Shown here: positions 1 through 64,000 of the stretch, piece after piece | Layout: every line of letters starts with the position of its first letter | Position numbering within the stretch: the stretch's first letter is position 1 | Position numbers and translations under genes: made by a program | NCBI GenBank assembly: GCA_002496385.1 | Contig: DAJR01000027.1 | Coordinates: 1,155 to 65,154 of the forward strand | Source of the DNA: Methanomassiliicoccales archaeon UBA147 | GTDB lineage: Archaea; Thermoplasmatota; Thermoplasmata; SG8-5 | DNA: 64,000 bases | Direction: 5' to 3' | Notes under the pieces: model-generated | The model's input: the letters and a program-made list of their open reading frames with translations, nothing else | Databases searched by the model: none | Told to the model about the DNA's origin: nothing

Positions 1-2
1 TC

Positions 3-1034
3 ATGCGCTCCGGGATATGCCATGCGTTCGCACCGGACGGAAGGTGCGTCAGCCTGTTCAAGACGCTGTACACGAATGCCTGCCAGCATAATTGCGCTTA
101 CTGCCCGAACTCCACGGCCTGCTCGGGCTCGAAGATAGTGAGCTACACCCCGGAGGAACTTGCAAGGATAACGCTCCAGCTCTACCGGGCGAATACCGTT
201 GAAGGCCTGTTCCTGAGCTCCGGCGTGGCAGGGGACGAGACGAAGATGATGGAGCAGATGATAGAGGCCATCGATATGTTGCGCAACAAGTATCATTTCA
301 TGGGCTACATACATCTGAAGATATTGCCAGGCACCTCACGTGAACACATCAAGCAGGCGATGGAATTGGTCGACAGGGTGAGCCTGAACGTCGAGTGCCC
401 TTCGAAGAGCCACTTGCAGGAACTGAGCACCACGAAGGATTACGAGGTTGACATCCTCAGGAGGCAGAAATACATCCGCGACCTCGTGTCCGGCGAACGG
501 CTTCCCGCAGGCCAGACGACCCAGTTCGTCGTCGGTGCTGCCGGGGAGACAGACCGGGAGATCTTTACCAGGATGCTCTACGAGTACAATGTCCTTGACG
601 TGAAACGCCAGTACTTCTCCAGATTCATTGCCGTGGACGGCACGCCCCTGGCCCGTCAGGCAACCCAGCCGAGGTGGAGGGAGAACAGGCTTTACCAGGT
701 GGACTGGCTCCACAGGGTTTACGGATACCGCAGGAAGGAGATGGAGCATGCGTTCGGTGAATCTGGACTGCTTGGGAACAGGGATCCGAAATGGACCATC
801 GCCGTCAACACGATCGATGGCCCCATCGACCCGAACGATGCCTCGGAGGAGGAGCTCCTTAGAATACCGGGGATAGGACCGAAGAGCGCCAACCGGATAG
901 TGAACCTCCGGAACACGCGGAAGATAACGCGCAATGCCGAACTGAAGGCGCTGGGCGTGCGGGTCGGCCATGCAAGGACCTTCCTCACGCTCAACGGCTG
1001 GCATGACTCGACTCTCAAGAGGTGGATGGGATGA
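3..1034 (+). CDS. Radical SAM protein, putative DNA modification/repair family (TIGR03916-like). Probably 5'-truncated by the window edge.
   Basis: CQHNCAYC is a CxxxCxxC radical-SAM cluster motif lying close to the ORF start. C-terminal helix-hairpin-helix LLRIPGIGPKSANRI. The gene overlaps its usual partner gene by 13 nt. Confidence 0.8.
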   Translation: MRSGICHAFAPDGRCVSLFKTLYTNACQHNCAYCPNSTACSGSKIVSYTPEELARITLQLYRANTVEGLFLSSGVAGDETKMMEQMIEAIDMLRNKYHFMGYIHLKILPGTSREHIKQAMELVDRVSLNVECPSKSHLQELSTTKDYEVDILRRQKYIRDLVSGERLPAGQTTQFVVGAAGETDREIFTRMLYEYNVLDVKRQYFSRFIAVDGTPLARQATQPRWRENRLYQVDWLHRVYGYRRKEMEHAFGESGLLGNRDPKWTIAVNTIDGPIDPNDASEEELLRIPGIGPKSANRIVNLRNTRKITRNAELKALGVRVGHARTFLTLNGWHDSTLKRWMG

Positions 1035-1621
1035 ACCCGACACCCCGGAATTACCTGGAAATCCTGAAGCGGCATTCAAAATGCACCCCGGCCATTGCAA
1101 GAAAAGCCGGGGCCATCGACCCGGACACCCTCGATTGTTCCACGGACAGCGAGACAATACATGTAAGGAAGATGGTTAATTCCGTCCTCTCTGAAAACCA
1201 CATGATGAAGGCTTTCGTCCGGCTGAAGCCGCTCGGGGAAAGGGTGCTCTTTGCATACATGAAGCCGGAGCACGACATCTGGACCATGGTGGGGCCGTTC
1301 TTCGCCAGGCGCTTCCCCGGGACTGTGATTGTCCTGGGGAACGCATCCCGGTCGTGGGCCTTCCTTTTGGACGGCAGGGAAGTAAGGCAATCCAAAGGCG
1401 AATCGCTGGCCAAAACCCTGAAAGAGCTGGAGGGTGCCATGGGAACCGGCGGTGCGGAGAATCCGGAGGGGCTGTGGGACACATATTACTGGAGCCAGTA
1501 CAGGCCCGAGGCCAAGAACACCCCATATTTCAGGCACAACATGCCCGAGAAGTACGCCCAGAGGGCAGGCATACGATGTGAGACTGATTCGGGTGGCACC
1601 AAGTTGGAGGATTTCGGCTAA
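1022..1621 (+). CDS. DUF4130 / TIGR03915-like probable DNA metabolism protein (partner of the radical SAM gene)
   Basis: The start overlaps the upstream radical SAM stop (atggatgggatga). The segment HMMKAFVRLKPLGERVLFAYMKPEHDIWTMVGPFFARRFP matches my recollection of the DUF4130 core. Confidence 0.65.
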   Translation: MDGMNPTPRNYLEILKRHSKCTPAIARKAGAIDPDTLDCSTDSETIHVRKMVNSVLSENHMMKAFVRLKPLGERVLFAYMKPEHDIWTMVGPFFARRFPGTVIVLGNASRSWAFLLDGREVRQSKGESLAKTLKELEGAMGTGGAENPEGLWDTYYWSQYRPEAKNTPYFRHNMPEKYAQRAGIRCETDSGGTKLEDFG

Positions 1622-2463
1622 CCGTCCACTTTGACGGCCTTGAATATTATGGACTCTGGAACCCTGAGGTGCTTTTCCGAACTCGGATCCCTGGCCAGGG
1701 CCTCCTTGCTTGGCTTCGGTTCCACAAGGTCCGAGACGTACAGGCCGTGCCTGCCTAGGACGCCGACATAATCTGTGAGGGTCCTCTTGAAGGATATCGT
1801 CCTGAAATGCGTCTTCAGCCTGGGCATGTTCCAGTTGATTTCGTACCTGCCGGTCCTGAAGTAGTCAGACTGCTTGACATACAGCGGCCTTCCGCGGTTC
1901 AGCGGGTCCCCCTCGTTCTCGAAAACCCATCCTGCAACCTTCTTCCCGTTTTGCCAGCTCATCTCGAAGCAGGGGTGGGGCATGGAAATTATCGCGAAGC
2001 CGCGGGGCTTCAGGACCCTGGCGACCTCGCGGGTGACGCCTTCGATGTCCTCGAAGTCCATGTACACCATCAGGCAGGTGACTATGTCGAACGTTGAGTC
2101 GCCGATCCCTTTCAGATTGGAGGCATCCAGGTTGTGATATTCGATGCCCAGGGGCTCAATCGATTCCTCCTCTTTTGCGAGGCCTATCATCCTGGCGGAA
2201 AAGTCTATGCCAGTGACCTTTGCCCCCCTCTTGGCGAGAAGCCTAGAGTTATAGCCCTCGCCGCAGGCCACGTCCAGGAGCGTTTTCCCATGGATGTCGC
2301 CAAGCATCGCGAAGGTTGACGGGTTGTTGAAACACTCCCGGCTCAGGTCCTTGCCAGTCCTCACGAATTCAGCCCAGGCTTCCGCGGAGTCCTCCCAGCA
2401 CGCTTTCACTTCGTCTGCCATACTCTCCCTTAGAATACAATCAAATATAGATTTATCCATCAA
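1618..2463 (-). CDS. Class I SAM-dependent methyltransferase
   Basis: Motif I LLDVACGEGYNS, followed by KVTGIDFS and the acidic loop of a Rossmann methyltransferase. Confidence 0.8.
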   Translation of the reverse strand: MMDKSIFDCILRESMADEVKACWEDSAEAWAEFVRTGKDLSRECFNNPSTFAMLGDIHGKTLLDVACGEGYNSRLLAKRGAKVTGIDFSARMIGLAKEEESIEPLGIEYHNLDASNLKGIGDSTFDIVTCLMVYMDFEDIEGVTREVARVLKPRGFAIISMPHPCFEMSWQNGKKVAGWVFENEGDPLNRGRPLYVKQSDYFRTGRYEINWNMPRLKTHFRTISFKRTLTDYVGVLGRHGLYVSDLVEPKPSKEALARDPSSEKHLRVPESIIFKAVKVDG

Positions 2464-2476
2464 CTCCGGTGTTGAA

Positions 2477-3064
2477 ATGGACGTGACCGAGACGCTCTAT
2501 GTGAAAAACCGTAAGGAATGGCGTTCCTGGCTGGTAAAAAACCACGGTTCGAAGAAGGAGATATGGCTCATCTATTTCAAGAAACATTCAGGGAAACCCC
2601 GCATCCCTTACGACGATGCGGTCGAGGAAGCCATCTGTTTCGGCTGGATAGACAGCACGGTCAAGAAAATGGATGAGGAAAGATATTGCCAGCGCTACAC
2701 CCCAAGGAATCCCGGGAGCATCTGGTCGGACACCAACATCATGAGACTGAAGAAGATGCTGGATGCCGGGCTCATGACAGAATCGGGGCTGGGCAAGGTC
2801 CCGCCGGAGGCGATGGACGCCGCGAGGTCGGGCATCATCGAGAGGAAGGGCAGTGCGGTTCCGAAGTCACTACCCATGCCTGAAGACCTTGAAACGGCGC
2901 TGGCCAAGGATGAAACGGCTCAAAGGAACTGGGCCAAATTCGCCCCGTCCCACAGGAAGATGTACATCTACTGGGTGTTGGACGCCAAGAAGCCCGAAAC
3001 AAGGGAGCGGCGGATCGCGCGGGTACTGAACTATGCGAGGGAGAATAAAAGGGCGTTGATATGA
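2477..3064 (+). CDS. YdeI/OmpD-associated family protein (DUF1801-related)
   Basis: I chose the internal ATG at 2477 (MDVTETLYVKNRKEWRSWL...) because the longer ORF from 2294 runs antisense through the neighbouring methyltransferase. The WRSWL...IWLIYFKK...GWIDS pattern is typical of the family. Confidence 0.6.
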   Translation: MDVTETLYVKNRKEWRSWLVKNHGSKKEIWLIYFKKHSGKPRIPYDDAVEEAICFGWIDSTVKKMDEERYCQRYTPRNPGSIWSDTNIMRLKKMLDAGLMTESGLGKVPPEAMDAARSGIIERKGSAVPKSLPMPEDLETALAKDETAQRNWAKFAPSHRKMYIYWVLDAKKPETRERRIARVLNYARENKRALI

Positions 3065-3073
3065 GGTGTTGCC

Positions 3074-3667
3074 ATGAATGAAGCGGTTTTGAGCGTCCCC
3101 GAATTGCAAACGAAGAGGCTTGTGCTTCGCCAGCTGACAGAGAACGACCTTGATTTCATATTCCAGATTTTCAGTCGGGAGGAAACGAACCTGCATGTTG
3201 CCGACCCCCCTGTCAGGGACATGGGCGAGGCCAGGGAGCTCTATGAGATGTACATCAGGCCGAGAACCCACCTTTTCAGATTGGGCATATTTTTAAAAAC
3301 CACCGGCGAACCGATAGGGACCATCGGCCTCTATGGCATCAAGACGGAGGATTTCCGCGCTGTCCTCGGCTTCGACCTCCTGAAGGAATTCTGGGGACTG
3401 GGGTACATGACAGAGGCCGGGACCGTCCTTCTTGAGCATGCCTTCGATTCAATGGGCCTCAATCGCATCCAGGCCAGTGCGGATGCGGACAACGCACGTT
3501 CCCTTGCTACCATAGAACGGCTCGGGTTCACAAAGGAAGGAATAATGCGGCAGAAGGATTTTTACAAGGGAGCATTCCATGACGATGTCGTGTACTCCAT
3601 GCTCAGGGAAGATTGGCAGAAACGCGCCAGCCCGCCAGTCAAGGGTAGGCTGCCAAATCCAAAATAA
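3074..3667 (+). CDS. GNAT family N-acetyltransferase (RimJ/RimL-like)
   Basis: The RLVLRQLTENDLDFIFQIF N-terminus and the acetyl-CoA loop EFWGLGYMTEAG match this family. The NARSLATIERLGFTKEG segment also fits. Confidence 0.8.
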   Translation: MNEAVLSVPELQTKRLVLRQLTENDLDFIFQIFSREETNLHVADPPVRDMGEARELYEMYIRPRTHLFRLGIFLKTTGEPIGTIGLYGIKTEDFRAVLGFDLLKEFWGLGYMTEAGTVLLEHAFDSMGLNRIQASADADNARSLATIERLGFTKEGIMRQKDFYKGAFHDDVVYSMLREDWQKRASPPVKGRLPNPK

Positions 3668-3680
3668 TATATTCCTGTAA

Positions 3681-4349
3681 GTGCATTCCATCTTCATGGT
3701 GGAGGATGCGGGAGAGAAGATTATCGAGTCTGCATACACCGAGATTGTTGGGTCCAATCCAGTGTATTCTTTCGAGGGCACTGGGCCAAAGCGCCTGCTC
3801 ATAATGTCCGGGCTGCCGCTCTCAGGCAAGACCTTTTTCGTAAACAAGATGAACCGGTTCAGGCCTGGCAAGTTCCAGCAGATCAACAGCCATTCTGTCA
3901 GGCCAATCGTTGTCAAGCATATGGGGCGCAAGAACCCTGTTTACGATGTGCCCGAGCACCATGCAACTTTCGAGGTGTCTCACAGGCTCCTACTCACGAT
4001 ACTGAACAATGGGTGGCCGGTGATTGCGGACGCCACCAACCTAAAAGAGAAATACAGGGCCTGGGCGGTGGACGCGGGCAGGAAGGCGGGGGCCGAGATA
4101 CTCACCGTGTTCATGCATGTCACCGATGAGACTGCGCAAACCAGACTCAACGAGAGGGTCAGCGAATCCTCTGCGACATTCAACACCTACCAGCAACTGA
4201 AGTACGACCTTGAGCCGGTCAGCCAGTGCTCCACACCCTATGTGATAGTCAATTCGGAGGTCGACATCTCGCCGCACGTGAACGAGGTGTCAAGGTGGCT
4301 ATGCGGCGAATCGCCAGTCCTGCGAGGGGCTGTCCAGCCGAAGCACTGA
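3681..4349 (+). CDS. P-loop ATPase/kinase (AAA_33 / zeta-toxin-like fold)
   Basis: Walker A motif GLPLSGKT and a Walker-B-like VIADATN segment. The start codon is uncertain. Confidence 0.55.
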   Translation: MHSIFMVEDAGEKIIESAYTEIVGSNPVYSFEGTGPKRLLIMSGLPLSGKTFFVNKMNRFRPGKFQQINSHSVRPIVVKHMGRKNPVYDVPEHHATFEVSHRLLLTILNNGWPVIADATNLKEKYRAWAVDAGRKAGAEILTVFMHVTDETAQTRLNERVSESSATFNTYQQLKYDLEPVSQCSTPYVIVNSEVDISPHVNEVSRWLCGESPVLRGAVQPKH

Positions 4350-4362
4350 GGGGCTATGATAT

Positions 4363-5058
4363 ATGAATTTTGATGATATTATAAAAAACATTAAATTATT
4401 ATACGATCCTCACAATGTCGAAGGCATGGCAAGGTACGGCATCAACCCCCGCGACAATTATGGCGTATCAATCAAGGACCTGAGGTCGATGGCAAAGAAA
4501 ATAGGGAGGGACCATGGGCTCGCGGTGCGGCTTTGGGCTTCTGGCATCAGAGACGCAAGACTCCTGGCAACGCTTGTGGCGGAGTCCGGGGAACTCACCT
4601 CCGAGGAAGCCGAGGAGATGGTTAAGGGCATCGATTCATGGGACGTCTGCGATGGGTTCTGCATGAATCTCGTCAGGCACACGGATTTTGCATATTCAAA
4701 GGCAGTTGAGTGGAGTTCAAGGGGGCCCGAGTTCGAGAAACGCGCGGCATTCAGCCTGATGTCGACGCTCGCAGTATCCGACAAGGAAGCAAGCGACTCA
4801 AAGTTTGAGGAATTTCTGCAGTTAATCGAGATAGCATCCATGGATGAGCGCAACTATGTGAGGAAGGCAGTGAATTGGGCATTGCGCAGCATAGGGAAGC
4901 GCAATCCGCAATTGAACAAAAAGGCTTTGAAGATTGCCCGCAAGCTTGCGCGATCTGAGAATGCATCTGCAAGGTGGGTGGGCCGGGACGCGGTCAAAGA
5001 GCTCGAGAGCGGGCCTGTCCGTCTGAGGCTCGCAAGGAAACAGCAAAAGCGCATATGA
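4363..5058 (+). CDS. DNA alkylation repair protein (AlkD-like HEAT-repeat family)
   Basis: The N-terminal pattern NVEGMARYGINPRDNYGVSIKDLRSMAKKIGRDHGLAVRLW, together with VRKAVNWALRSIGKRN, is typical of the pfam08713-type family as I recall it. Confidence 0.65.
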   Translation: MNFDDIIKNIKLLYDPHNVEGMARYGINPRDNYGVSIKDLRSMAKKIGRDHGLAVRLWASGIRDARLLATLVAESGELTSEEAEEMVKGIDSWDVCDGFCMNLVRHTDFAYSKAVEWSSRGPEFEKRAAFSLMSTLAVSDKEASDSKFEEFLQLIEIASMDERNYVRKAVNWALRSIGKRNPQLNKKALKIARKLARSENASARWVGRDAVKELESGPVRLRLARKQQKRI

Positions 5059-5094
5059 ATCGGAAAGATTATATGGTCATCACCCTTTGAAACC

Positions 5095-5574
5095 ATGATG
5101 ATTGTCAAAGTCAGGCGAACGGGCGGCAACATAGTAGCAACCGAAAACGACAAAACCTTCATTGCCAAGCCGGAAGGTTGGGATCAGAAAGGCATAATCA
5201 ACAGCCTGAAAAGGGCCTTCACCCTGAAATATGAGGTCTTTGACGAGACGAATCTCCTTGTAAGCCAGGTTGAATACAACTCGCTAGAAAATCAGATAAT
5301 CATCAGAAAGAAATCCGGGAATGTCGCGATTGACCTTCCCACATTTTGCGTTAATTCCGCGGTATACCATATCCGGGAAAAAATGACCGGGCTTTCGGTC
5401 ACTCCGGTTCAGACAACGAGGGACCAATCATCCGATGCTGTCATGTCAATCGAAGCAACAAAATCGCTCACCGAATACTCAATGAAGTTTACCAGTTACG
5501 ATGAGAACATGCATCCGGTACTCAAGGAATTTGCAATCGGGTTCATGATCCGCTGGATGTCCTATTTGTATTGA
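5095..5574 (+). CDS. Hypothetical protein (possibly LURP-one/tubby-like beta-barrel, weak)
   Basis: A clean 159-aa ORF of lower GC than the surrounding genes. It carries no diagnostic motif. Confidence 0.45.
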   Translation: MMIVKVRRTGGNIVATENDKTFIAKPEGWDQKGIINSLKRAFTLKYEVFDETNLLVSQVEYNSLENQIIIRKKSGNVAIDLPTFCVNSAVYHIREKMTGLSVTPVQTTRDQSSDAVMSIEATKSLTEYSMKFTSYDENMHPVLKEFAIGFMIRWMSYLY

Positions 5575-5744
5575 TATATTAATATATTTTATTTCATATT
5601 TAAAAATGCAGTTCCTATATACTGATAAAAAAAGTGGAAAACACTAAGAAAAAAGTTGGAGTGCCCAACCTTGACATCAACCTGGGATGAAAGTCATACC
5701 GGGGCCAATGTTCTATAGGTTGTGACACTCGAACATTGGTCCGC

Positions 5745-5828
5745 TTATTTCTTCTTCTTTGCGGCCTTCTTTGCCGGCTTCTTCTTTGCCGGCGCTTTCT
5801 TTTTCGCTACTTTCTTTTTTGCTGCCAT
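5745..5828 (-). CDS. Lysine/alanine-rich micro-ORF, 27 aa: MAAKKKVAKKKAPAKKKPAKKAAKKKK
   Basis: Hand-translated; it falls below the ORF-track length cutoff. The frame runs ATG to TAA. An imperfect stem-loop (9 bp clean) at 5703-5742 lies just 3' of the stop. An AT-rich TATA-like stretch (5880-5893) lies upstream. Confidence 0.35.
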   Translation of the reverse strand: MAAKKKVAKKKAPAKKKPAKKAAKKKK

Positions 5829-6304
5829 TTTTTATTCCATCCCGTAGATTTTCATAATCTACAGACCCGATATACATCTAATATTATATAAAACATATGG
5901 ATAATTTAATTCATAATATTTATTATATATAATTATCAATATGAACAATCCAAGAAATCTGTTTTTACAGACTCAGTCATTGTTCATTTAAATATTTTAT
6001 CTTAAATAATATTTGGCCAGTCAAAATAAATATTTCCGAAAATAATAGGCTGTTAAAGTATTTCGGAAATTTATTTTCATTAAAAAAACAAAAAAAGTTA
6101 ATGCGCAGCGAAAAAAAGCCCCGCAAAGCATTCGGCGGTGATTCGGGGGCATTTCATTGCATCATCAAGCATCGCGCCGCCCGCTGCAACCGGTGAGCAC
6201 ACAGTTAAAAAATTCAATATGAGCATTCGCAACATATGAGTTAATTCGACAATATTGCACCAAAATATTATGACACCCGACTAGCGTTTTGCATTGTTTC
6301 CGGG

Positions 6305-6967
6305 TTACACCTTCCCCCAAATGAATTTCTCGGCTCCGCTGTCGGGAACAGTGGCGATGTAAGCATAGAGATTCATCCTGTGGATGTCGTCTATCTCCAG
6401 GATTACCTGGGTGAATTCCAAGGCCTCGTAGAACCTGGCGGTCAGCTCGTGAATGTGTCGCGGATCGGCTGTCTGGGAGCTGGTTATGATTGCGGCAAAG
6501 ATCTTTATCGGTTTTCTGCCTTCGAGCATCAGCAATTTGGTGAGGTCCTTGGCGACATCTCTTGAATTGTAAAGGTTCGGCCCTTTCCATTCAATGTGGA
6601 TTCGCGGCTCGTCCCTGATGACGAAATCAAATTTCGCAGGAATCCCCTCTTCGAGAGCAAGCTTCTGCGTCGTTTTTGGCCGGTTCAGGCCGAACTCCTT
6701 CCATGAGTACAGTGCTTTCGTCGGGTGGTCCGGGATTATTATCATCCTCCTCCAAGGGTCTATCTTCTGGTCGACATAATATTTGGTCAACAGGCTTGAG
6801 AACTGGTGATGGTAGAACTGTTCGTTGAGTACTCTGCCCCTGTTGCCGTCCTTGACTATTCTCTCGGTCCTTGACAGGATGTTATCAAATATTCTCTCCA
6901 GCACGGATATGTTCAATTGATCACCGAAGGCAAATACGCATAGAAATAGAAATAAGTGTCGAAACAT
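6305..6967 (-). CDS. Hypothetical protein with a possible PD-(D/E)xK nuclease-like motif
   Basis: FDFVIRDEPRIHIEWKGP gives a D...E-x-K arrangement, preceded by an acidic helix NEQFYHH. I recognise no family. Confidence 0.45.
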   Translation of the reverse strand: MFRHLFLFLCVFAFGDQLNISVLERIFDNILSRTERIVKDGNRGRVLNEQFYHHQFSSLLTKYYVDQKIDPWRRMIIIPDHPTKALYSWKEFGLNRPKTTQKLALEEGIPAKFDFVIRDEPRIHIEWKGPNLYNSRDVAKDLTKLLMLEGRKPIKIFAAIITSSQTADPRHIHELTARFYEALEFTQVILEIDDIHRMNLYAYIATVPDSGAEKFIWGKV

Positions 6968-6978
6968 TAGGGGGGTTT

Positions 6979-7590
6979 ATGAAAATCACACAAATTCGCA
7001 TAGGGATGGACAATTTCAGTTATCTTGTGCAATGCATAGCCACAGGAAAGGCTGCGCTTGTCGATCCCGGCACCAACGCTTCCGAGGCTATGTCATTGAT
7101 TGGCCACGGAAACCTGCAACTGATTTTCATAATCAATACGCACCGCCATCTGGATCATGTTGCAGAAAATTCCAGGGTGAGGGAAACATATGGCTGTGAC
7201 ATCATCGCATCCGAACCAGAATCCTATGGAATCTCTGATGTGACAAGGACGGTATCCGACGGCGAAATCCTTATGTTGGGCGATGTCCGCATCCGATTCC
7301 TGCTGACACCCGGCCACACGCCGGGCGGCCTGTGCATGCTTGTGGATGGTGAGGCACTCCTCACCGGCGATACATTATTCATCGGGGACTGCGGAAGGAC
7401 CGATATGGCCGGCGGAAGCGATAATGAGATGTTCCTCAGCCTCCAGAAGATAAAATCCCTGCCCGATGCTGTAATTATATATCCGGGGCATGATTATGGC
7501 CCTGTGCCCTTCGATACCCTGGGCAATCAGAAGAAGCAGAACAAGACGCTTCTTGCGAAATCTGCAAATGAGCTGTCCCTCATTGCTTAA
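6979..7590 (+). CDS. MBL-fold metallo-hydrolase (glyoxalase II-like)
   Basis: HRHLDH is the HxHxDH zinc motif, with a downstream TPGHTPGG segment and GDTLF...D...PGHDYG. The start is set at ATG 6979 (MKITQIRIG). Confidence 0.85.
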   Translation: MKITQIRIGMDNFSYLVQCIATGKAALVDPGTNASEAMSLIGHGNLQLIFIINTHRHLDHVAENSRVRETYGCDIIASEPESYGISDVTRTVSDGEILMLGDVRIRFLLTPGHTPGGLCMLVDGEALLTGDTLFIGDCGRTDMAGGSDNEMFLSLQKIKSLPDAVIIYPGHDYGPVPFDTLGNQKKQNKTLLAKSANELSLIA

Positions 7591-7907
7591 TGTGTATTTC
7601 GTAACACCCAATTAATAACAATTATTACGTTCCTCCCTTTTTTTATGCACAAATGCTCATAAATTCCTCAATTCGTTGATAATAGAATTTGAATTATCGC
7701 ATCTACTTTTTGGTAGCACGAATATTGCATATTTATTACCAGATTTCATTGAATAGTCCGACAACTTGCGGCGAAATGCTTATCTCTCATCCCCCAAGTG
7801 AATCGGAATTCAGTCCGTTTGGCTTCGATTTTTGACTCCCTCGAAAGGCTCTTCCTTCATGCTCATCTCTCATGCGGGCGATTGCATTTTGAATTCTTGT
7901 TGAGCCC

Positions 7908-9227
7908 TCAAAAGAACTTCTTCAGCACATCGGAGAGGTCGGGTTTCGAGATTTCTTCCAGACTGTAGAAGACCCGAACGATCGGCTTGTTGACATTCAG
8001 AACCCTGTTCAGATCGATGGGCGTGCCTGCCAGGACTATGTCGCAGGGTGTTTTGTCGATAGTGGCCTTGAGGTCTGCAATCTGCTTGTCGGAGTATCCC
8101 ATGGCAGGGAGAAATTTCTTGCCCTTCACATGGGGGTACTTCTCGAATGTCTTCTTTATCTCCCCGACAATGTAGGGCAGCGGGTCAACAGACTCGCCCG
8201 CGCCGAATTGCTTGGCTGCGACCATGCCTGCACCATAGGACATTTCCCCGTGTGTCAGGGTGGGCCCGTCCTCGATTATCAGGACCTTCTTTCCGCGGAT
8301 TGCATTCTCATTCTCAATTGTGACCGGCGATGCTGCCTTGATCACAATGGCCTCCGGGTTTGCGAACTGCGTGTTCTTCAGGACAATGTCAACCTTGTCC
8401 GGGTCCGCAGTGGTGATTTTGTTCACGATAACGACATCGGCCATTCTCAAATTTGTTTCGCCGGGGAAATATGCCAGCTCGTGGCCCGGCCTGTGCGGAT
8501 CGACGATGGTGATATGCAAATCCGGCTTGTAGAACGGCGTGTCATTGTTGCCGCCGTCCCAAATGATGATGTCCGCCTCCTTCTCGGCTTCTTTGAGGAT
8601 GGCGCCGTAATCCACTCCGGCATAGACGATGATGCCCTTGTCGATATGGGGCTCGTATTCTTCCCTCTCCTCGATAGTGCACTTGTGGAGGTCCAGGTCC
8701 TTGTAGGTCGCGAACCTTTGAACGGCCTGTTTGGCGAGATCTCCGTAGGGCATCGGGTGGCGGATTGCGACGACCCTCTTTCCCTTGGCCTTCAGCAAAT
8801 CGACGACCTTCCTGGTGGTCTGGCTCTTGCCGCAGCCTGTTCTCACGGCGCAGATTGCTATTACCGGGATCTTGGACTTTATCATTGTCCTCTCGGCATC
8901 CAGCAATTTGAAGTCTGCACCGTGTGCGGTCACGATGGCTGCTTTGTTCATGAGCACCGGATACGGAACGTCGCTGTAGGAGAACACGACCTCATCCACT
9001 TTGAATTTCTCTATGAGTTTCACAAGGTCGTCCTCCGAATAGATCGGGATGCCCTTCGGATAAAGCTTGCCAGCCAGAACCGGCGGGTACGTCCTTCCGT
9101 GGATATCCGGTATCTGGGCGGCCGTGAAGGCCACGACCTCGAAATCCTTGTTGTCCCTATACACAACGTTGAAGTTGTGGAAATCCCTGCCCGCTGCGCC
9201 CATTATCAGTATTTTTTTTACTGCCAT
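7908..9227 (-). CDS. COG2403-type P-loop protein (predicted GTPase / cyclic 2,3-diphosphoglycerate synthetase-related)
   Basis: N-terminal Rossmann-like ILIMGAAGRDFHNFN segment and an internal P-loop AVRTGCGKSQTT. Length is 439 aa. A GGTGA Shine-Dalgarno-like sequence precedes the start. Confidence 0.55.
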   Translation of the reverse strand: MAVKKILIMGAAGRDFHNFNVVYRDNKDFEVVAFTAAQIPDIHGRTYPPVLAGKLYPKGIPIYSEDDLVKLIEKFKVDEVVFSYSDVPYPVLMNKAAIVTAHGADFKLLDAERTMIKSKIPVIAICAVRTGCGKSQTTRKVVDLLKAKGKRVVAIRHPMPYGDLAKQAVQRFATYKDLDLHKCTIEEREEYEPHIDKGIIVYAGVDYGAILKEAEKEADIIIWDGGNNDTPFYKPDLHITIVDPHRPGHELAYFPGETNLRMADVVIVNKITTADPDKVDIVLKNTQFANPEAIVIKAASPVTIENENAIRGKKVLIIEDGPTLTHGEMSYGAGMVAAKQFGAGESVDPLPYIVGEIKKTFEKYPHVKGKKFLPAMGYSDKQIADLKATIDKTPCDIVLAGTPIDLNRVLNVNKPIVRVFYSLEEISKPDLSDVLKKFF

Positions 9228-9334
9228 ATGCTCACCTGTAACTAATTATGCCCATGGGATAACGCATGTTCCATATGTATTTTATCATTGGATTATGAAC
9301 CATTTGTAACTATACTATGTGACATTTATTGCAG

Positions 9335-9490
9335 GGGGCTAGGGGCTTTGCATACAATATGGAATAAAGGGTCTAGGGGCTTTGCATGGAAAATGGAATA
9401 AAGGGGCTAGGGTTTGCTGGCTGTCGTGAACAGCCAGCAAAAAACATATGTTAACAACCCTAGACCCCAGACCCCAGACCCTAGACCCCT
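9335..9490. repeat. Composite intergenic repeat element, copy 1. It has two 34-bp GGG(G/T)CTAGGGG units, a core hairpin, a palindrome and a (CCCYAGA)n arm.
   Basis: Read directly from the sequence. The units are ggggctaggggctttgcat...ggaataaa x2. The core is ggggctagggtt-TGCTGGCTG-tcgtgaa-CAGCCAGCA-aaaa-AACATATGTT-aac-aaccctagaccccagaccccagaccctagacccc. Confidence 0.9.
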
Positions 9491-9589
9491 GATTCACAAA
9501 GACAAACAAACCCTTTCAAGGGTCGGCAGTTTACTTTATCTAAAAATCTGTGCAGATTTTATTATCTCTTGCTTTCGCTGCAAGGCAAG

Positions 9590-9614
9590 AAAAAAAAAGG
9601 GGAGGATTAATCCT
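9590..9614 (-). terminator. Putative terminator of the FtsZ-like gene (palindrome plus T-run)
   Basis: On the minus strand, AGGATTAATCCT (9603-9614) is followed by CCCC and a run of 9 T (9590-9598). This lies 12 nt after the stop codon. Confidence 0.5.
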
Positions 9615-9625
9615 GATTAGTGATT

Positions 9626-10459
9626 CTAGAATCTCTGGAACACACCGCCCATCTCGACAAGGTTCTTGTCGGATGGCTGCGGATAGGCCAATGGCCCGAA
9701 TCCCTGGTCCGTGGCAATGCCGCACTCCGCAACCGTGAAACCCGGTTGCGAGCCTCCAAGGCTCGAAAGGTCTGTCTCGGACCTGAATGCCATTATCTCA
9801 TCGGCCATCACAGCCATGAAGGAACGGCTCATGGAATCGCTGACATCCCTGATTATCTTCACGACCATCGAGTCCATAATTGAATATGCCCTGGAGAGGG
9901 ATATGTCCCTGTCGAACTTGAGGAGCGCATCGTTGTCCAACGCTATTGTGCTGTCAGTGAGCAGCCTGAGTTTCTCGACATGCTCTTCGGCCATCTCTCT
10001 CCTCGAAGATTCCGCGCTGAATGGAAGGATGCAGACCGCGAAAGTGACCAACCCGAGGCCCTTCGCCATCTCGGCAACCATCGGGGCTACCCCGGTTCCG
10101 GTGCCGCCGCCGAATCCCGCGACAATGAACACGACATCCTTCGATATGAGGCATGAGCGGATGTCCTCCTGGGCAAGCTCCGCGCATCTCTGGGCCACCT
10201 CTATGTAACCTCCGGAATCATGGTTGAATGTGATGCTCTTTCCTATGCAGATCTTCCTGTCGGCGTCAACGAGCCTGAGGCCCGTCATGTCTGTGTTCAC
10301 GGCAATCCTGGGAACCCCCTTGAAATGCCCGCCCATCCGACCGACTGTCTGTATGCCAGCTCCACCGCAGCCGAGTATGACCATACGCGGCTCGCTCATA
10401 CAATCCGATATTATGTTGAGTATCTCGTTTTCCATCTTCACTTCCGACGCTAGGCTCAT
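9626..10459 (-). CDS. FtsZ/tubulin-superfamily GTPase, short form (N-terminal GTP-binding domain only)
   Basis: ILGCGGAG (T1), AVNTD and the tubulin signature GFGGGTGTG are present, along with LPFSAE and ALDNDALL. The protein ends about 60 aa after helix H7, so I see no T7 loop or C-terminal domain. An AGGAGGG Shine-Dalgarno-like sequence lies 8 nt upstream. Confidence 0.8.
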   Translation of the reverse strand: MSLASEVKMENEILNIISDCMSEPRMVILGCGGAGIQTVGRMGGHFKGVPRIAVNTDMTGLRLVDADRKICIGKSITFNHDSGGYIEVAQRCAELAQEDIRSCLISKDVVFIVAGFGGGTGTGVAPMVAEMAKGLGLVTFAVCILPFSAESSRREMAEEHVEKLRLLTDSTIALDNDALLKFDRDISLSRAYSIMDSMVVKIIRDVSDSMSRSFMAVMADEIMAFRSETDLSSLGGSQPGFTVAECGIATDQGFGPLAYPQPSDKNLVEMGGVFQRF

Positions 10460-10684
10460 CGTTATGCCCTCCTTTGATGAAATTGGAACGAAGGCCCGCC
10501 CTCAGGCATTTGCGGGGAATAATGCCGGACTTTCACCGATATGATTGAACCTGATGTTTCCCTTTCAGGCAGAGTGCATCCCATCCCTCTGACAGCCAAG
10601 GCCTTGCGCTTTACTCGAGCCGGATACTATTTCTGTTGATGTCTGACGACGGTTCTTCGTTCCCGATTGCGTTTGAATTGTCCT

Positions 10685-11071
10685 CTACGGTGTAATAATC
10701 TGTCTTGAGGTGCGGTTCTCGATTTCCACGTCCGCTTTCTTCCCTGCAGCGATCTCCATCCGCTTCATCGCCATGAATGCCTCCTTGACGCGCTCCTCGG
10801 TGAAAAAGCTGTCAATGGCGGCTTGCACTGCGTGTGCCTGCGACCTGTAGAATCCGCGGTTGACCATGGTCCCAATGAACTCTTTGACAAGCGGGGCCAC
10901 CTCGACCGTTATCGCGTTCTGCTGCTGCTGGGCGTCAAGCAAGGCACGGGCGGCGGCTCTTAAAAATTCGCTCCGGTTGGCATAGCCCTTGGTCCTGACC
11001 AAAGCGTCTATCTCTTCCATCATCGCCTTCTCGAAACGAGCCGAAATCCGTTCCTCAACCTGTTCCTGCAT
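10685..11071 (-). CDS. Ribbon-helix-helix (CopG/Arc/MetJ-type) DNA-binding protein, 128 aa
   Basis: RISARFEKAMMEEIDALVRTKGYANRSEFLRAAARALL is a canonical beta-alpha-alpha RHH segment. Confidence 0.75.
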   Translation of the reverse strand: MQEQVEERISARFEKAMMEEIDALVRTKGYANRSEFLRAAARALLDAQQQQNAITVEVAPLVKEFIGTMVNRGFYRSQAHAVQAAIDSFFTEERVKEAFMAMKRMEIAAGKKADVEIENRTSRQIITP

Positions 11072-11080
11072 TTTGCACCA

Positions 11081-11103
11081 ATTTGTCTGACAAATTTTTA
11101 TAT
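11081..11103 (-). promoter_or_regulatory. Candidate leaderless promoter plus operator of the 128-aa RHH gene
   Basis: On the minus strand, a TATAAAAA TATA-like box (11096-11103) lies about 25-30 nt upstream of the ATG (11071). A perfect palindrome ATTTGTC-T-GACAAAT (11081-11095) sits between the TATA box and the start. Confidence 0.4.
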
Positions 11104-11302
11104 CGTGTAAGACAAACGTAACCGATAATGTGTTTATGGTATAAATAGTTTTTGTTATTTGTCATTTTCACTCATAAATTTTGTCATACATTTGATTTTT
11201 TCTTGAGCACTGGCATGATTGAAAACCCATGCTTGAGGCAAAAATGAATGCCGAGCTTCTTGTTGTGGAAGGCTTCTGATTTGCATACCTGGCATATGTA
11301 CC

Positions 11303-11548
11303 TCATCGCATCGTCTCCTTCCATTCAACGATATCCGTTATGCTGTATTCCTCCCTTATCTGGACGAACGGGCAACCCACGCTTTTTCCCGTGTCGAAGC
11401 AATCGAATCCCTCCGAACGGATGCATCTTTCACATTCGGTTATGACCGCAAAAAGAAGCATTTTTTCCAACCTGGAGAATTCCCTGAGACCCATTTCCTC
11501 ATGTTCGCGGGTCACATCATCCGTCATTTCATGCGTGAGACTGGACAT
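11303..11548 (-). CDS. Small cysteine-rich hypothetical protein (81 aa)
   Basis: The start is set at MSSLTHEM, 4 nt after the upstream gene's stop. The cysteine pattern is C-x2-C...C...C (CERCIRSEGFDCFDTGKSVGC). The gene lies in an operon between the two RHH genes. Confidence 0.45.
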   Translation of the reverse strand: MSSLTHEMTDDVTREHEEMGLREFSRLEKMLLFAVITECERCIRSEGFDCFDTGKSVGCPFVQIREEYSITDIVEWKETMR

Positions 11549-11552
11549 AGTA

Positions 11553-11948
11553 TCAAAGCTCCTCCAGCTTCTTTGCTTTCTTTTTAAGTTCCTCAAGGGC
11601 GTCATCCGCGGCCATGTTCTCCCTGAGAATGGCTTCCATTCTGCCCCGGCGCCTCAGGTAGTAGATCTCCAGGTCCCTGAGCCAAAAATCCAACGCGAGA
11701 ACGACTGCCTCCTGGGAATCTCTGGCATCGCCGTTCATTATGTGTCTCTGAAGCCTTTCGGCAGTGCGATTCGGAATGTTCAGGGTGATTCCGGTGGTGT
11801 TCCATCCGTCCTTGTGTTCCATGACATAGCTGGCGATGGCCTCCCTGATGACCGAGCTTCGGCTCGTGAATCCCTCCCTCTGCCCTATGGCATCAAGTTC
11901 CTCGAGCAACTCGAGCTCCACCCTGACATCGACCCTTTCCTTATTCAT
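11553..11948 (-). CDS. Ribbon-helix-helix DNA-binding protein with a C-terminal coiled-coil extension (about 131 aa)
   Basis: VDVRVELELLEELDAIGQREGFTSRSSVIREAIASYV is an RHH segment. I prefer the start at MNKERV (11948) because the longer MCAQMCAQ extension is generated by a tandem DNA repeat. Confidence 0.7.
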   Translation of the reverse strand: MNKERVDVRVELELLEELDAIGQREGFTSRSSVIREAIASYVMEHKDGWNTTGITLNIPNRTAERLQRHIMNGDARDSQEAVVLALDFWLRDLEIYYLRRRGRMEAILRENMAADDALEELKKKAKKLEEL

Positions 11949-11958
11949 TCCATCCACC

Positions 11959-11981
11959 TGCGCACACATTTGCGCACACAT
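11959..11981. promoter_or_regulatory. Tandem direct repeat TGCGCACACAT x2 between a TATA-like box and the RHH gene start
   Basis: Copies at 11959-11969 and 11971-11981. A TATA-like tatttaata (minus strand) lies at about 11983-11993. Confidence 0.35.
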
Positions 11982-12094
11982 CTATTAAATACCTATCTGC
12001 TCCTATATCGAAAAGTCCGTATTTAAAAGTTTTGATTGTGAGTAACAGGTCAGGATTCTGATATTTTAAATTGTAGATTTTCGATTTTAGATTT

Positions 12095-12377
12095 TTGTTC
12101 ACAGCTTGCTGTTTTTTCATTTCTTTTTGGATAATGGGGTCTAGGGTCTTTGCTTACAAAATGGATTTAAGGGTCTAGGGTCTTTGCATGCAAAATGGGA
12201 ATAAGGGTCTAGGGTCTTTGGTTGTAAAATGGGATTAAGGGGCTAGGGATTGCTGGCTGTCATGAACAGCCAGCACAAAGCAAATGTTAGCAACTCTAGA
12301 CCCTAGACCCTAGACCCTAGTCCCTAGACCCAGACACATAAAATCGTTATTCAGATACTATTCCAGCGAACTCTTGC
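12095..12377. repeat. Composite intergenic repeat element, copy 2 (long form with conserved flanks)
   Basis: It has three 34-bp gggtctagggtctttg...aa units, then the core hairpin tgctggctgtcatgaacagccagca (12251-12275), then (ccctaga)n at 12301-12331. Its left and right flanks are near-identical to those of copy 3. Confidence 0.9.
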
Positions 12378-12422
12378 AAACCTGCGAAACAAGTAAATAC
12401 ATGATATCAAATATCTTTCATC

Positions 12423-12932
12423 ATGAGAGCTACGGTTGCGATAACTGTTCTGGCGATCTTCATGGTCATCGCCTCAATCGCATCGGCCAGCCCCGCCCTG
12501 AGCTCCCCCAAGGTCCTGCCAACCACAGGCACTTCGGGCGATGTTTTCACATTCACTGTTCATTACAAAGGGGATTCGCCGGTTTCCGTGACATTCTATG
12601 CCGACAATGCCCCTCTTGAGATGCAGGAAGTGGACCCCGGGGACCAGAATTACACCGATGGCAAGGACTATTTCATCCGTGTGAACCTGGAAGAAGGAAC
12701 AACCATTTATTATTTCAAGGCCACAACCGCCGCGGGCGAGGAAACGAGAACCGCCGCGACCACGATCAATGTCCAGCCTCCCGAAGGTTTGAGGGTCGAC
12801 CACATAGACGTCGTGCTGGCTGTCCTGATATTCCTCATTCCCACGGTGTGGGGTCTGGTCATGTTCCGGAGATTGTCAAAAGACCTTAGGGAGACAATGC
12901 AAATTCTGAAGGAGAGAAAAAAATCAGAATAG
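12423..12932 (+). CDS. Secreted, C-terminally membrane-anchored small protein (Ig-like ectodomain)
   Basis: Signal peptide MRATVAITVLAIFMVIASIASA. C-terminal TM VVLAVLIFLIPTVWGLVMF followed by a basic tail. Confidence 0.6.
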   Translation: MRATVAITVLAIFMVIASIASASPALSSPKVLPTTGTSGDVFTFTVHYKGDSPVSVTFYADNAPLEMQEVDPGDQNYTDGKDYFIRVNLEEGTTIYYFKATTAAGEETRTAATTINVQPPEGLRVDHIDVVLAVLIFLIPTVWGLVMFRRLSKDLRETMQILKERKKSE

Positions 12933-13757
12933 GTTGACAAGGTACAGGCGTTTGGTCCTGTTCATGCTGACCACATGCCCTGGTTTGAACCTCTCCTCAA
13001 TGCCCGCGAGTGCATTGACCAGTTCCACCATTTCTCTTTTCGTCGGGTTATCGAGGTCCAGCCCCACCTGCAGTATCTGGCGCTCTATCACCGGGCCGGC
13101 ATTGGCAGGCCCCCCGAACTGGTCGGTGAAGTCCGCGATGATGCGATCCAATGCATCTTTGAGATTGTTGATTTCTGTTTTGTCAATAATATATTGGGTA
13201 TAATTAAGTCGGGCGCTCTCCGTGTTCCTGAGGATAGCCTCGGCCAGTTCAGTGAAGACAGCCTCTACATTAAATCCGTCCTTGGAGCTGGTCAGGAATA
13301 CCTGCTTTCGCAGATTGCAAGGGTCATATTCTCTGGCAAGGTTATTCAATTCCCTTTCGCCGAACTCGGCCTGGGCCTGGAGGTCGCTTTTGTTCCCGAG
13401 AAAAACCATGGGCATCGCCCCGGATATGCTCAGCAGAGAAGGAATCCAGTAATCCTTGAGGCTCTGAAGTGTGTCTCCTCTGGTGACGTCGGAAACCAGA
13501 AGCGCTCCCTCGATGCCTCCGAAGGAGAGTGCCTGGGTATATTGGTATCCCCTCTGGCCGAGTATATCCCAGATCAGGAGAATGACATGCTTTTGGCCGG
13601 TGTCCGGTTTGAAGTACATGTCCTTCTTCGTCACCTTTGAACCAAGGGTGGTCATGTACTTGTCGCTGAACTGGTCCGTGACGAAACGGCGCACAAGACT
13701 CGTTTTTCCCGTGGCCCCGTCCCCGAGGAGTATGATGTTCTTTTTCAGGGTCTCCAT
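12924..13757 (-). CDS. Ras/Rab-like small GTPase with an approximately 100-aa C-terminal helical extension
   Basis: G1 GDGATGKT, G2 TTLG, G3 WDILGQ, G4 GNKSD and G5 TSSKDG are all present. Confidence 0.8.
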   Translation of the reverse strand: METLKKNIILLGDGATGKTSLVRRFVTDQFSDKYMTTLGSKVTKKDMYFKPDTGQKHVILLIWDILGQRGYQYTQALSFGGIEGALLVSDVTRGDTLQSLKDYWIPSLLSISGAMPMVFLGNKSDLQAQAEFGERELNNLAREYDPCNLRKQVFLTSSKDGFNVEAVFTELAEAILRNTESARLNYTQYIIDKTEINNLKDALDRIIADFTDQFGGPANAGPVIERQILQVGLDLDNPTKREMVELVNALAGIEERFKPGHVVSMNRTKRLYLVNLF

Positions 13758-13843
13758 GGGATGGACAATCAGCTGGAGGGTATTAATGTGTTTCCAATTA
13801 ATCTCTTGAATTTTGTATAATGCATAGGTGAAAAGATTAAAAC

Positions 13844-14998
13844 TCAGCTGATTTTTTCATCCTGGATTTCCAGCTTCATGTCCGCTCCGCAGGATGGGCA
13901 CTTCCCATCGTTCGCCGAGATGCAATCGGCATGCGCCACCCTTCCGCATTCGCACTTCACCGATGGCGAGGCCGGAGAAAGCGGTTTGCCGCAGTGCTGG
14001 CATAGTCCTTTCTTCCGTTGCGGGGATTCTTCCTTGACCGGTTCCCTGTCAAGCACTCCGAAGTACCTGAACATGACCAGCCAGAACACGGTTATCCAGG
14101 CCATGAATATCAATTCGCCGATGTTGTTGTGCGTCCACTGCATGGCCTCCGCGCCGTGATACCTGCCGACAATGATGATGATGGTCATCCTGAGGATGTT
14201 CGCGACCCAGGCAAGGAATATTCCGAGGGCCAGGAGGAGCGCTACCTTCCTGTCCGCCTTCTTATATTCCACGGCAACGAAGGCGATGAATGCCGACACG
14301 AATATCGCGACTGAGTAAAGACCGGTGCATGACAGCCCGATGCTCAGTGGGATCGGGAATCCATCGGGACCGGGGACCTCCATCATATTGTAAATCCGGA
14401 GGCCCGTCATCGGATCTGTGACCGGGGAGACCACGGCTATCCCGAGCAAGTTCGACAGGGCGGCGGTGGGCATGGCCAGTAAGTAGTAGATGAGCGGGGT
14501 GTTGGTGTCGGTCTCGCCTCCGCCCAGGCTCAGCAGGGTCGTCGGTATCACTAGGAAAACGAATAGAAGTATCACGAAAAGGAGGGCGAAGTCCCTCTCG
14601 ACGCGATATTTCGCGGGAATGTAATTGTAAGCGAGAAAGACCGCTGCCAGCACAAGTGCGACATAGTCATTGCTCCCGAGGTAGAATCCGTCCCTGAGGA
14701 ACAGGTTGAACGATGCCACCGCGACCAGCACCGCAATCCCCGCGGCCGGGATGAGCAATTTAAGGCGTCCTTCCAGCGTGACCAGGTTCACAAGGCGGGA
14801 GGCGATGTTGTCTTCCGCTGTTTTCTCTTTGGCAACGGCCTTTTCGCCTTTCGCAGCCCAGAGCAAAGCCCCGATGCCCGCGAGGATGAAAACAATCCCG
14901 ACCAGCCGGCTCATGTGGCTGAGCAATATCGCCAGGTTGAGCCCCCCGAAGAGAAGCACAAGACCGGCGACATACATTACCTTGTCAGCAGTTTTCAT
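13844..14998 (-). CDS. Archaeosortase-family transpeptidase (possibly ArtC-like) with an N-terminal TM extension and a C-terminal cytoplasmic zinc ribbon
   Basis: The protein is polytopic. It carries the conserved Cys/Arg/His triad contexts LSCTGLYS, ANILRMT and WTHNNIGE. The C-terminus is CQHCGKPL...CECGRVAHADC...CPSCG. Confidence 0.7.
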   Translation of the reverse strand: MKTADKVMYVAGLVLLFGGLNLAILLSHMSRLVGIVFILAGIGALLWAAKGEKAVAKEKTAEDNIASRLVNLVTLEGRLKLLIPAAGIAVLVAVASFNLFLRDGFYLGSNDYVALVLAAVFLAYNYIPAKYRVERDFALLFVILLFVFLVIPTTLLSLGGGETDTNTPLIYYLLAMPTAALSNLLGIAVVSPVTDPMTGLRIYNMMEVPGPDGFPIPLSIGLSCTGLYSVAIFVSAFIAFVAVEYKKADRKVALLLALGIFLAWVANILRMTIIIIVGRYHGAEAMQWTHNNIGELIFMAWITVFWLVMFRYFGVLDREPVKEESPQRKKGLCQHCGKPLSPASPSVKCECGRVAHADCISANDGKCPSCGADMKLEIQDEKIS

Positions 14999-15010
14999 TC
15001 AGCACCCCGA

Positions 15011-15901
15011 TCAAAAGAAGTCGGCAAGCCCCTTCCCGAGCTTCATGCCCGGTTTGAATCCCAGAATCTTCTTGGCCTTTGAGATGTCGGCGCTGCTGTG
15101 CAGTATATCGCCCTTGCGGGGTTCCGAATAGCTCACTTCCAGCTCCTTTCCCGAGAGCCTGATGACCTCGGCAGCAAGTTCATTGACTGTCGTGGCCTTT
15201 CCGGTGCCGCAGTTGAATGCCTGGCCCTTCGCATCCGGATTTCCGAGGCACAGCTTCACCATTCCCACGACATCGCTGACGTGGATGAAATCCCTGGTCT
15301 GGCTCCCGTCCCCGTAGATGGTCGGCGCCTCCCCGGCCTTCGCCCTCTCGACGAACCGCGAGATGACTCCGGAGTACGGGGAGTTCGGGTCCTGCCTCTT
15401 GCTGTAAATATTGAACGGGCGGATGCTGGTCACCCCCAATCCGTAGCTTTCCTGGAACGCGAATGCGTAATTCTCCCCAGCCAACTTGCTGACACCGTAG
15501 GGCGAGAGCGGCCTTGTCGGGTGCATCTCGCCGATGGGGACCCGCTCAGGATTGCCGAAAATCGCCGCCGAGGATATGTAAATGAACTGGCCGACCATGG
15601 ACTTGGCGGCCGTTTCCAGCAGGTTCACGGTCCCGAGTATGTTCTCCTTCGCATCGAAGACCGGGTCAGATACCGACCGGTCCACGCTGACCTGGGCGGC
15701 AGTGTGTATGACCGCGTCCCTCCCCCGGCAGAGGTTCATCGAGAGCCGATAATCCCCGATATCTCCGAGGATGTGCTTGGCGCCTTTCACTGGGTGTGCG
15801 GTGGGCTTGAGGTCCAGGCCAGTTATCTCGTGGTCCGCGGACAGTGCCTCGACAAGGTAGGAACCCAGCTGGCCCGATGCGCCGGTGACAAGTATTTTCA
15901 T
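15011..15901 (-). CDS. NAD-dependent epimerase/dehydratase (UDP-sugar 4-epimerase-like SDR)
   Basis: VTGASGQLGSYL is the GxxGxxG motif. The catalytic YxxxK lies in SPYGVSKLAGE. The gene ends 12 nt upstream of the archaeosortase gene start. Confidence 0.85.
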   Translation of the reverse strand: MKILVTGASGQLGSYLVEALSADHEITGLDLKPTAHPVKGAKHILGDIGDYRLSMNLCRGRDAVIHTAAQVSVDRSVSDPVFDAKENILGTVNLLETAAKSMVGQFIYISSAAIFGNPERVPIGEMHPTRPLSPYGVSKLAGENYAFAFQESYGLGVTSIRPFNIYSKRQDPNSPYSGVISRFVERAKAGEAPTIYGDGSQTRDFIHVSDVVGMVKLCLGNPDAKGQAFNCGTGKATTVNELAAEVIRLSGKELEVSYSEPRKGDILHSSADISKAKKILGFKPGMKLGKGLADFF

Positions 15902-15948
15902 AGATGGGAATCCCCTCAGGTATTATTTAAGGATTTTGACAAAAGTAA

Positions 15949-16216
15949 TTGTTCACAGTTTGCTGTTTTTTCATTTCTTTTTGTAACGGGGTCTAGGGTC
16001 TTTGTTCACAAGATGGTGTAAAGGGTCTAGGGTCTTTGCTTATAAAACGGAATAAAGGGGCTTTGTTTGCAAAATGGTATAAAGGGGCTAGGGTGTGCTG
16101 GCTGACTTGAACAGCCAGCAAAAAACAATTGTTACCAACCCTAGACCCTAGACCCTAGCCCCTAGACCCAGACACATAAAATCGTTATTTAGACACCTAT
16201 TCCAATGAACTCTTGC
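15949..16216. repeat. Composite intergenic repeat element, copy 3 (long form)
   Basis: It has the same flanks as copy 2 (ttgttcacag.ttgctgttttttcatttcttttt on the left; cagacacataaaatcgttatt.aga.ac.tattcca..gaactcttgc on the right). The core is tgctggctgacttgaacagccagca, with palindrome AACAATTGTT and (ccctaga)n. Confidence 0.9.
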
Positions 16217-16294
16217 GACAGAAAGCAGGTTTTCCGTGGCACAACTCAACGCCAAATTTTAAAATATAGACTGCTATACAGCGGCGGTGTTTCG

Positions 16295-17155
16295 ATGATA
16301 GTTGTAGGAGGTTCTGCCTCGGGGTCCCTGTCGCGCGAGCTCTCAAAACGGCTCGGCTGCAGGATGGCCGATGTCGAGATAAAGAGGTTCCCTGACGAGG
16401 AATGCTATGTCAAGGTGAAGGAGCCCCTGAAAGGCCAGGACGCTGTCATCGTCCAGACGACATACCCGGACCCGAACATCCTCGAACTCCTGCTCCTCCA
16501 GGACGCTGTGCGCAACTCGGGCGCGGAGAGCATCACCACGGTAATACCTTATTTCGGTTATGCCAGGCAGGACAAGAGCTTCACGGAGGGCGAAGCGGTG
16601 AGCGCGAGGCTCATGGCCAAGCACATCAGCCTTGGCACCGACAGAGCCTTCACGATAGACATTCACAATATCTCAGTCCTGGAAGCATTCACTGTCCCGG
16701 TCCGGAACCTCAGCGCTATGCCCGCCATCGGCAAGTTCCTCGCTGATAACTCTGTGGATTTGATAGTCTCGCCCGACGAGGGCTCGAAGGCCAGGGCCAG
16801 CCTGGCCGCGGAAGCCGCAGGGTGCCAGTGGGACTTCCTTCAGAAGAAGAGGATAGACGGCAGCACCGTCGAGATCAAACCGAAGAACCTGGACGCCAAT
16901 GGCAAATCCATCGCGATCGTGGACGACATCATCGCCACGGGCGGAACCATGATAAAGGCGGCCGAGCAGCTGAAAAAGCTCGGGGCAAGATCCGTCTTCG
17001 CGGCCTGCACGCACGGCCTCTTCACGGGCGGCTCCCTCCCGAAACTTCAGGCATCGTTCGACAGGGTCCTCTCCACGGACACCCTCGAGCGCCCGACCTC
17101 CGCAATCTCAGCCGCGGAATGCATCGCCCAAGCTCTGAAAAATACATCTGGCTGA
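16295..17155 (+). CDS. prs: Ribose-phosphate pyrophosphokinase
   Basis: MIVVGGSAS...RFPDEE...YFGYARQDK and the PRPP-binding loop VDDIIATGGTM. The start is moved to ATG 16295 because the 16205 extension lies inside repeat copy 3. Confidence 0.9.
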   Translation: MIVVGGSASGSLSRELSKRLGCRMADVEIKRFPDEECYVKVKEPLKGQDAVIVQTTYPDPNILELLLLQDAVRNSGAESITTVIPYFGYARQDKSFTEGEAVSARLMAKHISLGTDRAFTIDIHNISVLEAFTVPVRNLSAMPAIGKFLADNSVDLIVSPDEGSKARASLAAEAAGCQWDFLQKKRIDGSTVEIKPKNLDANGKSIAIVDDIIATGGTMIKAAEQLKKLGARSVFAACTHGLFTGGSLPKLQASFDRVLSTDTLERPTSAISAAECIAQALKNTSG

Positions 17156-17340
17156 TGATTTTCTTTTGTTCGAACGTTGTACCAAATGGTATTTAAATAC
17201 CTGTGTATATAGGGTAGGATAACAAGAGAAAAAACAGGCGAAACTCAGGTCCCTTGGGGGGTATTCATCTTCTAAAGGGTTTTCTGGGATTTGTGCTGTT
17301 TTTTCGAGAAAACAGAAAAATATGAGAGGAGGAACGAAAC

Positions 17341-20286
17341 ATGAAAACCCAATTAATCAAAGGAGCTAGTTTTATGACAGCCATGCTGTTCGTCAGCATG
17401 CTGATGGCACCTGTTCTCGCCGCTCCCCTGCTGCCTTTCGACAGGCTTGGGGACACGACCCAGAACAACGCCATTGTATGCAGCTGGATAGACGGCGTGG
17501 AATACGGAAGAGCGACGACAAGCGGAACAGGCTACCTGGACATAAGTACCGCAGGCGACGAGACCGACCAGACAACTGAGAAGACCGGCGGCAACGCAGG
17601 CGATATCATCCAGTACTCAGTCGGCGACCTGACCGGTGCAACCGGCGCGTTCTTTGCAGTAGCCGAGAACGACAACTTCGTCACTGGCAGCAGCTTCACA
17701 GGCGACCTGACCATCGACGCCGCAACGAACCTTCTGAAGATCGACGTCCTGGCATCCCAGTCCACCGTGACGGGACTGCCTGACTACATCTTGATTTACA
17801 ACCCGACAGGCGGCGCAGTCGACGCCTCAACCTATTCCCTGCAAGTCGCAGCTGGATCAGTCCTGGCAATAGCCACAGGCGACATACCGACCGGCCTGAC
17901 AGTGAACAACAACATCAACATTCCGGCAGGCGGCTCACTGGTCATCGACATGACCAGGTGGGGCGGACTCGGAAACGCAAACGCGGTCAAGCTTATCAGG
18001 ACAACAGGATCCCGCGTCGTTGACAGGGTCGAGTACGGCGCAATCGCAGCCGAGCCAGAGAACACGATCATGACCAACGCCGCAAACCCGGCATCCGGCC
18101 AGGAAATCTACAGGATAGGCACCCACCAGGACACGAACCAGTGCGCAGCCGACTTCCAAACAAGGGTGCAGACAGTCGTGAGGGACACAACCCAACCGAC
18201 AGTCCTGTCCACAGTGCCGACGAACACAGCAACCGGCGTCCTGATTACCCAAAGCGTTATCATAACCTTCAGCGAGTCAATGAACACCGGATCATTCACA
18301 TACACCTGCTCGCCGAATCCCGGCGGATGGAACCCTACCTGGAGCACCGTAACCTTTGCAAATGACCGTGTAACACTCACACACACGAATTTCGCCTACA
18401 ACACACTTTACACATTCACGATAACGGCAGCGACCGACCTCGTAGGCAACGCACTGAACCCGACCCCGTACGCATGGACATTCACGACCGAACTCGCACC
18501 CCCGGTGCTTACGACCATGACCATCACGACCGACCCGGTGACAATCACCGATATCTATGTCGGCACGATGCCGGTCAGCGTCCAGGGATACGACCAGTAC
18601 CTCGCACCGATAACCTGCACACCGGTTTGGAGCGATAACTCTGTCGGCACCACATTCATCAACGTAGTACCGGGCAGCCCGGCGACAGCCGACCTCAGCG
18701 CGGACGGCAGCCAAGTGTCCGGAACGTTCACCATCACCGCAACCGACGGAACAGTTTCCGACACCGCGGTCCTGCAGATCAACGCCTACACCCCGGTGCT
18801 TACGACCATGACCATCACGACCGACCCGGTGACAATCTCCGATGTCTATATCGGCACGATGCCGGTCAGCGTCCAGGGATACGACCAGATAGGCGCGACA
18901 ATGGCCTGCACACCGATCTGGAGCGATAACTCTGTCGGCACCACGTTCATCAACGTAGTACCGGGCAGCCCGGCGACAGCCGACCTCAACGCGGACGGCA
19001 GCCAGGCAGCCGGAACGTTCACCATCACCGCAACCGACGGAACAGTTTCCGACACCGCGGTCCTGCAGATCAACGCCTACTTCCCGGTTCTGACGACAAT
19101 CGTCATCACCCCGGACCCGATATCTGTCGCAGCGAGCGGCTCCATCGGAGTCTCGGCACAGGGATACGACCAGATGGTCGCACCCATGGCCTGCACCCCA
19201 GCATGGGCTGACGCATTCGGCGGCGGCTCGTTCTCCGGACAGGTCGCAGGCAGCCCCGCAACCGCAACCTACAACGCAGGCGCAACAGCAGGCGGACCCT
19301 GGATCGATGCAATAACCGCGACCGTTGGCTCGATAGTCGGAGCAGCCGACCTGACAATAACAGGCGGCGGAGCACCACCGGCAACCCAGGTCAACACAGT
19401 CGTTGCAACGCCCCACACGAACGGCGGAGCAGACATCCAGCTTGAGTGGACCGAGATCGGCGACGCGACCTTCTACAACGTGTACGAGAGTGCAGTTGTG
19501 ACTGGAACCGGCTTCAACTTCGGCACCCCGAGCTACGTCGTGCCGGCATCCGGAACTGGCAAGGTAATCTACCAGCTCACAGGTAAGTACGCGGACGCGA
19601 ACACCTACTCATGGGTAGTCAGGGCAGCCAACGGAAACGGCGAGAACACCGACGTTCCCGCAACAGGCGGCAACATGGCCTACAAGCAGATTCGCACATT
19701 CAAGACTGGAACAGGCTCAGTTACACCCGACTTAAACTACCTCGCTCTCCCACTGAAAATAAACATTTCCACCAACGACGCTTCAAGCCTAAGAAACGAC
19801 ATCAGGACTTGGGGCAGCCCGATAACTGGTGTAAATGCAATCGGAACATGGAATTCAGATGGTGGTGCATGGATAGTCAGAACTGGTGTTGGAACCAACT
19901 TCCCGTTACTGCCAGGCGTAGCTTACAGGATTGGCGCGATATTGCCTTCAGTAACCTACAAGATAGTTGGCGCACATGACCAATCTGTAAATGCGTTCAC
20001 CTTTAAAATTGGTACTGGGGCTGTTACGCCAGACTTAAATTATGTTGCGCTTCCATACCACACAACACTAGGCTTCGCAGCAGACCTTAGAACGGACATC
20101 AGAACCTTTGGTAACCCGATAACTGGTGTGAATGCAATCGGCACATGGAATTCAGACGGTGGTGCTTGGATTGTCAGAACCGGAGTTGGAACAAACTTCC
20201 CTCTGGTGCCAGGCGAAGGTTACAGGATTGGCGCAATACTGCCATCTGTAGCATGGACCTGCCCGTTAAGAGTTCCGGGAGCATAA
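17341..20286 (+). CDS. Secreted multi-domain surface protein, 981 aa. Domains: LTD-like, SbsA-type Ig-like, 3x Big-like repeats, FN3, and 2x C-terminal repeats.
   Basis: Signal peptide ...LFVSMLMAPVLAAP. A GGAGG Shine-Dalgarno-like sequence lies upstream. The SbsA-like segment is TQPTVLSTVPTNTATGVLITQSVIITFSESM. Internal repeats were read directly from the sequence. Confidence 0.85.
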   Translation: MKTQLIKGASFMTAMLFVSMLMAPVLAAPLLPFDRLGDTTQNNAIVCSWIDGVEYGRATTSGTGYLDISTAGDETDQTTEKTGGNAGDIIQYSVGDLTGATGAFFAVAENDNFVTGSSFTGDLTIDAATNLLKIDVLASQSTVTGLPDYILIYNPTGGAVDASTYSLQVAAGSVLAIATGDIPTGLTVNNNINIPAGGSLVIDMTRWGGLGNANAVKLIRTTGSRVVDRVEYGAIAAEPENTIMTNAANPASGQEIYRIGTHQDTNQCAADFQTRVQTVVRDTTQPTVLSTVPTNTATGVLITQSVIITFSESMNTGSFTYTCSPNPGGWNPTWSTVTFANDRVTLTHTNFAYNTLYTFTITAATDLVGNALNPTPYAWTFTTELAPPVLTTMTITTDPVTITDIYVGTMPVSVQGYDQYLAPITCTPVWSDNSVGTTFINVVPGSPATADLSADGSQVSGTFTITATDGTVSDTAVLQINAYTPVLTTMTITTDPVTISDVYIGTMPVSVQGYDQIGATMACTPIWSDNSVGTTFINVVPGSPATADLNADGSQAAGTFTITATDGTVSDTAVLQINAYFPVLTTIVITPDPISVAASGSIGVSAQGYDQMVAPMACTPAWADAFGGGSFSGQVAGSPATATYNAGATAGGPWIDAITATVGSIVGAADLTITGGGAPPATQVNTVVATPHTNGGADIQLEWTEIGDATFYNVYESAVVTGTGFNFGTPSYVVPASGTGKVIYQLTGKYADANTYSWVVRAANGNGENTDVPATGGNMAYKQIRTFKTGTGSVTPDLNYLALPLKINISTNDASSLRNDIRTWGSPITGVNAIGTWNSDGGAWIVRTGVGTNFPLLPGVAYRIGAILPSVTYKIVGAHDQSVNAFTFKIGTGAVTPDLNYVALPYHTTLGFAADLRTDIRTFGNPITGVNAIGTWNSDGGAWIVRTGVGTNFPLVPGEGYRIGAILPSVAWTCPLRVPGA
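18502..19374 (+). repeat. Intragenic tandem repeat, 3 x 291 bp (97-aa Ig-like units)
   Basis: Units start at 18502, 18793 and 19084. Units 1 and 2 differ at 13 of 97 aa by my manual alignment. Unit 3 is diverged. Confidence 0.9.
19699..20283 (+). repeat. Intragenic tandem duplication, 2 x about 303 bp (C-terminal domain pair)
   Basis: FK(T/I)GTG(S/A)VTPDLNY...ITGVNAIGTWNSDGGAWIVRTGVGTNFPL.PG..YRIGAILPSV is repeated at 19699 and 20002. Confidence 0.85.
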
Positions 20287-20300
20287 ACCAAAACTAAAAT

Positions 20301-20330
20301 GGGGCTCCTCCGGGAGCCCCCCTTTTAATC
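20301..20330 (+). terminator. Hairpin plus T-tract terminator after the 981-aa gene
   Basis: ggggctcc-tccg-ggagcccc (perfect 8-bp stem) followed by ccttttaatc. Confidence 0.6.
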
Positions 20331-20417
20331 ATTTAATATATTAGAGAATAGAAACAATATAGCAAGCTCAGAAAGAGAATGGGCATATCACGATCCACAG
20401 ATTCACAGTATGGGAGG

Positions 20418-20460
20418 GCCTGATTCAGGAAATCAGGCACGCCTTTTCCCTGAAAAGGCG
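20418..20460 (+). promoter_or_regulatory. Twin perfect 8-bp hairpins in the leader of the 985-aa gene
   Basis: gcctgatt-cagga-aatcaggc (20418-20438) and cgcctttt-ccctg-aaaaggcg (20440-20460). They lie 38-80 nt upstream of the ATG at 20498. Confidence 0.4.
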
Positions 20461-20497
20461 CTCACGAGCATTAAATGAGAAAAACCAAAGGGAGGAA

Positions 20498-23455
20498 ATG
20501 AACACCAACAGAGAAAAACGAGAAAATAAAATAGAGGAGATGAAAAATATGAAGACGAAAATGATAGCGACTATATTAGCGCTTGGAATGGTGGCAGGTG
20601 CCTTTGCCATGATGGCCACACCTGTGAATGCAGCTGCTTACCACGGTTTCTGGTTTGCCGAAATAGATAATGGCGAGGCCAGATGTCGCGATTCCAACGA
20701 TGGCGCAGTACCAAACGGCGGGGTTTCTCGCTTTTGGAAAGCCACAGAACCACAATATCATCAACAGGGCTTTAACGTTGCGCTTGGAACACCATGGGTA
20801 GGAATGAGCGATTGGATTGGAGCAAACGGCCAATCGAGTACCGATTATGTGGGAATGATGCAGACAACAGGCCTTGCAGGTCCTACAGATGTAGCAGCAG
20901 GGGATTCAATCTACTCAGTTATTGAGTTAGATGCTACTGTTGCAGCAGAACCAAGAACCTACTACTCAACAATCGATGGCCCCGCTGGATTCGGATGGAC
21001 TGTCAGAGGTACAGTACCAAACGGTTACCTCTGGGCAGGCAACCACAATGCAATAGCATTGTCCGATGAGGAAATATTCCCATCTGGATTCCCCGCAACA
21101 ACCTTCTTCGAACTGTACAAGATGCCGGCAGTGACCTTCACTGACGACACAACCAACAACTGGGCATTCCCGGCACACGAGGCAGACGTTCCCGGAAACA
21201 CCGCATCCTGCATCGAGTCCTGGGTACTGATGGAAGGCGCCGCAGCAGGCGACAACGACGGGCCCTGGACACAGGTTGGCGTTACACAGCCCTACGGAAC
21301 AGCCATAACCTACGACAGGACACCTGACTTCTACTACTGCGTCCGCATAATATGGGACGGAGCGGTAAACAGCGCAGTGCTGAGCCAGCCCCTCCAGAAC
21401 ATCGAGGGACCACCCACGACATTCGCACCAGAGGCATCTGCCCTGCTCTCGACACCCGCGACACACAACGGCAACACAGTGACCGAGTATGTGACCATAA
21501 CCGCGACAATAACCGAGTCAATCGCAGATACAACCCCCGACACGATCAACGGAGCACAGCTCCGCGTTGACGGCGGCGCACCTGTAGCAATGACTGCGGT
21601 AGATGGCGCATTCGATGGCGAGGCCTCAGAGGCAGTTACCGGACAGTTCGACTTCCCGAGCCCATTCACGGAGGGCGTGCACACCTTTGAAGTACACGGC
21701 TCCGACACGGGCGACGGCTACAACGCGACCTGGATGAGCGGCACATTCACCGTGACCGACACCACAGCACCGGTTGCAGCATGGGGCATGGTTCCCGGCG
21801 CAACAGCCTACATCGGTAACAACCTGGTCTTCACAGCAACCTACGAGGACTTCAGCAACTACCAGGCAGCAGGCTCATACCTGACCTGGTCACTGAACGG
21901 CGTGCCACAGGCTAACGTTCCCCTCGTCGGAGTACAAACCGGATGGGGAAGCTACCTGTACACAGCGACAGCGACAATCCCGACCGGCGGCTTCGTCGCA
22001 GGCGATGTAATCACCTACAATGGACAGGTAACCGCAGCATCCGTAGGACCCCAGACGACAGTCCTCGGCGCAGGCGGACCGATCACGATGGACGACCCAC
22101 CGACATTCCTGGACCCGTTCCCGGTGTACGGATATGTATATCTGTATGACGGAACCTTCGCAGGCGGATACGCCCCGACCGCACAGGTCGGAGCAGCCGT
22201 GTCAGTTAGCTGGTACGATGTGTCCATCGGAGCAGTCAACACAGCCAACGGCGTTACGAACGCCCTCGGTCAGTTCAGCATCGACATACACAACGGAATG
22301 GTAGCCGACCCGCTGGCATACGGCATCGAGATAACCTCGACCGCAACAACCGGCAACATCGGATACAACTGGACGGCAATAGCTGACTGGATGGCGCCGG
22401 GCGGCGTCTGGATGAACGTACTGTGCGGTGTACCGTACGATGTCATAATCACATCCCCGCTCGCACTACCAGTGCCCAACGTGTACGCATCCATAGGGTT
22501 CCCGGTAACCTACCAGATAGTGGATATCAACGGCGTGCTTGCACCCGGATACTTCACCTTCAATGACGGACCGATGCACTGGCACAGCAACGACACACTG
22601 TTCGTACCTCCGGCAGCAGTCCAGTTCGATGGAACTGCATCCGCAACACCCGGCACATACACAGACAACCTCGTCCTATGGACACCCGGATTCATCTACG
22701 TCAACGTCACAGAGAACGATGTGTCAGACTTCTACCTGACACCGTTCGATGCGATAGCCTACCAGATTGGCGGCGTTGCAGTACCCGGATATCTGAAGGA
22801 CTGGGCCAACCTGACAGTTTTCGTACTGGCAGGCGGCTTTGACTGGAACTGCGTAGCATTCGGATGGAACATCGTTTCCGCACCGCAGGACCCGCTATCC
22901 AAGGGAACTGACGCTATCTTCGATGCAGGCGACGCACTACAGGTCTGCTGGAACCACAACGGCACCAACGACAACGCTCTGCAGATTGCAGAGAGGCAGG
23001 TCGACGGCAGCTACATCACTTGGACCATACCCGACGGCGAGGGTGGATTCCCCATCGACGGAGTGCACTCGTACTGGGTATACGCGGAAGTGGCACAGAT
23101 CGTGACCTTCCTTGCTCTGGACTACGTCGCAGCAGGCTCCAATGTCCTCGCTGCAGCGGCAGGCTGGAACATGGTCGGGTTCACACACAACTACGCTACC
23201 TGGTTAGTAATCCCGACATCGGCCATGTTCATGGACGCGACGATTGACGCGGACCTTGCGGGCGTGGACAAGATAATCGCAACCGAGTGGGACTACAGCA
23301 CACAGATGTACGTGAGCTACGTAGAACAAGCTGGCTTCCCGGGAATGCCCGAGAAACTCTGGAGCTGGGACTTCACCTACTCCAACCAGCCCGGTAACGG
23401 ATTGTTCCTCTGGCTCGAAGCCGGTGTAACAATAGAGTTCAACGTCCTGTTCTAA
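20498..23455 (+). CDS. Secreted surface protein, 985 aa. It shares a 234-aa module with the giant protein and ends with a duplicated C-terminal domain.
   Basis: GGAGG lies 4 nt upstream of ATG 20498, with alternative starts at 20540 and 20549. Signal peptide MIATILALGMVAGAFAMMATPVNA. The shared module is at 22115-22816. Confidence 0.85.
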   Translation: MNTNREKRENKIEEMKNMKTKMIATILALGMVAGAFAMMATPVNAAAYHGFWFAEIDNGEARCRDSNDGAVPNGGVSRFWKATEPQYHQQGFNVALGTPWVGMSDWIGANGQSSTDYVGMMQTTGLAGPTDVAAGDSIYSVIELDATVAAEPRTYYSTIDGPAGFGWTVRGTVPNGYLWAGNHNAIALSDEEIFPSGFPATTFFELYKMPAVTFTDDTTNNWAFPAHEADVPGNTASCIESWVLMEGAAAGDNDGPWTQVGVTQPYGTAITYDRTPDFYYCVRIIWDGAVNSAVLSQPLQNIEGPPTTFAPEASALLSTPATHNGNTVTEYVTITATITESIADTTPDTINGAQLRVDGGAPVAMTAVDGAFDGEASEAVTGQFDFPSPFTEGVHTFEVHGSDTGDGYNATWMSGTFTVTDTTAPVAAWGMVPGATAYIGNNLVFTATYEDFSNYQAAGSYLTWSLNGVPQANVPLVGVQTGWGSYLYTATATIPTGGFVAGDVITYNGQVTAASVGPQTTVLGAGGPITMDDPPTFLDPFPVYGYVYLYDGTFAGGYAPTAQVGAAVSVSWYDVSIGAVNTANGVTNALGQFSIDIHNGMVADPLAYGIEITSTATTGNIGYNWTAIADWMAPGGVWMNVLCGVPYDVIITSPLALPVPNVYASIGFPVTYQIVDINGVLAPGYFTFNDGPMHWHSNDTLFVPPAAVQFDGTASATPGTYTDNLVLWTPGFIYVNVTENDVSDFYLTPFDAIAYQIGGVAVPGYLKDWANLTVFVLAGGFDWNCVAFGWNIVSAPQDPLSKGTDAIFDAGDALQVCWNHNGTNDNALQIAERQVDGSYITWTIPDGEGGFPIDGVHSYWVYAEVAQIVTFLALDYVAAGSNVLAAAAGWNMVGFTHNYATWLVIPTSAMFMDATIDADLAGVDKIIATEWDYSTQMYVSYVEQAGFPGMPEKLWSWDFTYSNQPGNGLFLWLEAGVTIEFNVLF

Positions 23456-23476
23456 ACAGGAGCCAAGAAACGGAAT

Positions 23477-23520
23477 GCCTGCGCCGGAAGGCGCAGGCCC
23501 TCTTTCCTTTATTTAATTTT
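23477..23520 (+). terminator. Hairpin plus T-rich terminator after the 985-aa gene
   Basis: gcctgcgcc-ggaa-ggcgcaggc (perfect 9-bp stem) followed by cctctttcctttatttaatttt. Confidence 0.65.
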
Positions 23521-23550
23521 AACAAATTTTAAATACTAACTTTAGAAAAT

Positions 23551-23558
23551 TTTATATA
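23551..23558 (+). promoter_or_regulatory. TATA-like box upstream of the giant gene
   Basis: gaaaattttatatac in an AT-rich spacer, about 115 nt upstream of ATG 23671. Confidence 0.3.
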
Positions 23559-23670
23559 CATCTTAGAGATATACGTTAGTCATCTATAAACAGTCAACAA
23601 AGCATCAATCGTATCGCCGGGCAGCATACAGTCTCTGGGCTAGTTGGCTGAGAGTGCAAAGGTGACAGAC

Positions 23671-24570
23671 ATGTCAAAGAAGGACCTTGAACGACAAGGC
23701 GATGGAGGAGGCGGGACAAAGCAGTGTCCGATATGCGGAGCCGAGAACGCTCCCGATGCATCAGAGTGCACGGGCTGCAGTTTCACGTTCGAAGCGGACG
23801 ATATCGTTGAGACGACCTCAGCGGCACCCGGTTCCGGCTCGACCGTTTGCAATGACTGCGGAGCGGAACTGCCCGCGGGAACAACCTCATGCTTCATTTG
23901 CGGGGCGGAAATAGGAACCCCTTCAACCGAAACAATCCCCGAGCCACCGGCCGAGGAAACGCCCCCGGAAGAAGAATGGGATGCGGGCGTTGTCGGCGGG
24001 GACGCTGAGCCGGCTCCGGAGGAAGTCACCGAAGAACCGGAAGAGATTCCCGAGCAACCGACGCCCGAATTGCCAGAGCTCGGAGAGAATGAGTTTCACT
24101 GTCCCTCATGCGGCAAGCCGATCGCCATGGGGACGTCCAAATGCCCGGAATGCTGGGCAGAGATACCCGAGATGATACGCTGCCCCAAATGCGACCATAC
24201 CATACCATTGAGTTCTGAGGTTTGCGCCGAGTGCTTCGCGAAGCTGAAGAACGGGGTTCTGATCGAAGAGCCGCCAGAGGAAATGCCCGAACCGGCAGAA
24301 TTGCCTGCGGAAGACCTGAACGGCGGCGAGCTGGAAGAGCACATCGACGAGGTTACCGAGATATATGGCGTTGAATGTCCGTTCTGCCATGAGATTGCCA
24401 ATCCAGGCGACGACATCTGCCCTGAGTGCGGAATGCCTCTCATCGAGCGCGAGGAACCGGCGGAAGAGGAACTCGCCCCCCGGAAGAAGCCGGAGAGGGA
24501 CTGGTACCGCATAATCGCCATCGGCGTGGTTGCAGTTCTGCTCGTTTCCGGTATACTGCCGTTCGCGATA
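23671..24570 (+). other. Predicted cytoplasmic head of the giant protein: five CxxC...CxxC zinc ribbons in acidic/proline-rich linkers, then a TM helix (24502-24570)
   Basis: The five ribbons are CPICGAEN..CTGC, CNDCGAEL..CFIC, CPSCGKPI..CPEC, CPKCDHTI..CAEC and CPFCHEIA..CPEC. The TM helix is WYRIIAIGVVAVLLVSGILPFAI. Confidence 0.75.
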
Positions 24571-27500
24571 CCGCTTCCCCATGTCGACAGGCTCCAGATT
24601 CGCATCGACGGCGCCTTCGGCGACTGGGACCAGGTATCAGGCCAGAACGATTCGGTACTCAGCACGCTCCCGGCCAATGTGGACATCGTGCAGAGCAAAA
24701 TGCTCTCTGACGCGTTCAATATCTATTTCTTTATGCAGGTGAGAGGCCAGGTTTTCGGAGACCAGGAAGGCGATACTGCCAGGATATTCATCGATACCGA
24801 CCAGGACCCCGCGACAGGCTACAGCATAATGGGCTTGGGAGCGGATTACCAGATACGCGTTTTCGGCCACGGCGGCGACGTCGAGAGCTCCTCATGCCTT
24901 GCATTTGACGATTCAAAGGCGCAGAATGATTTCAACGGCTTTGTTTCAGCATCGCCATCGGTACCTCATGCGCCCGAAGCGGTCCAGGATGCGGCCAAGT
25001 TCGAAGTGCGGGCTACGCTTGGGGACATCGGCATAACGCAAACCACCCCTGTGACCGCGGTGTTCTACATGGCGGATTCTCACGGCAACCGGGATTACTC
25101 GGACCTTCCGATTTCCAGCCTTGGCAGCGTCCTGTTTGTGAGGCAATCCAGCATCGCGCCCGCAAACGGCCTGATGACCGGCTCGGCCTCGCCGGCGATT
25201 TCGCTTGAGATTCATGCCATCGGGCAATCGGTTGACATAAACGGCATCACTGTGCCGAACTGCGCTCCGGGAACCTTTGTCAGGACGATGGCGAACGGCA
25301 CATCCCAGACCTTATCTCTGACAACCAGCGTCACCAGCCTGAGCGCCGGCTCACTGGTCGTGAGGGAAGCCGCCCCGGATGATTTCGATGTATCAGGTGC
25401 GCATGTGGTGGTCACCGGACAGGGCTCGTACTCGTATGCCGTGATGGCACCCGCTCTGATAGGCATTGACGGTGCATTCGCCGACTGGAACGGGAAAGGC
25501 ACGACCAACAGTGACAGGATTGACGACCAGCTTTCCAAGAACGGCATCGACTCGATTGACGATGCGGGACTGGACATGGTCAGCCAGACCACAGCGCGCG
25601 AGAACAATCAGCTAAACATCCTCGTGCAGACGAACGGCACGATGCTTGCTGGCATGTGGGTACCCGAGATAGAGGAAGCATATGTTGACACGGGCGCGAA
25701 CACAAGGTCGGAAGCGACCAAACCCGATTACACTTACACCGAGCCAGAGGTCTCCAAGACAAGGGCTCCGAACATCCAGAGGCCGACCGTGAAATCGGCC
25801 AAGACAGGCGAAGGCGCGGTGAACGTTTACCTGGACACGGACAACGACACCTCAACCGGATACTCTATCGAAGGAAGGGGCGCAGACTACCTGGTCAAGA
25901 TAAAGGGCCAGAATGGAAGGGTCACCGCCACAAGCATTTCCATATTCTCGGGCTCGGACCGGAATATGCCGAGCTGGACCCTCCAGGCCGGCCTTCCCCT
26001 GGGCGCGTCATCGGGCTCCGGTGTTGAGATCGGAATTCCCCTCGGGCTCTTCACGGGCATCACCCCGAACACAAGCGCGGTGATCCAGCTTGTCGACTGG
26101 AACCTCAACGGAGACGTCTCGGATATCTCAATGTGGGATGTTTTCGAGACCGGTACCAGGGCGGGAACCAGGGCGGACCCGGGTCTCCCCGGCTACGGCC
26201 ACCTTATGGGAACTCTCCTGACCTCCGGAAATGAATTCGTGCCAGGGGCAACCTTGGTACTTAAGGATTTAACTGGACGTGCCACCACCCGAATAACTGT
26301 CGAGAACACAATCGATAGCTATTCTATTGCCCAGGAAGTCTCGAAGGGGCTTCAGGTGAACATGTATGCAGTCAACAATACGCTCTACGGTGCAAACTCA
26401 ACGACATTGACCAACGACAAGACTTTGGCCAAATGTAATATCATGATGGGCAACCCCATACCGGCCGCAGCACCGACCGGGTTGGAGGCGAAGGTCTTTG
26501 GCGCTATTGGTGTGCGTCTCACATGGACGACAGGGGCCACTCCCACTTCTTTTAATATCTTCAAGACAACCAACACCACGACCTCTGCCGGCGATGTGAT
26601 GGGCAGGTATTACGGCATAAGCAGGTTGACCGGCATCTCCGGAACTGCCACGGAGTTCATAGACACCAACGTGGCCAATAACACGGTTTACTATTATTTC
26701 ATAGAATCGGTCACAGGCGCTCAGGTGCATTATTCCCAGGAGGTCAGCGTCACAGTAAATTACTCCGCCGTTCCAGTCATCACTCATCAACCGATCGCCG
26801 ATTGCACCGCATCCGTGGTGACTGTCAAAGCGACCGTCACGGATGATTCAGGTATTAAATTTGCCTCCGTGTTCTACAGGAAGGGCTCTTCCGGCGCCTG
26901 GACATCCGCGCCGATGACCCTGAGTTCGGGCTCTCCCTCAAACGGGAATTGGGTGGCAGGCATCCCCGTCGAGATGACGGACATCAACCAGCTCTATCAG
27001 TATTACCTGACGGCCGATGACGGCTCGAACCTCGGCATGTTCGGCGGGTCCGGCGCACCCGGATACCCGACGCCTTTCGGTTACAATGCCTCGTATGCAC
27101 CCAGCAACCCATTCCCAGTGTACGGTTATGTTTACCTGTATGACGGTACCTTTGCGGGCGGATTCGCACCTGTCCCGCAGCCCGGAGCGACCGTGACAGT
27201 GAGCTGGTACGACTTCTCAATGGCGGCGGTGAACACGACCTCGGATGTCACGAACGCCCTCGGGCAGTTCAGCATCGACCTCCACAACGGCGGGGTCGGC
27301 GACCCTCTGGGATACGGGATCGAGATAAGCTCGACCGCATCGACCGGCAATACAGGATACAACTGGACCGCCATAACCGACTGGAACATGACGGGCGGCA
27401 TCTGGATGAACGTGCTCTGCGGTGTCCCATACGATGTGATAATTACGAATCCTCTGGCTCTGCCAGTGCCCGCAGTCTCTGCCAACGTGCCATTCCCTGT

Positions 27501-30500
27501 GACCTACCGGATAGTTGACATCAATGGCGTGCTAGCGCCCGGATACTTCACCTTCGCTGACGGTCCGATGAACTGGCACAGCGGCGACCCGCTCTTCGTT
27601 TCCCCGCCCGATGTGTATTTCGACGGAACATCATCCACAACCCCGGGCACCTGGACAGGCAACCTGTTGTTGCAGACCCTGGGCGCTACCTACATCAACG
27701 TCACCGAGAACCACCTGTCCGATTTCTACCTGACGCCCTTCGACGCGATAGCCTACCAGATAGGCGGCGTTGCGACGCCCGGATACCTGAAGGACTGGGC
27801 CAATCTGACGCTAACGGTAGTGGGTCAATCGGTGTTCAATCTCACGAAGTGGGCACCGGCATTCGCGAACCCCGGAGAAATATTCTCGTACTGGCTGAAC
27901 TACTCCAACGAAGGCACCCAGTGGATGTATAACGTGAGCATCTCCGAATCATATCCCCCGGGCGTGACATTCATCAGTTCCATCCCGCCGCCGACAATAG
28001 GCACGGATTACTGGTTCATCGGGACCATAGCCCCGGGCGGCTCCAACTCCATACAGATATTCGTGTCAGTGAACATGAATGCGACCGGGACACTTACAAA
28101 CACAGCCAGCATAACCGCTCCATCAATAACAACTGTATGGGCTTTCGCAAATACGACTGTTATTAATCCGTTGATGACTGTGAAGAAATCCGCGCCTGCC
28201 ACCGCAAATGCTGGCGAGACGATGATGTACACTATCCGATACTGGAACAACGGCACCGACTGGGCGCAGAATGTCTGGATATACGAGGATTACCCGATGA
28301 ATGTCAATGTCCTGAACGCGACACCCATGCCGACGGCCTGGCCGGGGACATGGTACATAGGCGACCTAGCCCCAGGAGCAACCGGAACTATATTCGTCAA
28401 TGTCACGGTGAATGCCGGATTCAGCGGAACGCTGTACAACGAGGTTCTCCTGACATATGAGAACGATGTGGTTTCCATGCCCGATGCCCGCGCCTGGGCC
28501 AACACAACGGTGAACAATCCCCTGTTAAATGTCGATAAAACCGCCCCGGCGACCGCCAACTCCGGCGCCCAGATTGTCTATGCGATTCACATATGGAACT
28601 CCGGGACCGCCACAGCATTTGATGTTGTTGTGACCGACACGCTGCCGGCCGGGACAACATATGTCCCTGTCGCAACGCCTCCACCCTCCTCCGTGGTCGG
28701 CCAGACCCTTACATGGACCCTCCCTCCCATCGCGCCCGGGGCATCTGTGTGGATATACGTCACAGTCCAGGTCAGCGAAACCGCGACCGGAACAATCTCG
28801 AACACAGTCAGCGTGGTTTACGAGGACGCCGCAGGCCAGGAACTCGGCCCGGTAACTGACACTGCAACATTCGCAATAGCTGACCCGTTGCTCACGATTC
28901 AGAAGGTCGGACCGGCCTACGCCAACTCCGGCCAGACCATAACATACACGATATGGGTGAACAACACTGGCAGCGCACCCGCATACAACATTACAGTTAC
29001 GGAAACATACCCCGCGGACGCGACGTTCGTCAGTTCCAACCCGCCGCCCAGCTTCGGCAACAATGTCTGGAACATCTCGTTCCTGGCTGCGCACGGCGGC
29101 ACCCAGATCTCTGTCACCGTGCTGATAAGCGCCACCCCGGGCACCGTATGGCAAAACAACACTGTCATCGCCGATTACGAGGACGGCAGCAACGAGGACC
29201 AGGCGGACGTTACGGATGTCGTCACGACCATCCTGAACAATCCGCAGCTCACTCTTGCCAAGACCGCTCCGGAATTCGCCAACCCGGACCAGGACATCAC
29301 ATACACCGTCACGGTCACAAATATCGGAAGCGAGCCGGCTTACAATGTCATTGTCACCGAGAGTTATCCGGCAGGCGTGTCTTTCGTCAGCGCCAACCCG
29401 GCCCCGACCACCCCGATCAATGTTTGGAACCTCGGAAGCATCCCTGTGGGCGGAAGCATAACGATCGTCATAACCGTACACATCAACGCGGGAACCACTG
29501 GCCTGCTGACCAACACCGTGGCAGCTGATTACGAGAGCAGCAGCGGTCAGGATTACCATGTTACCGCCTACGACACCACGATGGTGACATGGCCCGTGAT
29601 GAACATCTGGAAAGATGGACCGGCAAATTCCACTGCCGGCAGCACGATAATGTACACGATTCACTACCAGAACCTTGGCTCCGACACAGCTTACAATGTG
29701 ACGATAACAGAAACCTATCCGGCCGATACCACATTCCTCAATGCCAACCCGACGCCCACAGTCGGTAACAACGTATGGGTCATCCCGTCTGTCGCCCCCG
29801 GCACTGGCGGAGTGATATTCGTCAATGTGACCATCAGCTCCACGGCCACAGGAATGCTCGTGAACAGCATCAGCGCCATCTACAAAAACACGGACAACCA
29901 GACAATGCCGGAAATCACCAATGAGACCTACACGTTCCTCACCGGCCCCTGGATGAACCTTGAAAAGACAGGGCCGGCGACCGCGAATACCGGCGAGACA
30001 GTAATCTATACTTTGCATTACTGGAACTCGGGCGATGATACAGCATACAACGTGAACATCACAGAAATTTACCCGATAGAGGTTACCTTCGTGAGCGCGA
30101 ACCCGCCTCCGACATACGGCAACAACATATGGCTCATCCCGACCGTGGCACCGGGCGTCCATGGTTGGATAAACATCACGGTGACGATCAATGACGGCGT
30201 GACCGGCACAGTAACCAACTATGTGAACCTGAACTACCGGAACGACGCAGATGTTCAGCTCCCGGTCGAAACGGGGAACTGGACCATAATCATTCTCGAC
30301 CCGCTGATGATTATTGAGAAAGTGGGTCCGAGCGAGGCGAACCCCGGACAGGTAATAATGTATACTATTACTTATCAAAACATAGGCCTCGGAGCCGCGT
30401 ACAACGTCGTCATCACAGATACGCTGGATCCGGGCGTTTCCTATGTTTCATCATCCCCGGCCGGAGCATTGGCCGGTCAGGTCTTGACCTGGAACATCGG

Positions 30501-33500
30501 GACACTCGTTTCGGGTCAGGGCGGAACCATATTCATCAACGTCACTGTGACCGCCACCAATGGCACTATAATAAACACTGTCTCGGTAGATTATGACGAT
30601 GCGGCGGACGAGGACCAGGACGATGTCGAGGACACCGTGGTAACGACCCTCATCAACCCGTTCCTTATCGTGGAAAAGGAAGGCCCGGCCACCGCTGTCC
30701 CCGGCCAGACCATCACATACTGGATTAACGGAACGAACATCGGAAATGACTGGGCGTATGACATCTGGGTGAACGACACTCTGCCTGCCGGCCTGACATT
30801 CCTGGGGTCCATCCCTGCGTTCAACACATCTTTTGGGTCAACATACTCGTGGTTCATCGGATATCTGGCCCCCGGAGGAAAATTCTCAATTCAGATAACC
30901 GCGCAGGTGACCGCAACATCCGGCGAGATAGTCAACTTCGCCAACATAACCTTCAAGAATGATGCGGACATTGTCCAGCCAGTCATTGAAATTCAGACCT
31001 CTCCCATGGCCATTGTCGACTGCCTTATATTGATAACAAAGACCGCTCCGGAAACTGCCAACACCGGCGAGTTCATCACATACACGATCGCCTACATCAA
31101 TGTGGGCCTGAGCACCGCCTACAACGTGGTCATCACGGACACTCTTCCGATAGACGTTACATATTATTCATCTATACCTTCGGGCACGGTCATCGGCCAG
31201 GTCATAGCATGGAACATCGGGACGCTTGCGCCATATGCCAGCGGTTCCATACAAGTGACAGTCCAAGTGAATGAAGGTCTTCCCATAGATACCGAACTCA
31301 TCAACAATGTGGTAGTGACCTACGAGAACGGCGGGAACATAGTCAACCAAACATCCGATTTTAACATAACAACGGTCATCGACCCCCTTGTTGAGATTAC
31401 CAAATGGGCTCCGCCGACCGGGGCACCCGGCGGGATATTGACCTACCTGGTCAACTACACAAACAGCGGAAACGACACAGCCTACAATGTGGTTATCACC
31501 GAAACATATCCGACAGGGGTCACATTCCTCGACGCCAACCCGATGCCGAACAATCCTCCGACAAACACAGTTTGGAACCTCGGGAACCTGGCTCCGGGAG
31601 CATCAGGCACGATATTCATTAATGTTACCATATCCACCACGGCCGGCGGCACCCTTGTGAACACTGTTCAGATCATTTGCGAGAACGATGCAGATGTTGA
31701 ATTCACTGACCAGGACACTGTCAACACCCCTATCGTGGGTCCCTATGTCCAGATTGTGAAGACCGGTCCGGCCAATGCCGCGCCCGGAGACACGATTTCC
31801 TACACGATAACTTATTCCAACACCGGCCCCGGGATAGCCTATAATGTCCGGGTGTACGATACTTTACCTGCCGGCGTCGCCTTTGTCAATGCCATTGCAT
31901 CCGGTATATTGCAAACCGCGGGACCGCCGACATGGGTCTGGTGGTTCGGGAACCTTGCCCCGGGCGCTTCCGGAACGATCGTGATAACCGTGACCGTGAA
32001 CGCCGATGCGACCCTGCTTATCAACAACGCATCCGTCGAATACTACACAGACCCGGGATTCGTCAATAAAATCATCAACAATTGCACATTCACCACGGTG
32101 GTAAACTCCCCGCTGCTCACGATTGAGAAGACAGCCAATGCGACAGCCTGCACAGGCCAGATAATCACTTATGAGATTACAGTCACAAACACGGGCAGCA
32201 ATGTCGCCAACAATGTCATAGTCACCGAAAACTATCCTGACGGCGTCACCTATCTGATTGCAGTGCCGTTGCCCACCTCCGGCAACAATGTCTGGAACCT
32301 CTCACAAATAAAAGGCATTTCGATGCCGGTCGGAGCTGTTTGGACCATCACTGTCACCCTGCGTGTCAATGCGACCGCCATAGGCGTCCTGCACAATGCT
32401 GTAAATGTGCGTTACTGGAACCAGGCCAACGCTGTCATGCCCGTAGTCTGGGCATACGCTGACACTACCATAGTGAACCCGCTTCTGACTATTGATAAGA
32501 CAGCGCCTGCCGAAGCCAATACCGGTGAGCTGATCACATACACGCTGACTGTGACCAACGTCGGAACCGCTCCGGCATTCAACATCTGGGTGAATGAGTC
32601 CTACCCGCCGGGTGTCACATACGTCAGTTCCAACATACTGCCCATCAACTTCGGCGGGGACAACGACTCATGGTACATCCCGTCCCTGGCGGTTGGTGCC
32701 CCGTTCACCATCACAATCACCGTTCGGGTCGATGCCCTCACCGGCACCCTCACGAACTGGGCATTCGTCAATTACACCAATTTCGCAGATATGCCCTTGA
32801 CCGAGGTGGACGATTTCGCCATCACCACAATAGTCAATCCTATAATGGGGATAACCAAATGGGCGCCCGCGACGGCCAACCCGGGCCAGACATTCACATA
32901 TTGGATCAACTACACAAATACAGGCGATGGCTGGGCTTACAATGTGGTCATCACCGAGACATACCCGGCCGGAGTATCGTTCGTATCGTCAACACCGGAT
33001 CCGTCATCCGGGAACAATGTTTGGAACTTCGGGCCGCTCGCTTCGGGCGCAACCGGCTCCATCCAAATTACCGTTCAGGTGCTCGCCGGAACCGTGGGGT
33101 GGGTACTCAATAACTCGGCCAGGCTCGACTTCCAGAACCAGGCGGGAATCCCCCAACTGACTATCAGCGCATGGGCCGTCACGAATGTGGTCCAGCCCGC
33201 CATGACAGTCATCAAGACCGGCCCGGCCACCGCCACACAGGGCCAGACCATCCTGTACACCATATTCTACCAGAATACTGGGAACGACATAGCTTACAAT
33301 GTCATTATCACAGATGCAGTCCCGCTGGGCGTCTCCTTTGTCAATTCCACACCCAACCCGACCTCGCCCGGTGTATGGGTAATCGGCAACCTGGCACCCG
33401 GTGCTTCAGGTTACATCTACATCACCGCCACTATCGGCGCCGCGACCACCGGAATTATCACGAACTGGGCGTATGTGAATTATAAGAACCGCATCATTCC

Positions 33501-36500
33501 TCTTGACCAGGTGGGAGATTCAGCCCTGACAACCATCATCGTCCCGCGGATGACGATCACCAAGACCGCACCGGATTATGCCAACACCGGCGAAACCATC
33601 ACTTACACGATATCCTACCAGAACCTCGCGGCTGTCGCTGCTTACAATGTGGTGATAACCGACACGCTGCCGGTCGGCGTGACCTATGTGTCTTCGACCC
33701 CGCCCGGTTCGGCAGCCGGCCAAACCGTCACCTGGAACGTCGGGATTCTCGGGCCGGGAGCGTCCGGGACAATCACGGTCAATGTCATAGTTACAGCAAC
33801 CGACGGGACCCTGACAAACACTGTCCGGGCAAGTTACAGAAATCAATATAGCGTCGTTTATCCCGTTGTCTGGGACACCGACTCCACCATCATCATCAAC
33901 CCGATAATCACAGTCGAGAAATCCGCCCCGGCAACTGCCAATACCGGCCAGAACATCGAGTACGTTATCTGGGTGAACAACACCGGAACTGACATAGCTT
34001 ACAATGTCACAATCACGGAAACGTATCCTGTTGGGGTCATATTCGTGTTCGCCTTCCCTGTGCCAACTTCCAGCAACAATGTTTGGAACCTTGGCAACCT
34101 GGCCCCGGGCACGGCCACCCCAATATTCATCACTGTGACTGTCAATGCGACCGGCCTGCTGGTGAACTCTGCAGAGGCCAGATTCAACAATTATGTGGGA
34201 ATCCCCCAGACACCGGTCACAGACACAGCCAGCACGCTTGTCGGAGACCCGCTGATGTTCATTCAGAAGACCGCTCCGCTCAACGCGAATCCCGGCCAGA
34301 CCATCATGTACACGATACGCTACTGGAACAACGGTACTGCGCCGGCCTACAATGTGATAATCACTGAAACGTACCCTGCAGGAGTCACATTCCTGAACGC
34401 CAACCCGATGCCCGGTAACCCGCCGACAAACACTGTCTGGACCATCCCGACGGTTCCCTCACATGGCAGCGGTGTTATTTTCATAAACGTCACGATCAGC
34501 GCGACTGCAACCGGGTTCATTGAAAACAATGTGCTGCTGGCATACACGGACGCGGCGAACAACCCGAAGCCGTCAGTGACAGACCAGGCTATAACTGTCC
34601 TTACCGGCCCGTATGTGCTGCTCACCAAGACCGGCCCGGGTTACGCGAATCCCGGCCAGATCATAATGTACACGGTTACATACCGGAACATCGGAACCGA
34701 TACAGCCTATAATGTCTGGATAAACGAAACCTACCCGGCATTCGTTACCTTCCTGAATGCCACCCCCGCACCGACAACAGGCAACAATGCCTGGAACCTC
34801 GGGAACCTTGCCCCGGGCGCATTCGGCACAATATTCATCAACGTGACTGTGGCAGCCACAGCTACCGGAACGATTCACAACAATGTCACAGCAGTCTTCC
34901 GGAACTCTGTCGGCGAGCAGTTCAGCAGCGATGCCACCTGGCCCACGATCATTCTTGAGCCTGTAATGCAAATCGTGAAGACAGGGCCCGCGGGAGCCAA
35001 CCCCGGAGCGACCATTACATATTGGATAAACTACACGAATACCGGCTCTGACTGGGCATATGACGTGACAATCACCGAAACCTACCCGACAGGCGTCACC
35101 TATTACACAGCCATTCCCCTGCCCACGACCGGCAACAATGTCTGGAACGTCGGAAGTCTCGCCCCCGGAGCCAGCGGCTCGATCCAGATAACCGTGACCA
35201 TAGGTTTGGCTGTGACAGGAAGTATAACCAACACCGTCAGAGTCGATTACGATAACCAGGCCGGAAGAGCCATGGTCCCTGTGACTGCCACATTCGTCAC
35301 TCTCATAGTCAACCCCCTGTTGTCTCTTGAAAAGACAGCATGGACGGTGCTGCCGGGCACAGTCTTCCCCAACGAGATTTTCACCTACCAGATAATCTAC
35401 ACGAACATCGGCGGCGGATGGGCCTACGATGTGAGGATAACGGAATCATTCCCAACAGGCGTGACATTCCTTGACGCAACCCCGCCGCCCACCTTCGGCA
35501 ACCAATGGCTGGTCGGTCCCCTGGCTCCGGGAGCCAGCGGCTCAATTTTGATCACGGTAAGGGTCAACTCCGGAGCTACCGGAACGCTACTGAACAACAT
35601 CACCGCGAATTACGAGAACTCTCTCGGAGAGATGCCGCCGGTGTATGCCGAACTCGCCCTGCAGGTAATTGCTCCCAGACTCCAGATAACAAAGACCGCG
35701 CCGGCGACGGCAAATACCGGCCAGGATATCGTCTACCGGATATGGGTCAACAATACCGGCAATGCATGGGCGACGGACATAATCCTCACCGAGACATACC
35801 CGGCATCCGTCACATTCATCGAAGCAGTGCCCGTGCCTACCGTGCAAAACACGGTATGGTACGTTCCTGACCTTGGGCCTGGCGGTTCCTGGTTCGTCGA
35901 AATCACCGTCCGGGTGAATCTGGACGCTTACGGTACTTTGCTGAACAGTGTCGCCGTGACGTTCCGGGATATGGCCGACCAATCCTATGGGCCGGTCCTT
36001 GCGCAGGCGATGACCCTCATCCAGGACCCCATGGTCACAATCTCCAAGACTGGACCGGCCACTGCCAACCCCGGCCAGGTGATCATGTACACGATAACCT
36101 ATGAGAACATCGGTACCGCGCCCGCCAATGTCATTATCACTGAAACCTACCCGGCAAGCGTAACATTCCTGAATGCCACCCCGATGCCCGGCAACCCTGA
36201 AAACACAATCTGGAACATCGGCAGCGTAGCCCCGAGCACCGGAGGAACCATTTTCATAAATGTAACGGTGAGTGTGACTGCTTCCGGGACACTGACCAAC
36301 ATCGTTGTGCTCGATTATTCGAGCGCAACCAGGGACTTCAAGTCGAAACAGGCAGTGTGGAACACGACCATTGTCGAGCCGGACATGACCCTGTCGAAGA
36401 CCGCGCCGGCGCAGGCCAACTCGGGTCAGACAATAACCTACTGGCTCAATTATTTCAATGAGGGCACCGATTGGGCTTACAATGTGACAGTCACCGAGAC

Positions 36501-39500
36501 ATACCCAGACGGGGTGACATTCCTGTCCGCGACTCCCGCACCCACGACAATTCCGAACTTCTGGTCAATCGGCAACGTGGCTCCTAACACAGGCGGCTCG
36601 ATCCAGATAACCGTTAGGGTGAACGCCACCGCTTTCGGAACACTGACGAATTATGCCATTCTCAATTACAGGAGCGGAGGAAGGATCATGCCATACGTCG
36701 AGGCCACCGCCCAAACTAAGGTCATGGACCCGATTCTCATCATAACAAAGGATGCCCCGACCGATGCAAACCAGGGCGAGACCATCACCTACACGATTAC
36801 CGTCCGGAACATCGGCTCGGACTTCGCCTACAATGTATGGGTGTTCGAGAACTACCCGGGCACGATATTCGAATCATCTATTCCGGCTCCAGCGTTCCCG
36901 TCCAACGATGTCTGGTACTTCGATTCCATAGCCAATGGTTCATTCGTTGTGATAACCATTACTGTAACTGTCCCGTTATCTGCTTCGGGCTATCTGGACA
37001 ATGCCGCTTACGTGGATTACTTCGACCTTGCCGGAGAGTCCCAGGACAGGGAATGGGCATACGCGTCCACCTATGTCACGGGACCGTCCCTGACAGTGGA
37101 CAAATGGGCCACGCCCTATGCCAATGCAGGGGATTATCTCACATACTGGATCAACATCACCAACACCGGGACCGGCTGGGCATACAATGTGATTGTCACG
37201 GAAACATACCCCGCTGGAATCACTTTCGTCTCCGCGATACCCGCGCCCAACCCGGGGAACACGACCTGGAACTTAGGCTCGATAGCACCGAACCACACGG
37301 TGAAGATTCAGATCACTGTGCAGGTGAATATCGGCACGGTCGGGATACTGGTGAACCGCGCGGATGTCGATTACGAGAACCAGATCGGCGTGGATTATAC
37401 CCCGGTATGGGACATTGCCGTCACCACTCTGGGTGAAATTCCGAACGTCATCATCCAGAAGACCGCACCGCAGTATGCGAATGCTGGCCAGACGATTAAT
37501 TACACCATATTTTACCATAACGCAGCCACGATTTGGGCAAACAATACATGGATAAACGAGACATATCCGTTCGGCGTCACCTATGTCCCGGTCGCCAACC
37601 CTGCCCCGTCAGTCGGCAACAACTGCTGGTTCATCGATGACCTGGCGCCCGGCCAATCCGGCTACATATTCATCAGTGTGACAGTGACCGGGGCTGTGTA
37701 TGGCACTCTCACGAACATGGCCAATATCGTATATTGGAACGGGAACCTCACAAGAAAATTCGAGAATTACGCCAGCGCCAACACCATTGTGAGGGACGCG
37801 CTCATGCAGGTTGACAAATCCGCGCCGGATACAGTGGCAATCAACCAGCAGTTCTTATACACGATCACATACACAAACATCGGAAACGATACCGCCTATG
37901 ATGTGTGGGTTGTGGATACCCTGCCGGGCGGCGTGAGCTTTGTCACATCTTCGATACCGCCGGATGCCAGCAGCGTTCCGCCGGTGTACCGCTGGCACTT
38001 TGCCTCAATCGCGCCCGGTGCTTCCGCCGGCATCACCATCACCGTCCAGGCCAATGTCGCCGGGGTGCAGGTGAACACAGTCACAATTGACTATGACAAC
38101 ACCCAGGGCGTTGCGCGTCCGCAGGTATCTGATTCCGCGACCACCGTCATCACAGGCCTAGCCACACCCTATGTCACAATTCAAAAATTCGCACCGGCCC
38201 AGGCTGTCACAGGCCAGGTAATCACCTATCTGATTACTTATCAAAACGTCGGGGACGGGATTGCCAACAATGTGGTGGTAACCGATACCCTGCCCCTTGG
38301 CGTGACATTCCTCAATGCCACACCGGCAGAAGATTCCATTGCAGGGCAACTGGTGACCTGGAACAACCTCGCTCCGATTGGCCCGGGCGTTTCCGGGACC
38401 ATCTTCGTGAATGTGACTGTCAACGCCCTCTCCGGCACATTGGCCAACCAGGCTAATGTAGTTTGGACCGGCGGCTCGAACGTCGCCTACGCCTACACAA
38501 CAATAGTCTCGCCTCTTATGCAAGTCACCAAAACAGTGAACGAGACAATGGCACAGAATGGCGAAACCCTCCACTACACGATAACCTACACCAATGTGGG
38601 AAGCGCCCCTGCCTACGACGTGACAATCGTGGACACGCTTCCGCCGGGTTCCTCCTACCTGGGCGCAACACCGCCATGGGACACCAGCGCCCCCCCGATG
38701 TACACATGGGTAATCCCGATCGTGCCGGCCGGGAGCAGCGGAACAATATTCCTCGATGCCCAGGTCAATGTTGTTTCTGGCACACTCACAAACAACGTCT
38801 CGCTGAACTATGACAATGCCATCGGGACTGCACAGCAGCCGGTTTACGCCGAGGCTACAACAGAGGTCACAGCGGTGGAACTGATATTGACCAAAACCAC
38901 GAGTTCCCTGGTTGCGGAACCTGGAACAGATATAACCTACTTCATCACTATTTTCAATGCCGGGCCGACTCCATTTACCTTTGCCAACGATGTCACCCTA
39001 AACGATTTCTACCCTGCCGGCACAATGTTTGTGACAGCTCAGTTAAAAATAAACAACGGCGGGTGGAATCCCGCACCGGCAAATGTATCCGTGGCAGGCC
39101 TTGACACATGGTACCTTTCCTCATGGCTCGGACCCATGCCGGCCTTCGACACTTGGACATTGCAGCTGATCGTGCACATTGACTGGATGGCCCCGGATGT
39201 GCTCGAGAACCGCGCGATGGTGAATTACACAGAATCCGGATTCGTGCACTTCCTCAATGCCACCGCCGTGACCACGATCAGCGGCCCCCTGATGGACATA
39301 ACCAAGACCTCCTCGATGAAATACGTCTCTCCGGGCCAGGAATTCATCTACACGATAAATTATGTGAACAACGGGCCTGGCCCGGCGCTGAACGTCACCA
39401 TAAGGGAATTCTACCCTGCCGGCCTGACCTTCCTGTCATCAATACCCGCCCCGAGCGAGGGGAACAATGTATGGCACCTCGGAACGATTGGCGGATTGAA

Positions 39501-42500
39501 CAATCCGCCCAACTCCGGCCAGATTATCATTCGGGTGAGGGTCAATGCCATGGCGGGAGGCGTCCTCACGAACCGCGCCACGCTGAACTACCAGAACATA
39601 TCCGGAGGCTGGATGCCCGAGGAGTCCGCCTTCAACACGACCACCGTGCTTACCGGCAACACCAGGATGTACATTGACAAGTCGGGACCGGCCACTGCCA
39701 CGACCGGCCAGTATGTAGAGTACACGATTTACTATCAGAACATCGGCACCGGGATGGCCCTGAATGTAGTCCTTGAGGACACTTTCCTCGCCTCTGACCT
39801 GTCATTCCTGAGCGCATCGCGGACACCGTCATACGGGGGCCCCGGCGACACGACGATAGGCTGGAACCTCGGAAACCTGGCCCCGCACGATAGCGGCACG
39901 ATAATCGTCAGATGCACCATAGGCCTTGCCCCGGGTCCTTCGGCTCAGAACTTTGCGACCATCTATTTCACAGATACCGTGGGCAACCCTGGCAGTATAT
40001 CGGACATGGCTTCTACTTGGATACACATCCCGGTACTGAATATAACAAAAGAAGGACCTGCCTTCGCAAACAGCGGCCAGTACATCACATATTGGATAAA
40101 TTACACGAACACAAATCCCATTGCGGCAGCATACAATGTGACGATTACGGAAACCTACTCCCTGAATGTCACCTATCTCATTGCCAATCCCCTTCCGACA
40201 ACAGGGACAAATGTCTGGTTCATCGGCACCGTGAGCCCCGGAGGAAGCGGGTCCATAATTATAACAGTCCGGGTGCTTGGGACTGTCGCCAACGGAGGCG
40301 CTGTTTTCAACTATGTCAATCTCGCCTATGAGAACATGGGCTACATCGCCCAGCCTGTTGAAAGTGCCTTTGTCACAACAACCATTTACAACCCCATATT
40401 GCAGGTCGGGAAGACCGGTCCGGCATCAGCCAACACGGGCCAGCTCATCAATTACACGATTACGCTCAACAACATCGGCGGAGCACCCGCTTACAATATC
40501 GAGATAGCCGATTTATATCCGTCCCAGGTGACTTACGTCGGCGCTTCGCTGACACCCAGCATAGGAAACAACAGGTGGCTCATACCTTTCCTGATAAACG
40601 GCGGGTCAATCCAGTTCAACATCACCGTCCGCATCGGATACTCTGTTACCCCGGGAATCACCATCCATAATGACGTGTTCGTCGACTACGAGGACGGGAA
40701 CGGAGGGGCAAAACCCCAGGAATGGGCCCGTGCCAGCACCCTGATAGTTGATCCTCTGCTCAGAGTGACAAAGACAGGGCCTGCCATCGCCAGTACAAAC
40801 CAGACAATCACCTATCTGATAACCGTCGAGAACTTTGGAAATGCAGATGCGTACAATATCCTGCTTAACGAATTGTACCCGTCCAACCAGACAGCCCGGT
40901 GGATCACCTTTGTCAATTCATCGCAATTCCCAACCGGAGCAGGTAACGACACTTGGACGATATTCTCGCTTGCCCCAGGCGCGACCTGGGTGCTGTGGAT
41001 AAATGTCACGGTCCTTGTGCAATGCGATATCAATAACACCGTGACAGTGGCCTACCGGGATTATCCGGGAGAAATCCAGGAACCCGTATCAGATTACTGG
41101 GTCACGACCATCGAGAATCCCTGCATGATAATTCGGAAGACTGCCAATGCTACGGCCGTTGCTGGGGGCTACATCCTCTACAACATCACCGCCGAGAACA
41201 TAGGAACAGGCAATGCCACAAATGTGATAGTGACCGAATATTACCCGGTCGGAACCGCCTTCGTATGGGCAAGCATCACGCCCACATCTGGAAACAACGA
41301 ATGGACATTCGCGAGCCTGCCTGTCGGGTTCATTGGATGGCTCAACATCCTCGTCAGGGTCAACGGGAACGCCGTTCCGGCTTCATTGCTGAACAACACG
41401 GTGCATTTCGCCTACCAGAACCAGGGCGGCATGCCGATGCCTCAATTGAACGTGTCAGCATCAACCAGGATCATCGGACCCTCAATACAAATACTGAAGT
41501 CCGCCCCGGGATATGTGGAAATAGGCCAGATATTCAACTACACCATCCAGTATTGGAACAACGGCACGGATTGGGCATACAATGTGGTGATCCGGGATAT
41601 CTATCCTTCAGCCCTTACAATACTCGGAACAGAACCGGCCCCGGCCACCATCCAGCTCGGCTACTATGAATGGACCGTATCGGCGATTGCTCCCGGTACC
41701 ACCGGAATAATCCGCATGACCGTGCTTGCAGACCGCGCCACCACACTCATTAACAATGCCTCGCTCTCGTACCGGAATGCGGCGAATCTGCTCTACCCCA
41801 CAATATTCTCCCTGGCCACAACCCAGGTGAGTTTGTTGCCCTACATCCTTCCCCCGGAGATAACCACCACGCCGCCCGAATTCGTATGGGCCGGGCAGAA
41901 TTTCACGCTTTACGCCGATGCATTGGGCATGGGTGCTGACATTGACACTGTCATCCTCTACTTCACCGACATCTCCGGAACAACCTGGTACAGCATCATG
42001 GTGCCCCTTCTGATAACCCTGAACGGCAGCGGCGTCTACAGCATTGTGATGCCGGCCCAGTCATTCAAGGGTTTCATCTCGTACTTTGTCTGGGTCAACG
42101 ATACCAATGGCAACGAGAACCGAACCGGCATTTACGATGTCGCGGTCAGATTGCCCCCCTATTTCGTATGGGGCAATATCTACTCCAACCGGGGCAACAT
42201 GGTTGCCAACGCCATCGTCCAAATCACTGACACGGTTACCAATGAGACGGTGATGGCCATAACAGATTCGGGCGGGCGGTACACGGTTGATTTGGCCACA
42301 TTGTATTCGGGATACATGAACGGCGAGAACCTTGTGGTGTACGCAACCGACGGCTCATTCTACGGAAGGAACGAATCCTTCATTGACCTTGATGGCTACG
42401 ACGATCTGACAATGGCTTTCCCCAACAGAAGGGTGAACGTCGTCCTTTCGGAAATCCCAGAATTCGCAACTATACTGGTGCCCTTGATCGGTTTGATGGT

Positions 42501-42558
42501 ATTGGTGGCGTTCCTCGAAAGAAGGAGGAGGAAGAGAGAGGATGCTGCCGTCATCTAG
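23671..42558 (+). CDS. Giant surface protein of about 6,295 aa. Order of parts: 5 N-terminal zinc ribbons, a TM anchor, mixed beta-domains, 39 DUF11-type repeats, an Ig-like plus CarboxypepD_reg-like module, and a PEF-CTERM.
   Basis: A single uninterrupted ORF. ATG 23671 (MSKKDL) is preferred over the TTG at 23644 used by the ORF track. The repeat consensus is K(T/S)(A/G)PxxANxGxxIxYT(I/L)xYxNxGxxxAYNVxIxETYPxGVTF...NxWx(I/L)GxLAPGxSGxIxIxVxV. Confidence 0.9.
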   Translation: MSKKDLERQGDGGGGTKQCPICGAENAPDASECTGCSFTFEADDIVETTSAAPGSGSTVCNDCGAELPAGTTSCFICGAEIGTPSTETIPEPPAEETPPEEEWDAGVVGGDAEPAPEEVTEEPEEIPEQPTPELPELGENEFHCPSCGKPIAMGTSKCPECWAEIPEMIRCPKCDHTIPLSSEVCAECFAKLKNGVLIEEPPEEMPEPAELPAEDLNGGELEEHIDEVTEIYGVECPFCHEIANPGDDICPECGMPLIEREEPAEEELAPRKKPERDWYRIIAIGVVAVLLVSGILPFAIPLPHVDRLQIRIDGAFGDWDQVSGQNDSVLSTLPANVDIVQSKMLSDAFNIYFFMQVRGQVFGDQEGDTARIFIDTDQDPATGYSIMGLGADYQIRVFGHGGDVESSSCLAFDDSKAQNDFNGFVSASPSVPHAPEAVQDAAKFEVRATLGDIGITQTTPVTAVFYMADSHGNRDYSDLPISSLGSVLFVRQSSIAPANGLMTGSASPAISLEIHAIGQSVDINGITVPNCAPGTFVRTMANGTSQTLSLTTSVTSLSAGSLVVREAAPDDFDVSGAHVVVTGQGSYSYAVMAPALIGIDGAFADWNGKGTTNSDRIDDQLSKNGIDSIDDAGLDMVSQTTARENNQLNILVQTNGTMLAGMWVPEIEEAYVDTGANTRSEATKPDYTYTEPEVSKTRAPNIQRPTVKSAKTGEGAVNVYLDTDNDTSTGYSIEGRGADYLVKIKGQNGRVTATSISIFSGSDRNMPSWTLQAGLPLGASSGSGVEIGIPLGLFTGITPNTSAVIQLVDWNLNGDVSDISMWDVFETGTRAGTRADPGLPGYGHLMGTLLTSGNEFVPGATLVLKDLTGRATTRITVENTIDSYSIAQEVSKGLQVNMYAVNNTLYGANSTTLTNDKTLAKCNIMMGNPIPAAAPTGLEAKVFGAIGVRLTWTTGATPTSFNIFKTTNTTTSAGDVMGRYYGISRLTGISGTATEFIDTNVANNTVYYYFIESVTGAQVHYSQEVSVTVNYSAVPVITHQPIADCTASVVTVKATVTDDSGIKFASVFYRKGSSGAWTSAPMTLSSGSPSNGNWVAGIPVEMTDINQLYQYYLTADDGSNLGMFGGSGAPGYPTPFGYNASYAPSNPFPVYGYVYLYDGTFAGGFAPVPQPGATVTVSWYDFSMAAVNTTSDVTNALGQFSIDLHNGGVGDPLGYGIEISSTASTGNTGYNWTAITDWNMTGGIWMNVLCGVPYDVIITNPLALPVPAVSANVPFPVTYRIVDINGVLAPGYFTFADGPMNWHSGDPLFVSPPDVYFDGTSSTTPGTWTGNLLLQTLGATYINVTENHLSDFYLTPFDAIAYQIGGVATPGYLKDWANLTLTVVGQSVFNLTKWAPAFANPGEIFSYWLNYSNEGTQWMYNVSISESYPPGVTFISSIPPPTIGTDYWFIGTIAPGGSNSIQIFVSVNMNATGTLTNTASITAPSITTVWAFANTTVINPLMTVKKSAPATANAGETMMYTIRYWNNGTDWAQNVWIYEDYPMNVNVLNATPMPTAWPGTWYIGDLAPGATGTIFVNVTVNAGFSGTLYNEVLLTYENDVVSMPDARAWANTTVNNPLLNVDKTAPATANSGAQIVYAIHIWNSGTATAFDVVVTDTLPAGTTYVPVATPPPSSVVGQTLTWTLPPIAPGASVWIYVTVQVSETATGTISNTVSVVYEDAAGQELGPVTDTATFAIADPLLTIQKVGPAYANSGQTITYTIWVNNTGSAPAYNITVTETYPADATFVSSNPPPSFGNNVWNISFLAAHGGTQISVTVLISATPGTVWQNNTVIADYEDGSNEDQADVTDVVTTILNNPQLTLAKTAPEFANPDQDITYTVTVTNIGSEPAYNVIVTESYPAGVSFVSANPAPTTPINVWNLGSIPVGGSITIVITVHINAGTTGLLTNTVAADYESSSGQDYHVTAYDTTMVTWPVMNIWKDGPANSTAGSTIMYTIHYQNLGSDTAYNVTITETYPADTTFLNANPTPTVGNNVWVIPSVAPGTGGVIFVNVTISSTATGMLVNSISAIYKNTDNQTMPEITNETYTFLTGPWMNLEKTGPATANTGETVIYTLHYWNSGDDTAYNVNITEIYPIEVTFVSANPPPTYGNNIWLIPTVAPGVHGWINITVTINDGVTGTVTNYVNLNYRNDADVQLPVETGNWTIIILDPLMIIEKVGPSEANPGQVIMYTITYQNIGLGAAYNVVITDTLDPGVSYVSSSPAGALAGQVLTWNIGTLVSGQGGTIFINVTVTATNGTIINTVSVDYDDAADEDQDDVEDTVVTTLINPFLIVEKEGPATAVPGQTITYWINGTNIGNDWAYDIWVNDTLPAGLTFLGSIPAFNTSFGSTYSWFIGYLAPGGKFSIQITAQVTATSGEIVNFANITFKNDADIVQPVIEIQTSPMAIVDCLILITKTAPETANTGEFITYTIAYINVGLSTAYNVVITDTLPIDVTYYSSIPSGTVIGQVIAWNIGTLAPYASGSIQVTVQVNEGLPIDTELINNVVVTYENGGNIVNQTSDFNITTVIDPLVEITKWAPPTGAPGGILTYLVNYTNSGNDTAYNVVITETYPTGVTFLDANPMPNNPPTNTVWNLGNLAPGASGTIFINVTISTTAGGTLVNTVQIICENDADVEFTDQDTVNTPIVGPYVQIVKTGPANAAPGDTISYTITYSNTGPGIAYNVRVYDTLPAGVAFVNAIASGILQTAGPPTWVWWFGNLAPGASGTIVITVTVNADATLLINNASVEYYTDPGFVNKIINNCTFTTVVNSPLLTIEKTANATACTGQIITYEITVTNTGSNVANNVIVTENYPDGVTYLIAVPLPTSGNNVWNLSQIKGISMPVGAVWTITVTLRVNATAIGVLHNAVNVRYWNQANAVMPVVWAYADTTIVNPLLTIDKTAPAEANTGELITYTLTVTNVGTAPAFNIWVNESYPPGVTYVSSNILPINFGGDNDSWYIPSLAVGAPFTITITVRVDALTGTLTNWAFVNYTNFADMPLTEVDDFAITTIVNPIMGITKWAPATANPGQTFTYWINYTNTGDGWAYNVVITETYPAGVSFVSSTPDPSSGNNVWNFGPLASGATGSIQITVQVLAGTVGWVLNNSARLDFQNQAGIPQLTISAWAVTNVVQPAMTVIKTGPATATQGQTILYTIFYQNTGNDIAYNVIITDAVPLGVSFVNSTPNPTSPGVWVIGNLAPGASGYIYITATIGAATTGIITNWAYVNYKNRIIPLDQVGDSALTTIIVPRMTITKTAPDYANTGETITYTISYQNLAAVAAYNVVITDTLPVGVTYVSSTPPGSAAGQTVTWNVGILGPGASGTITVNVIVTATDGTLTNTVRASYRNQYSVVYPVVWDTDSTIIINPIITVEKSAPATANTGQNIEYVIWVNNTGTDIAYNVTITETYPVGVIFVFAFPVPTSSNNVWNLGNLAPGTATPIFITVTVNATGLLVNSAEARFNNYVGIPQTPVTDTASTLVGDPLMFIQKTAPLNANPGQTIMYTIRYWNNGTAPAYNVIITETYPAGVTFLNANPMPGNPPTNTVWTIPTVPSHGSGVIFINVTISATATGFIENNVLLAYTDAANNPKPSVTDQAITVLTGPYVLLTKTGPGYANPGQIIMYTVTYRNIGTDTAYNVWINETYPAFVTFLNATPAPTTGNNAWNLGNLAPGAFGTIFINVTVAATATGTIHNNVTAVFRNSVGEQFSSDATWPTIILEPVMQIVKTGPAGANPGATITYWINYTNTGSDWAYDVTITETYPTGVTYYTAIPLPTTGNNVWNVGSLAPGASGSIQITVTIGLAVTGSITNTVRVDYDNQAGRAMVPVTATFVTLIVNPLLSLEKTAWTVLPGTVFPNEIFTYQIIYTNIGGGWAYDVRITESFPTGVTFLDATPPPTFGNQWLVGPLAPGASGSILITVRVNSGATGTLLNNITANYENSLGEMPPVYAELALQVIAPRLQITKTAPATANTGQDIVYRIWVNNTGNAWATDIILTETYPASVTFIEAVPVPTVQNTVWYVPDLGPGGSWFVEITVRVNLDAYGTLLNSVAVTFRDMADQSYGPVLAQAMTLIQDPMVTISKTGPATANPGQVIMYTITYENIGTAPANVIITETYPASVTFLNATPMPGNPENTIWNIGSVAPSTGGTIFINVTVSVTASGTLTNIVVLDYSSATRDFKSKQAVWNTTIVEPDMTLSKTAPAQANSGQTITYWLNYFNEGTDWAYNVTVTETYPDGVTFLSATPAPTTIPNFWSIGNVAPNTGGSIQITVRVNATAFGTLTNYAILNYRSGGRIMPYVEATAQTKVMDPILIITKDAPTDANQGETITYTITVRNIGSDFAYNVWVFENYPGTIFESSIPAPAFPSNDVWYFDSIANGSFVVITITVTVPLSASGYLDNAAYVDYFDLAGESQDREWAYASTYVTGPSLTVDKWATPYANAGDYLTYWINITNTGTGWAYNVIVTETYPAGITFVSAIPAPNPGNTTWNLGSIAPNHTVKIQITVQVNIGTVGILVNRADVDYENQIGVDYTPVWDIAVTTLGEIPNVIIQKTAPQYANAGQTINYTIFYHNAATIWANNTWINETYPFGVTYVPVANPAPSVGNNCWFIDDLAPGQSGYIFISVTVTGAVYGTLTNMANIVYWNGNLTRKFENYASANTIVRDALMQVDKSAPDTVAINQQFLYTITYTNIGNDTAYDVWVVDTLPGGVSFVTSSIPPDASSVPPVYRWHFASIAPGASAGITITVQANVAGVQVNTVTIDYDNTQGVARPQVSDSATTVITGLATPYVTIQKFAPAQAVTGQVITYLITYQNVGDGIANNVVVTDTLPLGVTFLNATPAEDSIAGQLVTWNNLAPIGPGVSGTIFVNVTVNALSGTLANQANVVWTGGSNVAYAYTTIVSPLMQVTKTVNETMAQNGETLHYTITYTNVGSAPAYDVTIVDTLPPGSSYLGATPPWDTSAPPMYTWVIPIVPAGSSGTIFLDAQVNVVSGTLTNNVSLNYDNAIGTAQQPVYAEATTEVTAVELILTKTTSSLVAEPGTDITYFITIFNAGPTPFTFANDVTLNDFYPAGTMFVTAQLKINNGGWNPAPANVSVAGLDTWYLSSWLGPMPAFDTWTLQLIVHIDWMAPDVLENRAMVNYTESGFVHFLNATAVTTISGPLMDITKTSSMKYVSPGQEFIYTINYVNNGPGPALNVTIREFYPAGLTFLSSIPAPSEGNNVWHLGTIGGLNNPPNSGQIIIRVRVNAMAGGVLTNRATLNYQNISGGWMPEESAFNTTTVLTGNTRMYIDKSGPATATTGQYVEYTIYYQNIGTGMALNVVLEDTFLASDLSFLSASRTPSYGGPGDTTIGWNLGNLAPHDSGTIIVRCTIGLAPGPSAQNFATIYFTDTVGNPGSISDMASTWIHIPVLNITKEGPAFANSGQYITYWINYTNTNPIAAAYNVTITETYSLNVTYLIANPLPTTGTNVWFIGTVSPGGSGSIIITVRVLGTVANGGAVFNYVNLAYENMGYIAQPVESAFVTTTIYNPILQVGKTGPASANTGQLINYTITLNNIGGAPAYNIEIADLYPSQVTYVGASLTPSIGNNRWLIPFLINGGSIQFNITVRIGYSVTPGITIHNDVFVDYEDGNGGAKPQEWARASTLIVDPLLRVTKTGPAIASTNQTITYLITVENFGNADAYNILLNELYPSNQTARWITFVNSSQFPTGAGNDTWTIFSLAPGATWVLWINVTVLVQCDINNTVTVAYRDYPGEIQEPVSDYWVTTIENPCMIIRKTANATAVAGGYILYNITAENIGTGNATNVIVTEYYPVGTAFVWASITPTSGNNEWTFASLPVGFIGWLNILVRVNGNAVPASLLNNTVHFAYQNQGGMPMPQLNVSASTRIIGPSIQILKSAPGYVEIGQIFNYTIQYWNNGTDWAYNVVIRDIYPSALTILGTEPAPATIQLGYYEWTVSAIAPGTTGIIRMTVLADRATTLINNASLSYRNAANLLYPTIFSLATTQVSLLPYILPPEITTTPPEFVWAGQNFTLYADALGMGADIDTVILYFTDISGTTWYSIMVPLLITLNGSGVYSIVMPAQSFKGFISYFVWVNDTNGNENRTGIYDVAVRLPPYFVWGNIYSNRGNMVANAIVQITDTVTNETVMAITDSGGRYTVDLATLYSGYMNGENLVVYATDGSFYGRNESFIDLDGYDDLTMAFPNRRVNVVLSEIPEFATILVPLIGLMVLVAFLERRRRKREDAAVI
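27838..41850 (+). repeat. 39 tandem DUF11-type ('conserved repeat domain') units of about 120 aa each
   Basis: I segmented the translation by hand into 39 consecutive units (14,013 nt / 39 = about 120 aa). The units are diverged from one another at the amino-acid level. Confidence 0.85.
42454..42558 (+). other. PEF-CTERM archaeosortase sorting signal
   Basis: ...SEIPEF-ATILVPLIGLMVLVAFL-ERRRRKRED. This is a PEF tripeptide, a hydrophobic helix and a basic cluster at the extreme C-terminus. Confidence 0.7.
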
Positions 42559-43090
42559 AATCGCCATTGCATCATTTGTCGTATGCATCCTAATGATATC
42601 CGCCGTTCCGGGGGAATCCGTGGCAATTCCTTACAAGATAGAGGGGTACCTTAACGACGGTGAAGGCCTTCCAATCACTCTTGCCAATATATCCATCACC
42701 GGCGAAGTGTACGATATCGGGGTACAGGACATGGTCAGCCAGACCTGGTACCGCACGACCGACGCATACGGCAAATACGTGATATACCTGGCAGCGAATG
42801 AGCCGGGCGGCCTGTTCATGAATTCCACAGTCACGGTTTCGTATCGTTCCGGAGACGACATTGTCAGCAGGGATGTGACCATCTCAGGCCTTTCGGTTTG
42901 GGCTAATTTGACTTACAAAGAGAGTCTTGGCCTGGGGGATTACCTGATGTCTCCCATAGGCATACTGATTATCGTGATTCTGATAGTGGCTGTGATGATA
43001 GGGTTCTATATTTCCAAATCTGAATCGCCTGAAGAAGTAAAAGACTCCGAACAGTCAAAACGAGTCGAGAAGCGAAGGCGAAGGAATTGA
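42542..43090 (+). CDS. Small secreted, C-terminally anchored protein with a CarboxypepD_reg-like beta-sandwich
   Basis: The ATG lies 17 nt inside the end of the giant gene. Signal peptide IAIASFVVCILMISAVPGESVA. The segment YKIEGYLNDGEGLPITLANISI...DAYGKYVIYL is present, and there is a C-terminal TM plus KRRRR. Confidence 0.7.
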   Translation: MLPSSRIAIASFVVCILMISAVPGESVAIPYKIEGYLNDGEGLPITLANISITGEVYDIGVQDMVSQTWYRTTDAYGKYVIYLAANEPGGLFMNSTVTVSYRSGDDIVSRDVTISGLSVWANLTYKESLGLGDYLMSPIGILIIVILIVAVMIGFYISKSESPEEVKDSEQSKRVEKRRRRN

Positions 43091-43099
43091 GAGGTTCAG

Positions 43100-46000
43100 A
43101 TGAGAAACAAACAATATCAGTTCATGTCAATCCTGACCGCATTCATTGTAGTTTCGCTTCTGGTCCCTTCGATTCAATTAGGCGCTTCTGATTCTCCCCC
43201 GCCGCATGTGATATATGGCTATGTGTATGATGCCTATTCCACTCCCCTTAAAGACGCTGAAGTATATGTCAACAATACCAGGACTGGAGGTTCCCAGGAT
43301 TGCATTGCCGATGCATATGGGAGATATACTGTGGGTATCGACGCGAATACGACCCACCCGTATCAAATCGGTGATTTGCTCTCCATAACGGCTGTTTACC
43401 ATAATCATTCCCAGAATGGCATTATTTTTGTTGATGGCTCTCCAGCACAACTGTTCAATATCTCCTTGAATTTCAGGGCATACATCATTCAGGGCAACGT
43501 TGTTAAGCCGGATGGAACGCCAGCCAGGTATTTCAATGTCCAGGTGACCAATGAATTCTATCATGAAACCAGGAATTGCGTCACGGATTCCCAGGGCCAT
43601 TACAGGACCGACCTCAGTACCTTTCAAAACGGGTTCGGGCAGAACGACGGGATACTTGCATCCGTGAGCCAATCCGGTTTTCACGGTCAGAAATACACCG
43701 TGGTCCAAACCGGCCCAGGTGCAACTTTGGATATCACCCTCGTTGATATAGAGGATCCAACCCCCCTTCTCCAGGAAACACCGGCCTCAGTCAACCTGTC
43801 ACAGAATTTCCGAATCCTTGTTTGGGTCACTGACAACCATGTGCTCGGCAGCGTCAGGCTGCTCATCAAGAAAAGCGGCCAATCCGCATACTCCGAAATT
43901 CCGATGATCAAAGACGACGGTTCAATTAATGACTGGAACGGGAACGGGATGCCCAACACTCAATTGTACGGCCAATCGACACAGCTCGGTCTCCCGGTTC
44001 AGACCGACATCCGCGATTTGCTCTTTTACATCAATGCGACCGACACTGGAGGGAATTCAGGCACCGCCCCCGCCCTCAATCCATCTGCCAGCCCGTTTAT
44101 CATTAAGGTGAATGACCAATTCTCTCCGACTCTCGCGCATACGCCAGTTACATGGGCAGAGGCGGGAGTGCCCAAAGAAATAATTGCGACCGCCGATGAC
44201 AACATAATGGTTGACCAGGTCAATCTCTTTTGCAAGGGCGTTGGCATGGTTTCGTTCTCTAAAATCCGGATGATGCCAACAGGCGACCCCCTAAAGTACA
44301 ATGCCAGCATCCCCGCCCAATATGCCCTGGGAACTCTGAATTACTACCTGGTATGCAATGACACCAGCAATAATTCTGTAAGATTGCCAGTGTCCGGTGA
44401 GTGGAGTGTCAACGTGGCGGACACCCGAGCCCCCGTAATCACCCACACCAAAATCAATTCAGCCAATAAGGATGGAACTGTAAATTTCACATGCATCGTG
44501 AATGAAGTCAATGAAGACTTGTTGGACTCTGTATGGCTCAATTATTCCTATGGTGCGCTATCGGGAAACGAGACCATGAACTACAGCTCCCTGACAGGAG
44601 CTTGGCATTATGAGTTCAGTCCTCTGTCAACCAAGGACATTTTCTGCTATACCATCTGGGCAAATGACACCAGCGGGAACATCGCCCATGTATCAAATGC
44701 GTTCCCGGTGCTTGATGTGGGCACCCCATTGATAACCCATCAGCCTCCGGAGTTTCTGGAATTCAACCGGACCGTGGCTATTTTTGCGTATGTCGAGGAT
44801 GATGTTGAGATTGCAGGAGTTGCTTTGGCATACCTTCCCTCGGGAGCCCTGGAATACAACACTGTCGGCATGGCCGACGCGGACACCCACTCTGATGTCA
44901 GGCATGGCAATTATACAGCCAATATTTCCGCGCAAACTGTTCTCGGGATAGGTAAACTTAGATACATAATGAATGCCAGTGACGGCACAAACAACATTTC
45001 CTGGCCTTCCCTCCAGCCTTATTATCTGATAGACATCCTGGACACGCTTCCCCCATCGATTTCTAATCTGGCTTTCAATGCGACCCCACCCGGAAATGCC
45101 GGTGCGAGGGTTCGAGTGAATGTCACGGACTGGCATTCTGTGGATTCCGTGACAATTCATTATCTTAATTCCACCTCTTTGCAGTGGACTCCAGTCCAAA
45201 TGAATCTCATCGACAGCCTGACATACGAAGGAACAATCCCCCCCCATTCCCCGGGCATGGTGAAGTTTTATATTGCGTCAAACGACTCAAGCGGGAACGC
45301 TGCCACGCTCCCCCTGACCACGCCCAAACTCAATCCGTTCTTCATTAATTTCACGGACGGCATTCCCCCCGGGATTGAACTGGTCGTTCCGGAATCCATG
45401 GGTGTGAACCAAACCGTGGATATCATCGTCAACGCAACCGACGATTTCTCAAATGCCTCGGCTGAACTGTTTTGCATGGGCGTGAAGGACACCGTGTTCC
45501 GCCGGATAGAGCTATCCATGATTGATGACGCTTCATACAAAGGCACCCTTCCCCCGCAATTGTCCAGCGGTTTCGTTAAACTGTACGCAATTGCTTCGGA
45601 CGGCCTTAACAGGAATCAAACATCCACAATAGAAATCCCGGTGATCAACAATCCTCCGATGATAAGGCATACATCGCCCAACAACCTCTCGTTTGGCGTG
45701 GCATTCTCGATTGTCGCCGAGGTCACGGACGACCTGCGAGTTGAGAACGTGAGCCTTGATTGGAAGTTGCAGGGAGGGGTCAGCACTCTGAAAGCATTGG
45801 GCCGGGTGAATTCAAATTTTTATCGCGCAAACCTCTCCTTTGATAGCCCTGTGACGGTTCTTTATCGAATCATTGCCTTCGACACAGAGAATCATTCAAT
45901 CTGGCCGGATGATGGCTATTACGAAATTGAGATATCTGACTTGGAGATGCCGAGAATCATCCATGAGCCATTGCAGAACCTCACCACGGCCGAGATGCCC

Positions 46001-46384
46001 ATCATCATTGCCACGGTCACCGACAATCTGAAGGTTGCCTCGGTCGAGATCTGGTACAGAAATGCCGAGTCCGAGGCATTTGCCAGTGCGGAGTTGATGC
46101 AGGCATCCGGCACAGACGATTATGCCGTGATATTGGACCGCCAGCCTGAAGGCAATTTCACATATTACATAGTGGCCAGCGACGGAGTCAATGATGCCCG
46201 ATTCCCGATACATGGCTCATGCACGGTGGAGGTAACCCGCTGCGGTGAATCCTCTTGGTTACCCGTTTTGATACTGACAATTGTGATAGTCCTAATGATA
46301 TTCGCAGCCTTTCTGGTATATCTGCATCATCGTCGGAAGCCTATTAAAGAAGAACCTGTTTCACCGGATAATAAGGTAGATTGA
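43100..46384 (+). CDS. Membrane-anchored surface protein, 1,094 aa: 2 CarboxypepD_reg-like domains, 8 tandem approximately 105-aa Ig-like repeats, and a C-terminal TM
   Basis: Signal peptide MSILTAFIVVSLLVPSIQLGA. The VIYGYVYDAYSTPLKDAEVYV...YGRYTV segment is present. The repeats begin P.I.H(T/Q/E)P.... The C-terminal TM is LPVLILTIVIVLMIFAAFLVYL followed by HHRRK. Confidence 0.85.
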   Translation: MRNKQYQFMSILTAFIVVSLLVPSIQLGASDSPPPHVIYGYVYDAYSTPLKDAEVYVNNTRTGGSQDCIADAYGRYTVGIDANTTHPYQIGDLLSITAVYHNHSQNGIIFVDGSPAQLFNISLNFRAYIIQGNVVKPDGTPARYFNVQVTNEFYHETRNCVTDSQGHYRTDLSTFQNGFGQNDGILASVSQSGFHGQKYTVVQTGPGATLDITLVDIEDPTPLLQETPASVNLSQNFRILVWVTDNHVLGSVRLLIKKSGQSAYSEIPMIKDDGSINDWNGNGMPNTQLYGQSTQLGLPVQTDIRDLLFYINATDTGGNSGTAPALNPSASPFIIKVNDQFSPTLAHTPVTWAEAGVPKEIIATADDNIMVDQVNLFCKGVGMVSFSKIRMMPTGDPLKYNASIPAQYALGTLNYYLVCNDTSNNSVRLPVSGEWSVNVADTRAPVITHTKINSANKDGTVNFTCIVNEVNEDLLDSVWLNYSYGALSGNETMNYSSLTGAWHYEFSPLSTKDIFCYTIWANDTSGNIAHVSNAFPVLDVGTPLITHQPPEFLEFNRTVAIFAYVEDDVEIAGVALAYLPSGALEYNTVGMADADTHSDVRHGNYTANISAQTVLGIGKLRYIMNASDGTNNISWPSLQPYYLIDILDTLPPSISNLAFNATPPGNAGARVRVNVTDWHSVDSVTIHYLNSTSLQWTPVQMNLIDSLTYEGTIPPHSPGMVKFYIASNDSSGNAATLPLTTPKLNPFFINFTDGIPPGIELVVPESMGVNQTVDIIVNATDDFSNASAELFCMGVKDTVFRRIELSMIDDASYKGTLPPQLSSGFVKLYAIASDGLNRNQTSTIEIPVINNPPMIRHTSPNNLSFGVAFSIVAEVTDDLRVENVSLDWKLQGGVSTLKALGRVNSNFYRANLSFDSPVTVLYRIIAFDTENHSIWPDDGYYEIEISDLEMPRIIHEPLQNLTTAEMPIIIATVTDNLKVASVEIWYRNAESEAFASAELMQASGTDDYAVILDRQPEGNFTYYIVASDGVNDARFPIHGSCTVEVTRCGESSWLPVLILTIVIVLMIFAAFLVYLHHRRKPIKEEPVSPDNKVD

Positions 46385-46385
46385 A

Positions 46386-47783
46386 ATGAGGTCCCCCGAG
46401 GAGTTCAGCGATTGGTACCAGGACATAGTCGAAAAGGCCGGTCTGGCCGACAAGAGATATCCGATTAAAGGCATGAATGTCTGGACCGGGTATGGCTGGA
46501 AGGCCATGCGGCTGATTGACAATTTCATTCGGGATGAGTTTGACAACACAGGCCATGACGAGGTTTGCTTTCCATTGCTAATCCCGCAGAATGAATTCCA
46601 GAAGGAAGCCGACCATATCAAAGGATTTGGCGCGGAAGTTTATTGGGTGACTCATGCCGGAGAGAACAAGCTCGACATACCTCTCTTATTGAGACCCACA
46701 AGCGAGACTGCGATGTACCCGATTTTCTCGCTCTGGGTTAGGTCCCACGCCGACCTTCCCCTGAAGACCTACCAGATAGTCAATGTATTCAGATATGAAA
46801 CCAAGCAGACCAGGGCGTTCATCAGGATGAGGGAGATACATTTCTTCGAGGCCCATACATGTCACACCGATTTTGAGGATGCAGAAGCCCAGATACGGGA
46901 AGACCTTGAGATAATGTCCCGACTCGCGAAGCGCCTTTGCCTCCCGTATGTCCTGTGCAAACGCCCGGATTGGGATAAATTTGCAGGTGCATATTACACG
47001 ATCGGAATCGATTCGCTGATGCCAACCGGCCGCACACTCCAGATGGGCAGCATCCATCAGTACCGGGACAATTTCTCGAAGCCTTACAATATCACCTACG
47101 AGGACGAGAACGGCGCACATGTCAATGTCCATCAGACAACATACGGCATGAGCGAACGGATACTCGGAGCCCTGATATCCATCCACAACGATGAAAAAGG
47201 CATAATACTGCCTCCTGACGTCGCACCCATCCAGATAGTGATTGTTCCGATTCTCTCAAAGGTCGAGCCAGAGAAGGTGACGGCCCGCTGCGAGGAATTG
47301 AGTGAAACACTGAAGAAATCAGGATACAGGGTTCACTTGGACAAAAGGGATCTCAGACCCGGCAACAAGTTCTATGACTGGGAATTGAGGGGCGTGCCAA
47401 TCAGGATAGAGCTTGGCGCCAGGGACATGCAGAATGGCATAGTCACGGTTGCAAGGAGAGACACCGGCGAGCGCGTTCAGCTTAAAAATGAGGACTTGTT
47501 GAATGGCATATCTGCCAACATGGCCGACGTTCAAGGCAACCTTTTCGCGAAAGCGAACTCCTCGCTTCAGGATTCAATACATCCGATAGAGGAACTCACG
47601 AATGTCCAGCCAGGCATAAATGTCATGGGCTGGTGCGGAACCGAGGATTGCGGCCACGTCATAGAGGAGAAAACCGAGATGGCTGTCCTGGGCGAACCTG
47701 TCGGGGCCGAGCTTTCGGAGAAAAAATGCATAGTATGCGGTATACCGACCATGAAAACGATATACGTTGCCCGAACCTACTGA
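46386..47783 (+). CDS. proS: Prolyl-tRNA synthetase, archaeal/eukaryotic type
   Basis: FSDWYQDIVEKAGL...RPTSET...FRYE...class II motifs are present, along with a C-terminal zinc-binding-like segment CIVCG. The gene starts 1 nt after the upstream stop. Confidence 0.9.
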   Translation: MRSPEEFSDWYQDIVEKAGLADKRYPIKGMNVWTGYGWKAMRLIDNFIRDEFDNTGHDEVCFPLLIPQNEFQKEADHIKGFGAEVYWVTHAGENKLDIPLLLRPTSETAMYPIFSLWVRSHADLPLKTYQIVNVFRYETKQTRAFIRMREIHFFEAHTCHTDFEDAEAQIREDLEIMSRLAKRLCLPYVLCKRPDWDKFAGAYYTIGIDSLMPTGRTLQMGSIHQYRDNFSKPYNITYEDENGAHVNVHQTTYGMSERILGALISIHNDEKGIILPPDVAPIQIVIVPILSKVEPEKVTARCEELSETLKKSGYRVHLDKRDLRPGNKFYDWELRGVPIRIELGARDMQNGIVTVARRDTGERVQLKNEDLLNGISANMADVQGNLFAKANSSLQDSIHPIEELTNVQPGINVMGWCGTEDCGHVIEEKTEMAVLGEPVGAELSEKKCIVCGIPTMKTIYVARTY

Positions 47784-47790
47784 ATGCCAT

Positions 47791-48033
47791 TTACAATTTT
47801 TTGGGGGTTTTAAGTGAATAGAGCAGTATCCCGACCGCGCCGAATCCGCACAGAACAACAGTCACGGAATAAATTCCCAGGTTGGACCTGTCAAAGATGT
47901 TCCAGGAGTTGTACATCAGGCCCCATGAAATGTATATGATGATTCCTAAAGCTAGGAATGCGGCATAGACAGCCATCATAACTCTTTTGGGAATCTCGAA
48001 TTCTGCATTCTCTTCTGGCATCCTGCGGTGCAT
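47791..48033 (-). CDS. Small 2-TM membrane protein, hypothetical
   Basis: Two hydrophobic helices (VMMAVYAAFLALGIIIYISWGL and IYSVTVVLCGFGAVGILLY). The start is uncertain; the ORF extends to 48108. Confidence 0.4.
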   Translation of the reverse strand: MHRRMPEENAEFEIPKRVMMAVYAAFLALGIIIYISWGLMYNSWNIFDRSNLGIYSVTVVLCGFGAVGILLYSLKTPKKL

Positions 48034-48139
48034 CAAGCATATGATATAAAACGTTTGCCTAGGGGATTTTCTCGAGAAACGATACCAAAAAGGATTTATT
48101 AAGGTCATTATTACCTACCAGAGGAGAGTTAGATATCAA

Positions 48140-49708
48140 ATGTCAGTTAGCGAATCATTTACCAAACTTAAAGCACCAGAAATAAAGCTGCTTGCAAAGG
48201 ACATCGGGTTAAAGCTGATGGGCAGGGAGAAGAAGAGCGATCTTCTGGGCATGATAAATGCCGCACTGGATGCAAAGCTGAATTCCATGACCTTGGACGA
48301 TTTAAAATACTTTGCCGATTCGATTGGCCTGGACATCCCTGCTGCCATCCAGCCTGCAGATTGCGCGGCTCTGTTGAAACCCGCGCTGACTGATGCTGCC
48401 GTGAGACAACTGTTTAATGTTTCCTCCCAGCAGCAATCCCAGCTTGAAGAAATAGGGGGCGAATTGAAGAACCTCGAAAAGGACATGGAGAGCGTCCTCG
48501 ACAAACTTGAGCACTTGCCTCCTCCCGATATGACCGATATTTACGTAATCGATCAGAAACTAACTGACGTGGTGAAGACCAACATCGATTACTCGAATGT
48601 AGCCAGTCTGTTGGATGTCGGCAGGATAAAATTCCTGGACAGAAAATATGTCGAAAGCATGACAATCCTGGATGAAGCCATCAAGGCATCGGAAGATATG
48701 ATTCAGAAGTACTGTGACATCACCCAGGCCTTCATCATTCTATCGGCCGAAAAGGTGCTGGAAGAATGCAGAGACTCGAAGTCCAACAATGAGAAGGCTG
48801 CAGACATGCTGATTCATGCCAAGAGGACTTTCTCGTCACGCGGCGCGAACCGCCTTGAAGCCATTCAGGCTCTCAGCGAGCTGGCAAAAAAGGTGCACAG
48901 AGAGGAGGTAATCATCCTCGAGCAGCGGCTGGCCCAGGTGGAACCTCTCATCAATGCCATGAGGGTGCAGGGCGTTGACATCTTCAATGCCGAGCGCTAT
49001 ATCCACAGAGCAAGAGAATCCTTTTTGATAGGGGACCTTGCATCTGTGACTGCTTATCTGGACAAGTCGGTCAACATGGCCAATGAATCCAAAAATCAAT
49101 GGATAAATGAAATCAGGAATGACATCCCCAGGGTGGAGTCGATAATTCATCAGGCCTCCGAACTGGGCGCAGACACTGCGGAAGCAGAGAAACACCTGTT
49201 ACAGGCCAAAAGTGCATTTGACAACAAGGACTATTCCCTTTGCTCCGAGCTGAAGAAACAGGCCGAGAGGAAGGCCATGGAGAGCCAGCATTCACAAATT
49301 CAGAAAGCGGCTAAACTTGAGAGGGAGAAACTCGGTGATGCCGAGAAGATACTTTCCTCCCTTGTGCCGATCATGCGGGAGGCCGAAGCTTACGGAATCA
49401 ATGTGATGGAGATGTCTGGCTCCATGCACTCCGCCCGAAACGCTCTCATGAACAATGATTATGTGAATGCCCTCACTTATGCAAGAGACGCAGAATCCCG
49501 TTCCAAATCTGTCTTGACACAGGTAAAGTCATTCAGGGAGCATGTTATCGCTTCGCGCGAGCCTCTCCAGCTTTGCCAGACATGCAATGTGGTGGGAGTT
49601 AAACTGTTCCCCCAAGGAAAAGCAGTATGCGTCAACTGCGGCATGGTGTATGATGTCCAGGTGAGGGAACCGGAACAGAAGAAATCATCATGGTTCAAGA
49701 AAAAATAA
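48140..49708 (+). CDS. Coiled-coil / helical-repeat protein with a duplicated SAP-like N-terminal motif and a C-terminal zinc ribbon
   Basis: The N-terminal motifs are LKAPEIKLLAKDIGL and LTLDDLKYFADSIGL. The C-terminus is CQTC...CVNCG. I recognise no family. Confidence 0.65.
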   Translation: MSVSESFTKLKAPEIKLLAKDIGLKLMGREKKSDLLGMINAALDAKLNSMTLDDLKYFADSIGLDIPAAIQPADCAALLKPALTDAAVRQLFNVSSQQQSQLEEIGGELKNLEKDMESVLDKLEHLPPPDMTDIYVIDQKLTDVVKTNIDYSNVASLLDVGRIKFLDRKYVESMTILDEAIKASEDMIQKYCDITQAFIILSAEKVLEECRDSKSNNEKAADMLIHAKRTFSSRGANRLEAIQALSELAKKVHREEVIILEQRLAQVEPLINAMRVQGVDIFNAERYIHRARESFLIGDLASVTAYLDKSVNMANESKNQWINEIRNDIPRVESIIHQASELGADTAEAEKHLLQAKSAFDNKDYSLCSELKKQAERKAMESQHSQIQKAAKLEREKLGDAEKILSSLVPIMREAEAYGINVMEMSGSMHSARNALMNNDYVNALTYARDAESRSKSVLTQVKSFREHVIASREPLQLCQTCNVVGVKLFPQGKAVCVNCGMVYDVQVREPEQKKSSWFKKK

Positions 49709-49739
49709 TCTCCGCTTGGGGTTCCTACAACGAAAATGA

Positions 49740-49760
49740 GAGCCTGGCCGAACCAGGCTC
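49740..49760. terminator. Bidirectional hairpin between convergent genes
   Basis: gagcctgg-ccgaa-ccaggctc (perfect 8-bp stem), located between stop 49708 (+) and stop 49778 (-). Confidence 0.5.
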
Positions 49761-49777
49761 ATTTCTTACTCATGAAT

Positions 49778-53347
<3,570 letters not shown>

Positions 53348-53479
53348 CTAAGACCTAGTGAGGAACCCCAATAAATACCTAATATTAATGTTTCCGAACA
53401 TTGATGCATAATTAATATTGTTTCAGTTTGCCGCAAAAATATATATAGCAATCGGTTTGTAAGGCCATAAGGTGACCCG

Positions 53480-54679
53480 ATGAAAGCTGTCATACTAGCC
53501 GCAGGGGAAGGCACGCGACTCAGGCCGTTCACGAACTCTGAGCCAAAGCCAATGATACACATTGCCAACAGGCCCATCCTTGAATATGCCCTGGAGGCCC
53601 TGGCCAAGAACGGAATCACGGACATCATCATGGTGGTCGGTTACAAGAAGGAACGCATCATGAGCCATTTCGAGGACGGTTCCGACCTGAAGGTCAACAT
53701 CGAATATGTTGAGCAGAAGAAGCGCGTCGCACAGGCAGGCACCGCATATGCCCTTTCGATGGCAAAAGCCCATGTGAATGGTGATTTCCTGGTTCTGCCG
53801 GGGGACAACATTATCAGCCCAAGCCTGATTGGCGATCTCATCCGTAGCAAGGGAAAATACAGACTTGTGGTGACCGAGAGCGAAACACCGTCCAAGTATG
53901 GGGTTGTGGAGCTGTCGGGGGATTCGGTGAGGAACATTGTCGAGAAACCGACTGCGGACATTGGCAATCTCATCAGCACAGGCATATACAAGTTCAGCGA
54001 CGAGATATTCTCGGAAATCGACCGCGTGATGAAGAAAGGCCGCTACGACCTCACCAGTGTTATACAGACAATAATTCCGACGACAAAGGTCACTGCAGTG
54101 AAGACATCCAAGGTCTGGAGCGACGTTGTATATCCCTGGGACATACTGGCCATGAATGCGGTGGCCCTGAGGAAATGCGCGCCGAAGACATCCGGCAAGA
54201 TAGACAAGGGCGTCACGATGAAAGGCGCTGTCTCGATAGGGAAAGGCACGGTCATCCGAACTGGGACGCACATAATGGGCCCGGTCGTAATCGGCGAAGG
54301 CTGCGAGATAGGCCCCTCAGTATGCATATATCCGTCCACCAGCATCGGGAACAATGTCAGGATCGGCCCGTTCACGATAGTCGAGAACAGCGTCCTGATG
54401 AATGATGTCCAGCTCAGCTCTGGCTCATACATCTCACATTCCGTCATCGGCGAAGGCGTCGAGATTAATCCGCAATTCTGCGCAGTCGAGGCAGAAGCGC
54501 ATGTGAAGCTCGAAAATGAGTGCAAGAAAGTGGAAAGGCTCGGCGCATTGGTGGGTGCCAAAACAGTGATAGGCAGCCAGGTCTCGGTCGAGTCCGGATG
54601 CATCATAGGCTCGGATTGCACAATCTCCAGCCATGCCTGCGTCAGGGGCAATCTTGAGGACAATACCAAAGTGATATAG
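53480..54679 (+). CDS. Sugar-1-phosphate nucleotidylyltransferase with a C-terminal left-handed beta-helix (archaeal GlmU-like, bifunctional)
   Basis: MKAVILAAGEGTRLRP is the GxGTRxxP motif. The C-terminal half consists of hexapeptide repeats. Confidence 0.8.
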   Translation: MKAVILAAGEGTRLRPFTNSEPKPMIHIANRPILEYALEALAKNGITDIIMVVGYKKERIMSHFEDGSDLKVNIEYVEQKKRVAQAGTAYALSMAKAHVNGDFLVLPGDNIISPSLIGDLIRSKGKYRLVVTESETPSKYGVVELSGDSVRNIVEKPTADIGNLISTGIYKFSDEIFSEIDRVMKKGRYDLTSVIQTIIPTTKVTAVKTSKVWSDVVYPWDILAMNAVALRKCAPKTSGKIDKGVTMKGAVSIGKGTVIRTGTHIMGPVVIGEGCEIGPSVCIYPSTSIGNNVRIGPFTIVENSVLMNDVQLSSGSYISHSVIGEGVEINPQFCAVEAEAHVKLENECKKVERLGALVGAKTVIGSQVSVESGCIIGSDCTISSHACVRGNLEDNTKVI

Positions 54680-54689
54680 AGGCTCGTTC

Positions 54690-56480
54690 ATGTGCGGTAT
54701 CATCGGTTACACGGGAAACAGGCAGGCCAGGGATGTCATCATTGCCGGTCTTAAACGCCTTGAGTACAGGGGCTATGATTCGGCCGGGATAGTCATCGGC
54801 AACGGCTCGCTGAACCTCTTCAAGGACAAAGGGGACCTGGACCATCTCATCGGAATTCTTCCCGCCATGAGGGGTAAATATGGCATAGGCCACACCCGAT
54901 GGGCAACCCATGGCCGCCCTATGAAGAACAACTCCCATCCCATATTCGACTGCAAGGGTGATATCGCCCTTGTCCACAACGGCATCATAGAGAACAATGT
55001 GGCGCTCAGGGAGGAACTCATGAAGAAGGGCCATGTTTTCCGGTCAGAAACCGACACCGAGGTCGCCGTCCACTTGATTGAAGAATATTACAGCGGCAAC
55101 CTTGAGACGGCCATGCGAAAAACAGTTGCGAGGCTTCAGGGCAGTTACGCCCTGGCTGCGGTTCATGTCAAGGAGAACGGAAAGGTGGTCGGCGCCCGGA
55201 ACATCAGCCCCCTGGTCGTTGGCATCGGAAAGAGGGAGAACTTCCTCGCCTCCGATGTGCCGGCACTTCTCGATTATACGGACAGGATGATTTATCTCCT
55301 TGACGGGGAGATTGTCACCCTGACGAAAGAATCAGTGAGGATTACCGATTTCAAGGGAAAGGAAATCAAGAGAAGCTGGCAAAGGGTCGACATGACCCTG
55401 GAAGGCGCGGAGAAGGGCGGTTATGACCATTTCATGCTGAAGGAGATCTTCGAACAGCCGACCGCGATTCAGAACACGATAATCGGTGCAAACTTAAATT
55501 CAGAGAGCGGGTATTCTATCGACCTGCTGCCTGACACGGTGAAAATCATTGCCTGCGGAACATCCTACCATGCCGGATACATAGGGAAATACATGATCGA
55601 GGAGCTTGCCCGGATACCCACCACGGTCGAGCTGGCCTCCGAATACCGATTTTCCTCCGGAACCTCGGGAAGACCGCTCGTCCTGGGCATCAGCCAGAGC
55701 GGCGAAACCACTGACACATTGTCTGCCATCAGGACAGCCCAGAAGCGGGGATTCGACACGCTGGGCATCGTCAACATTGTCGGCAGCACAATGACCAGGG
55801 AGGCCAATTCCGTTTTCTACACCAGGGCCGGTCTGGAAGTCGGGGTCGCAGCGACGAAAACATACCTCACCCAACTCATCGCCCTGTTATCCATCGCCAT
55901 AAAGCTGGGTGTGGCGAACGAAAGCCTGGGAATAGACGAAGCACGGCATCTGACCAATGAGATGAAGAAGCTTCCGAAGCATGTCCGCACGGTTCTGGAC
56001 CAGTCCGACCGGATTTTTGACCTTGCGCAGGGGATCACCGGCGCACGGAGCATGTTCTTCCTCGGAAGGAACCTCAACCACCCAGTGGCTCTCGAAGGTG
56101 CCCTCAAGATGAAGGAGATATCTTACATCCATGCCGAGGGCTATCCGGGCGGGGAGCTGAAACACGGACCCCTGGCCCTGGTGACGGAGGAGACCCCGGT
56201 CGTTGCCATAGCCGTGAAGGACCAGACATACGAGAAGATGCTGGGAAACATCGGCGAGGTAAGTGCCAGGGGTGCGACCGTTATCGCGGTCGGGACCGAG
56301 GGGGACAGGGAACTGGACAAATATGCCGACCATGTGATATACATACCCGAAGTTCCGCGTTTGTTCACACCCATCCTGACTTCTGTCGTCCTCCAACTGC
56401 TGGCGTACCACACAGCCAACATTCTCGGATGCGAGATCGACAAACCGAGGCACCTGGCCAAGAGTGTCACGGTCGAATAG
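54690..56480 (+). CDS. glmS: Glutamine--fructose-6-phosphate aminotransferase (isomerizing)
   Basis: N-terminal nucleophile MCGIIGY, tandem SIS domains and a C-terminal KSVTVE. Confidence 0.95.
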   Translation: MCGIIGYTGNRQARDVIIAGLKRLEYRGYDSAGIVIGNGSLNLFKDKGDLDHLIGILPAMRGKYGIGHTRWATHGRPMKNNSHPIFDCKGDIALVHNGIIENNVALREELMKKGHVFRSETDTEVAVHLIEEYYSGNLETAMRKTVARLQGSYALAAVHVKENGKVVGARNISPLVVGIGKRENFLASDVPALLDYTDRMIYLLDGEIVTLTKESVRITDFKGKEIKRSWQRVDMTLEGAEKGGYDHFMLKEIFEQPTAIQNTIIGANLNSESGYSIDLLPDTVKIIACGTSYHAGYIGKYMIEELARIPTTVELASEYRFSSGTSGRPLVLGISQSGETTDTLSAIRTAQKRGFDTLGIVNIVGSTMTREANSVFYTRAGLEVGVAATKTYLTQLIALLSIAIKLGVANESLGIDEARHLTNEMKKLPKHVRTVLDQSDRIFDLAQGITGARSMFFLGRNLNHPVALEGALKMKEISYIHAEGYPGGELKHGPLALVTEETPVVAIAVKDQTYEKMLGNIGEVSARGATVIAVGTEGDRELDKYADHVIYIPEVPRLFTPILTSVVLQLLAYHTANILGCEIDKPRHLAKSVTVE

Positions 56481-56553
56481 ATTTTCCCCCCGACACCCAG
56501 ATTTCCCAAAACTGCGAACTGGCACCGGCCATCCCGACCTGGGAATGTTCCAT

Positions 56554-57222
56554 TCACAAAGGTTTTTTCAAAACAGCGTAATGGTTATCGCAGGAGAACC
56601 ATCTCTCGGCGACATCGAACCCTGAGCCGGCCAGCAACCTGTCGAACTCCTTTTCAGTGAACAGATGGTAATAGCGCTTGAAGACGCGCCCATCCGGCAT
56701 CTTCCAGTCGAGGAGCATATCCCCCGGTTCCCAGTCATGCTGGAACTCGAACTTTCCCTGGACAAGGTCATCTTTGAATTTCGCCTGTTCAGCAGCCCAA
56801 ACTCCGGCCAGGCAGAGGCCGCCCGGCTTCAGGCATCGCAGGGCCTCGTTCAGGGCCATAGTCCTCTCCCCTGCGGCCGGGATGTGATGAAGGACCGCTC
56901 CCAGCAACGCCCCGTCGGCCATGCTCCCTTTGAAAGGAAGTTGGACGACATCCCCGAGCACGAGAGAAGGTTGGCTGTCGGGCTTTCGCCTGGCGGTGGA
57001 AAGCTGGCCGAGCGAAAAATCCAATCCGGCGACTTTGATGCCTCTTCCCTCGAAATAGCGGAGGTCCCGGCCGTTCCCGCACCCCAGGTCCAGGACGAGC
57101 TGTCCGGGCGAAAAATGCTCCGCGAATCTCTTCGTGTCAGGCCAGGGCAGGTACCTGGTTGCGTCAAAATTCTCCGCGATCGCATCATAGGTTCTGATGA
57201 TGCTATCCTTCGACTTTTTCAT
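56554..57222 (-). CDS. Class I SAM-dependent methyltransferase (type 11)
   Basis: VLDLGCGNGRD followed by KVAGLDFS. The start is taken at MKKSKDSI; the ORF extends to 57279. The 5' end overlaps the 3' end of cbf5. Confidence 0.7.
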   Translation of the reverse strand: MKKSKDSIIRTYDAIAENFDATRYLPWPDTKRFAEHFSPGQLVLDLGCGNGRDLRYFEGRGIKVAGLDFSLGQLSTARRKPDSQPSLVLGDVVQLPFKGSMADGALLGAVLHHIPAAGERTMALNEALRCLKPGGLCLAGVWAAEQAKFKDDLVQGKFEFQHDWEPGDMLLDWKMPDGRVFKRYYHLFTEKEFDRLLAGSGFDVAERWFSCDNHYAVLKKPL

Positions 57223-58171
57223 CCTTCCCTCTCTTCCACAGCTGCGGGTAGGTGCGGGGAGCCATGAAAACCCTTTCAAGGTTCACCGCGCTGCCTTTCT
57301 CCATCCCCCGCAGCGCCGCGGAGTCGAGCTTGGCCTTGCCGACGGCAACGCCCTCCCCTTTCTGGGTGAGGACTGCAACCATCTGACCCACAGCGAAGTC
57401 CCCCTCCGTCTTGGTGATGCCGGGAACCGCAACATCCGCGCCGTGGCATATGGCATCGACAGCCGAATCTTTGACATATATTTTGGGAAGATGGTCCAGC
57501 AGCCTTTCATACGGGAGGATGATTTTCCTCAGTGGCTTCTCGTCCCCCTCCTCGTAGGCCACGAAGGCGTCCTTCAGCTGATGAAGCGTGATGAGTTGGC
57601 TCTCGCCGAACCCCGCGGTCCTGGTTCTTCGGAGCTCGAACATGTGCCCGCCGACGCCCAGCGCATCGCCCATGTCCACGCAAAGCGTCCGAATATATGT
57701 GCCGGATTCGCAGACAACCCTGAAAAGCACGCTCTTATCCTTGATGTCCAGTATTTCCATCTCATGGATTTTCCTGGAGCGCCTCTCTCTTTTGACGGCC
57801 GCCCTCACCGGCGGGGTCTGGTAAATCTCAGCCGTGAATTGTGTGAAAACCGCATCCAGTTCCTCTCTGCCCACCTGGCCGTGGAGTTTCATGGTGGCGA
57901 TATACTCCTTGGAATCGAGAAGAAGGACCTGCAGGGCTTTGAGGGCGTCGTCCAGAGCGATGACCAGCACTCCGCTGACATTCGGATCGAGCGTGCCTCC
58001 ATGACCCGCTTTCTCCGCCCCGACCAATTTTCTCACCCATGCCGAGACCTGATGGCTTGTCGGGCCCCGGGGCTTGTCTATGACGATTATCCCTTTCTTG
58101 AGGTGCTCTCTGATGCCTCTTTCCCCCGGAGGAGTTCCGTGCCGGCTTCTGGCTGATGAGGCTTCAGCCAT
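57203..58171 (-). CDS. cbf5: H/ACA RNP pseudouridine synthase Cbf5 (TruB family with PUA domain)
   Basis: VIDKPRGPTSHQV...GHGGTLDPNVSGVL catalytic-Asp context, plus a C-terminal PUA-like region. Confidence 0.9.
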   Translation of the reverse strand: MAEASSARSRHGTPPGERGIREHLKKGIIVIDKPRGPTSHQVSAWVRKLVGAEKAGHGGTLDPNVSGVLVIALDDALKALQVLLLDSKEYIATMKLHGQVGREELDAVFTQFTAEIYQTPPVRAAVKRERRSRKIHEMEILDIKDKSVLFRVVCESGTYIRTLCVDMGDALGVGGHMFELRRTRTAGFGESQLITLHQLKDAFVAYEEGDEKPLRKIILPYERLLDHLPKIYVKDSAVDAICHGADVAVPGITKTEGDFAVGQMVAVLTQKGEGVAVGKAKLDSAALRGMEKGSAVNLERVFMAPRTYPQLWKRGKDEKVEG

Positions 58172-58703
58172 CTGTCCTGGCCTCCATCGTCCCGATTATC
58201 TCCGTCACTATCTCTTCAGGGGTAGGTTTGTCCGAATGAACGACATGATTGTAAACCGCCAGGGAGTCCATGTCTATGCCGTAGATGCCGAGATATCTTT
58301 CCTTCTCGCATTTCTCCCTCATGCGTATTTCCTCGATGACCTGGCTTTCCGTTTTCGCTTCCCTGCCTGCGATGCGCTCCGCCCTCTTCTCGATGGTCGC
58401 CTCTATCCAGACCTTGAAGGCCTTGATGCCGTTCAGATGAAGCATGTGCCCTGCCAGCCTGCCTTCGAGAACCATGTTTTTCTTCTCTCTTGCCAGAGCG
58501 AGGATCCTTCTGTCCAGTTCCTTGTCGATATCAGGATTGTGAAGGGCTCTCTCACCGTATTCCGCCAGTGTGAGTTTCTGCTCCTCGGCCATTTCCCTGA
58601 ATATCATCCCGGTCGAGATGAATTCAATGCCCAGTTTCTCCGCGAGGAGTCTGCCTACAGTGGTCTTGCCGCTGCCGGGCGGCCCGCTGATGGTGATTAT
58701 CAT
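58164..58703 (-). CDS. cmk: Cytidylate kinase, archaeal type
   Basis: MIITISGPPGSGKTT P-loop, 179 aa. It sits in the conserved archaeal DUF106-cmk-cbf5 context. Confidence 0.8.
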   Translation of the reverse strand: MIITISGPPGSGKTTVGRLLAEKLGIEFISTGMIFREMAEEQKLTLAEYGERALHNPDIDKELDRRILALAREKKNMVLEGRLAGHMLHLNGIKAFKVWIEATIEKRAERIAGREAKTESQVIEEIRMREKCEKERYLGIYGIDMDSLAVYNHVVHSDKPTPEEIVTEIIGTMEARTDG

Positions 58704-59497
58704 TTCTCTTCCCCTTCGGCGCTGGCTGAAGAATCTTCATCCTCGATTATGAGATATTCGTCGGACTCCTTCTCGGTCTCATCCTCCACCGCCAATTCTT
58801 CATCGGGTTCCGCCACCCAGTTCTTTGAAGTCAGCGAATCTGGGTCTTTCAGGAACTTGTTGAAACTGTAGAGCTTGAAGACTCGCTGGATGACCTGCGC
58901 GACAGACATGGAAATCAGCATGTAGAGGAGCATCCAGTTCGAGAATGCGCAGCATGTGCTGGAGCTCAAAGCGGCATTCATGTCCACGTTGCTCGACCAG
59001 GGAACCGAGAGCGTGGCTCCGGAGATGTTGCCGATGAACGTGCCGATGAACGCAAAGGTGGCAACCAGGAATATCATCGTGAACATCATGGGCTTCATCT
59101 GGTCTATCATGGAGGTCATCTGGTCCTTCGACATGTCCAGCTGCTTCTGTGTGAGCCTCTTCACCTCCGCATCGTTCCCGGCCATCCTGGCGTCTCTCAG
59201 CTTCTTGTTGAAGTCTTTCATTTTAAATTGTTTTTCTGCTGAATCTATCCAGTCAATGAAATAATGCCGCACGGCGCTCGAGAAGGTGACGAGCAGGATG
59301 CCGGCCACCAGAACTGTCAGAACCGGAAAATTTCTGTCGAAGCCAATGAGGGGCTCGAGAATGATGCCAGCAATCCTCCCTACACCGTCCCTCAATTCGG
59401 GGATGAACATGATGAACATCGTTCCGAATATCATCATCATCATCATCATCTGGGAACTGACATTTCCCGGAGGCTGGGGTGCGGGGTTTCCTGCCAT
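58700..59497 (-). CDS. DUF106 family membrane protein (archaeal YidC/Oxa1/EMC3-like insertase) with an acidic C-terminal tail
   Basis: Three TM segments with a coiled-coil hairpin (KMKDFNKKLRDARMAGNDAEVKRLTQKQLDM). The start is uncertain: MAGNP at 59497, or the M6 run at 59449. The ORF extends to 59605 but would then overlap the DHH gene. Confidence 0.65.
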   Translation of the reverse strand: MAGNPAPQPPGNVSSQMMMMMMIFGTMFIMFIPELRDGVGRIAGIILEPLIGFDRNFPVLTVLVAGILLVTFSSAVRHYFIDWIDSAEKQFKMKDFNKKLRDARMAGNDAEVKRLTQKQLDMSKDQMTSMIDQMKPMMFTMIFLVATFAFIGTFIGNISGATLSVPWSSNVDMNAALSSSTCCAFSNWMLLYMLISMSVAQVIQRVFKLYSFNKFLKDPDSLTSKNWVAEPDEELAVEDETEKESDEYLIIEDEDSSASAEGEEK

Positions 59498-59529
59498 TCC
59501 TGTTCTCCTTGCTGGCTGATTGCTTTTCA

Positions 59530-60519
59530 CTATAATAGGCTTTCCTTGGCCGTGCGTCCCTGTCTCTCCTTGCCCTTCAGCAGTAATATGGTTCTTGAAG
59601 AGCATATCCCAAGCATGGCCTCGACATCCCCCTTCCCCGAGAGACCCGCAGCGCCGTCATGTCCGCCGCCCTGTCCTCCGCATTCCGCAGCAATCGAGTT
59701 GAACATATCTCCAAGGTGAACTCCTGCTGTTACCGCGGCATTGTTGGCTCTCCCCGTGATTCTGAAGCCATCTTCTTTCTGAGAGCCGGAAAAAGCGACA
59801 TCCGCCCCGACGGATAGCAGGGCCTGGCACGCAGCGGACTCAAAAGCCCCTATCTCGGTGACCGCCACGACCCACTCACCTATCCGGTCGAACTTCAACC
59901 GCTGGGCGGCTTTGAGCCTGGATATCCTCCTCGCGCTATCCTGGTCGTCCGCGCTATCGAATACAATCTGCACATCATCAAGCCTCAAATCCGAAGCCCT
60001 CAAGATTTCAGATGCATTGGCCAATGTTCTGGACGTCCCTCTTTTCAAATGTCCAGTATCTGAAATGATCCCAGCCAAAAGGCAAATGCCGACCCTCCTG
60101 TCTATCTTTTTCGGTCTGCCCATCGTTTCCCAGACAAGTTCGCAGGCAGATGTCGATGCTTCATCGATCAAATAGCGCGGTGCAAGCTCTGCGGTATTAT
60201 CCCTGTGATGATCAATGATGGTGGCATTCTTCCAATCCACTCCGACATAGCCCAACGAAGAATCTCCCTGGGCGTCGACAACGACAATGTTGTGATTATC
60301 GAATTGCCGGATCGTTTCGGAAACATTCATTTCTAATTGCGCCAACAATCTTTTGCCAAGATGGCTCACTCCGGCCGGTGCGCAGAGAACGGAATTTCCG
60401 AAATGCACTGCGATTGCGACCGCACTCCCTGTGCAGTCCAGGTCGGCATTGGAGTGGAGAAAAATAAGATTAGGGCCTTTTTTTAACAGCGCAAGAATCT
60501 CTTTTGGGTCACTCTTCAT
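59530..60519 (-). CDS. DHH/DHHA1 family phosphoesterase (NrnA-like)
   Basis: The motifs HSNADLDCTGS, VVVDAQ, IIDHH, GIISDTGHL and GGGHDGAAG are present. Confidence 0.8.
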   Translation of the reverse strand: MKSDPKEILALLKKGPNLIFLHSNADLDCTGSAVAIAVHFGNSVLCAPAGVSHLGKRLLAQLEMNVSETIRQFDNHNIVVVDAQGDSSLGYVGVDWKNATIIDHHRDNTAELAPRYLIDEASTSACELVWETMGRPKKIDRRVGICLLAGIISDTGHLKRGTSRTLANASEILRASDLRLDDVQIVFDSADDQDSARRISRLKAAQRLKFDRIGEWVVAVTEIGAFESAACQALLSVGADVAFSGSQKEDGFRITGRANNAAVTAGVHLGDMFNSIAAECGGQGGGHDGAAGLSGKGDVEAMLGICSSRTILLLKGKERQGRTAKESLL

Positions 60520-60869
60520 GCCTTTTCCTTCTGGAGAGCCTCGGTGAGCTCCTTTTGCAGGTTCATGTGCATCTCTCGAAGCGTCTTATCCTGGTTTCCG
60601 AGAGTCTTGATTCGTATTTCCAGGGTCTCCTTTTTGTCCTCAAGTTCCTTCTTCAGGCTCTCTTTGTCGTCTGTCCGGACCAGGATAGCGCCCACGCTCT
60701 TGTAGATTTCAGCTCCCTTTTTAAGCTTGCCCAATTCCTCGATCGTCTTGTCCAACTCCGTAACCTGCATCTCTATCTGGTATTTTTGCTGGGCAATGAC
60801 CTGTATCTGCTGTTGAAGCTGCTGAAACTGCATTATCTTTCCCTGCATCTCTTGGCTGATGTCGTTCAT
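60516..60869 (-). CDS. pfdB: Prefoldin subunit beta
   Basis: A 117-aa coiled-coil protein with QFQQLQQQIQVIAQQKYQIEMQVTELDKTIEEL and a central beta-hairpin VGAILV. Confidence 0.85.
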   Translation of the reverse strand: MNDISQEMQGKIMQFQQLQQQIQVIAQQKYQIEMQVTELDKTIEELGKLKKGAEIYKSVGAILVRTDDKESLKKELEDKKETLEIRIKTLGNQDKTLREMHMNLQKELTEALQKEKA

Positions 60870-61108
60870 GGTATAGCTCCTATGACTTCATTGGTGTCGA
60901 TTGCAAGCTTCGTCCATCTGAGGTGCGAGTTCAAAGCCGCCCTCAGTGCCACCGCGTCTTCCGCTTCGATGTTTATGATGAGCGAGTCGTTCTCCCTGGT
61001 GATGTTTACAGACCCCCGGGAAATTTCATCGCGGGTTTCAGGCATCAGTGCCCGGGCATATGTTTCTTTGTTATTATTGGTGGCTATGCGGATGCTCGCT
61101 CTCATCAT
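60866..61108 (-). CDS. KEOPS subunit Pcc1-like protein
   Basis: The segment AEDAVALRAALNSHLRWTKLA matches the Pcc1 pattern. It is adjacent to pfdB, a common archaeal arrangement. The start is taken at MMRASIRI. Confidence 0.6.
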   Translation of the reverse strand: MMRASIRIATNNNKETYARALMPETRDEISRGSVNITRENDSLIINIEAEDAVALRAALNSHLRWTKLAIDTNEVIGAIP

Positions 61109-61460
61109 CGGGGAGGGTGAAGAGTTGTCCGTATTAACATTTTGGTCTAATTCTAATTCGGACTTCAATCGCTTTTCCCGCAACCTGTGGCAACCCCAGT
61201 TGCCTCATGGTCGCAACTGGAACTGAGATATATTTACTGCATAGATGCCGGGAACGCTCAGCCTTTCAGGGCTGGGATGAATCGATGAATTAAGACAGAA
61301 TCAATGTCCAACCATATTTCATCGAGAGAACTGCTCCGACCACATCAACTCGGATTCGAAGGAGCAGTGCGAATCGGCATGACCAGTAACATGAGATATG
61401 CCGTTGCATGCCGTACTCATGCAATCCAAGCAAATCGAATGATTTGTCATCTTCTGCAGA

Positions 61461-61541
61461 GGGGCTAGGGTTTGCTGGCTATCGTGAACAGCCAGCATAA
61501 AACATATGTTACCAACCCTAGACCCTAGTCCCTAGACCCCC
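61461..61541. repeat. Composite intergenic repeat element, copy 4 (core only)
   Basis: ggggctagggtt-TGCTGGCTA-tcgtgaa-CAGCCAGCA-taa-AACATATGTT-acc-aaccctagaccctagtccctagaccccc. Confidence 0.9.
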
Positions 61542-61871
61542 AGATTCCAAATAATTCAGACTGGCTTCGATGAATCAGTCATTCAACCGCCCCATGCTAA
61601 ACTTCCAGTCCGGTGCAAATGCCATCCCCTTCAAGGGCGGATAGTTTGCCAAAAATGAAGAACCGTGATTCCTTGGAATTCTCTCCTACATGCTGTCTCC
61701 ATTGCCAAGTTCTAGCTAAAGGTTGCTGTTGACGAATTATATCAATTATGGAGTTTCTCAATCACGGTATCAACCTTGGCATTGGATTCCCCTACTGACG
61801 AAGATTTTATAAACCTTCACGCGCTACAAGTTCAGGAAATATCTACAGGCTGACTATTGGAGAAACCTGAT

Positions 61872-63590
61872 ATGCCGATTTTTGGTGGTAAGAAGGAGAA
61901 AAAGAACAAGGCTGTTGCAGCTATTGAGGAACTCTTGAACGATGCCGACAAAAGCCTGAAAGCCGGCGATCTTGACAAAGCAGCATCGGAATACAGAAGG
62001 GCACACCGTTATCTCTATCGCGAAGAAAACATTGCTGAGAACCCTGACGATTTCTCAGTTTTGTTCACCAGAACCGGACATGGCCTGTTCGAGACCGGCG
62101 AGCCGGACAGGGCGGTCGAATGTTTTGATAAAGCCACCCAGCTTAATCCGAACAACACCGATGCCTGGATGAGCCGTGGAATTGTGCATATGAAGACCGG
62201 AGCGATGCTCAACTATGCCATCATGTGCTTCGATGAGGTTCTGAAACATCAGGAAAACAACCTGGAAGCAATGGAAAACAAAGTCGAAGCCCTGCTGCAG
62301 AGTAAAAAACAGGATGATGCAGCTAGCATCCTTGAGAGGATGATCCAGATTGCACCAGCAAACGAGGCGTACAAGAAAAAATTGGCAGAGTTGTCACCAG
62401 ACAACCTGGAGAACATCACAGCCAAATTGAAGAAATCCCCGAAAGATCCAAAGCTCTGGCGGAGAAGGGCAGAACTCCTTGAAGCCGAGGGAAGCATTTC
62501 GGAAGCGATAGAAGCCTATCTTCGGCTTGCTTATATTGCCAAAGAACCAGCTTTGTATGAGAAGGTTCTGGAATTGAATCCGAACAATATGACCGCAGTT
62601 GACAAGCTTCTTGAAGTCACTCCGGACAATGTCGGCCTGCTGATCAAGAAAGGCCAATTCCTTGTCAATGAGACAAAAACCGACGAAGCTGCGGCAATAT
62701 ATGAAAGGATACTGAGTATCGCTCCGGAAAACGAGACGGCCAAGAAAAACCTGAAAATCCTTCGCCCGCCACCGCCTGAATCTGTACCTGCCGTCGAGAC
62801 TTTGCCTCCTAAACCCACTCCTGAACCTGAATCGATTCCCGAGCCAGTTCCGCAGCCAATGCCTGTCCAACAGGAACCTGTCCCAGAACCGATTCCCGAA
62901 CCCATCAAGCTTGAGGTTTCGGAGCCAGAACCCGAACCGGCCCCTGAACCGGAAACGTCTCAACCTGTTGCTACGGAAGAACCGCAGGCGATACTGGAGG
63001 TGCAACCCGAAATCCAGAAACCCGAACCAGCCCCACAAACCACACCGATCCCTCCTACCCCAATGGATCCTTACCAGGCCAAGATTGCCAAGTACCCGAA
63101 CAATCCAGATGTCTATGTTGAGGCTGGCGACCATTATTTTGAAAATGAAGAGCTCGAGAAAGCTTTCGAGTGCTTCAGCAAGGCTGTCGAGCTGTCGCCG
63201 ACAGACACGGTAGCCCTGCACAACCTTGGTTCGGTACTGTTTGTAATGCAGAAGTACGACGATGTGGTTAAAACATTTGACAGATTGATTGCCATTGACA
63301 GCAATGACACTGCAGCCTACCTGACAAAAGGTGCGGCCCTGTTCAAGGCGGGGAAATATGATGAGTCCATTCAGGCACTTAATAACGTCGTCAAGAGAGA
63401 CATGAATGATGCCGCCGCCTGGTATTACAAGGCCTCGGCAGAGGCAATGAAAGGCAACCTGAAGCTTGTGGTCCCGTTCCTCACGAGGTCAGCTGAAGTC
63501 GAGGATGAATTCCGTGAGAGGGCCAAAACTGACCCATCATTTGACAAGGTAAGGGACACGCCCGAGTTCAAAGCTGTCGTGTTCAAATAG
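61872..63590 (+). CDS. TPR-repeat protein with a central Pro/Glu-rich low-complexity linker
   Basis: It contains multiple 34-aa TPR-like units (W...G.....A...F..A..L.P.N). The linker is [31 protein letters not shown].... ATG 61872 is preferred over the TTG at 61857. Confidence 0.8.
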
Positions 63591-63598
63591 GGGGGACA

Positions 63599-64000
63599 AT
63601 GAAGGATCTCTGGATTGAGAAGTATCGCCCAAAGGTGCTGGACGAGGTCGTTGGGCACCGCGATATCATAGAACGCCTGAAAGCCTATGTGGGAAGCAAC
63701 AATATGCCACATCTGATGTTTGCGGGACCCGCAGGGACAGGAAAAACCACCTGTGCTATCGCGCTTTCCAGGCAGATGTTTGGGGATGATTGGAGCAACA
63801 ATTTTCAGGAACTGAACGCATCTGATCAGAGAGGCATTGACGTCGTGAGAAAAACCATCAAGGATTTTGCCAGGACCTCGCCTCTCGGGGGGACGCAGTT
63901 TAAAATCATATTCCTGGATGAAGCGGATGCTCTCACATCGGACGCACAGGCCGCCCTTAGGCGCACCATGGAGAAATACTCAGGAACATGCCGTTTCATC
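63599..64000 (+). CDS. rfcS: Replication factor C small subunit (3'-truncated by window edge)
   Basis: This ORF is not in the track because the frame stays open to the window end. The motifs [24 protein letters not shown] and [14 protein letters not shown] are present. Confidence 0.9.

What the first reader, a model, noticed from the sequence alone, without database searches (positions are those of the whole stretch)
23671..42558. An 18.9-kb single gene: a roughly 6,295-aa protein predicted to be anchored at both ends
The reading frame is uninterrupted for 18.9 kb. The predicted topology, in order, is:
- a cytoplasmic zinc-ribbon head of about 277 aa;
- one TM helix acting as a signal anchor, with no cleavable signal peptide that I can see;
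- about 6,000 aa of extracellular beta-domains;
- a PEF-CTERM.

If the archaeosortase replaces the C-terminal helix with a lipid anchor, as shown for PGF-CTERM substrates, the mature protein would be tethered at both termini. That would make it a loop or strap rather than a free fibre. Assuming roughly 4 nm per Ig-like domain, which is an assumption and not a measurement, the 39 repeats alone could span more than 150 nm.
Basis: partly seen in the sequence, partly recalled or inferred. Interest (0 to 1): 0.8.

Follow-up and report, generated by a model that had tools for sequence, protein, structure and literature searches.

The report
Giant two-ended archaeal surface fibre protein
This is one real 18.9-kb gene of an uncultured Thermoplasmata archaeon, encoding a 6,295-residue surface fibre of 39 probably self-crosslinking domains, with a zinc-binding head predicted to lie inside the cell at one end and a sorting/lipid-anchor signal at the other; the two-ended design recurs in many relatives (57 of the 161 examined) within a protein family of over 2,000 clusters and does not appear in the literature I searched.

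Summary
One open frame (ATG 23671 to stop 42558) encodes 6,295 aa. The order is: five Cys4 zinc ribbons (aa 19-253), a hydrophobic anchor (aa 281-305), about 1,080 aa of unannotated beta domains, 39 DUF11/"CLIPPER" repeats, then an I-P-E-F + helix + RRRRKR tail.

Mis-assembly is very unlikely. Repeats are only 49% identical at DNA level, and the longest exact repeat is 22 nt. 33 of 39 repeats are collinear with a 6,273-aa orthologue from another assembly.

38 of 39 repeats keep the Lys/Asp-Glu/Asn isopeptide triad shown crystallographically for this domain in 2025.

An N-in orientation is supported by charge bias (89 of 101 family members, p = 2e-16) and by the Cys and glycosylation-sequon distribution.

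An ArtC-like archaeosortase with its own C4HC3 zinc finger lies about 9 kb upstream, in conserved synteny.

The tail (18.6 bits against a cutoff of 23) and the enzyme (56.5 against 100) both score below the curated model cutoffs.

That the mature protein stays tethered at both ends is plausible but untested.

The stalk and the sorting signal are known kinds. The cytoplasmic head plus signal-anchor on an archaeosortase substrate, shared by a family of more than 2,000 clusters, appears undescribed. Verdict: a new variant of a known kind, of moderate to high interest.

The parts
23671..42558 (+). Single CDS, 6,295 aa plus stop: the giant surface protein
   Evidence: uninterrupted frame, with 352 and 126 stops in the other forward frames. 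AGGTGA lies 5 nt upstream of the ATG.
23671..24510 (+). Head, aa 1-280, predicted cytoplasmic: five Cys4 zinc ribbons (C19-C36, C60-C77, C144-C161, C171-C188, C236-C253) joined by acidic Pro/Glu-rich linkers
   Evidence: Pfam DZR 61.3 bits, DZR_2 48.9 bits. All Cys pairs, an E[DE]WDxGxxGG motif and KPERDWYR are conserved in L004, L005, L006, P0002 and P0004. Net charge -51, 0 sequons, 20 Cys.
24511..24585 (+). TM1, aa 281-305: 25-residue uncharged signal-anchor, predicted N-in
   Evidence: Kyte-Doolittle 2.69. K+R is 5 on the N-side and 2 on the C-side. Family-wide the N-side is higher in 89 of 101 proteins, p = 2e-16, and the median uncharged length is 24.
24586..27822 (+). Non-repeat ectodomain next to TM1, aa 306-1384: two 'IDGxFxDW' beta-sandwich modules with an Ig-like domain between them, further beta domains, and one partial CLIPPER copy (aa 1311-1366)
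   Evidence: No Pfam hit. AF2 model of aa 303-640: pLDDT 84.2, pTM 0.78, all-beta. Only weak fold matches, TM <= 0.35, to CBM74, NxrC and glucodextranase. This is the module shared by 2,129 cluster representatives. The IDG motif starts 27-33 aa after the TM start in about 20 relatives.
27823..41832 (+). Stalk: 39 tandem DUF11/CLIPPER domains (aa 1385-6054), period about 118 aa
   Evidence: Pfam PF01345 868.6 and 704.2 bits, 20 + 19 stretches. My own profile finds 39 full repeats. Mean pairwise identity is 38% for protein and 49% for DNA. The K/(D,E)/N triad is present in 38 of 39. Lys and the acid align to 9IFR.
41833..42453 (+). C-terminal non-repeat beta domains, aa 6055-6261 (Ig-like plus CarboxypepD_reg-like)
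   Evidence: CarboxypepD_reg 23.4 bits, below its cutoff of 32.3. 58-62% identical to the C-termini of P0025 and P0068.
42454..42555 (+). PEF-type tripartite sorting signal, aa 6262-6295: IPEF-x5-P, an 18-residue hydrophobic helix, then RRRRKR
   Evidence: TIGR03024 18.6 bits, E = 0.0016, below the cutoff of 23. It fits the lineage motif seen in 39 tails.
13844..14998 (-). ArtC-like archaeosortase, 384 aa, with a C-terminal C4HC3 zinc-finger tail; candidate processing enzyme
   Evidence: TIGR04178 59.9 bits (cutoff 23). TIGR03762 ArtC 56.5 bits (cutoff 100, not met). Conserved GLSC(T/S)G, ANIxR and HNNIGE motifs and the tail pattern C-x2-C-x12-C-x-C-x4-H-x2-C-x7-C-x2-C. Relatives are named 'archaeosortase C (PEF-CTERM variant)' by JGI. 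The tail occurs in 42 of 74 relatives. Synteny in L004, L005 and L053.
12924..13757 (-). Ras/Roc-family small GTPase, always adjacent to the archaeosortase
   Evidence: Pfam Ras 102.3 bits. It is adjacent to the archaeosortase in L001, L004, L005, L053 and L054.
17341..20286 (+). Conserved upstream secreted protein 1, 981 aa: signal peptide, Big_5, no C-terminal anchor
   Evidence: Positional counterparts in L004, L005 and L052.
20498..23455 (+). Conserved upstream secreted protein 2, 985 aa: signal peptide, no Pfam hit
   Evidence: Counterparts in L004, L005, L006 and L052.
42542..43090 (+). 182-aa membrane protein whose start overlaps the giant's last 17 nt; probably translationally coupled
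   Evidence: The same 182-aa gene overlaps the stop of P0002 in L052.
43100..46384 (+). 1,094-aa protein with a signal peptide, CarboxypepD_reg repeats and a C-terminal TM plus basic tail (no PEF); conserved downstream partner
   Evidence: The 1,090-aa counterpart in L052 is likewise followed directly by ProRS.

Best explanation
This is one genuine gene for a giant envelope protein of a Thermoplasmata archaeon. Shown by sequence: a 280-aa acidic head with five Cys4 zinc ribbons; a 25-residue signal-anchor; about 1,080 aa of beta-sandwich modules; a stalk of 39 CLIPPER (DUF11) domains, 38 of which show the aligned Lys/Asp-Glu/Asn triad (in the 39th the Lys is offset by one column); two C-terminal beta domains; and a PEF-type tripartite sorting signal. 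Inferred mechanism: the ribosome makes the head in the cytoplasm; the signal-anchor then engages Sec with its N-terminus inside; about 5,960 residues are threaded out; and the C-terminal helix with its RRRRKR tail stops transfer. The nascent protein is therefore a two-helix hairpin with a 6,000-residue external loop. The CLIPPER domains fold outside and probably autocatalyse one intradomain isopeptide bond each, giving a stalk resistant to proteases and to tension. The nearby ArtC-like archaeosortase then probably cleaves at IPEF and, by analogy with ArtA, replaces the helix with a lipid. Most likely both tethers persist, so the mature protein is a long membrane-to-membrane strap or loop. On the assumed 4 nm per domain its stalk contour is about 150-200 nm. 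Its cytoplasmic zinc-ribbon head would couple it to an intracellular partner. It is one extreme member of a large Thermoplasmata family (cytoplasmic head, TM, IDGxFxDW module, variable ectodomain, PEF tail) that plausibly builds the unordered exterior protein layer of these archaea, whose Thermoplasmatales relatives lack an S-layer.
For: Gene reality. The repeats are diverged and the longest exact repeat is 22 nt. Repeats are collinear with L004 and L005 and with the complete 6,273-aa P0025, 33 of 39 in order. Five other complete giants have the same ends. Head: Pfam DZR, and the Cys pairs are conserved at about 50% identity. N-in orientation: family-wide K+R bias, p = 2e-16, with a median 24-residue uncharged stretch; the head has 0 sequons and 20 Cys, the ectodomain 121 sequons (88 +/- 8 expected) and 13 Cys. 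The N-terminal TM can act as a stand-alone anchor: about 580-aa relatives have a zinc ribbon, a TM and the IDG module with no C-terminal anchor, and heads reach 1,062 aa with zinc ribbons, NG repeats and HhH/TPR segments, which is hard to reconcile with a disposable signal peptide. Stalk: PF01345 at 868.6 and 704.2 bits; triad in 38 of 39 repeats; alignment to 9IFR; crystallographic isopeptide bond in DUF11 (PMC12617251). Tail: IPE[FY]-x5-P + helix + basic cluster in 39 relatives. Enzyme: exo/archaeosortase signature at 59.9 bits with the Cys and Arg motifs; relatives are annotated ArtC; synteny is conserved in four genomes. Lipid anchoring by ArtA: PMC6098224. A roughly 20-nm unordered exterior protein layer in Thermoplasmatales: PMC12448462.
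Against: The curated PEF-CTERM model (18.6 bits against 23) and the ArtC model (56.5 against 100) are both missed. No experiment on any ArtC/PEF-CTERM pair turned up in the literature I could search, so lipidation is by analogy only. No dedicated signal-peptide or topology predictor was available, so cleavage after TM1 (for example after ...LLVSG or ...LPFA) cannot be excluded. The domain order, with non-repeat modules that could be binding domains at the N-terminus, then the stalk, then the anchor signal at the C-terminus, is exactly that of ordinary fibrillar adhesins whose N-terminal tip is free. A loop has no obvious 'business end'. There is no expression, proteomic or imaging evidence. 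The CLIPPER fold could not be confirmed structurally (the single-sequence AF2 run failed), and the C-terminal Asn of the triad is matched to 9IFR only by spacing, not by a printed alignment.
Confidence: 0.5

Rival explanations
1. It is an ordinary C-terminally anchored fibrillar adhesin. The zinc-ribbon head plus TM serves only as an unusually long export signal or pro-region and is cut off after translocation, by signal peptidase or another membrane protease. The IDGxFxDW modules would then be a free distal adhesive tip, and the protein would be held only by the PEF-derived anchor.
For: The domain order (non-repeat N-terminal modules, repeat stalk, C-terminal sorting signal) is the canonical fibrillar-adhesin layout described for DUF11 proteins. 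The module after TM1 gives weak fold hits to carbohydrate-binding modules: CBM74 and a glucodextranase domain. The constant 27-33-aa spacing from the TM start to the IDG motif would also fit a conserved cleavage site just before the first domain. Small residues occur near the end of TM1 (VSG, PFA).
Against: Heads are large (median TM start at residue 182, up to 1,062 aa), are built from several domains, and are conserved, which is unlike n-regions of signal peptides. Minimal relatives with a zinc ribbon, TM and IDG module have no other anchor, so there the TM is the only plausible tether. The uncharged stretch is of anchor length, 25 aa here and a median of 24 in the family. Pro at position -3 of the PFA|I site is unfavourable by the classical -3/-1 rule (my own knowledge). 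Cleavage would leave a zinc-ribbon stub in the membrane with no evident role.
Confidence: 0.22
2. It is a fibre anchored at the N-terminus only. The PEF helix is a transient stop-transfer element and sorting handle. The archaeosortase cleaves it without attaching a lipid, or transfers the C-terminus to another acceptor such as a glycan or another envelope protein. The C-terminal Ig/CarboxypepD_reg domains then become the free or cross-linked distal end of a fibre about 200 nm long, rooted by TM1 and the zinc-ribbon head.
For: Lipid attachment is demonstrated only for ArtA/PGF-CTERM; other archaeosortase classes are merely categorised. The enzyme here is a distinct subclade with an extra C4HC3 finger and scores below the ArtC cutoff. 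The N-terminal cassette alone anchors the minimal relatives. Two conserved secreted proteins upstream and two conserved membrane proteins downstream could be partners or acceptors.
Against: The only characterised archaeosortase lipidates its substrates, and the tripartite signal here is of the same type. No acceptor is known. If processing failed, the helix itself would still anchor the C-terminus.
Confidence: 0.15
3. It is not a real single gene, but an assembly artefact (repeat expansion or chimera), or a pseudogene or fusion of several genes.
For: It comes from a metagenome assembly, and read mapping could not be done. Long repeat arrays are a classic source of mis-assembly, and one relative, P0068, does have near-identical repeats of up to 97% identity.
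Against: In this gene repeat DNA identity peaks at 64% and the longest exact repeat is 22 nt. There is no stop in 18.9 kb while the other frames have 126-352. 33 of 39 repeats match a 6,273-aa orthologue in order. Both ends and the flanking genes are conserved in four genomes. The head, TM and tail are under visible purifying selection.
Confidence: 0.02

Closest known systems
Archaeal DUF11/'CLIPPER' stalk proteins with archaeosortase sorting signals (Protein Sci 2025, PMC12617251; PDB 9IFR)
   Same: The stalk is tandem PF01345 domains with the Lys/Asp/Asn isopeptide triad. They are surface proteins, and the paper notes C-terminal archaeosortase (ArtA/B/C-type) signals in Methanobacteriati.
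   Different: That survey was capped at 1,280 aa by the AlphaFold database and describes the usual layout with a signal peptide. Here the protein is 6,295 aa with 39 domains, and in place of a signal peptide it has a 280-aa cytoplasmic five-zinc-ribbon head plus a signal-anchor.
ArtA/PGF-CTERM substrates of Haloferax volcanii, such as the S-layer glycoprotein
   Same: A C-terminal tripartite signal (short motif, helix, basic tail); an exosortase/archaeosortase-family enzyme with conserved Cys and Arg; and removal of the helix with lipid attachment as the model mechanism.
   Different: The motif is different (IPEF-x5-P, not PGF) and the enzyme subfamily is different (ArtC-like with a C4HC3 finger). 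There is no experimental evidence for this pair. From my own knowledge, ArtA substrates use cleavable Sec or Tat signals, not a cytoplasmic head plus anchor.
ArtC/PEF-CTERM system (Haft, Payne and Selengut 2012; TIGR03762/TIGR03024)
   Same: The best-matching archaeosortase subfamily and the best-matching sorting-signal model. Relatives of the enzyme are annotated 'archaeosortase C (PEF-CTERM variant)'.
   Different: Both curated cutoffs are missed (56.5 against 100; 18.6 against 23). The enzyme carries about 75 extra C-terminal residues forming a zinc finger that lies outside the ArtC model. The lineage is Thermoplasmata rather than the Methanosarcinales-type genomes in which I recall the system being defined (own knowledge; the paper was not available).
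Gram-positive sortase-anchored isopeptide-stalk adhesins and pilins (CnaA/CnaB-type)
   Same: A tandem Ig-like stalk stabilised by intradomain isopeptide bonds, and a C-terminal motif + helix + basic tail processed by a membrane transpeptidase.
   Different: The processing enzyme is unrelated, the target would be a lipid rather than peptidoglycan, the organism is an archaeon, and the N-terminus is a cytoplasmic domain plus anchor rather than a cleaved signal peptide.
Bacterial N-terminal zinc-ribbon + TM + ectodomain membrane proteins, such as S. aureus TcaA
   Same: One or more N-terminal zinc ribbons followed directly by a single TM and an extracellular domain. There is a weak NCBIfam hit of aa 235-292 to the N-terminus of TcaA (23.3 bits, far below the cutoff of 550).
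   Different: There is no homology beyond the ribbon and TM. Here there are five ribbons, a 6,000-aa ectodomain and a second, C-terminal anchoring signal.
GhpA 'grappling hook' protein of Aureispira (PDB 9FLP, 5,898 aa)
   Same: A giant surface fibre of similar size containing CLIPPER-like domains; it is the best solved-structure hit for the N-terminal half of the repeat (E = 1.8e-7).
   Different: It is bacterial, only a few domains match, the overall architecture and anchoring are different, and no homology of the ends was detected.

Membership tests
DUF11 / CLIPPER (Pfam PF01345; TIGR01451) | HMM match above the curated cutoff | tested here: met
   PF01345 scores 868.6 and 704.2 bits (cutoff 24.6), with 20 + 19 stretches. 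TIGR01451 scores 537.4 and 421.3 bits (cutoff 24).
DUF11 / CLIPPER (Pfam PF01345; TIGR01451) | Lys / Asp(Glu) / Asn isopeptide triad at the positions seen in 9IFR (K715, D748, N806) | tested here: met
   K, D/E and N columns are present in 38 of 39 repeats; the 39th has its Lys one column away. Lys aligns with the Lys of 9IFR 'VVKTT', and the acid with the Asp of 'LNDTL'. By my count from the printed alignment that Asp is Lys+34 in the chain, whereas the paper's numbering gives Lys+33; this is unresolved. The Asn is matched only by spacing (84 against 91) and by the full-profile hit covering positions 1-97; the C-half profile did not reach 9IFR.
DUF11 / CLIPPER (Pfam PF01345; TIGR01451) | CnaA-like Ig fold | tested here: inconclusive
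DUF11 / CLIPPER (Pfam PF01345; TIGR01451) | Isopeptide bond actually formed | not testable with these tools
   Needs mass spectrometry or crystallography of recombinant repeats.
PEF-CTERM sorting signal (TIGR03024) | HMM match above the curated cutoff | tested here: not met
   18.6 bits, E = 0.0016 on the isolated tail, against a cutoff of 23. There is no Pfam hit on the tail.
PEF-CTERM sorting signal (TIGR03024) | Tripartite architecture at the extreme C-terminus: P-E-F motif, hydrophobic helix, basic cluster | tested here: met
   IPEF-ATILV-P, an 18-residue uncharged helix, RRRRKR, ending 13 aa later. The same I-P-E-[FY]-x5-P motif occurs in 39 related tails.
PEF-CTERM sorting signal (TIGR03024) | Co-occurrence with an archaeosortase C gene in the genome | tested here: inconclusive
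   An archaeosortase-family gene lies about 9 kb upstream in conserved synteny. It is ArtC-like but scores below the ArtC cutoff.
PEF-CTERM sorting signal (TIGR03024) | Cleavage and lipid attachment by the archaeosortase | not testable with these tools
   Experimental data exist only for ArtA/PGF-CTERM.
Archaeosortase C (TIGR03762), applied to gene 13844-14998 | Subfamily HMM above the cutoff | tested here: not met
   56.5 bits against a cutoff of 100. It is nevertheless the best-scoring subfamily, and relatives up to 71% identical are annotated ArtC by JGI.
Archaeosortase C (TIGR03762), applied to gene 13844-14998 | Exosortase/archaeosortase signature and conserved catalytic-type Cys and Arg motifs, polytopic membrane protein | tested here: met
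   TIGR04178 59.9 bits (cutoff 23) and PF09721 32.7 bits (25.7). GLSC(T/S)G, ANIxR and HNNIGE are conserved, with 8-9 hydrophobic segments. The SCxG motif occurs in 71 of 74 relatives and NxxR in all 74.
Fibrillar adhesin (as used in PMC12617251) | Long stalk of tandem repeat domains plus a surface-anchoring signal | tested here: met
   39 CLIPPER repeats plus a PEF-type tail.
Fibrillar adhesin (as used in PMC12617251) | Cleavable N-terminal signal peptide and a free distal adhesive domain | tested here: not met
   The N-terminus is hydrophilic with zinc ribbons, and the first hydrophobic segment is at aa 281. The module after TM1 has no assignable binding family. Whether it is freed by cleavage is untested.
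Double zinc ribbon (Pfam PF12773 DZR) | HMM above the cutoff with paired CxxC motifs | tested here: met
   61.3 bits (cutoff 27.3), 3 stretches, with ten CxxC motifs in five pairs.

The most novel reading that the evidence does not exclude
Thermoplasmata possess a large, undescribed class of trans-envelope 'strap' proteins. Each has a cytoplasmic head (zinc ribbons and/or x-[T/V/I]-N-G repeats), a signal-anchor, a membrane-proximal IDGxFxDW module, an interchangeable ectodomain of up to 40 isopeptide-locked CLIPPER domains, and a PEF tail that a dedicated zinc-finger-bearing archaeosortase converts into a lipid anchor. The mature proteins would be tethered at both ends. Together they would form the unordered exterior protein layer seen in the S-layer-less Thermoplasmatales. 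They would be mechanically or regulatorily coupled to the cytoplasm through their heads, possibly via the enzyme's own zinc finger or the co-conserved Ras-like GTPase.
Probability: 0.25. Interest if true: 0.85.

Novelty: new variant of a known kind. Interest (0 to 1): 0.6.

Why it matters
Three things would follow if this holds.

1. It would be the first described class of archaeosortase substrates with a substantial cytoplasmic domain and a second, N-terminal membrane anchor. That changes the picture of these proteins from 'secreted, then C-terminally lipid-anchored' to 'spanning from cytoplasm to surface and back'.

2. It offers concrete candidates, in a family of more than 2,000 sequence clusters, for the molecular make-up of the unordered exterior protein layer of S-layer-less Thermoplasmatales relatives (the envelope of this MAG lineage is unknown), whose components are not known. 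It also suggests a route for linking that layer to the cytoplasm.

3. A chain of 39 predicted isopeptide-locked domains, inherited repeat by repeat between species, is a natural system for studying how very long mechanically stable fibres are exported and maintained in archaea. The domains could also serve as stable protein-engineering modules. The pairing of a zinc-finger-tailed ArtC-like enzyme with zinc-ribbon-headed substrates gives a directly testable hypothesis about how the enzyme recognises its substrates.

Tried and rejected
- **Single-sequence AF2 of two tandem repeats.** It gave pLDDT 39.6 and is unusable.
- **phmmer of one repeat against the PDB.** Only noise came back; the repeat is too diverged from 9IFR.
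- **Full repeat profile against the PDB.** The top 27 hits were designed armadillo/importin repeats, made by summing many weak 'WnlGnlA.G' stretches with none individually significant. I rejected them as artefacts.
- **C-terminal half-profile.** It did not reach 9IFR, so the Asn alignment is not shown residue by residue.
- **Pfam on the isolated tail and on aa 303-1350.** No family was found.
- **Fold search of the module after TM1.** It returned only generic beta-sandwich matches with TM <= 0.35, so I made no family assignment; 'CBM-like' is a hint only.
- **Haft et al. 2012 (PMC3256604).** The paper is not held, so statements about the original ArtC/PEF-CTERM definition rest on reviews and my own knowledge.
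- **Equating the neighbouring Ras-like GTPase with the vesiculation GTPase ArvA.** Rejected: its neighbours are the archaeosortase and a 169-aa ORF with no Pfam match, so there is no ArvB/ArvC, and its best Pfam families are Ras and Roc.
- **Literature search for archaeosortase + zinc ribbon.** It found only two unrelated cell-division papers.
- **My first regex for the triad in other giants.** It undercounted P0068, whose 102-aa subtype still has K/D/N in its consensus.
Full report
**Observation.**
The window contains an open frame at 23644..42558 on the + strand, 6,304 codons long. The first ATG is at 23671, with AGGTGA ending 5 nt upstream of it. The other two forward frames of the same 18.9 kb carry 352 and 126 stops.

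A simple hydropathy scan finds only two strongly hydrophobic 19-residue windows in the whole protein, at aa 281-299 and aa 6264-6282. All ten CxxC motifs lie in aa 19-253 and form five pairs, and Pfam recognises them as double zinc ribbons (DZR 61.3 bits against a cutoff of 27.3). Upstream of the gene there is a terminator-like hairpin plus T-run (23477-23498 and following), directly after the previous gene, and an AT-rich stretch with TTTATATA at 23551-23558. That is consistent with the gene having its own promoter, but I read it by eye and did not test it.

**Is it an assembly artefact?**
Read mapping was not possible, but three independent arguments make mis-assembly very unlikely.

- The 39 repeats are old and diverged. 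Mean pairwise identity is 38% for protein and 49% for DNA, the maximum DNA identity is 64%, and the longest exact direct repeat anywhere in the CDS is 22 nt. An assembler has nothing to collapse or expand.
- The array is orthologous repeat by repeat in other genomes. Window repeats 1-27 match repeats 2-28 of two Thermoplasmata MAG loci (L004, L005) in order at 55-79% identity. Against the complete 6,273-aa protein P0025 (40 repeats, same N-terminus as L005), 33 of 39 window repeats map in strictly increasing order across the whole array at a mean 59% identity.
- Four more complete giants (6,763, 6,085, 5,189 and 5,227 aa) have the same zinc-ribbon N-terminus and IPE[FY] tail.

The flanking genes are also conserved: two secreted proteins of about 560-1,025 aa upstream, then downstream a 182-aa gene overlapping the stop codon, a gene of about 1,090 aa, and ProRS.

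**Organism and context.**
The closest genomic relatives are uncultured Thermoplasmata / Methanomassiliicoccales-type MAGs. The window's own archaeosortase sequence occurs only on metagenome contigs.

**The stalk.**
Pfam PF01345 (DUF11) matches with 868.6 and 704.2 bits over 20 + 19 stretches, and my own profile finds 39 full repeats plus one partial copy, with a period of about 118 aa.

DUF11 was renamed 'CLIPPER' in 2025. Its crystal structure 9IFR shows a CnaA-like fold with a Lys715-Asn806 intramolecular isopeptide bond and Asp748. The same paper notes DUF11 stalks in archaeal surface proteins carrying archaeosortase signals (PMC12617251).

In the window, Lys, Asp/Glu and Asn occupy the corresponding columns in 38 of 39 repeats, and in the 39th the Lys is offset by one column. 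A half-profile aligns the invariant Lys with the Lys of 9IFR 'VVKTT' and the acid with the Asp of 'LNDTL'. The Asn is matched only by spacing. So the stalk is a known kind of domain, here in an unusually long chain, and each domain is predicted, not shown, to lock itself covalently.

In relatives the stalk is plastic:

- The positional orthologue P0002 has 5 repeats in 2,224 aa.
- P0068 keeps end regions 51-62% identical to the window's but has replaced most of the stalk with a recently amplified 102-aa subtype whose copies are up to 97% identical.

**The C-terminal signal and its enzyme.**
The tail reads IPEF-ATILV-P, then an 18-residue uncharged helix, then RRRRKR. The curated PEF-CTERM model scores 18.6 bits, below its cutoff of 23, and Pfam finds nothing. 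However, 39 tails of related proteins share a tight motif: I-P-E-[F/Y]-x5-P, a helix, and a basic cluster a median of 18 residues after PEF.

About 9 kb upstream, at 13844-14998 on the minus strand, lies an exosortase/archaeosortase-family gene. It scores 59.9 bits on TIGR04178 (cutoff 23). Its best subfamily is ArtC at 56.5 bits, below the cutoff of 100. It has conserved GLSC(T/S)G, ANIxR and HNNIGE motifs. Relatives up to 71% identical are annotated 'archaeosortase C (PEF-CTERM variant)' by JGI.

The block Ras-like GTPase / archaeosortase / epimerase sits upstream of the giant in L004 and L005. In the genome of the short orthologue it is separated only by one inserted 2,061-aa gene.

Unexpectedly, the enzyme ends in a conserved eight-ligand C4HC3 zinc finger that lies outside the ArtC model. 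This tail is present in 42 of 74 relatives, including 40 of the 41 closest, and is absent (no Cys at all) from 31 others.

**Topology.**
No dedicated predictor was available, so I used sequence statistics.

- Around TM1 the window has 5 K/R in the 15 residues on the N-side and 2 on the C-side.
- Across 101 N-complete family members the means are 4.26 and 1.47. The N-side is higher in 89 proteins (Wilcoxon p = 2e-16), and the uncharged stretch has a median of 24 residues, which is anchor-like.
- The head has 20 Cys, no N-x-S/T sequon and a net charge of -51.
- The 5,958-aa ectodomain has 13 Cys and 121 sequons, against 88 +/- 8 in composition-preserving shuffles.
- The RRRRKR after the last helix places the C-terminus inside.

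**The N-terminal cassette is a lineage-wide feature.**
This is the main addition to the finding. The stretch after TM1 has no Pfam family. An AF2 model of aa 303-640 is confident (pLDDT 84, pTM 0.78), all-beta and two-domain. It gives only weak fold matches, with TM <= 0.35, to CBM74, NxrC and a glucodextranase domain.

A profile of this region finds 2,129 cluster representatives at E <= 1e-3 and 698 at E <= 1e-30 among 1.84 billion proteins.

- 101 are N-complete with a TM just before an 'IDGxFxDW' motif.
- In 87 of those the pre-TM head exceeds 40 aa (median TM start at residue 182, maximum 1,062).
- 49 have at least two CxxC motifs in the head.
- 66 carry runs of a previously unannotated x-[T/V/I]-N-G repeat.
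- 105 of the 161 end in the PEF-x5-P tail, and 57 combine a long head with that tail.

The IDG motif starts 27-33 residues after the TM start in about 20 inspected members. Minimal members of about 580 aa have one zinc ribbon, a TM and the IDG module with no C-terminal anchor. In those the N-terminal helix must be the anchor. Ectodomains vary: CLIPPER here, FG-GAP and Laminin_G in P0006.

**Mechanism and rivals.**
The steps, with their status, are:

1. Head made in the cytoplasm: inferred from the Cys4 ribbons and the composition.
2. Signal-anchor insertion N-in, and export of the loop: inferred from the charge bias.
3. Stop-transfer by the PEF helix: inferred.
4. Autocatalytic isopeptide formation in each CLIPPER domain: inferred from the conserved triad and 9IFR.
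5. Cleavage at IPEF and lipid attachment by the ArtC-like enzyme: by analogy with ArtA only.
6. Persistence of both tethers: inference.

I give the double-tether reading about 0.5. The main rival (0.22) is that TM1 and the head are removed, giving a canonical C-anchored adhesin with the IDG modules as the tip. The domain order favours this reading, but the size, conservation and variety of the heads and the minimal cassette proteins argue against it. A second rival (0.15) is that the archaeosortase releases or transfers the C-terminus, leaving a fibre anchored at the N-terminus. An artefact is about 0.02.

As context, S-layer-less Thermoplasmatales are covered by an unordered exterior protein layer about 20 nm thick, of unknown composition (PMC12448462). 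This family is a reasonable candidate source for such a layer, but that is speculation, and those organisms are a different order.

**Comparison with what is known, and novelty.**
Known: CLIPPER stalks in archaeal surface proteins with archaeosortase signals; the ArtC/PEF-CTERM pairing as a bioinformatic class; and lipid anchoring by ArtA.

Not found in the searchable literature:

- archaeosortase substrates with a cytoplasmic zinc-ribbon or NG-repeat head and an N-terminal signal-anchor;
- an archaeosortase subclade with a zinc-finger tail;
- the IDGxFxDW family;
- giants of this type (the 2025 survey was capped at 1,280 aa).

I therefore rate it a new variant of a known kind, with interest 0.6. 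The gene's size alone is not exceptional; from my own knowledge, larger archaeal and bacterial surface proteins are known. The two-ended architecture, its breadth across a lineage, and the matching zinc modules on enzyme and substrate would surprise a specialist and are directly testable.

Noticed in passing
window 13844-14998 (-), aa 333-370 of the product: The ArtC-like archaeosortase ends in a conserved eight-ligand C4HC3 zinc finger (C-x2-C-x12-C-x-C-x4-H-x2-C-x7-C-x2-C) that lies outside the ArtC model. It is present in 42 of 74 relatives, including 40 of the 41 closest, while 31 others have no Cys at all in the tail. Enzyme and substrate thus both carry zinc modules that read as cytoplasmic.
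   Followed up: partly
loci L008-L048; proteins P0006, P0008, P0017, P0018 (pre-TM regions): Long runs of a short repeat x-[T/V/I]-N-G (for example 'grtngltngsgrgrtng', 'glvngnglvng', 'gringtkgringtkg') fill the N-terminal heads, predicted cytoplasmic, of most paralogues: 66 of 101 have at least four copies. They occur alone or after zinc ribbons, have no Pfam family, and are absent from the giant's own subfamily. Their function is unknown.
   Followed up: partly
window 12924-13757 (-): A Ras/Roc-family small GTPase (Pfam Ras 102 bits) is directly adjacent to the archaeosortase in every locus seen (window, L001, L004, L005, L053, L054). It has no ArvB/ArvC neighbours, so I did not equate it with the vesiculation GTPase ArvA.
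   Followed up: partly
window 42542-43090, 43100-46384 and 46386-47783 (+): A 182-aa membrane-protein gene starts 17 nt before the giant's stop codon. It is followed 9 nt later by a 1,094-aa membrane-protein gene (signal peptide, CarboxypepD_reg repeats, C-terminal TM), and 1 nt after that by prolyl-tRNA synthetase. The same tight order is found beside the 2,224-aa orthologue in L052, which suggests one operon that includes ProRS.
   Followed up: partly
protein P0068 (5,227 aa), units 2-33: This relative keeps end regions 51-62% identical to the window protein's, but most of its stalk is a 102-aa CLIPPER subtype whose copies are up to 97% identical (mean 61% over all units), so it was amplified recently. 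The stalks are rebuilt while the ends are kept. For that protein, unlike the window's, assembly accuracy would be a real concern.
   Followed up: partly
window 17341-20286 and 20498-23455 (+): Two proteins of about 980 aa with signal peptides and no membrane anchor (one has Big_5 and a weak lamin-tail hit, the other no Pfam hit) sit immediately upstream of the giant in all four genomes examined. They could be secreted partners of the giant.
   Followed up: no
window 9626-10459 (-): A 277-aa tubulin-superfamily protein matches FtsZ at 159 bits, well below the equivalog cutoff of 295, and only over the N-terminal GTPase part. It may be a CetZ-like or truncated paralogue, and lies a few kb from the archaeosortase block.
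   Followed up: no
window 23477-23498 and 23551-23558: A GC-rich hairpin (gcctgcgcc-ggaa-ggcgcaggc) followed by a T-rich run lies directly after the upstream gene, and a TTTATATA box lies about 115 nt before the giant's ATG. Together they suggest the giant starts its own transcription unit. I read this by eye and did not test it.
   Followed up: no
window 48140-49708 (+): A 522-aa protein with a SAP/Rho_N-like N-terminus (weak hit) and a C-terminal CxxC...CxxC pair has a conserved position after ProRS in L052 (526 aa). Its function is unknown.
   Followed up: no
PDB 9FLP (GhpA, 5,898 aa) against the repeat N-half profile: The best solved-structure hit for the first half of the repeat is the Aureispira 'grappling hook' protein (E = 1.8e-7). 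CLIPPER-like domains therefore occur in another giant surface fibre whose structure has been solved.
   Followed up: no

What the first reader, a model, noticed from the sequence alone, without database searches (positions are those of the whole stretch)
23671..24570. An array of five zinc ribbons as the cytoplasmic head of a surface giant
Five CxxC-(10-13 aa)-CxxC units are separated by acidic and proline-rich linkers such as PEPPAEETPPEEEWD and EEPEEIPEQPTPELPEL. They precede the only N-terminal TM helix. The archaeosortase encoded upstream also ends in a cytoplasmic CxxC...CxC...C...CxxC module. Zinc ribbons on the cytoplasmic side of both a sorting enzyme and its presumptive substrate suggest either a shared cytoplasmic partner or mutual recognition. 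This is inference only.
Basis: partly seen in the sequence, partly recalled or inferred. Interest (0 to 1): 0.6.

Follow-up and report, generated by a model that had tools for sequence, protein, structure and literature searches.

The report
Zinc-ribbon cytoplasmic head of archaeal giant
The five zinc ribbons are a real, conserved, inward-facing N-terminal head of a 6,295-residue archaeal surface protein, but they are one variant of a head found across a large uncharacterised protein family and are not a device specific to the sorting enzyme.

Summary
Window 23671-24570 encodes five CxxC-x10-CxxC zinc ribbons on acidic, proline-rich linkers, followed by one membrane helix. This is the true N-terminus of a 6,295-aa DUF11 protein with a PEF-type C-terminal sorting signal. 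It matches Pfam DZR at 60 bits against a cut-off of 27. All 20 head cysteines lie in ribbons. Only the ATG at 23671 has a ribosome-binding site.

Orthologous giants across one order of Thermoplasmata keep the ribbon cysteines, a [DE]W[DE]xG[VI]VGG motif, the start and synteny with an ArtC-like archaeosortase.

- The sortase tail is a C4HC3 RING-like finger, not a ribbon.
- PEF-tailed paralogues in the same genome have no ribbons.
- A related genus pairs ribbon-headed giants with tail-less sortases.
- The same ribbon cassette sits on two unrelated membrane proteins here.

The giant belongs to a family of at least 737 representatives built as variable cytoplasmic head, anchor helix, conserved ectodomain and usually a PEF tail. 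Ribbons occur only on the cytoplasmic side: 169 before the helix against 0 after it.

Most likely the head is a multivalent cytoplasmic docking platform. Its partner is unknown; a cytoskeletal partner is suggested only by analogy with CdpC-FtsZ1. The parts are known and the arrangement is undescribed. Interest is moderate.

The parts
23477..23498 (+). Terminator-like hairpin plus T-tract that closes the upstream 985-aa gene. It makes the giant gene a separate transcription unit.
   Evidence: 9-bp stem, 8 GC pairs, followed by CCTCTTTCCT; sequence
23510..23670 (+). AT-rich promoter and leader. It holds TATA-like boxes TTTAAATA (23528-23535) and TTTATATA (23551-23558) and the Shine-Dalgarno GGTGA (23661-23665), 5 nt before the ATG.
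   Evidence: Sequence; GC 0.36-0.38; SD check. The promoter assignment is an inference from the archaeal TATA consensus.
23671..42558 (+). Giant gene of 6,295 aa. Order of parts: cytoplasmic head, signal-anchor TM, two 'IDGxFxDW' ectodomains, about 40 DUF11 repeats, PEF-type C-terminal sorting signal.
23725..23778 (+). Zinc ribbon 1 (aa 19-36, CPICGAENAPDASECTGC).
   Evidence: its Cys are nearly invariant in the orthologue alignment; AF2 pLDDT about 84
23848..23901 (+). Zinc ribbon 2 (aa 60-77, CNDCGAELPAGTTSCFIC).
   Evidence: Zn_Ribbon_1 at aa 60-80; C60, C63, C74, C77 invariant
23974..24000 (+). Conserved short motif [DE]W[DE]xG[VI]VGG (EWDAGVVGG, aa 102-110) inside a disordered acidic linker. 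It is a candidate partner-binding linear motif.
   Evidence: W103 and G106 invariant; pLDDT below 50. The same motif is in the paralogous cassette of C43:6801-9917.
24100..24234 (+). Double zinc ribbon (ribbons 3 and 4, aa 144-188). This is the best-conserved and most widespread part of the head.
   Evidence: DZR aa 144-188, positions 1-44 of 45; eight Cys and W162 invariant; pLDDT about 90; this part alone matches in 112 of 151 genomes of the class
24376..24429 (+). Zinc ribbon 5 (aa 236-253, CPFCHEIANPGDDICPEC), followed by the invariant GM..E.
   Evidence: (Zn_ribbon_3 at aa 234-257; DZR_2 at aa 231-263)
24505..24570 (+). Signal-anchor transmembrane helix (aa 279-300). It is flanked by RKKPER on the N-side and by the conserved LPxV[DE]R on the outer side.
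   Evidence: hydropathy 2.69; helix 278-299, pLDDT 90-95; conserved
24604..25530 (+). First conserved 'IDGxFxDW...DTDxDxxTGY...GADY' ectodomain. It defines the wider protein family.
   Evidence: 737 representatives at E<=1e-3; no Pfam family matched
42454..42558 (+). PEF-type C-terminal sorting signal (IPEF, hydrophobic helix, RRRRKRED).
   Evidence: (TIGR03024 aligned 1-25 of 25, 18.6 bits, below the cut-off of 23)
13844..14998 (-). ArtC-like archaeosortase (384 aa), the presumptive processing enzyme of the giant.
   Evidence: TIGR04178 59.9 bits against cut-off 23; ArtC model 56.4 against 100; synteny
13889..14002 (-). C4HC3 RING-like finger at the cytoplasmic C-terminus of the archaeosortase (aa 333-370).

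Best explanation
The stretch encodes the genuine cytoplasmic N-terminal domain of a double-anchored giant surface protein of an uncultured Thermoplasmata archaeon. Relatives are labelled Methanomassiliicoccales or Thermoplasmata MAGs.

The head consists of five C4 zinc ribbons. Ribbons 3 and 4 form a canonical double zinc ribbon. The ribbons are strung like beads on disordered, strongly acidic, proline-rich linkers (net charge -52). The linkers carry one conserved short motif, [DE]W[DE]xG[VI]VGG.

The head is made first and stays in the cytoplasm. The following helix acts as a signal anchor. About 6,000 residues of ectodomain are then threaded out. The PEF-type C-terminal signal is presumably cut and lipid-modified by the syntenic ArtC-like sortase, while the N-terminal helix and head remain in place.

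The head is one lineage-specific version of the exchangeable cytoplasmic heads of a large family. Those heads combine ribbons, Asn-Gly repeats, HhH and TPR modules.

Inferred function: a multivalent protein-docking platform that ties the surface giant to a cytoplasmic partner. That partner would be shared with the other membrane proteins carrying the same ribbon cassette. The partner is unknown. The best precedent is the zinc ribbon of haloarchaeal CdpC, which binds FtsZ1.

Shown here: the anatomy, conservation, sidedness and distribution. Inferred: zinc binding, retention after export, and docking.
For: Real and translated. Six giants of 5,099-6,295 aa share the head at 45-98% identity. They carry 4-6 ribbons, all Cys of ribbons 2-5 are invariant, and they share the same start.

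Distribution: the full head is found in giants of 2,099-6,792 aa across the same order. Only the DZR part matches outside the order. The block sortase...PRPP synthase, 981-aa gene, 985-aa gene, giant is conserved in two genomes of the genus and two genomes from other families of the order.

Structure: AF2 gives ribbons pLDDT 82-91, the TM helix 90-95 and linkers below 50.

Family context: the ectodomain next to the TM helix defines 737 representatives. Among 129 complete ones:
- 106 have heads of 60 aa or more, and 57 have at least one ribbon.
- There are 169 ribbons in 34,936 head residues against 0 in 161,989 residues after the TM helix.

In this genome, proteins with a cleavable signal peptide carry their ribbons after the last TM helix instead (C52, C39, C63). 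That places ribbons on the cytoplasmic side in both topologies.

The cassette is shared with C43:6801-9917 (TM helices plus a ChlI-type AAA+ domain, same W motif; E=1.1e-14) and with C14:11095-15105 (E=1.9e-21).

The acidic character (pI 4.05) favours protein binding over nucleic-acid binding.

Precedent: the CdpC zinc ribbon binds FtsZ1 through a ribbon, long disordered linker, ribbon layout. Its distant multi-ribbon relatives occur in all classes of Thermoplasmatota (bioRxiv 10.64898/2026.07.16.738847).
Against: No partner was identified, and no expression or proteomic data exist: no RNA runs were found. Metal binding is untested.

Structural matches to solved proteins are weak (no Foldseek hit at E<=1e-3) and say nothing about ligands.

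The heads of the family are so variable that any single function is uncertain. Two PEF paralogues have no ribbons and 33 long heads have neither ribbons nor NG repeats.

Cleavage of the anchor helix after export cannot be excluded. That would separate the head from the giant.

The FtsZ-like gene in the window is syntenic only within the genus.
Confidence: 0.6

Rival explanations
1. One reading: the ribbons of the giant and the Zn module of the archaeosortase recognise each other. In a weaker form, both bind one dedicated partner, such as the neighbouring Ras-like GTPase, so that the enzyme finds its substrate from the cytoplasmic side.
For: - Both modules are predicted to be cytoplasmic.
- The sortase and giant genes stay within 8-16 kb of each other in four genomes from three families of the order.
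- Every assessable genome with the composite head has a sortase with a Cys-rich tail.
- The GTPase gene adjoins the sortase gene in the genus and lies about 4 kb away in G021.
- The weakest Foldseek hits include RanBP2-type fingers bound to Ran, but these are generic ribbon matches.
Against: - The tail is a C4HC3 RING-like finger, not a ribbon. Its hhalign similarity to the head is limited to CxxCG knuckles.
- PEF paralogues C56 and C10 in the same genome lack ribbons, yet only one ArtC-like sortase is present. The second family member, on C11, has no tail.
- PEF tails are equally frequent with and without ribbons.
- G012 and G024 have tail-less sortases, each the only match in its genome, together with ribbon-headed giants; the G024 giant has a PEF tail.
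- Tailed sortases occur in five further families without the composite head.
- The GTPase is absent from the G053 locus.
Confidence: 0.1
2. The head is a passive retention and topology device with no specific partner. Fast-folding zinc beads and a polyanionic chain keep the N-terminus inside the cell and fix the N-in orientation of the anchor helix. They also hinder extraction of a single helix that holds a 6,000-residue adhesin. This is conceptually like the N-terminal retention modules of bacterial giant RTX adhesins.
For: - Heads of the family vary enormously in length and content, which fits a generic physical role.
- Ribbons never occur beyond the helix.
- The linkers are disordered and highly charged.
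- Ribbon number drifts between 4 and 7 among orthologues.
Against: - Each ribbon has its own position-specific invariant residues beyond the Cys: P145, G154 and W162 in ribbon 3, and I249, G254, M255 and E259 around ribbon 5.
- The W103/G106 motif is invariant inside an otherwise free-drifting linker.
- The same ordered cassette is kept on two unrelated membrane proteins.
- Some family members manage with heads shorter than 20 aa.
These points indicate specific recognition surfaces.
Confidence: 0.15
3. The head is a latent regulator. It is released by intramembrane or juxtamembrane proteolysis after a surface event and then acts on nucleic acid or transcription, in the manner of anti-sigma or Notch-type signalling.
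For: - Paralogous heads carry HhH and TPR modules.
- One PEF paralogue (C14:18251-27865) lies next to a KaiC-like ATPase and a wHTH-like gene.
- Zinc ribbons often bind nucleic acids (general knowledge).
Against: - This head has net charge -52 and pI 4.05, and no basic surface patch is evident.
- It contains no HhH, wHTH or other DNA-binding domain.
- No site-2 or rhomboid protease gene was seen in the conserved neighbourhood.
Confidence: 0.07
4. The ribbons are not part of the protein. True initiation lies near the TM helix, for example at Met255, and the upstream frame is open by chance or is a decayed separate gene.
For: A Met at aa 255 would give a conventional-looking signal sequence. No transcript or proteome data are available.
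Against: - Only ATG 23671 has a Shine-Dalgarno site.
- Met255 lies inside ribbon 5.
- The frame, the start and all ribbon Cys are conserved down to 32-45% identity.
- Linker indels among orthologues leave the frame open, and the polymorphism at 23817-23819 is a 3-nt deletion.
- Independent gene calls in public records start at the same MSKK.
- Cys density is about 30-fold that of the rest of the protein.
Confidence: 0.02

Closest known systems
Pfam DZR (PF12773) and Zn_Ribbon_1/Zn_ribbon_3 (PF13240, PF13248) zinc-ribbon modules, which often sit at the N-terminus of prokaryotic membrane proteins
   Same: The CPxCG-type C4 knuckle pairs are the same, and scores are above the curated cut-offs. 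The position just before a TM helix is the same. The function of such modules is generally unknown (own knowledge of Pfam architectures).
   Different: Here there are five ribbons in a fixed order with a conserved W-x2-G motif and long acidic disordered linkers. They are attached to a 6,000-residue ectodomain with a sortase signal. The cassette is conserved as a unit across an order and recurs on two other proteins.
PEF-CTERM proteins and archaeosortase C (TIGR03024 and TIGR03762; Haft et al. 2012, as cited in PMC5244752)
   Same: The C-terminal PEF motif, hydrophobic helix and basic cluster are the same. A syntenic exosortase/archaeosortase-family enzyme has ArtC as its best model, and JGI names close homologues 'archaeosortase C (PEF-CTERM variant)'.
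   Different: Both curated models score below their cut-offs (18.6 against 23; 56 against 100). The N-terminus is a long cytoplasmic head plus signal anchor instead of a cleavable signal peptide. The enzyme carries a RING-like tail. None of this appears in the papers found.
CdpC of Haloferax volcanii (bioRxiv 10.64898/2026.07.16.738847)
   Same: Zinc ribbons are separated by a long disordered linker and held at the membrane's inner face. In CdpC a ribbon is the protein-binding surface, for FtsZ1. Distant multi-ribbon relatives are reported in Thermoplasmatota.
   Different: CdpC is a 346-aa peripheral protein attached by an amphipathic helix and has no ectodomain. Homology to the giant's head was not tested. 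No FtsZ link is shown here.
N-terminal retention modules of bacterial giant RTX adhesins (LapA, MpIBP); from own knowledge, not tested here
   Same: A folded N-terminal module stays on the inner side of the export route and anchors a huge repetitive adhesin-like protein.
   Different: These have a different export system (T1SS and outer membrane), a different fold and no membrane helix. There is no homology.
Zinc-binding anti-sigma factors (ZAS, zf-HC2: cytoplasmic zinc finger, TM helix, extracellular domain); from own knowledge
   Same: A bitopic layout with a cytoplasmic zinc module that binds a cytoplasmic protein.
   Different: The H-x3-C-x2-C signature is absent. Archaea have no sigma factors. 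There was no Pfam zf-HC2 hit.

Membership tests
Pfam DZR / zinc ribbon (PF12773, PF18912, PF13240, PF13248) | Profile score above the curated gathering cut-off | tested here: met
   DZR 60.1 bits (cut-off 27.3), DZR_2 46.9 (27), Zn_Ribbon_1 44.5 (25), Zn_ribbon_3 44.1 (27)
Pfam DZR / zinc ribbon | Two CxxC knuckles per ribbon, conserved in relatives | tested here: met
   Five C-x2-C-x10-C-x2-C units. Sixteen Cys are invariant and four nearly invariant across 11 orthologues.
Pfam DZR / zinc ribbon | Binds one Zn(II) per ribbon | not testable with these tools
   Needs metal analysis of recombinant protein
PEF-CTERM sorting-signal proteins (TIGR03024) | C-terminal PEF motif, hydrophobic helix and basic cluster at the extreme C-terminus | tested here: met
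   ...EIPEFATILVPLIGLMVLVAFLERRRRKREDAAVI. Orthologues end in the same way.
PEF-CTERM sorting-signal proteins (TIGR03024) | Profile score above the curated cut-off (23 bits) | tested here: not met
   18.6 bits, E=0.0017, aligned to model positions 1-25 of 25. This is a divergent PEF-type signal.
PEF-CTERM sorting-signal proteins (TIGR03024) | Cleavable N-terminal signal peptide, as in typical sortase substrates | tested here: not met
   A 278-aa head precedes the first hydrophobic helix. Cleavage after the helix could not be tested.
Archaeosortase C (TIGR03762), for the upstream enzyme | Score above the equivalog cut-off (100 bits) | tested here: not met
   56.4 bits. It does meet the family signature TIGR04178 (59.9 against 23) and Pfam Exosortase_EpsH (33 against 25.7).
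RING/PHD-type cross-brace finger, for the sortase tail | Eight ligands in C4HC3 order with RING-like spacing | tested here: met
   C-x2-C-x10-12-C-x-C-x4-H-x2-C-x4-7-C-x2-C in 43 of 74 homologues, with all ligands invariant
RING/PHD-type cross-brace finger, for the sortase tail | Significant profile match to known RING domains | tested here: inconclusive
   The PDB profile search finds the AMFR RING at E=7e-4, then PEP5, synoviolin and RCHY1. Pfam zf-RING_2/5, C1_1 and Prok-RING_1 all score below their cut-offs.
CdpC-like FtsZ membrane anchors | Zinc ribbons joined by long disordered linkers at the inner membrane face | tested here: met
   AF2 model: confident ribbons, linkers with pLDDT below 50, and a TM helix. 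This shows architecture only.
CdpC-like FtsZ membrane anchors | Sequence homology to CdpC, and direct FtsZ binding | not tested
Binding needs an experiment.
ZAS anti-sigma factors (zf-HC2) | H-x3-C-x2-C zinc motif | tested here: not met
   The motif is absent from the head and there is no Pfam hit.

The most novel reading that the evidence does not exclude
The cytoplasmic zinc modules are address labels. They comprise the ribbon cassette on the giant and on two other membrane proteins, and the RING-like finger on the sortase. In this reading they dock these proteins onto an FtsZ-type, or other filamentous, cytoplasmic scaffold. Insertion, lipid anchoring and positioning of the surface coat would then be coupled across the membrane to the cytoskeleton. 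This would be an integrin-like or LINC-like link in an archaeon. It would extend two haloarchaeal observations to a whole class of double-anchored surface proteins: ArtA and its substrate act at midcell (PMC7157517), and a zinc ribbon (CdpC) binds FtsZ1.
Probability: 0.12. Interest if true: 0.8.

Novelty: new variant of a known kind. Interest (0 to 1): 0.45.

Why it matters
Archaeal surface biogenesis is understood almost only from Haloferax ArtA and its PGF-CTERM substrates. Here a large, uncharacterised family of predicted PEF-type sortase substrates keeps an N-terminal membrane anchor and a modular cytoplasmic head. This giant carries the most elaborate and best-conserved ribbon version of that head.

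If the head docks on a cytoplasmic partner, these proteins physically connect the outside of the cell with its interior. That would be relevant to how these archaea position, hold or sense their surface coat. It would also give a concrete role to the many orphan CPxCG zinc-ribbon arrays of archaea.

The invariant W-x2-G motif and the double ribbon are small, defined targets for binding screens. The negative result also matters: ribbons are not the sortase's recognition handle.

Tried and rejected
- RNA evidence for the start site: no RNA runs hold the stretch. Only DNA runs from a hydrocarbon metagenome and a 2025 study do. Laying the 2025 contigs gave too few differences for a dN/dS test, only an in-frame 3-nt deletion.
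- Solved-structure relatives of the double ribbon: nothing significant by sequence or by fold. The best hits were PolD DP2 fingers and NZF/RanBP2 fingers, at E>=0.02.
- Rfam search on both strands of 23300-24700: no match. The minus-strand ORFs inside the head are shadows of a GC-rich coding frame.
- Pfam gave no family for the 'IDGxFxDW' ectodomain.
- The tail-versus-head profile comparison gave 75% probability, but it aligned only CxxCG knuckles across two different ribbons. I rejected it as evidence of a common fold.
- Nucleic-acid binding was considered and set aside because of the charge of -52.
- The FtsZ-like gene at 9626-10459 was considered as a conserved neighbour. It is syntenic only within the genus.
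- Literature searches for this architecture found no description.
Full report
**What is there.** The window is C35:1155-65154 of a 2.0-Mb, 66-contig assembly with 54% GC. Relatives of the gene are labelled Thermoplasmata or Methanomassiliicoccales MAGs. The DNA occurs in a hydrocarbon metagenome.

One ORF runs from 23644 to 42558. From the ATG at 23671 it encodes 6,295 aa. The first 300 aa contain five C-x2-C-x10-C-x2-C units at aa 19-36, 60-77, 144-161, 171-188 and 236-253. A hydrophobic helix at aa 279-300 follows.

Pfam places the units in DZR (60.1 bits against 27.3; the best stretch, aa 144-188, covers the whole model), DZR_2, Zn_Ribbon_1 and Zn_ribbon_3.

All 20 Cys of the head lie in ribbons, while the other 5,995 residues hold 13 Cys. 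Shuffles of the head that keep its Cys gave two or more ribbons in only 10 of 20,000 trials. The only correction is that every spacer is 10 aa.

**Is the head translated?**
- The upstream gene ends at 23455 and is followed by a hairpin plus T-tract at 23477-23498.
- Then comes a stretch of 36-38% GC with TTTAAATA and TTTATATA boxes.
- GGTGA lies 5 nt before ATG 23671. No internal in-frame ATG, GTG or TTG has such a site, and Met255 lies inside ribbon 5.
- Six giants of 5,099-6,295 aa share the head at 98, 64, 62, 55, 45 and 49% identity. Five of the six start with the same MSKK/MSND...GGGG...CP.CG (one after a 9-residue extension), and they carry 4, 5 or 6 ribbons.
- In an 11-sequence alignment, all Cys of ribbons 2-5, W103, G106, W162, parts of ribbon 5 and the TM helix are invariant. 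The linkers drift in length and sequence.
- A related population has an in-frame 3-nt deletion in a linker.
- No RNA data exist.
I put a downstream start at about 2%.

**Structure.** AlphaFold2 with the orthologue alignment gives pLDDT 82-91 for the ribbons (about 90 for the double ribbon) and 90-95 for the helix at 278-299. It gives below 50 for residues 1-14, 43-55, 84-130, 210-230 and 261-270. This is a beads-on-a-string model. The conserved EWDAGVVGG lies in a disordered stretch and looks like a short linear motif.

The cytoplasmic part has 67 Asp+Glu against 15 Lys+Arg, giving pI 4.05. No solved structure is significantly similar.

**The rest of the protein and the enzyme.** After the helix come two copies of an 'IDGxFxDW...DTDxDxxTGY...GADY' domain with no Pfam family. 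DUF11 repeats follow. The protein ends in ...IPEF, a hydrophobic helix and RRRRKRED. This aligns end to end with TIGR03024 (PEF-CTERM) but scores 18.6 bits against a cut-off of 23.

The upstream gene at 13844-14998 (minus strand) is an exosortase/archaeosortase family protein (TIGR04178 59.9 against 23). Its best specific model is ArtC (56 against 100). JGI names close homologues 'archaeosortase C (PEF-CTERM variant)'.

The order sortase, epimerase, PRPP synthase, 981-aa gene, 985-aa gene, giant is kept in two genomes of the genus. Without the epimerase in one case, it is also kept in two genomes from other families of the order. This supports an enzyme-substrate pair.

**The wider family.** A search with aa 272-620 (helix plus first ectodomain) against 1.84 billion representatives found 737 proteins at E<=1e-3 and 457 at E<=1e-10.

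Nearly all of the best 150 have the same plan: a head of variable length, one TM helix, the IDGxFxDW domain, variable repeats and usually xPEFxx, helix, RRKR.

Among 129 complete ones:
- Head length has a median of 198 aa and reaches 1,061 aa.
- 106 heads are 60 aa or longer.
- 57 have at least one ribbon, 30 at least three and 16 at least five.
- 50 carry three or more [TVIM]NG[LRMK] repeats.
- 169 ribbon motifs lie in 34,936 head residues, and none lies in 161,989 residues after the helix.

In the window's own genome, five proteins have PEF-type ends, and all five have long heads before a single helix and the same ectodomain. The heads differ:
- The giant has five ribbons.
- C38:37210-44100 has HhH, at least eight ribbons, TPR and NG repeats.
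- C14:18251-27865 has TPR, HhH, one ribbon and TNGLGR repeats.
- C56:6379-12516 and C10:6699-11165 have only TNGLGR repeats.

Proteins with a cleavable signal peptide carry their ribbons after the last helix instead (C52, C39, C63). Ribbons are thus consistently on the cytoplasmic side.

**The head is a specific cassette.** The order of parts is: ribbon(s), [DE]W[DE]xG[VI]VGG, G-x-N-[EQ]-[FY]-x-CPxC double ribbon, then ribbon 5 with ICxECGM. This order is kept in all orthologues.

In a survey of 151 genomes of the class, end-to-end matches occur only in the same order, in ORFs of 2,099-6,792 aa (G104, G008, G089, G043, G132, G021, G125, G053, G063, G111, G081). Elsewhere only the double ribbon (aa 138-217) matches, in 112 of the 151 genomes.

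The cassette recurs in two other proteins of this genome:
- C43:6801-9917 (1,038 aa) has the same W motif, then coiled coil, four TM helices and a ChlI/Mg-chelatase-type AAA+ domain. The match is E=1.1e-14.
- C14:11095-15105 (1,336 aa) has many ribbons and matches aa 52-263 of the head at 43% identity, E=1.9e-21.
Both have orthologues in relatives.

The sortase tail is conserved as C-x2-C-x10-12-C-x-C-x4-H-x2-C-x4-7-C-x2-C in 43 of 74 homologues. That is a C4HC3 ligand set.

A profile of the tail finds the RING fingers of AMFR/gp78 (E=7e-4), PEP5, synoviolin/HRD1 and RCHY1. Pfam gives sub-threshold C1_1, zf-RING_5, zf-RING_2 and Prok-RING_1. It is therefore a RING-like cross-brace finger and not a DZR ribbon. 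Its hhalign match to the head (75%) only lines up CxxCG knuckles.

The tail follows the last helix, after the conserved WTHNN. By the accepted exosortase topology it should be cytoplasmic. This is an inference.

Against mutual recognition:
- Ribbon-free PEF paralogues coexist with a single ArtC-like sortase. The other family member, on C11, has no tail.
- PEF tails are equally common with and without ribbons, 36/57 against 47/72.
- In G012 and G024 the only sortase is tail-less, yet giants there have 6-9 ribbons including the double ribbon; the G024 giant also shows the same helix, ectodomain and a PEF tail.
- Tailed sortases occur in families f14, f17, f22, f25 and f29, where the composite head is absent.

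A common partner for the tail and the head is not excluded, but nothing here requires one.

**Mechanism.** Shown here: a conserved, Cys4-ribbon, highly acidic, largely disordered head on the cytoplasmic side of a signal anchor. It is a cassette shared by three membrane proteins and is embedded in a family with exchangeable heads.

Inferred: the head is retained in the cytoplasm, while the ectodomain is exported and its C-terminus is processed by the sortase. The ribbons and the W motif are protein-binding surfaces. The position-specific invariants argue for binding surfaces and against a mere plug.

The only experimentally characterised analogue I found is CdpC of Haloferax volcanii. It has two zinc ribbons joined by a 243-aa disordered linker. 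One ribbon region holds the membrane and the other binds FtsZ1. Distant multi-ribbon relatives are reported in all classes of Thermoplasmatota. In the same organism, ArtA and its S-layer substrate act at midcell. This makes a cytoskeletal or positioning partner the most attractive candidate, but it is analogy only.

**Novelty.** The domains (DZR, DUF11, PEF-type signal) are known. The papers I could search do not describe several features:
- a long cytoplasmic head with a signal anchor on predicted sortase substrates;
- the ordered five-ribbon cassette with its W motif;
- the reuse of that cassette on other membrane proteins.

Earlier notes of this scan describe the same family in other genomes. 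I confirmed the family independently.

I rate this a new variant of a known kind and of moderate interest.

Noticed in passing
window 13889-14002 (minus strand): The archaeosortase ends in a conserved C4HC3 finger. Its profile matches best the RING domains of the membrane E3 ligases AMFR/gp78 and synoviolin/HRD1. A polytopic membrane enzyme with a cytoplasmic RING-like tail is the same layout as those ligases.
   Followed up: partly
genome contigs C14:18251-27865, C38:37210-44100, C56:6379-12516, C10:6699-11165: Four further PEF-tailed paralogues carry tandem Asn-Gly repeats just under the membrane helix: up to about 25 units of TNGLGR, or [VIM]NG units in C38. The giant of the window lacks them. 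Such repeats occur in 50 of 129 family representatives.
   Followed up: partly
genome contig C14:9454-15105: Three consecutive genes encode membrane proteins with zinc ribbons (150 aa, 388 aa and 1,336 aa, the last with many ribbons). They lie downstream of a 742-aa gene and about 3 kb from another PEF-tailed protein. That protein is itself flanked by a KaiC/RecA-like ATPase gene and a possible wHTH gene (C14:27995-29607).
   Followed up: no
genome contig C43:6801-11001: The ribbon cassette with the W motif heads a 1,038-aa protein with coiled coil, four TM helices and a ChlI/Mg-chelatase-type AAA+ domain. A second, stand-alone ChlI-like ATPase gene (359 aa) follows directly. Orthologues of about 1,020-1,060 aa exist across the order.
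   Followed up: partly
genome contigs C31:83563-95190, C21:65801-71818, C51:9374-13627; C11:14233-15075: A second kind of C-terminal signal (a small Ser/Gly/Thr-rich motif such as SSGW or TSGG, a hydrophobic helix with a Cys, then RRRK) ends three large proteins of 1,417-3,875 aa. The genome has a second, tail-less archaeosortase-family gene (280 aa) that could serve them.
   Followed up: no
window 12423-12932 (+): A 169-aa protein with a signal peptide, a small beta-rich ectodomain, a TM helix and a basic tail has no family match. It stays next to the sortase gene in four genomes from three families of the order.
   Followed up: partly
window 9626-10459 (minus strand): A 277-aa FtsZ/tubulin-like protein covers only the GTPase domain (TIGR00065 159 bits against a cut-off of 295; model positions 16-205 of 353). 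It is syntenic in the two genus relatives examined and is not seen near the sortase in other families.
   Followed up: partly
window 22115-22816 and 27109-27810: The secreted 985-aa protein and the giant share a colinear module (PFPVYGYVYLYDGTFAGG...PGYLKDWANLT). It is visible when the translations are compared.
   Followed up: no
window 23690-23831: Contigs from four 2025 DNA runs differ from the window at eight clustered positions and by a 3-nt deletion at 23817-23819. All of these lie in the N-terminal tail, in ribbon 1 outside its Cys codons, or in the linker between ribbons 1 and 2. The rest of the head was identical apart from one further change at 24351.
   Followed up: partly
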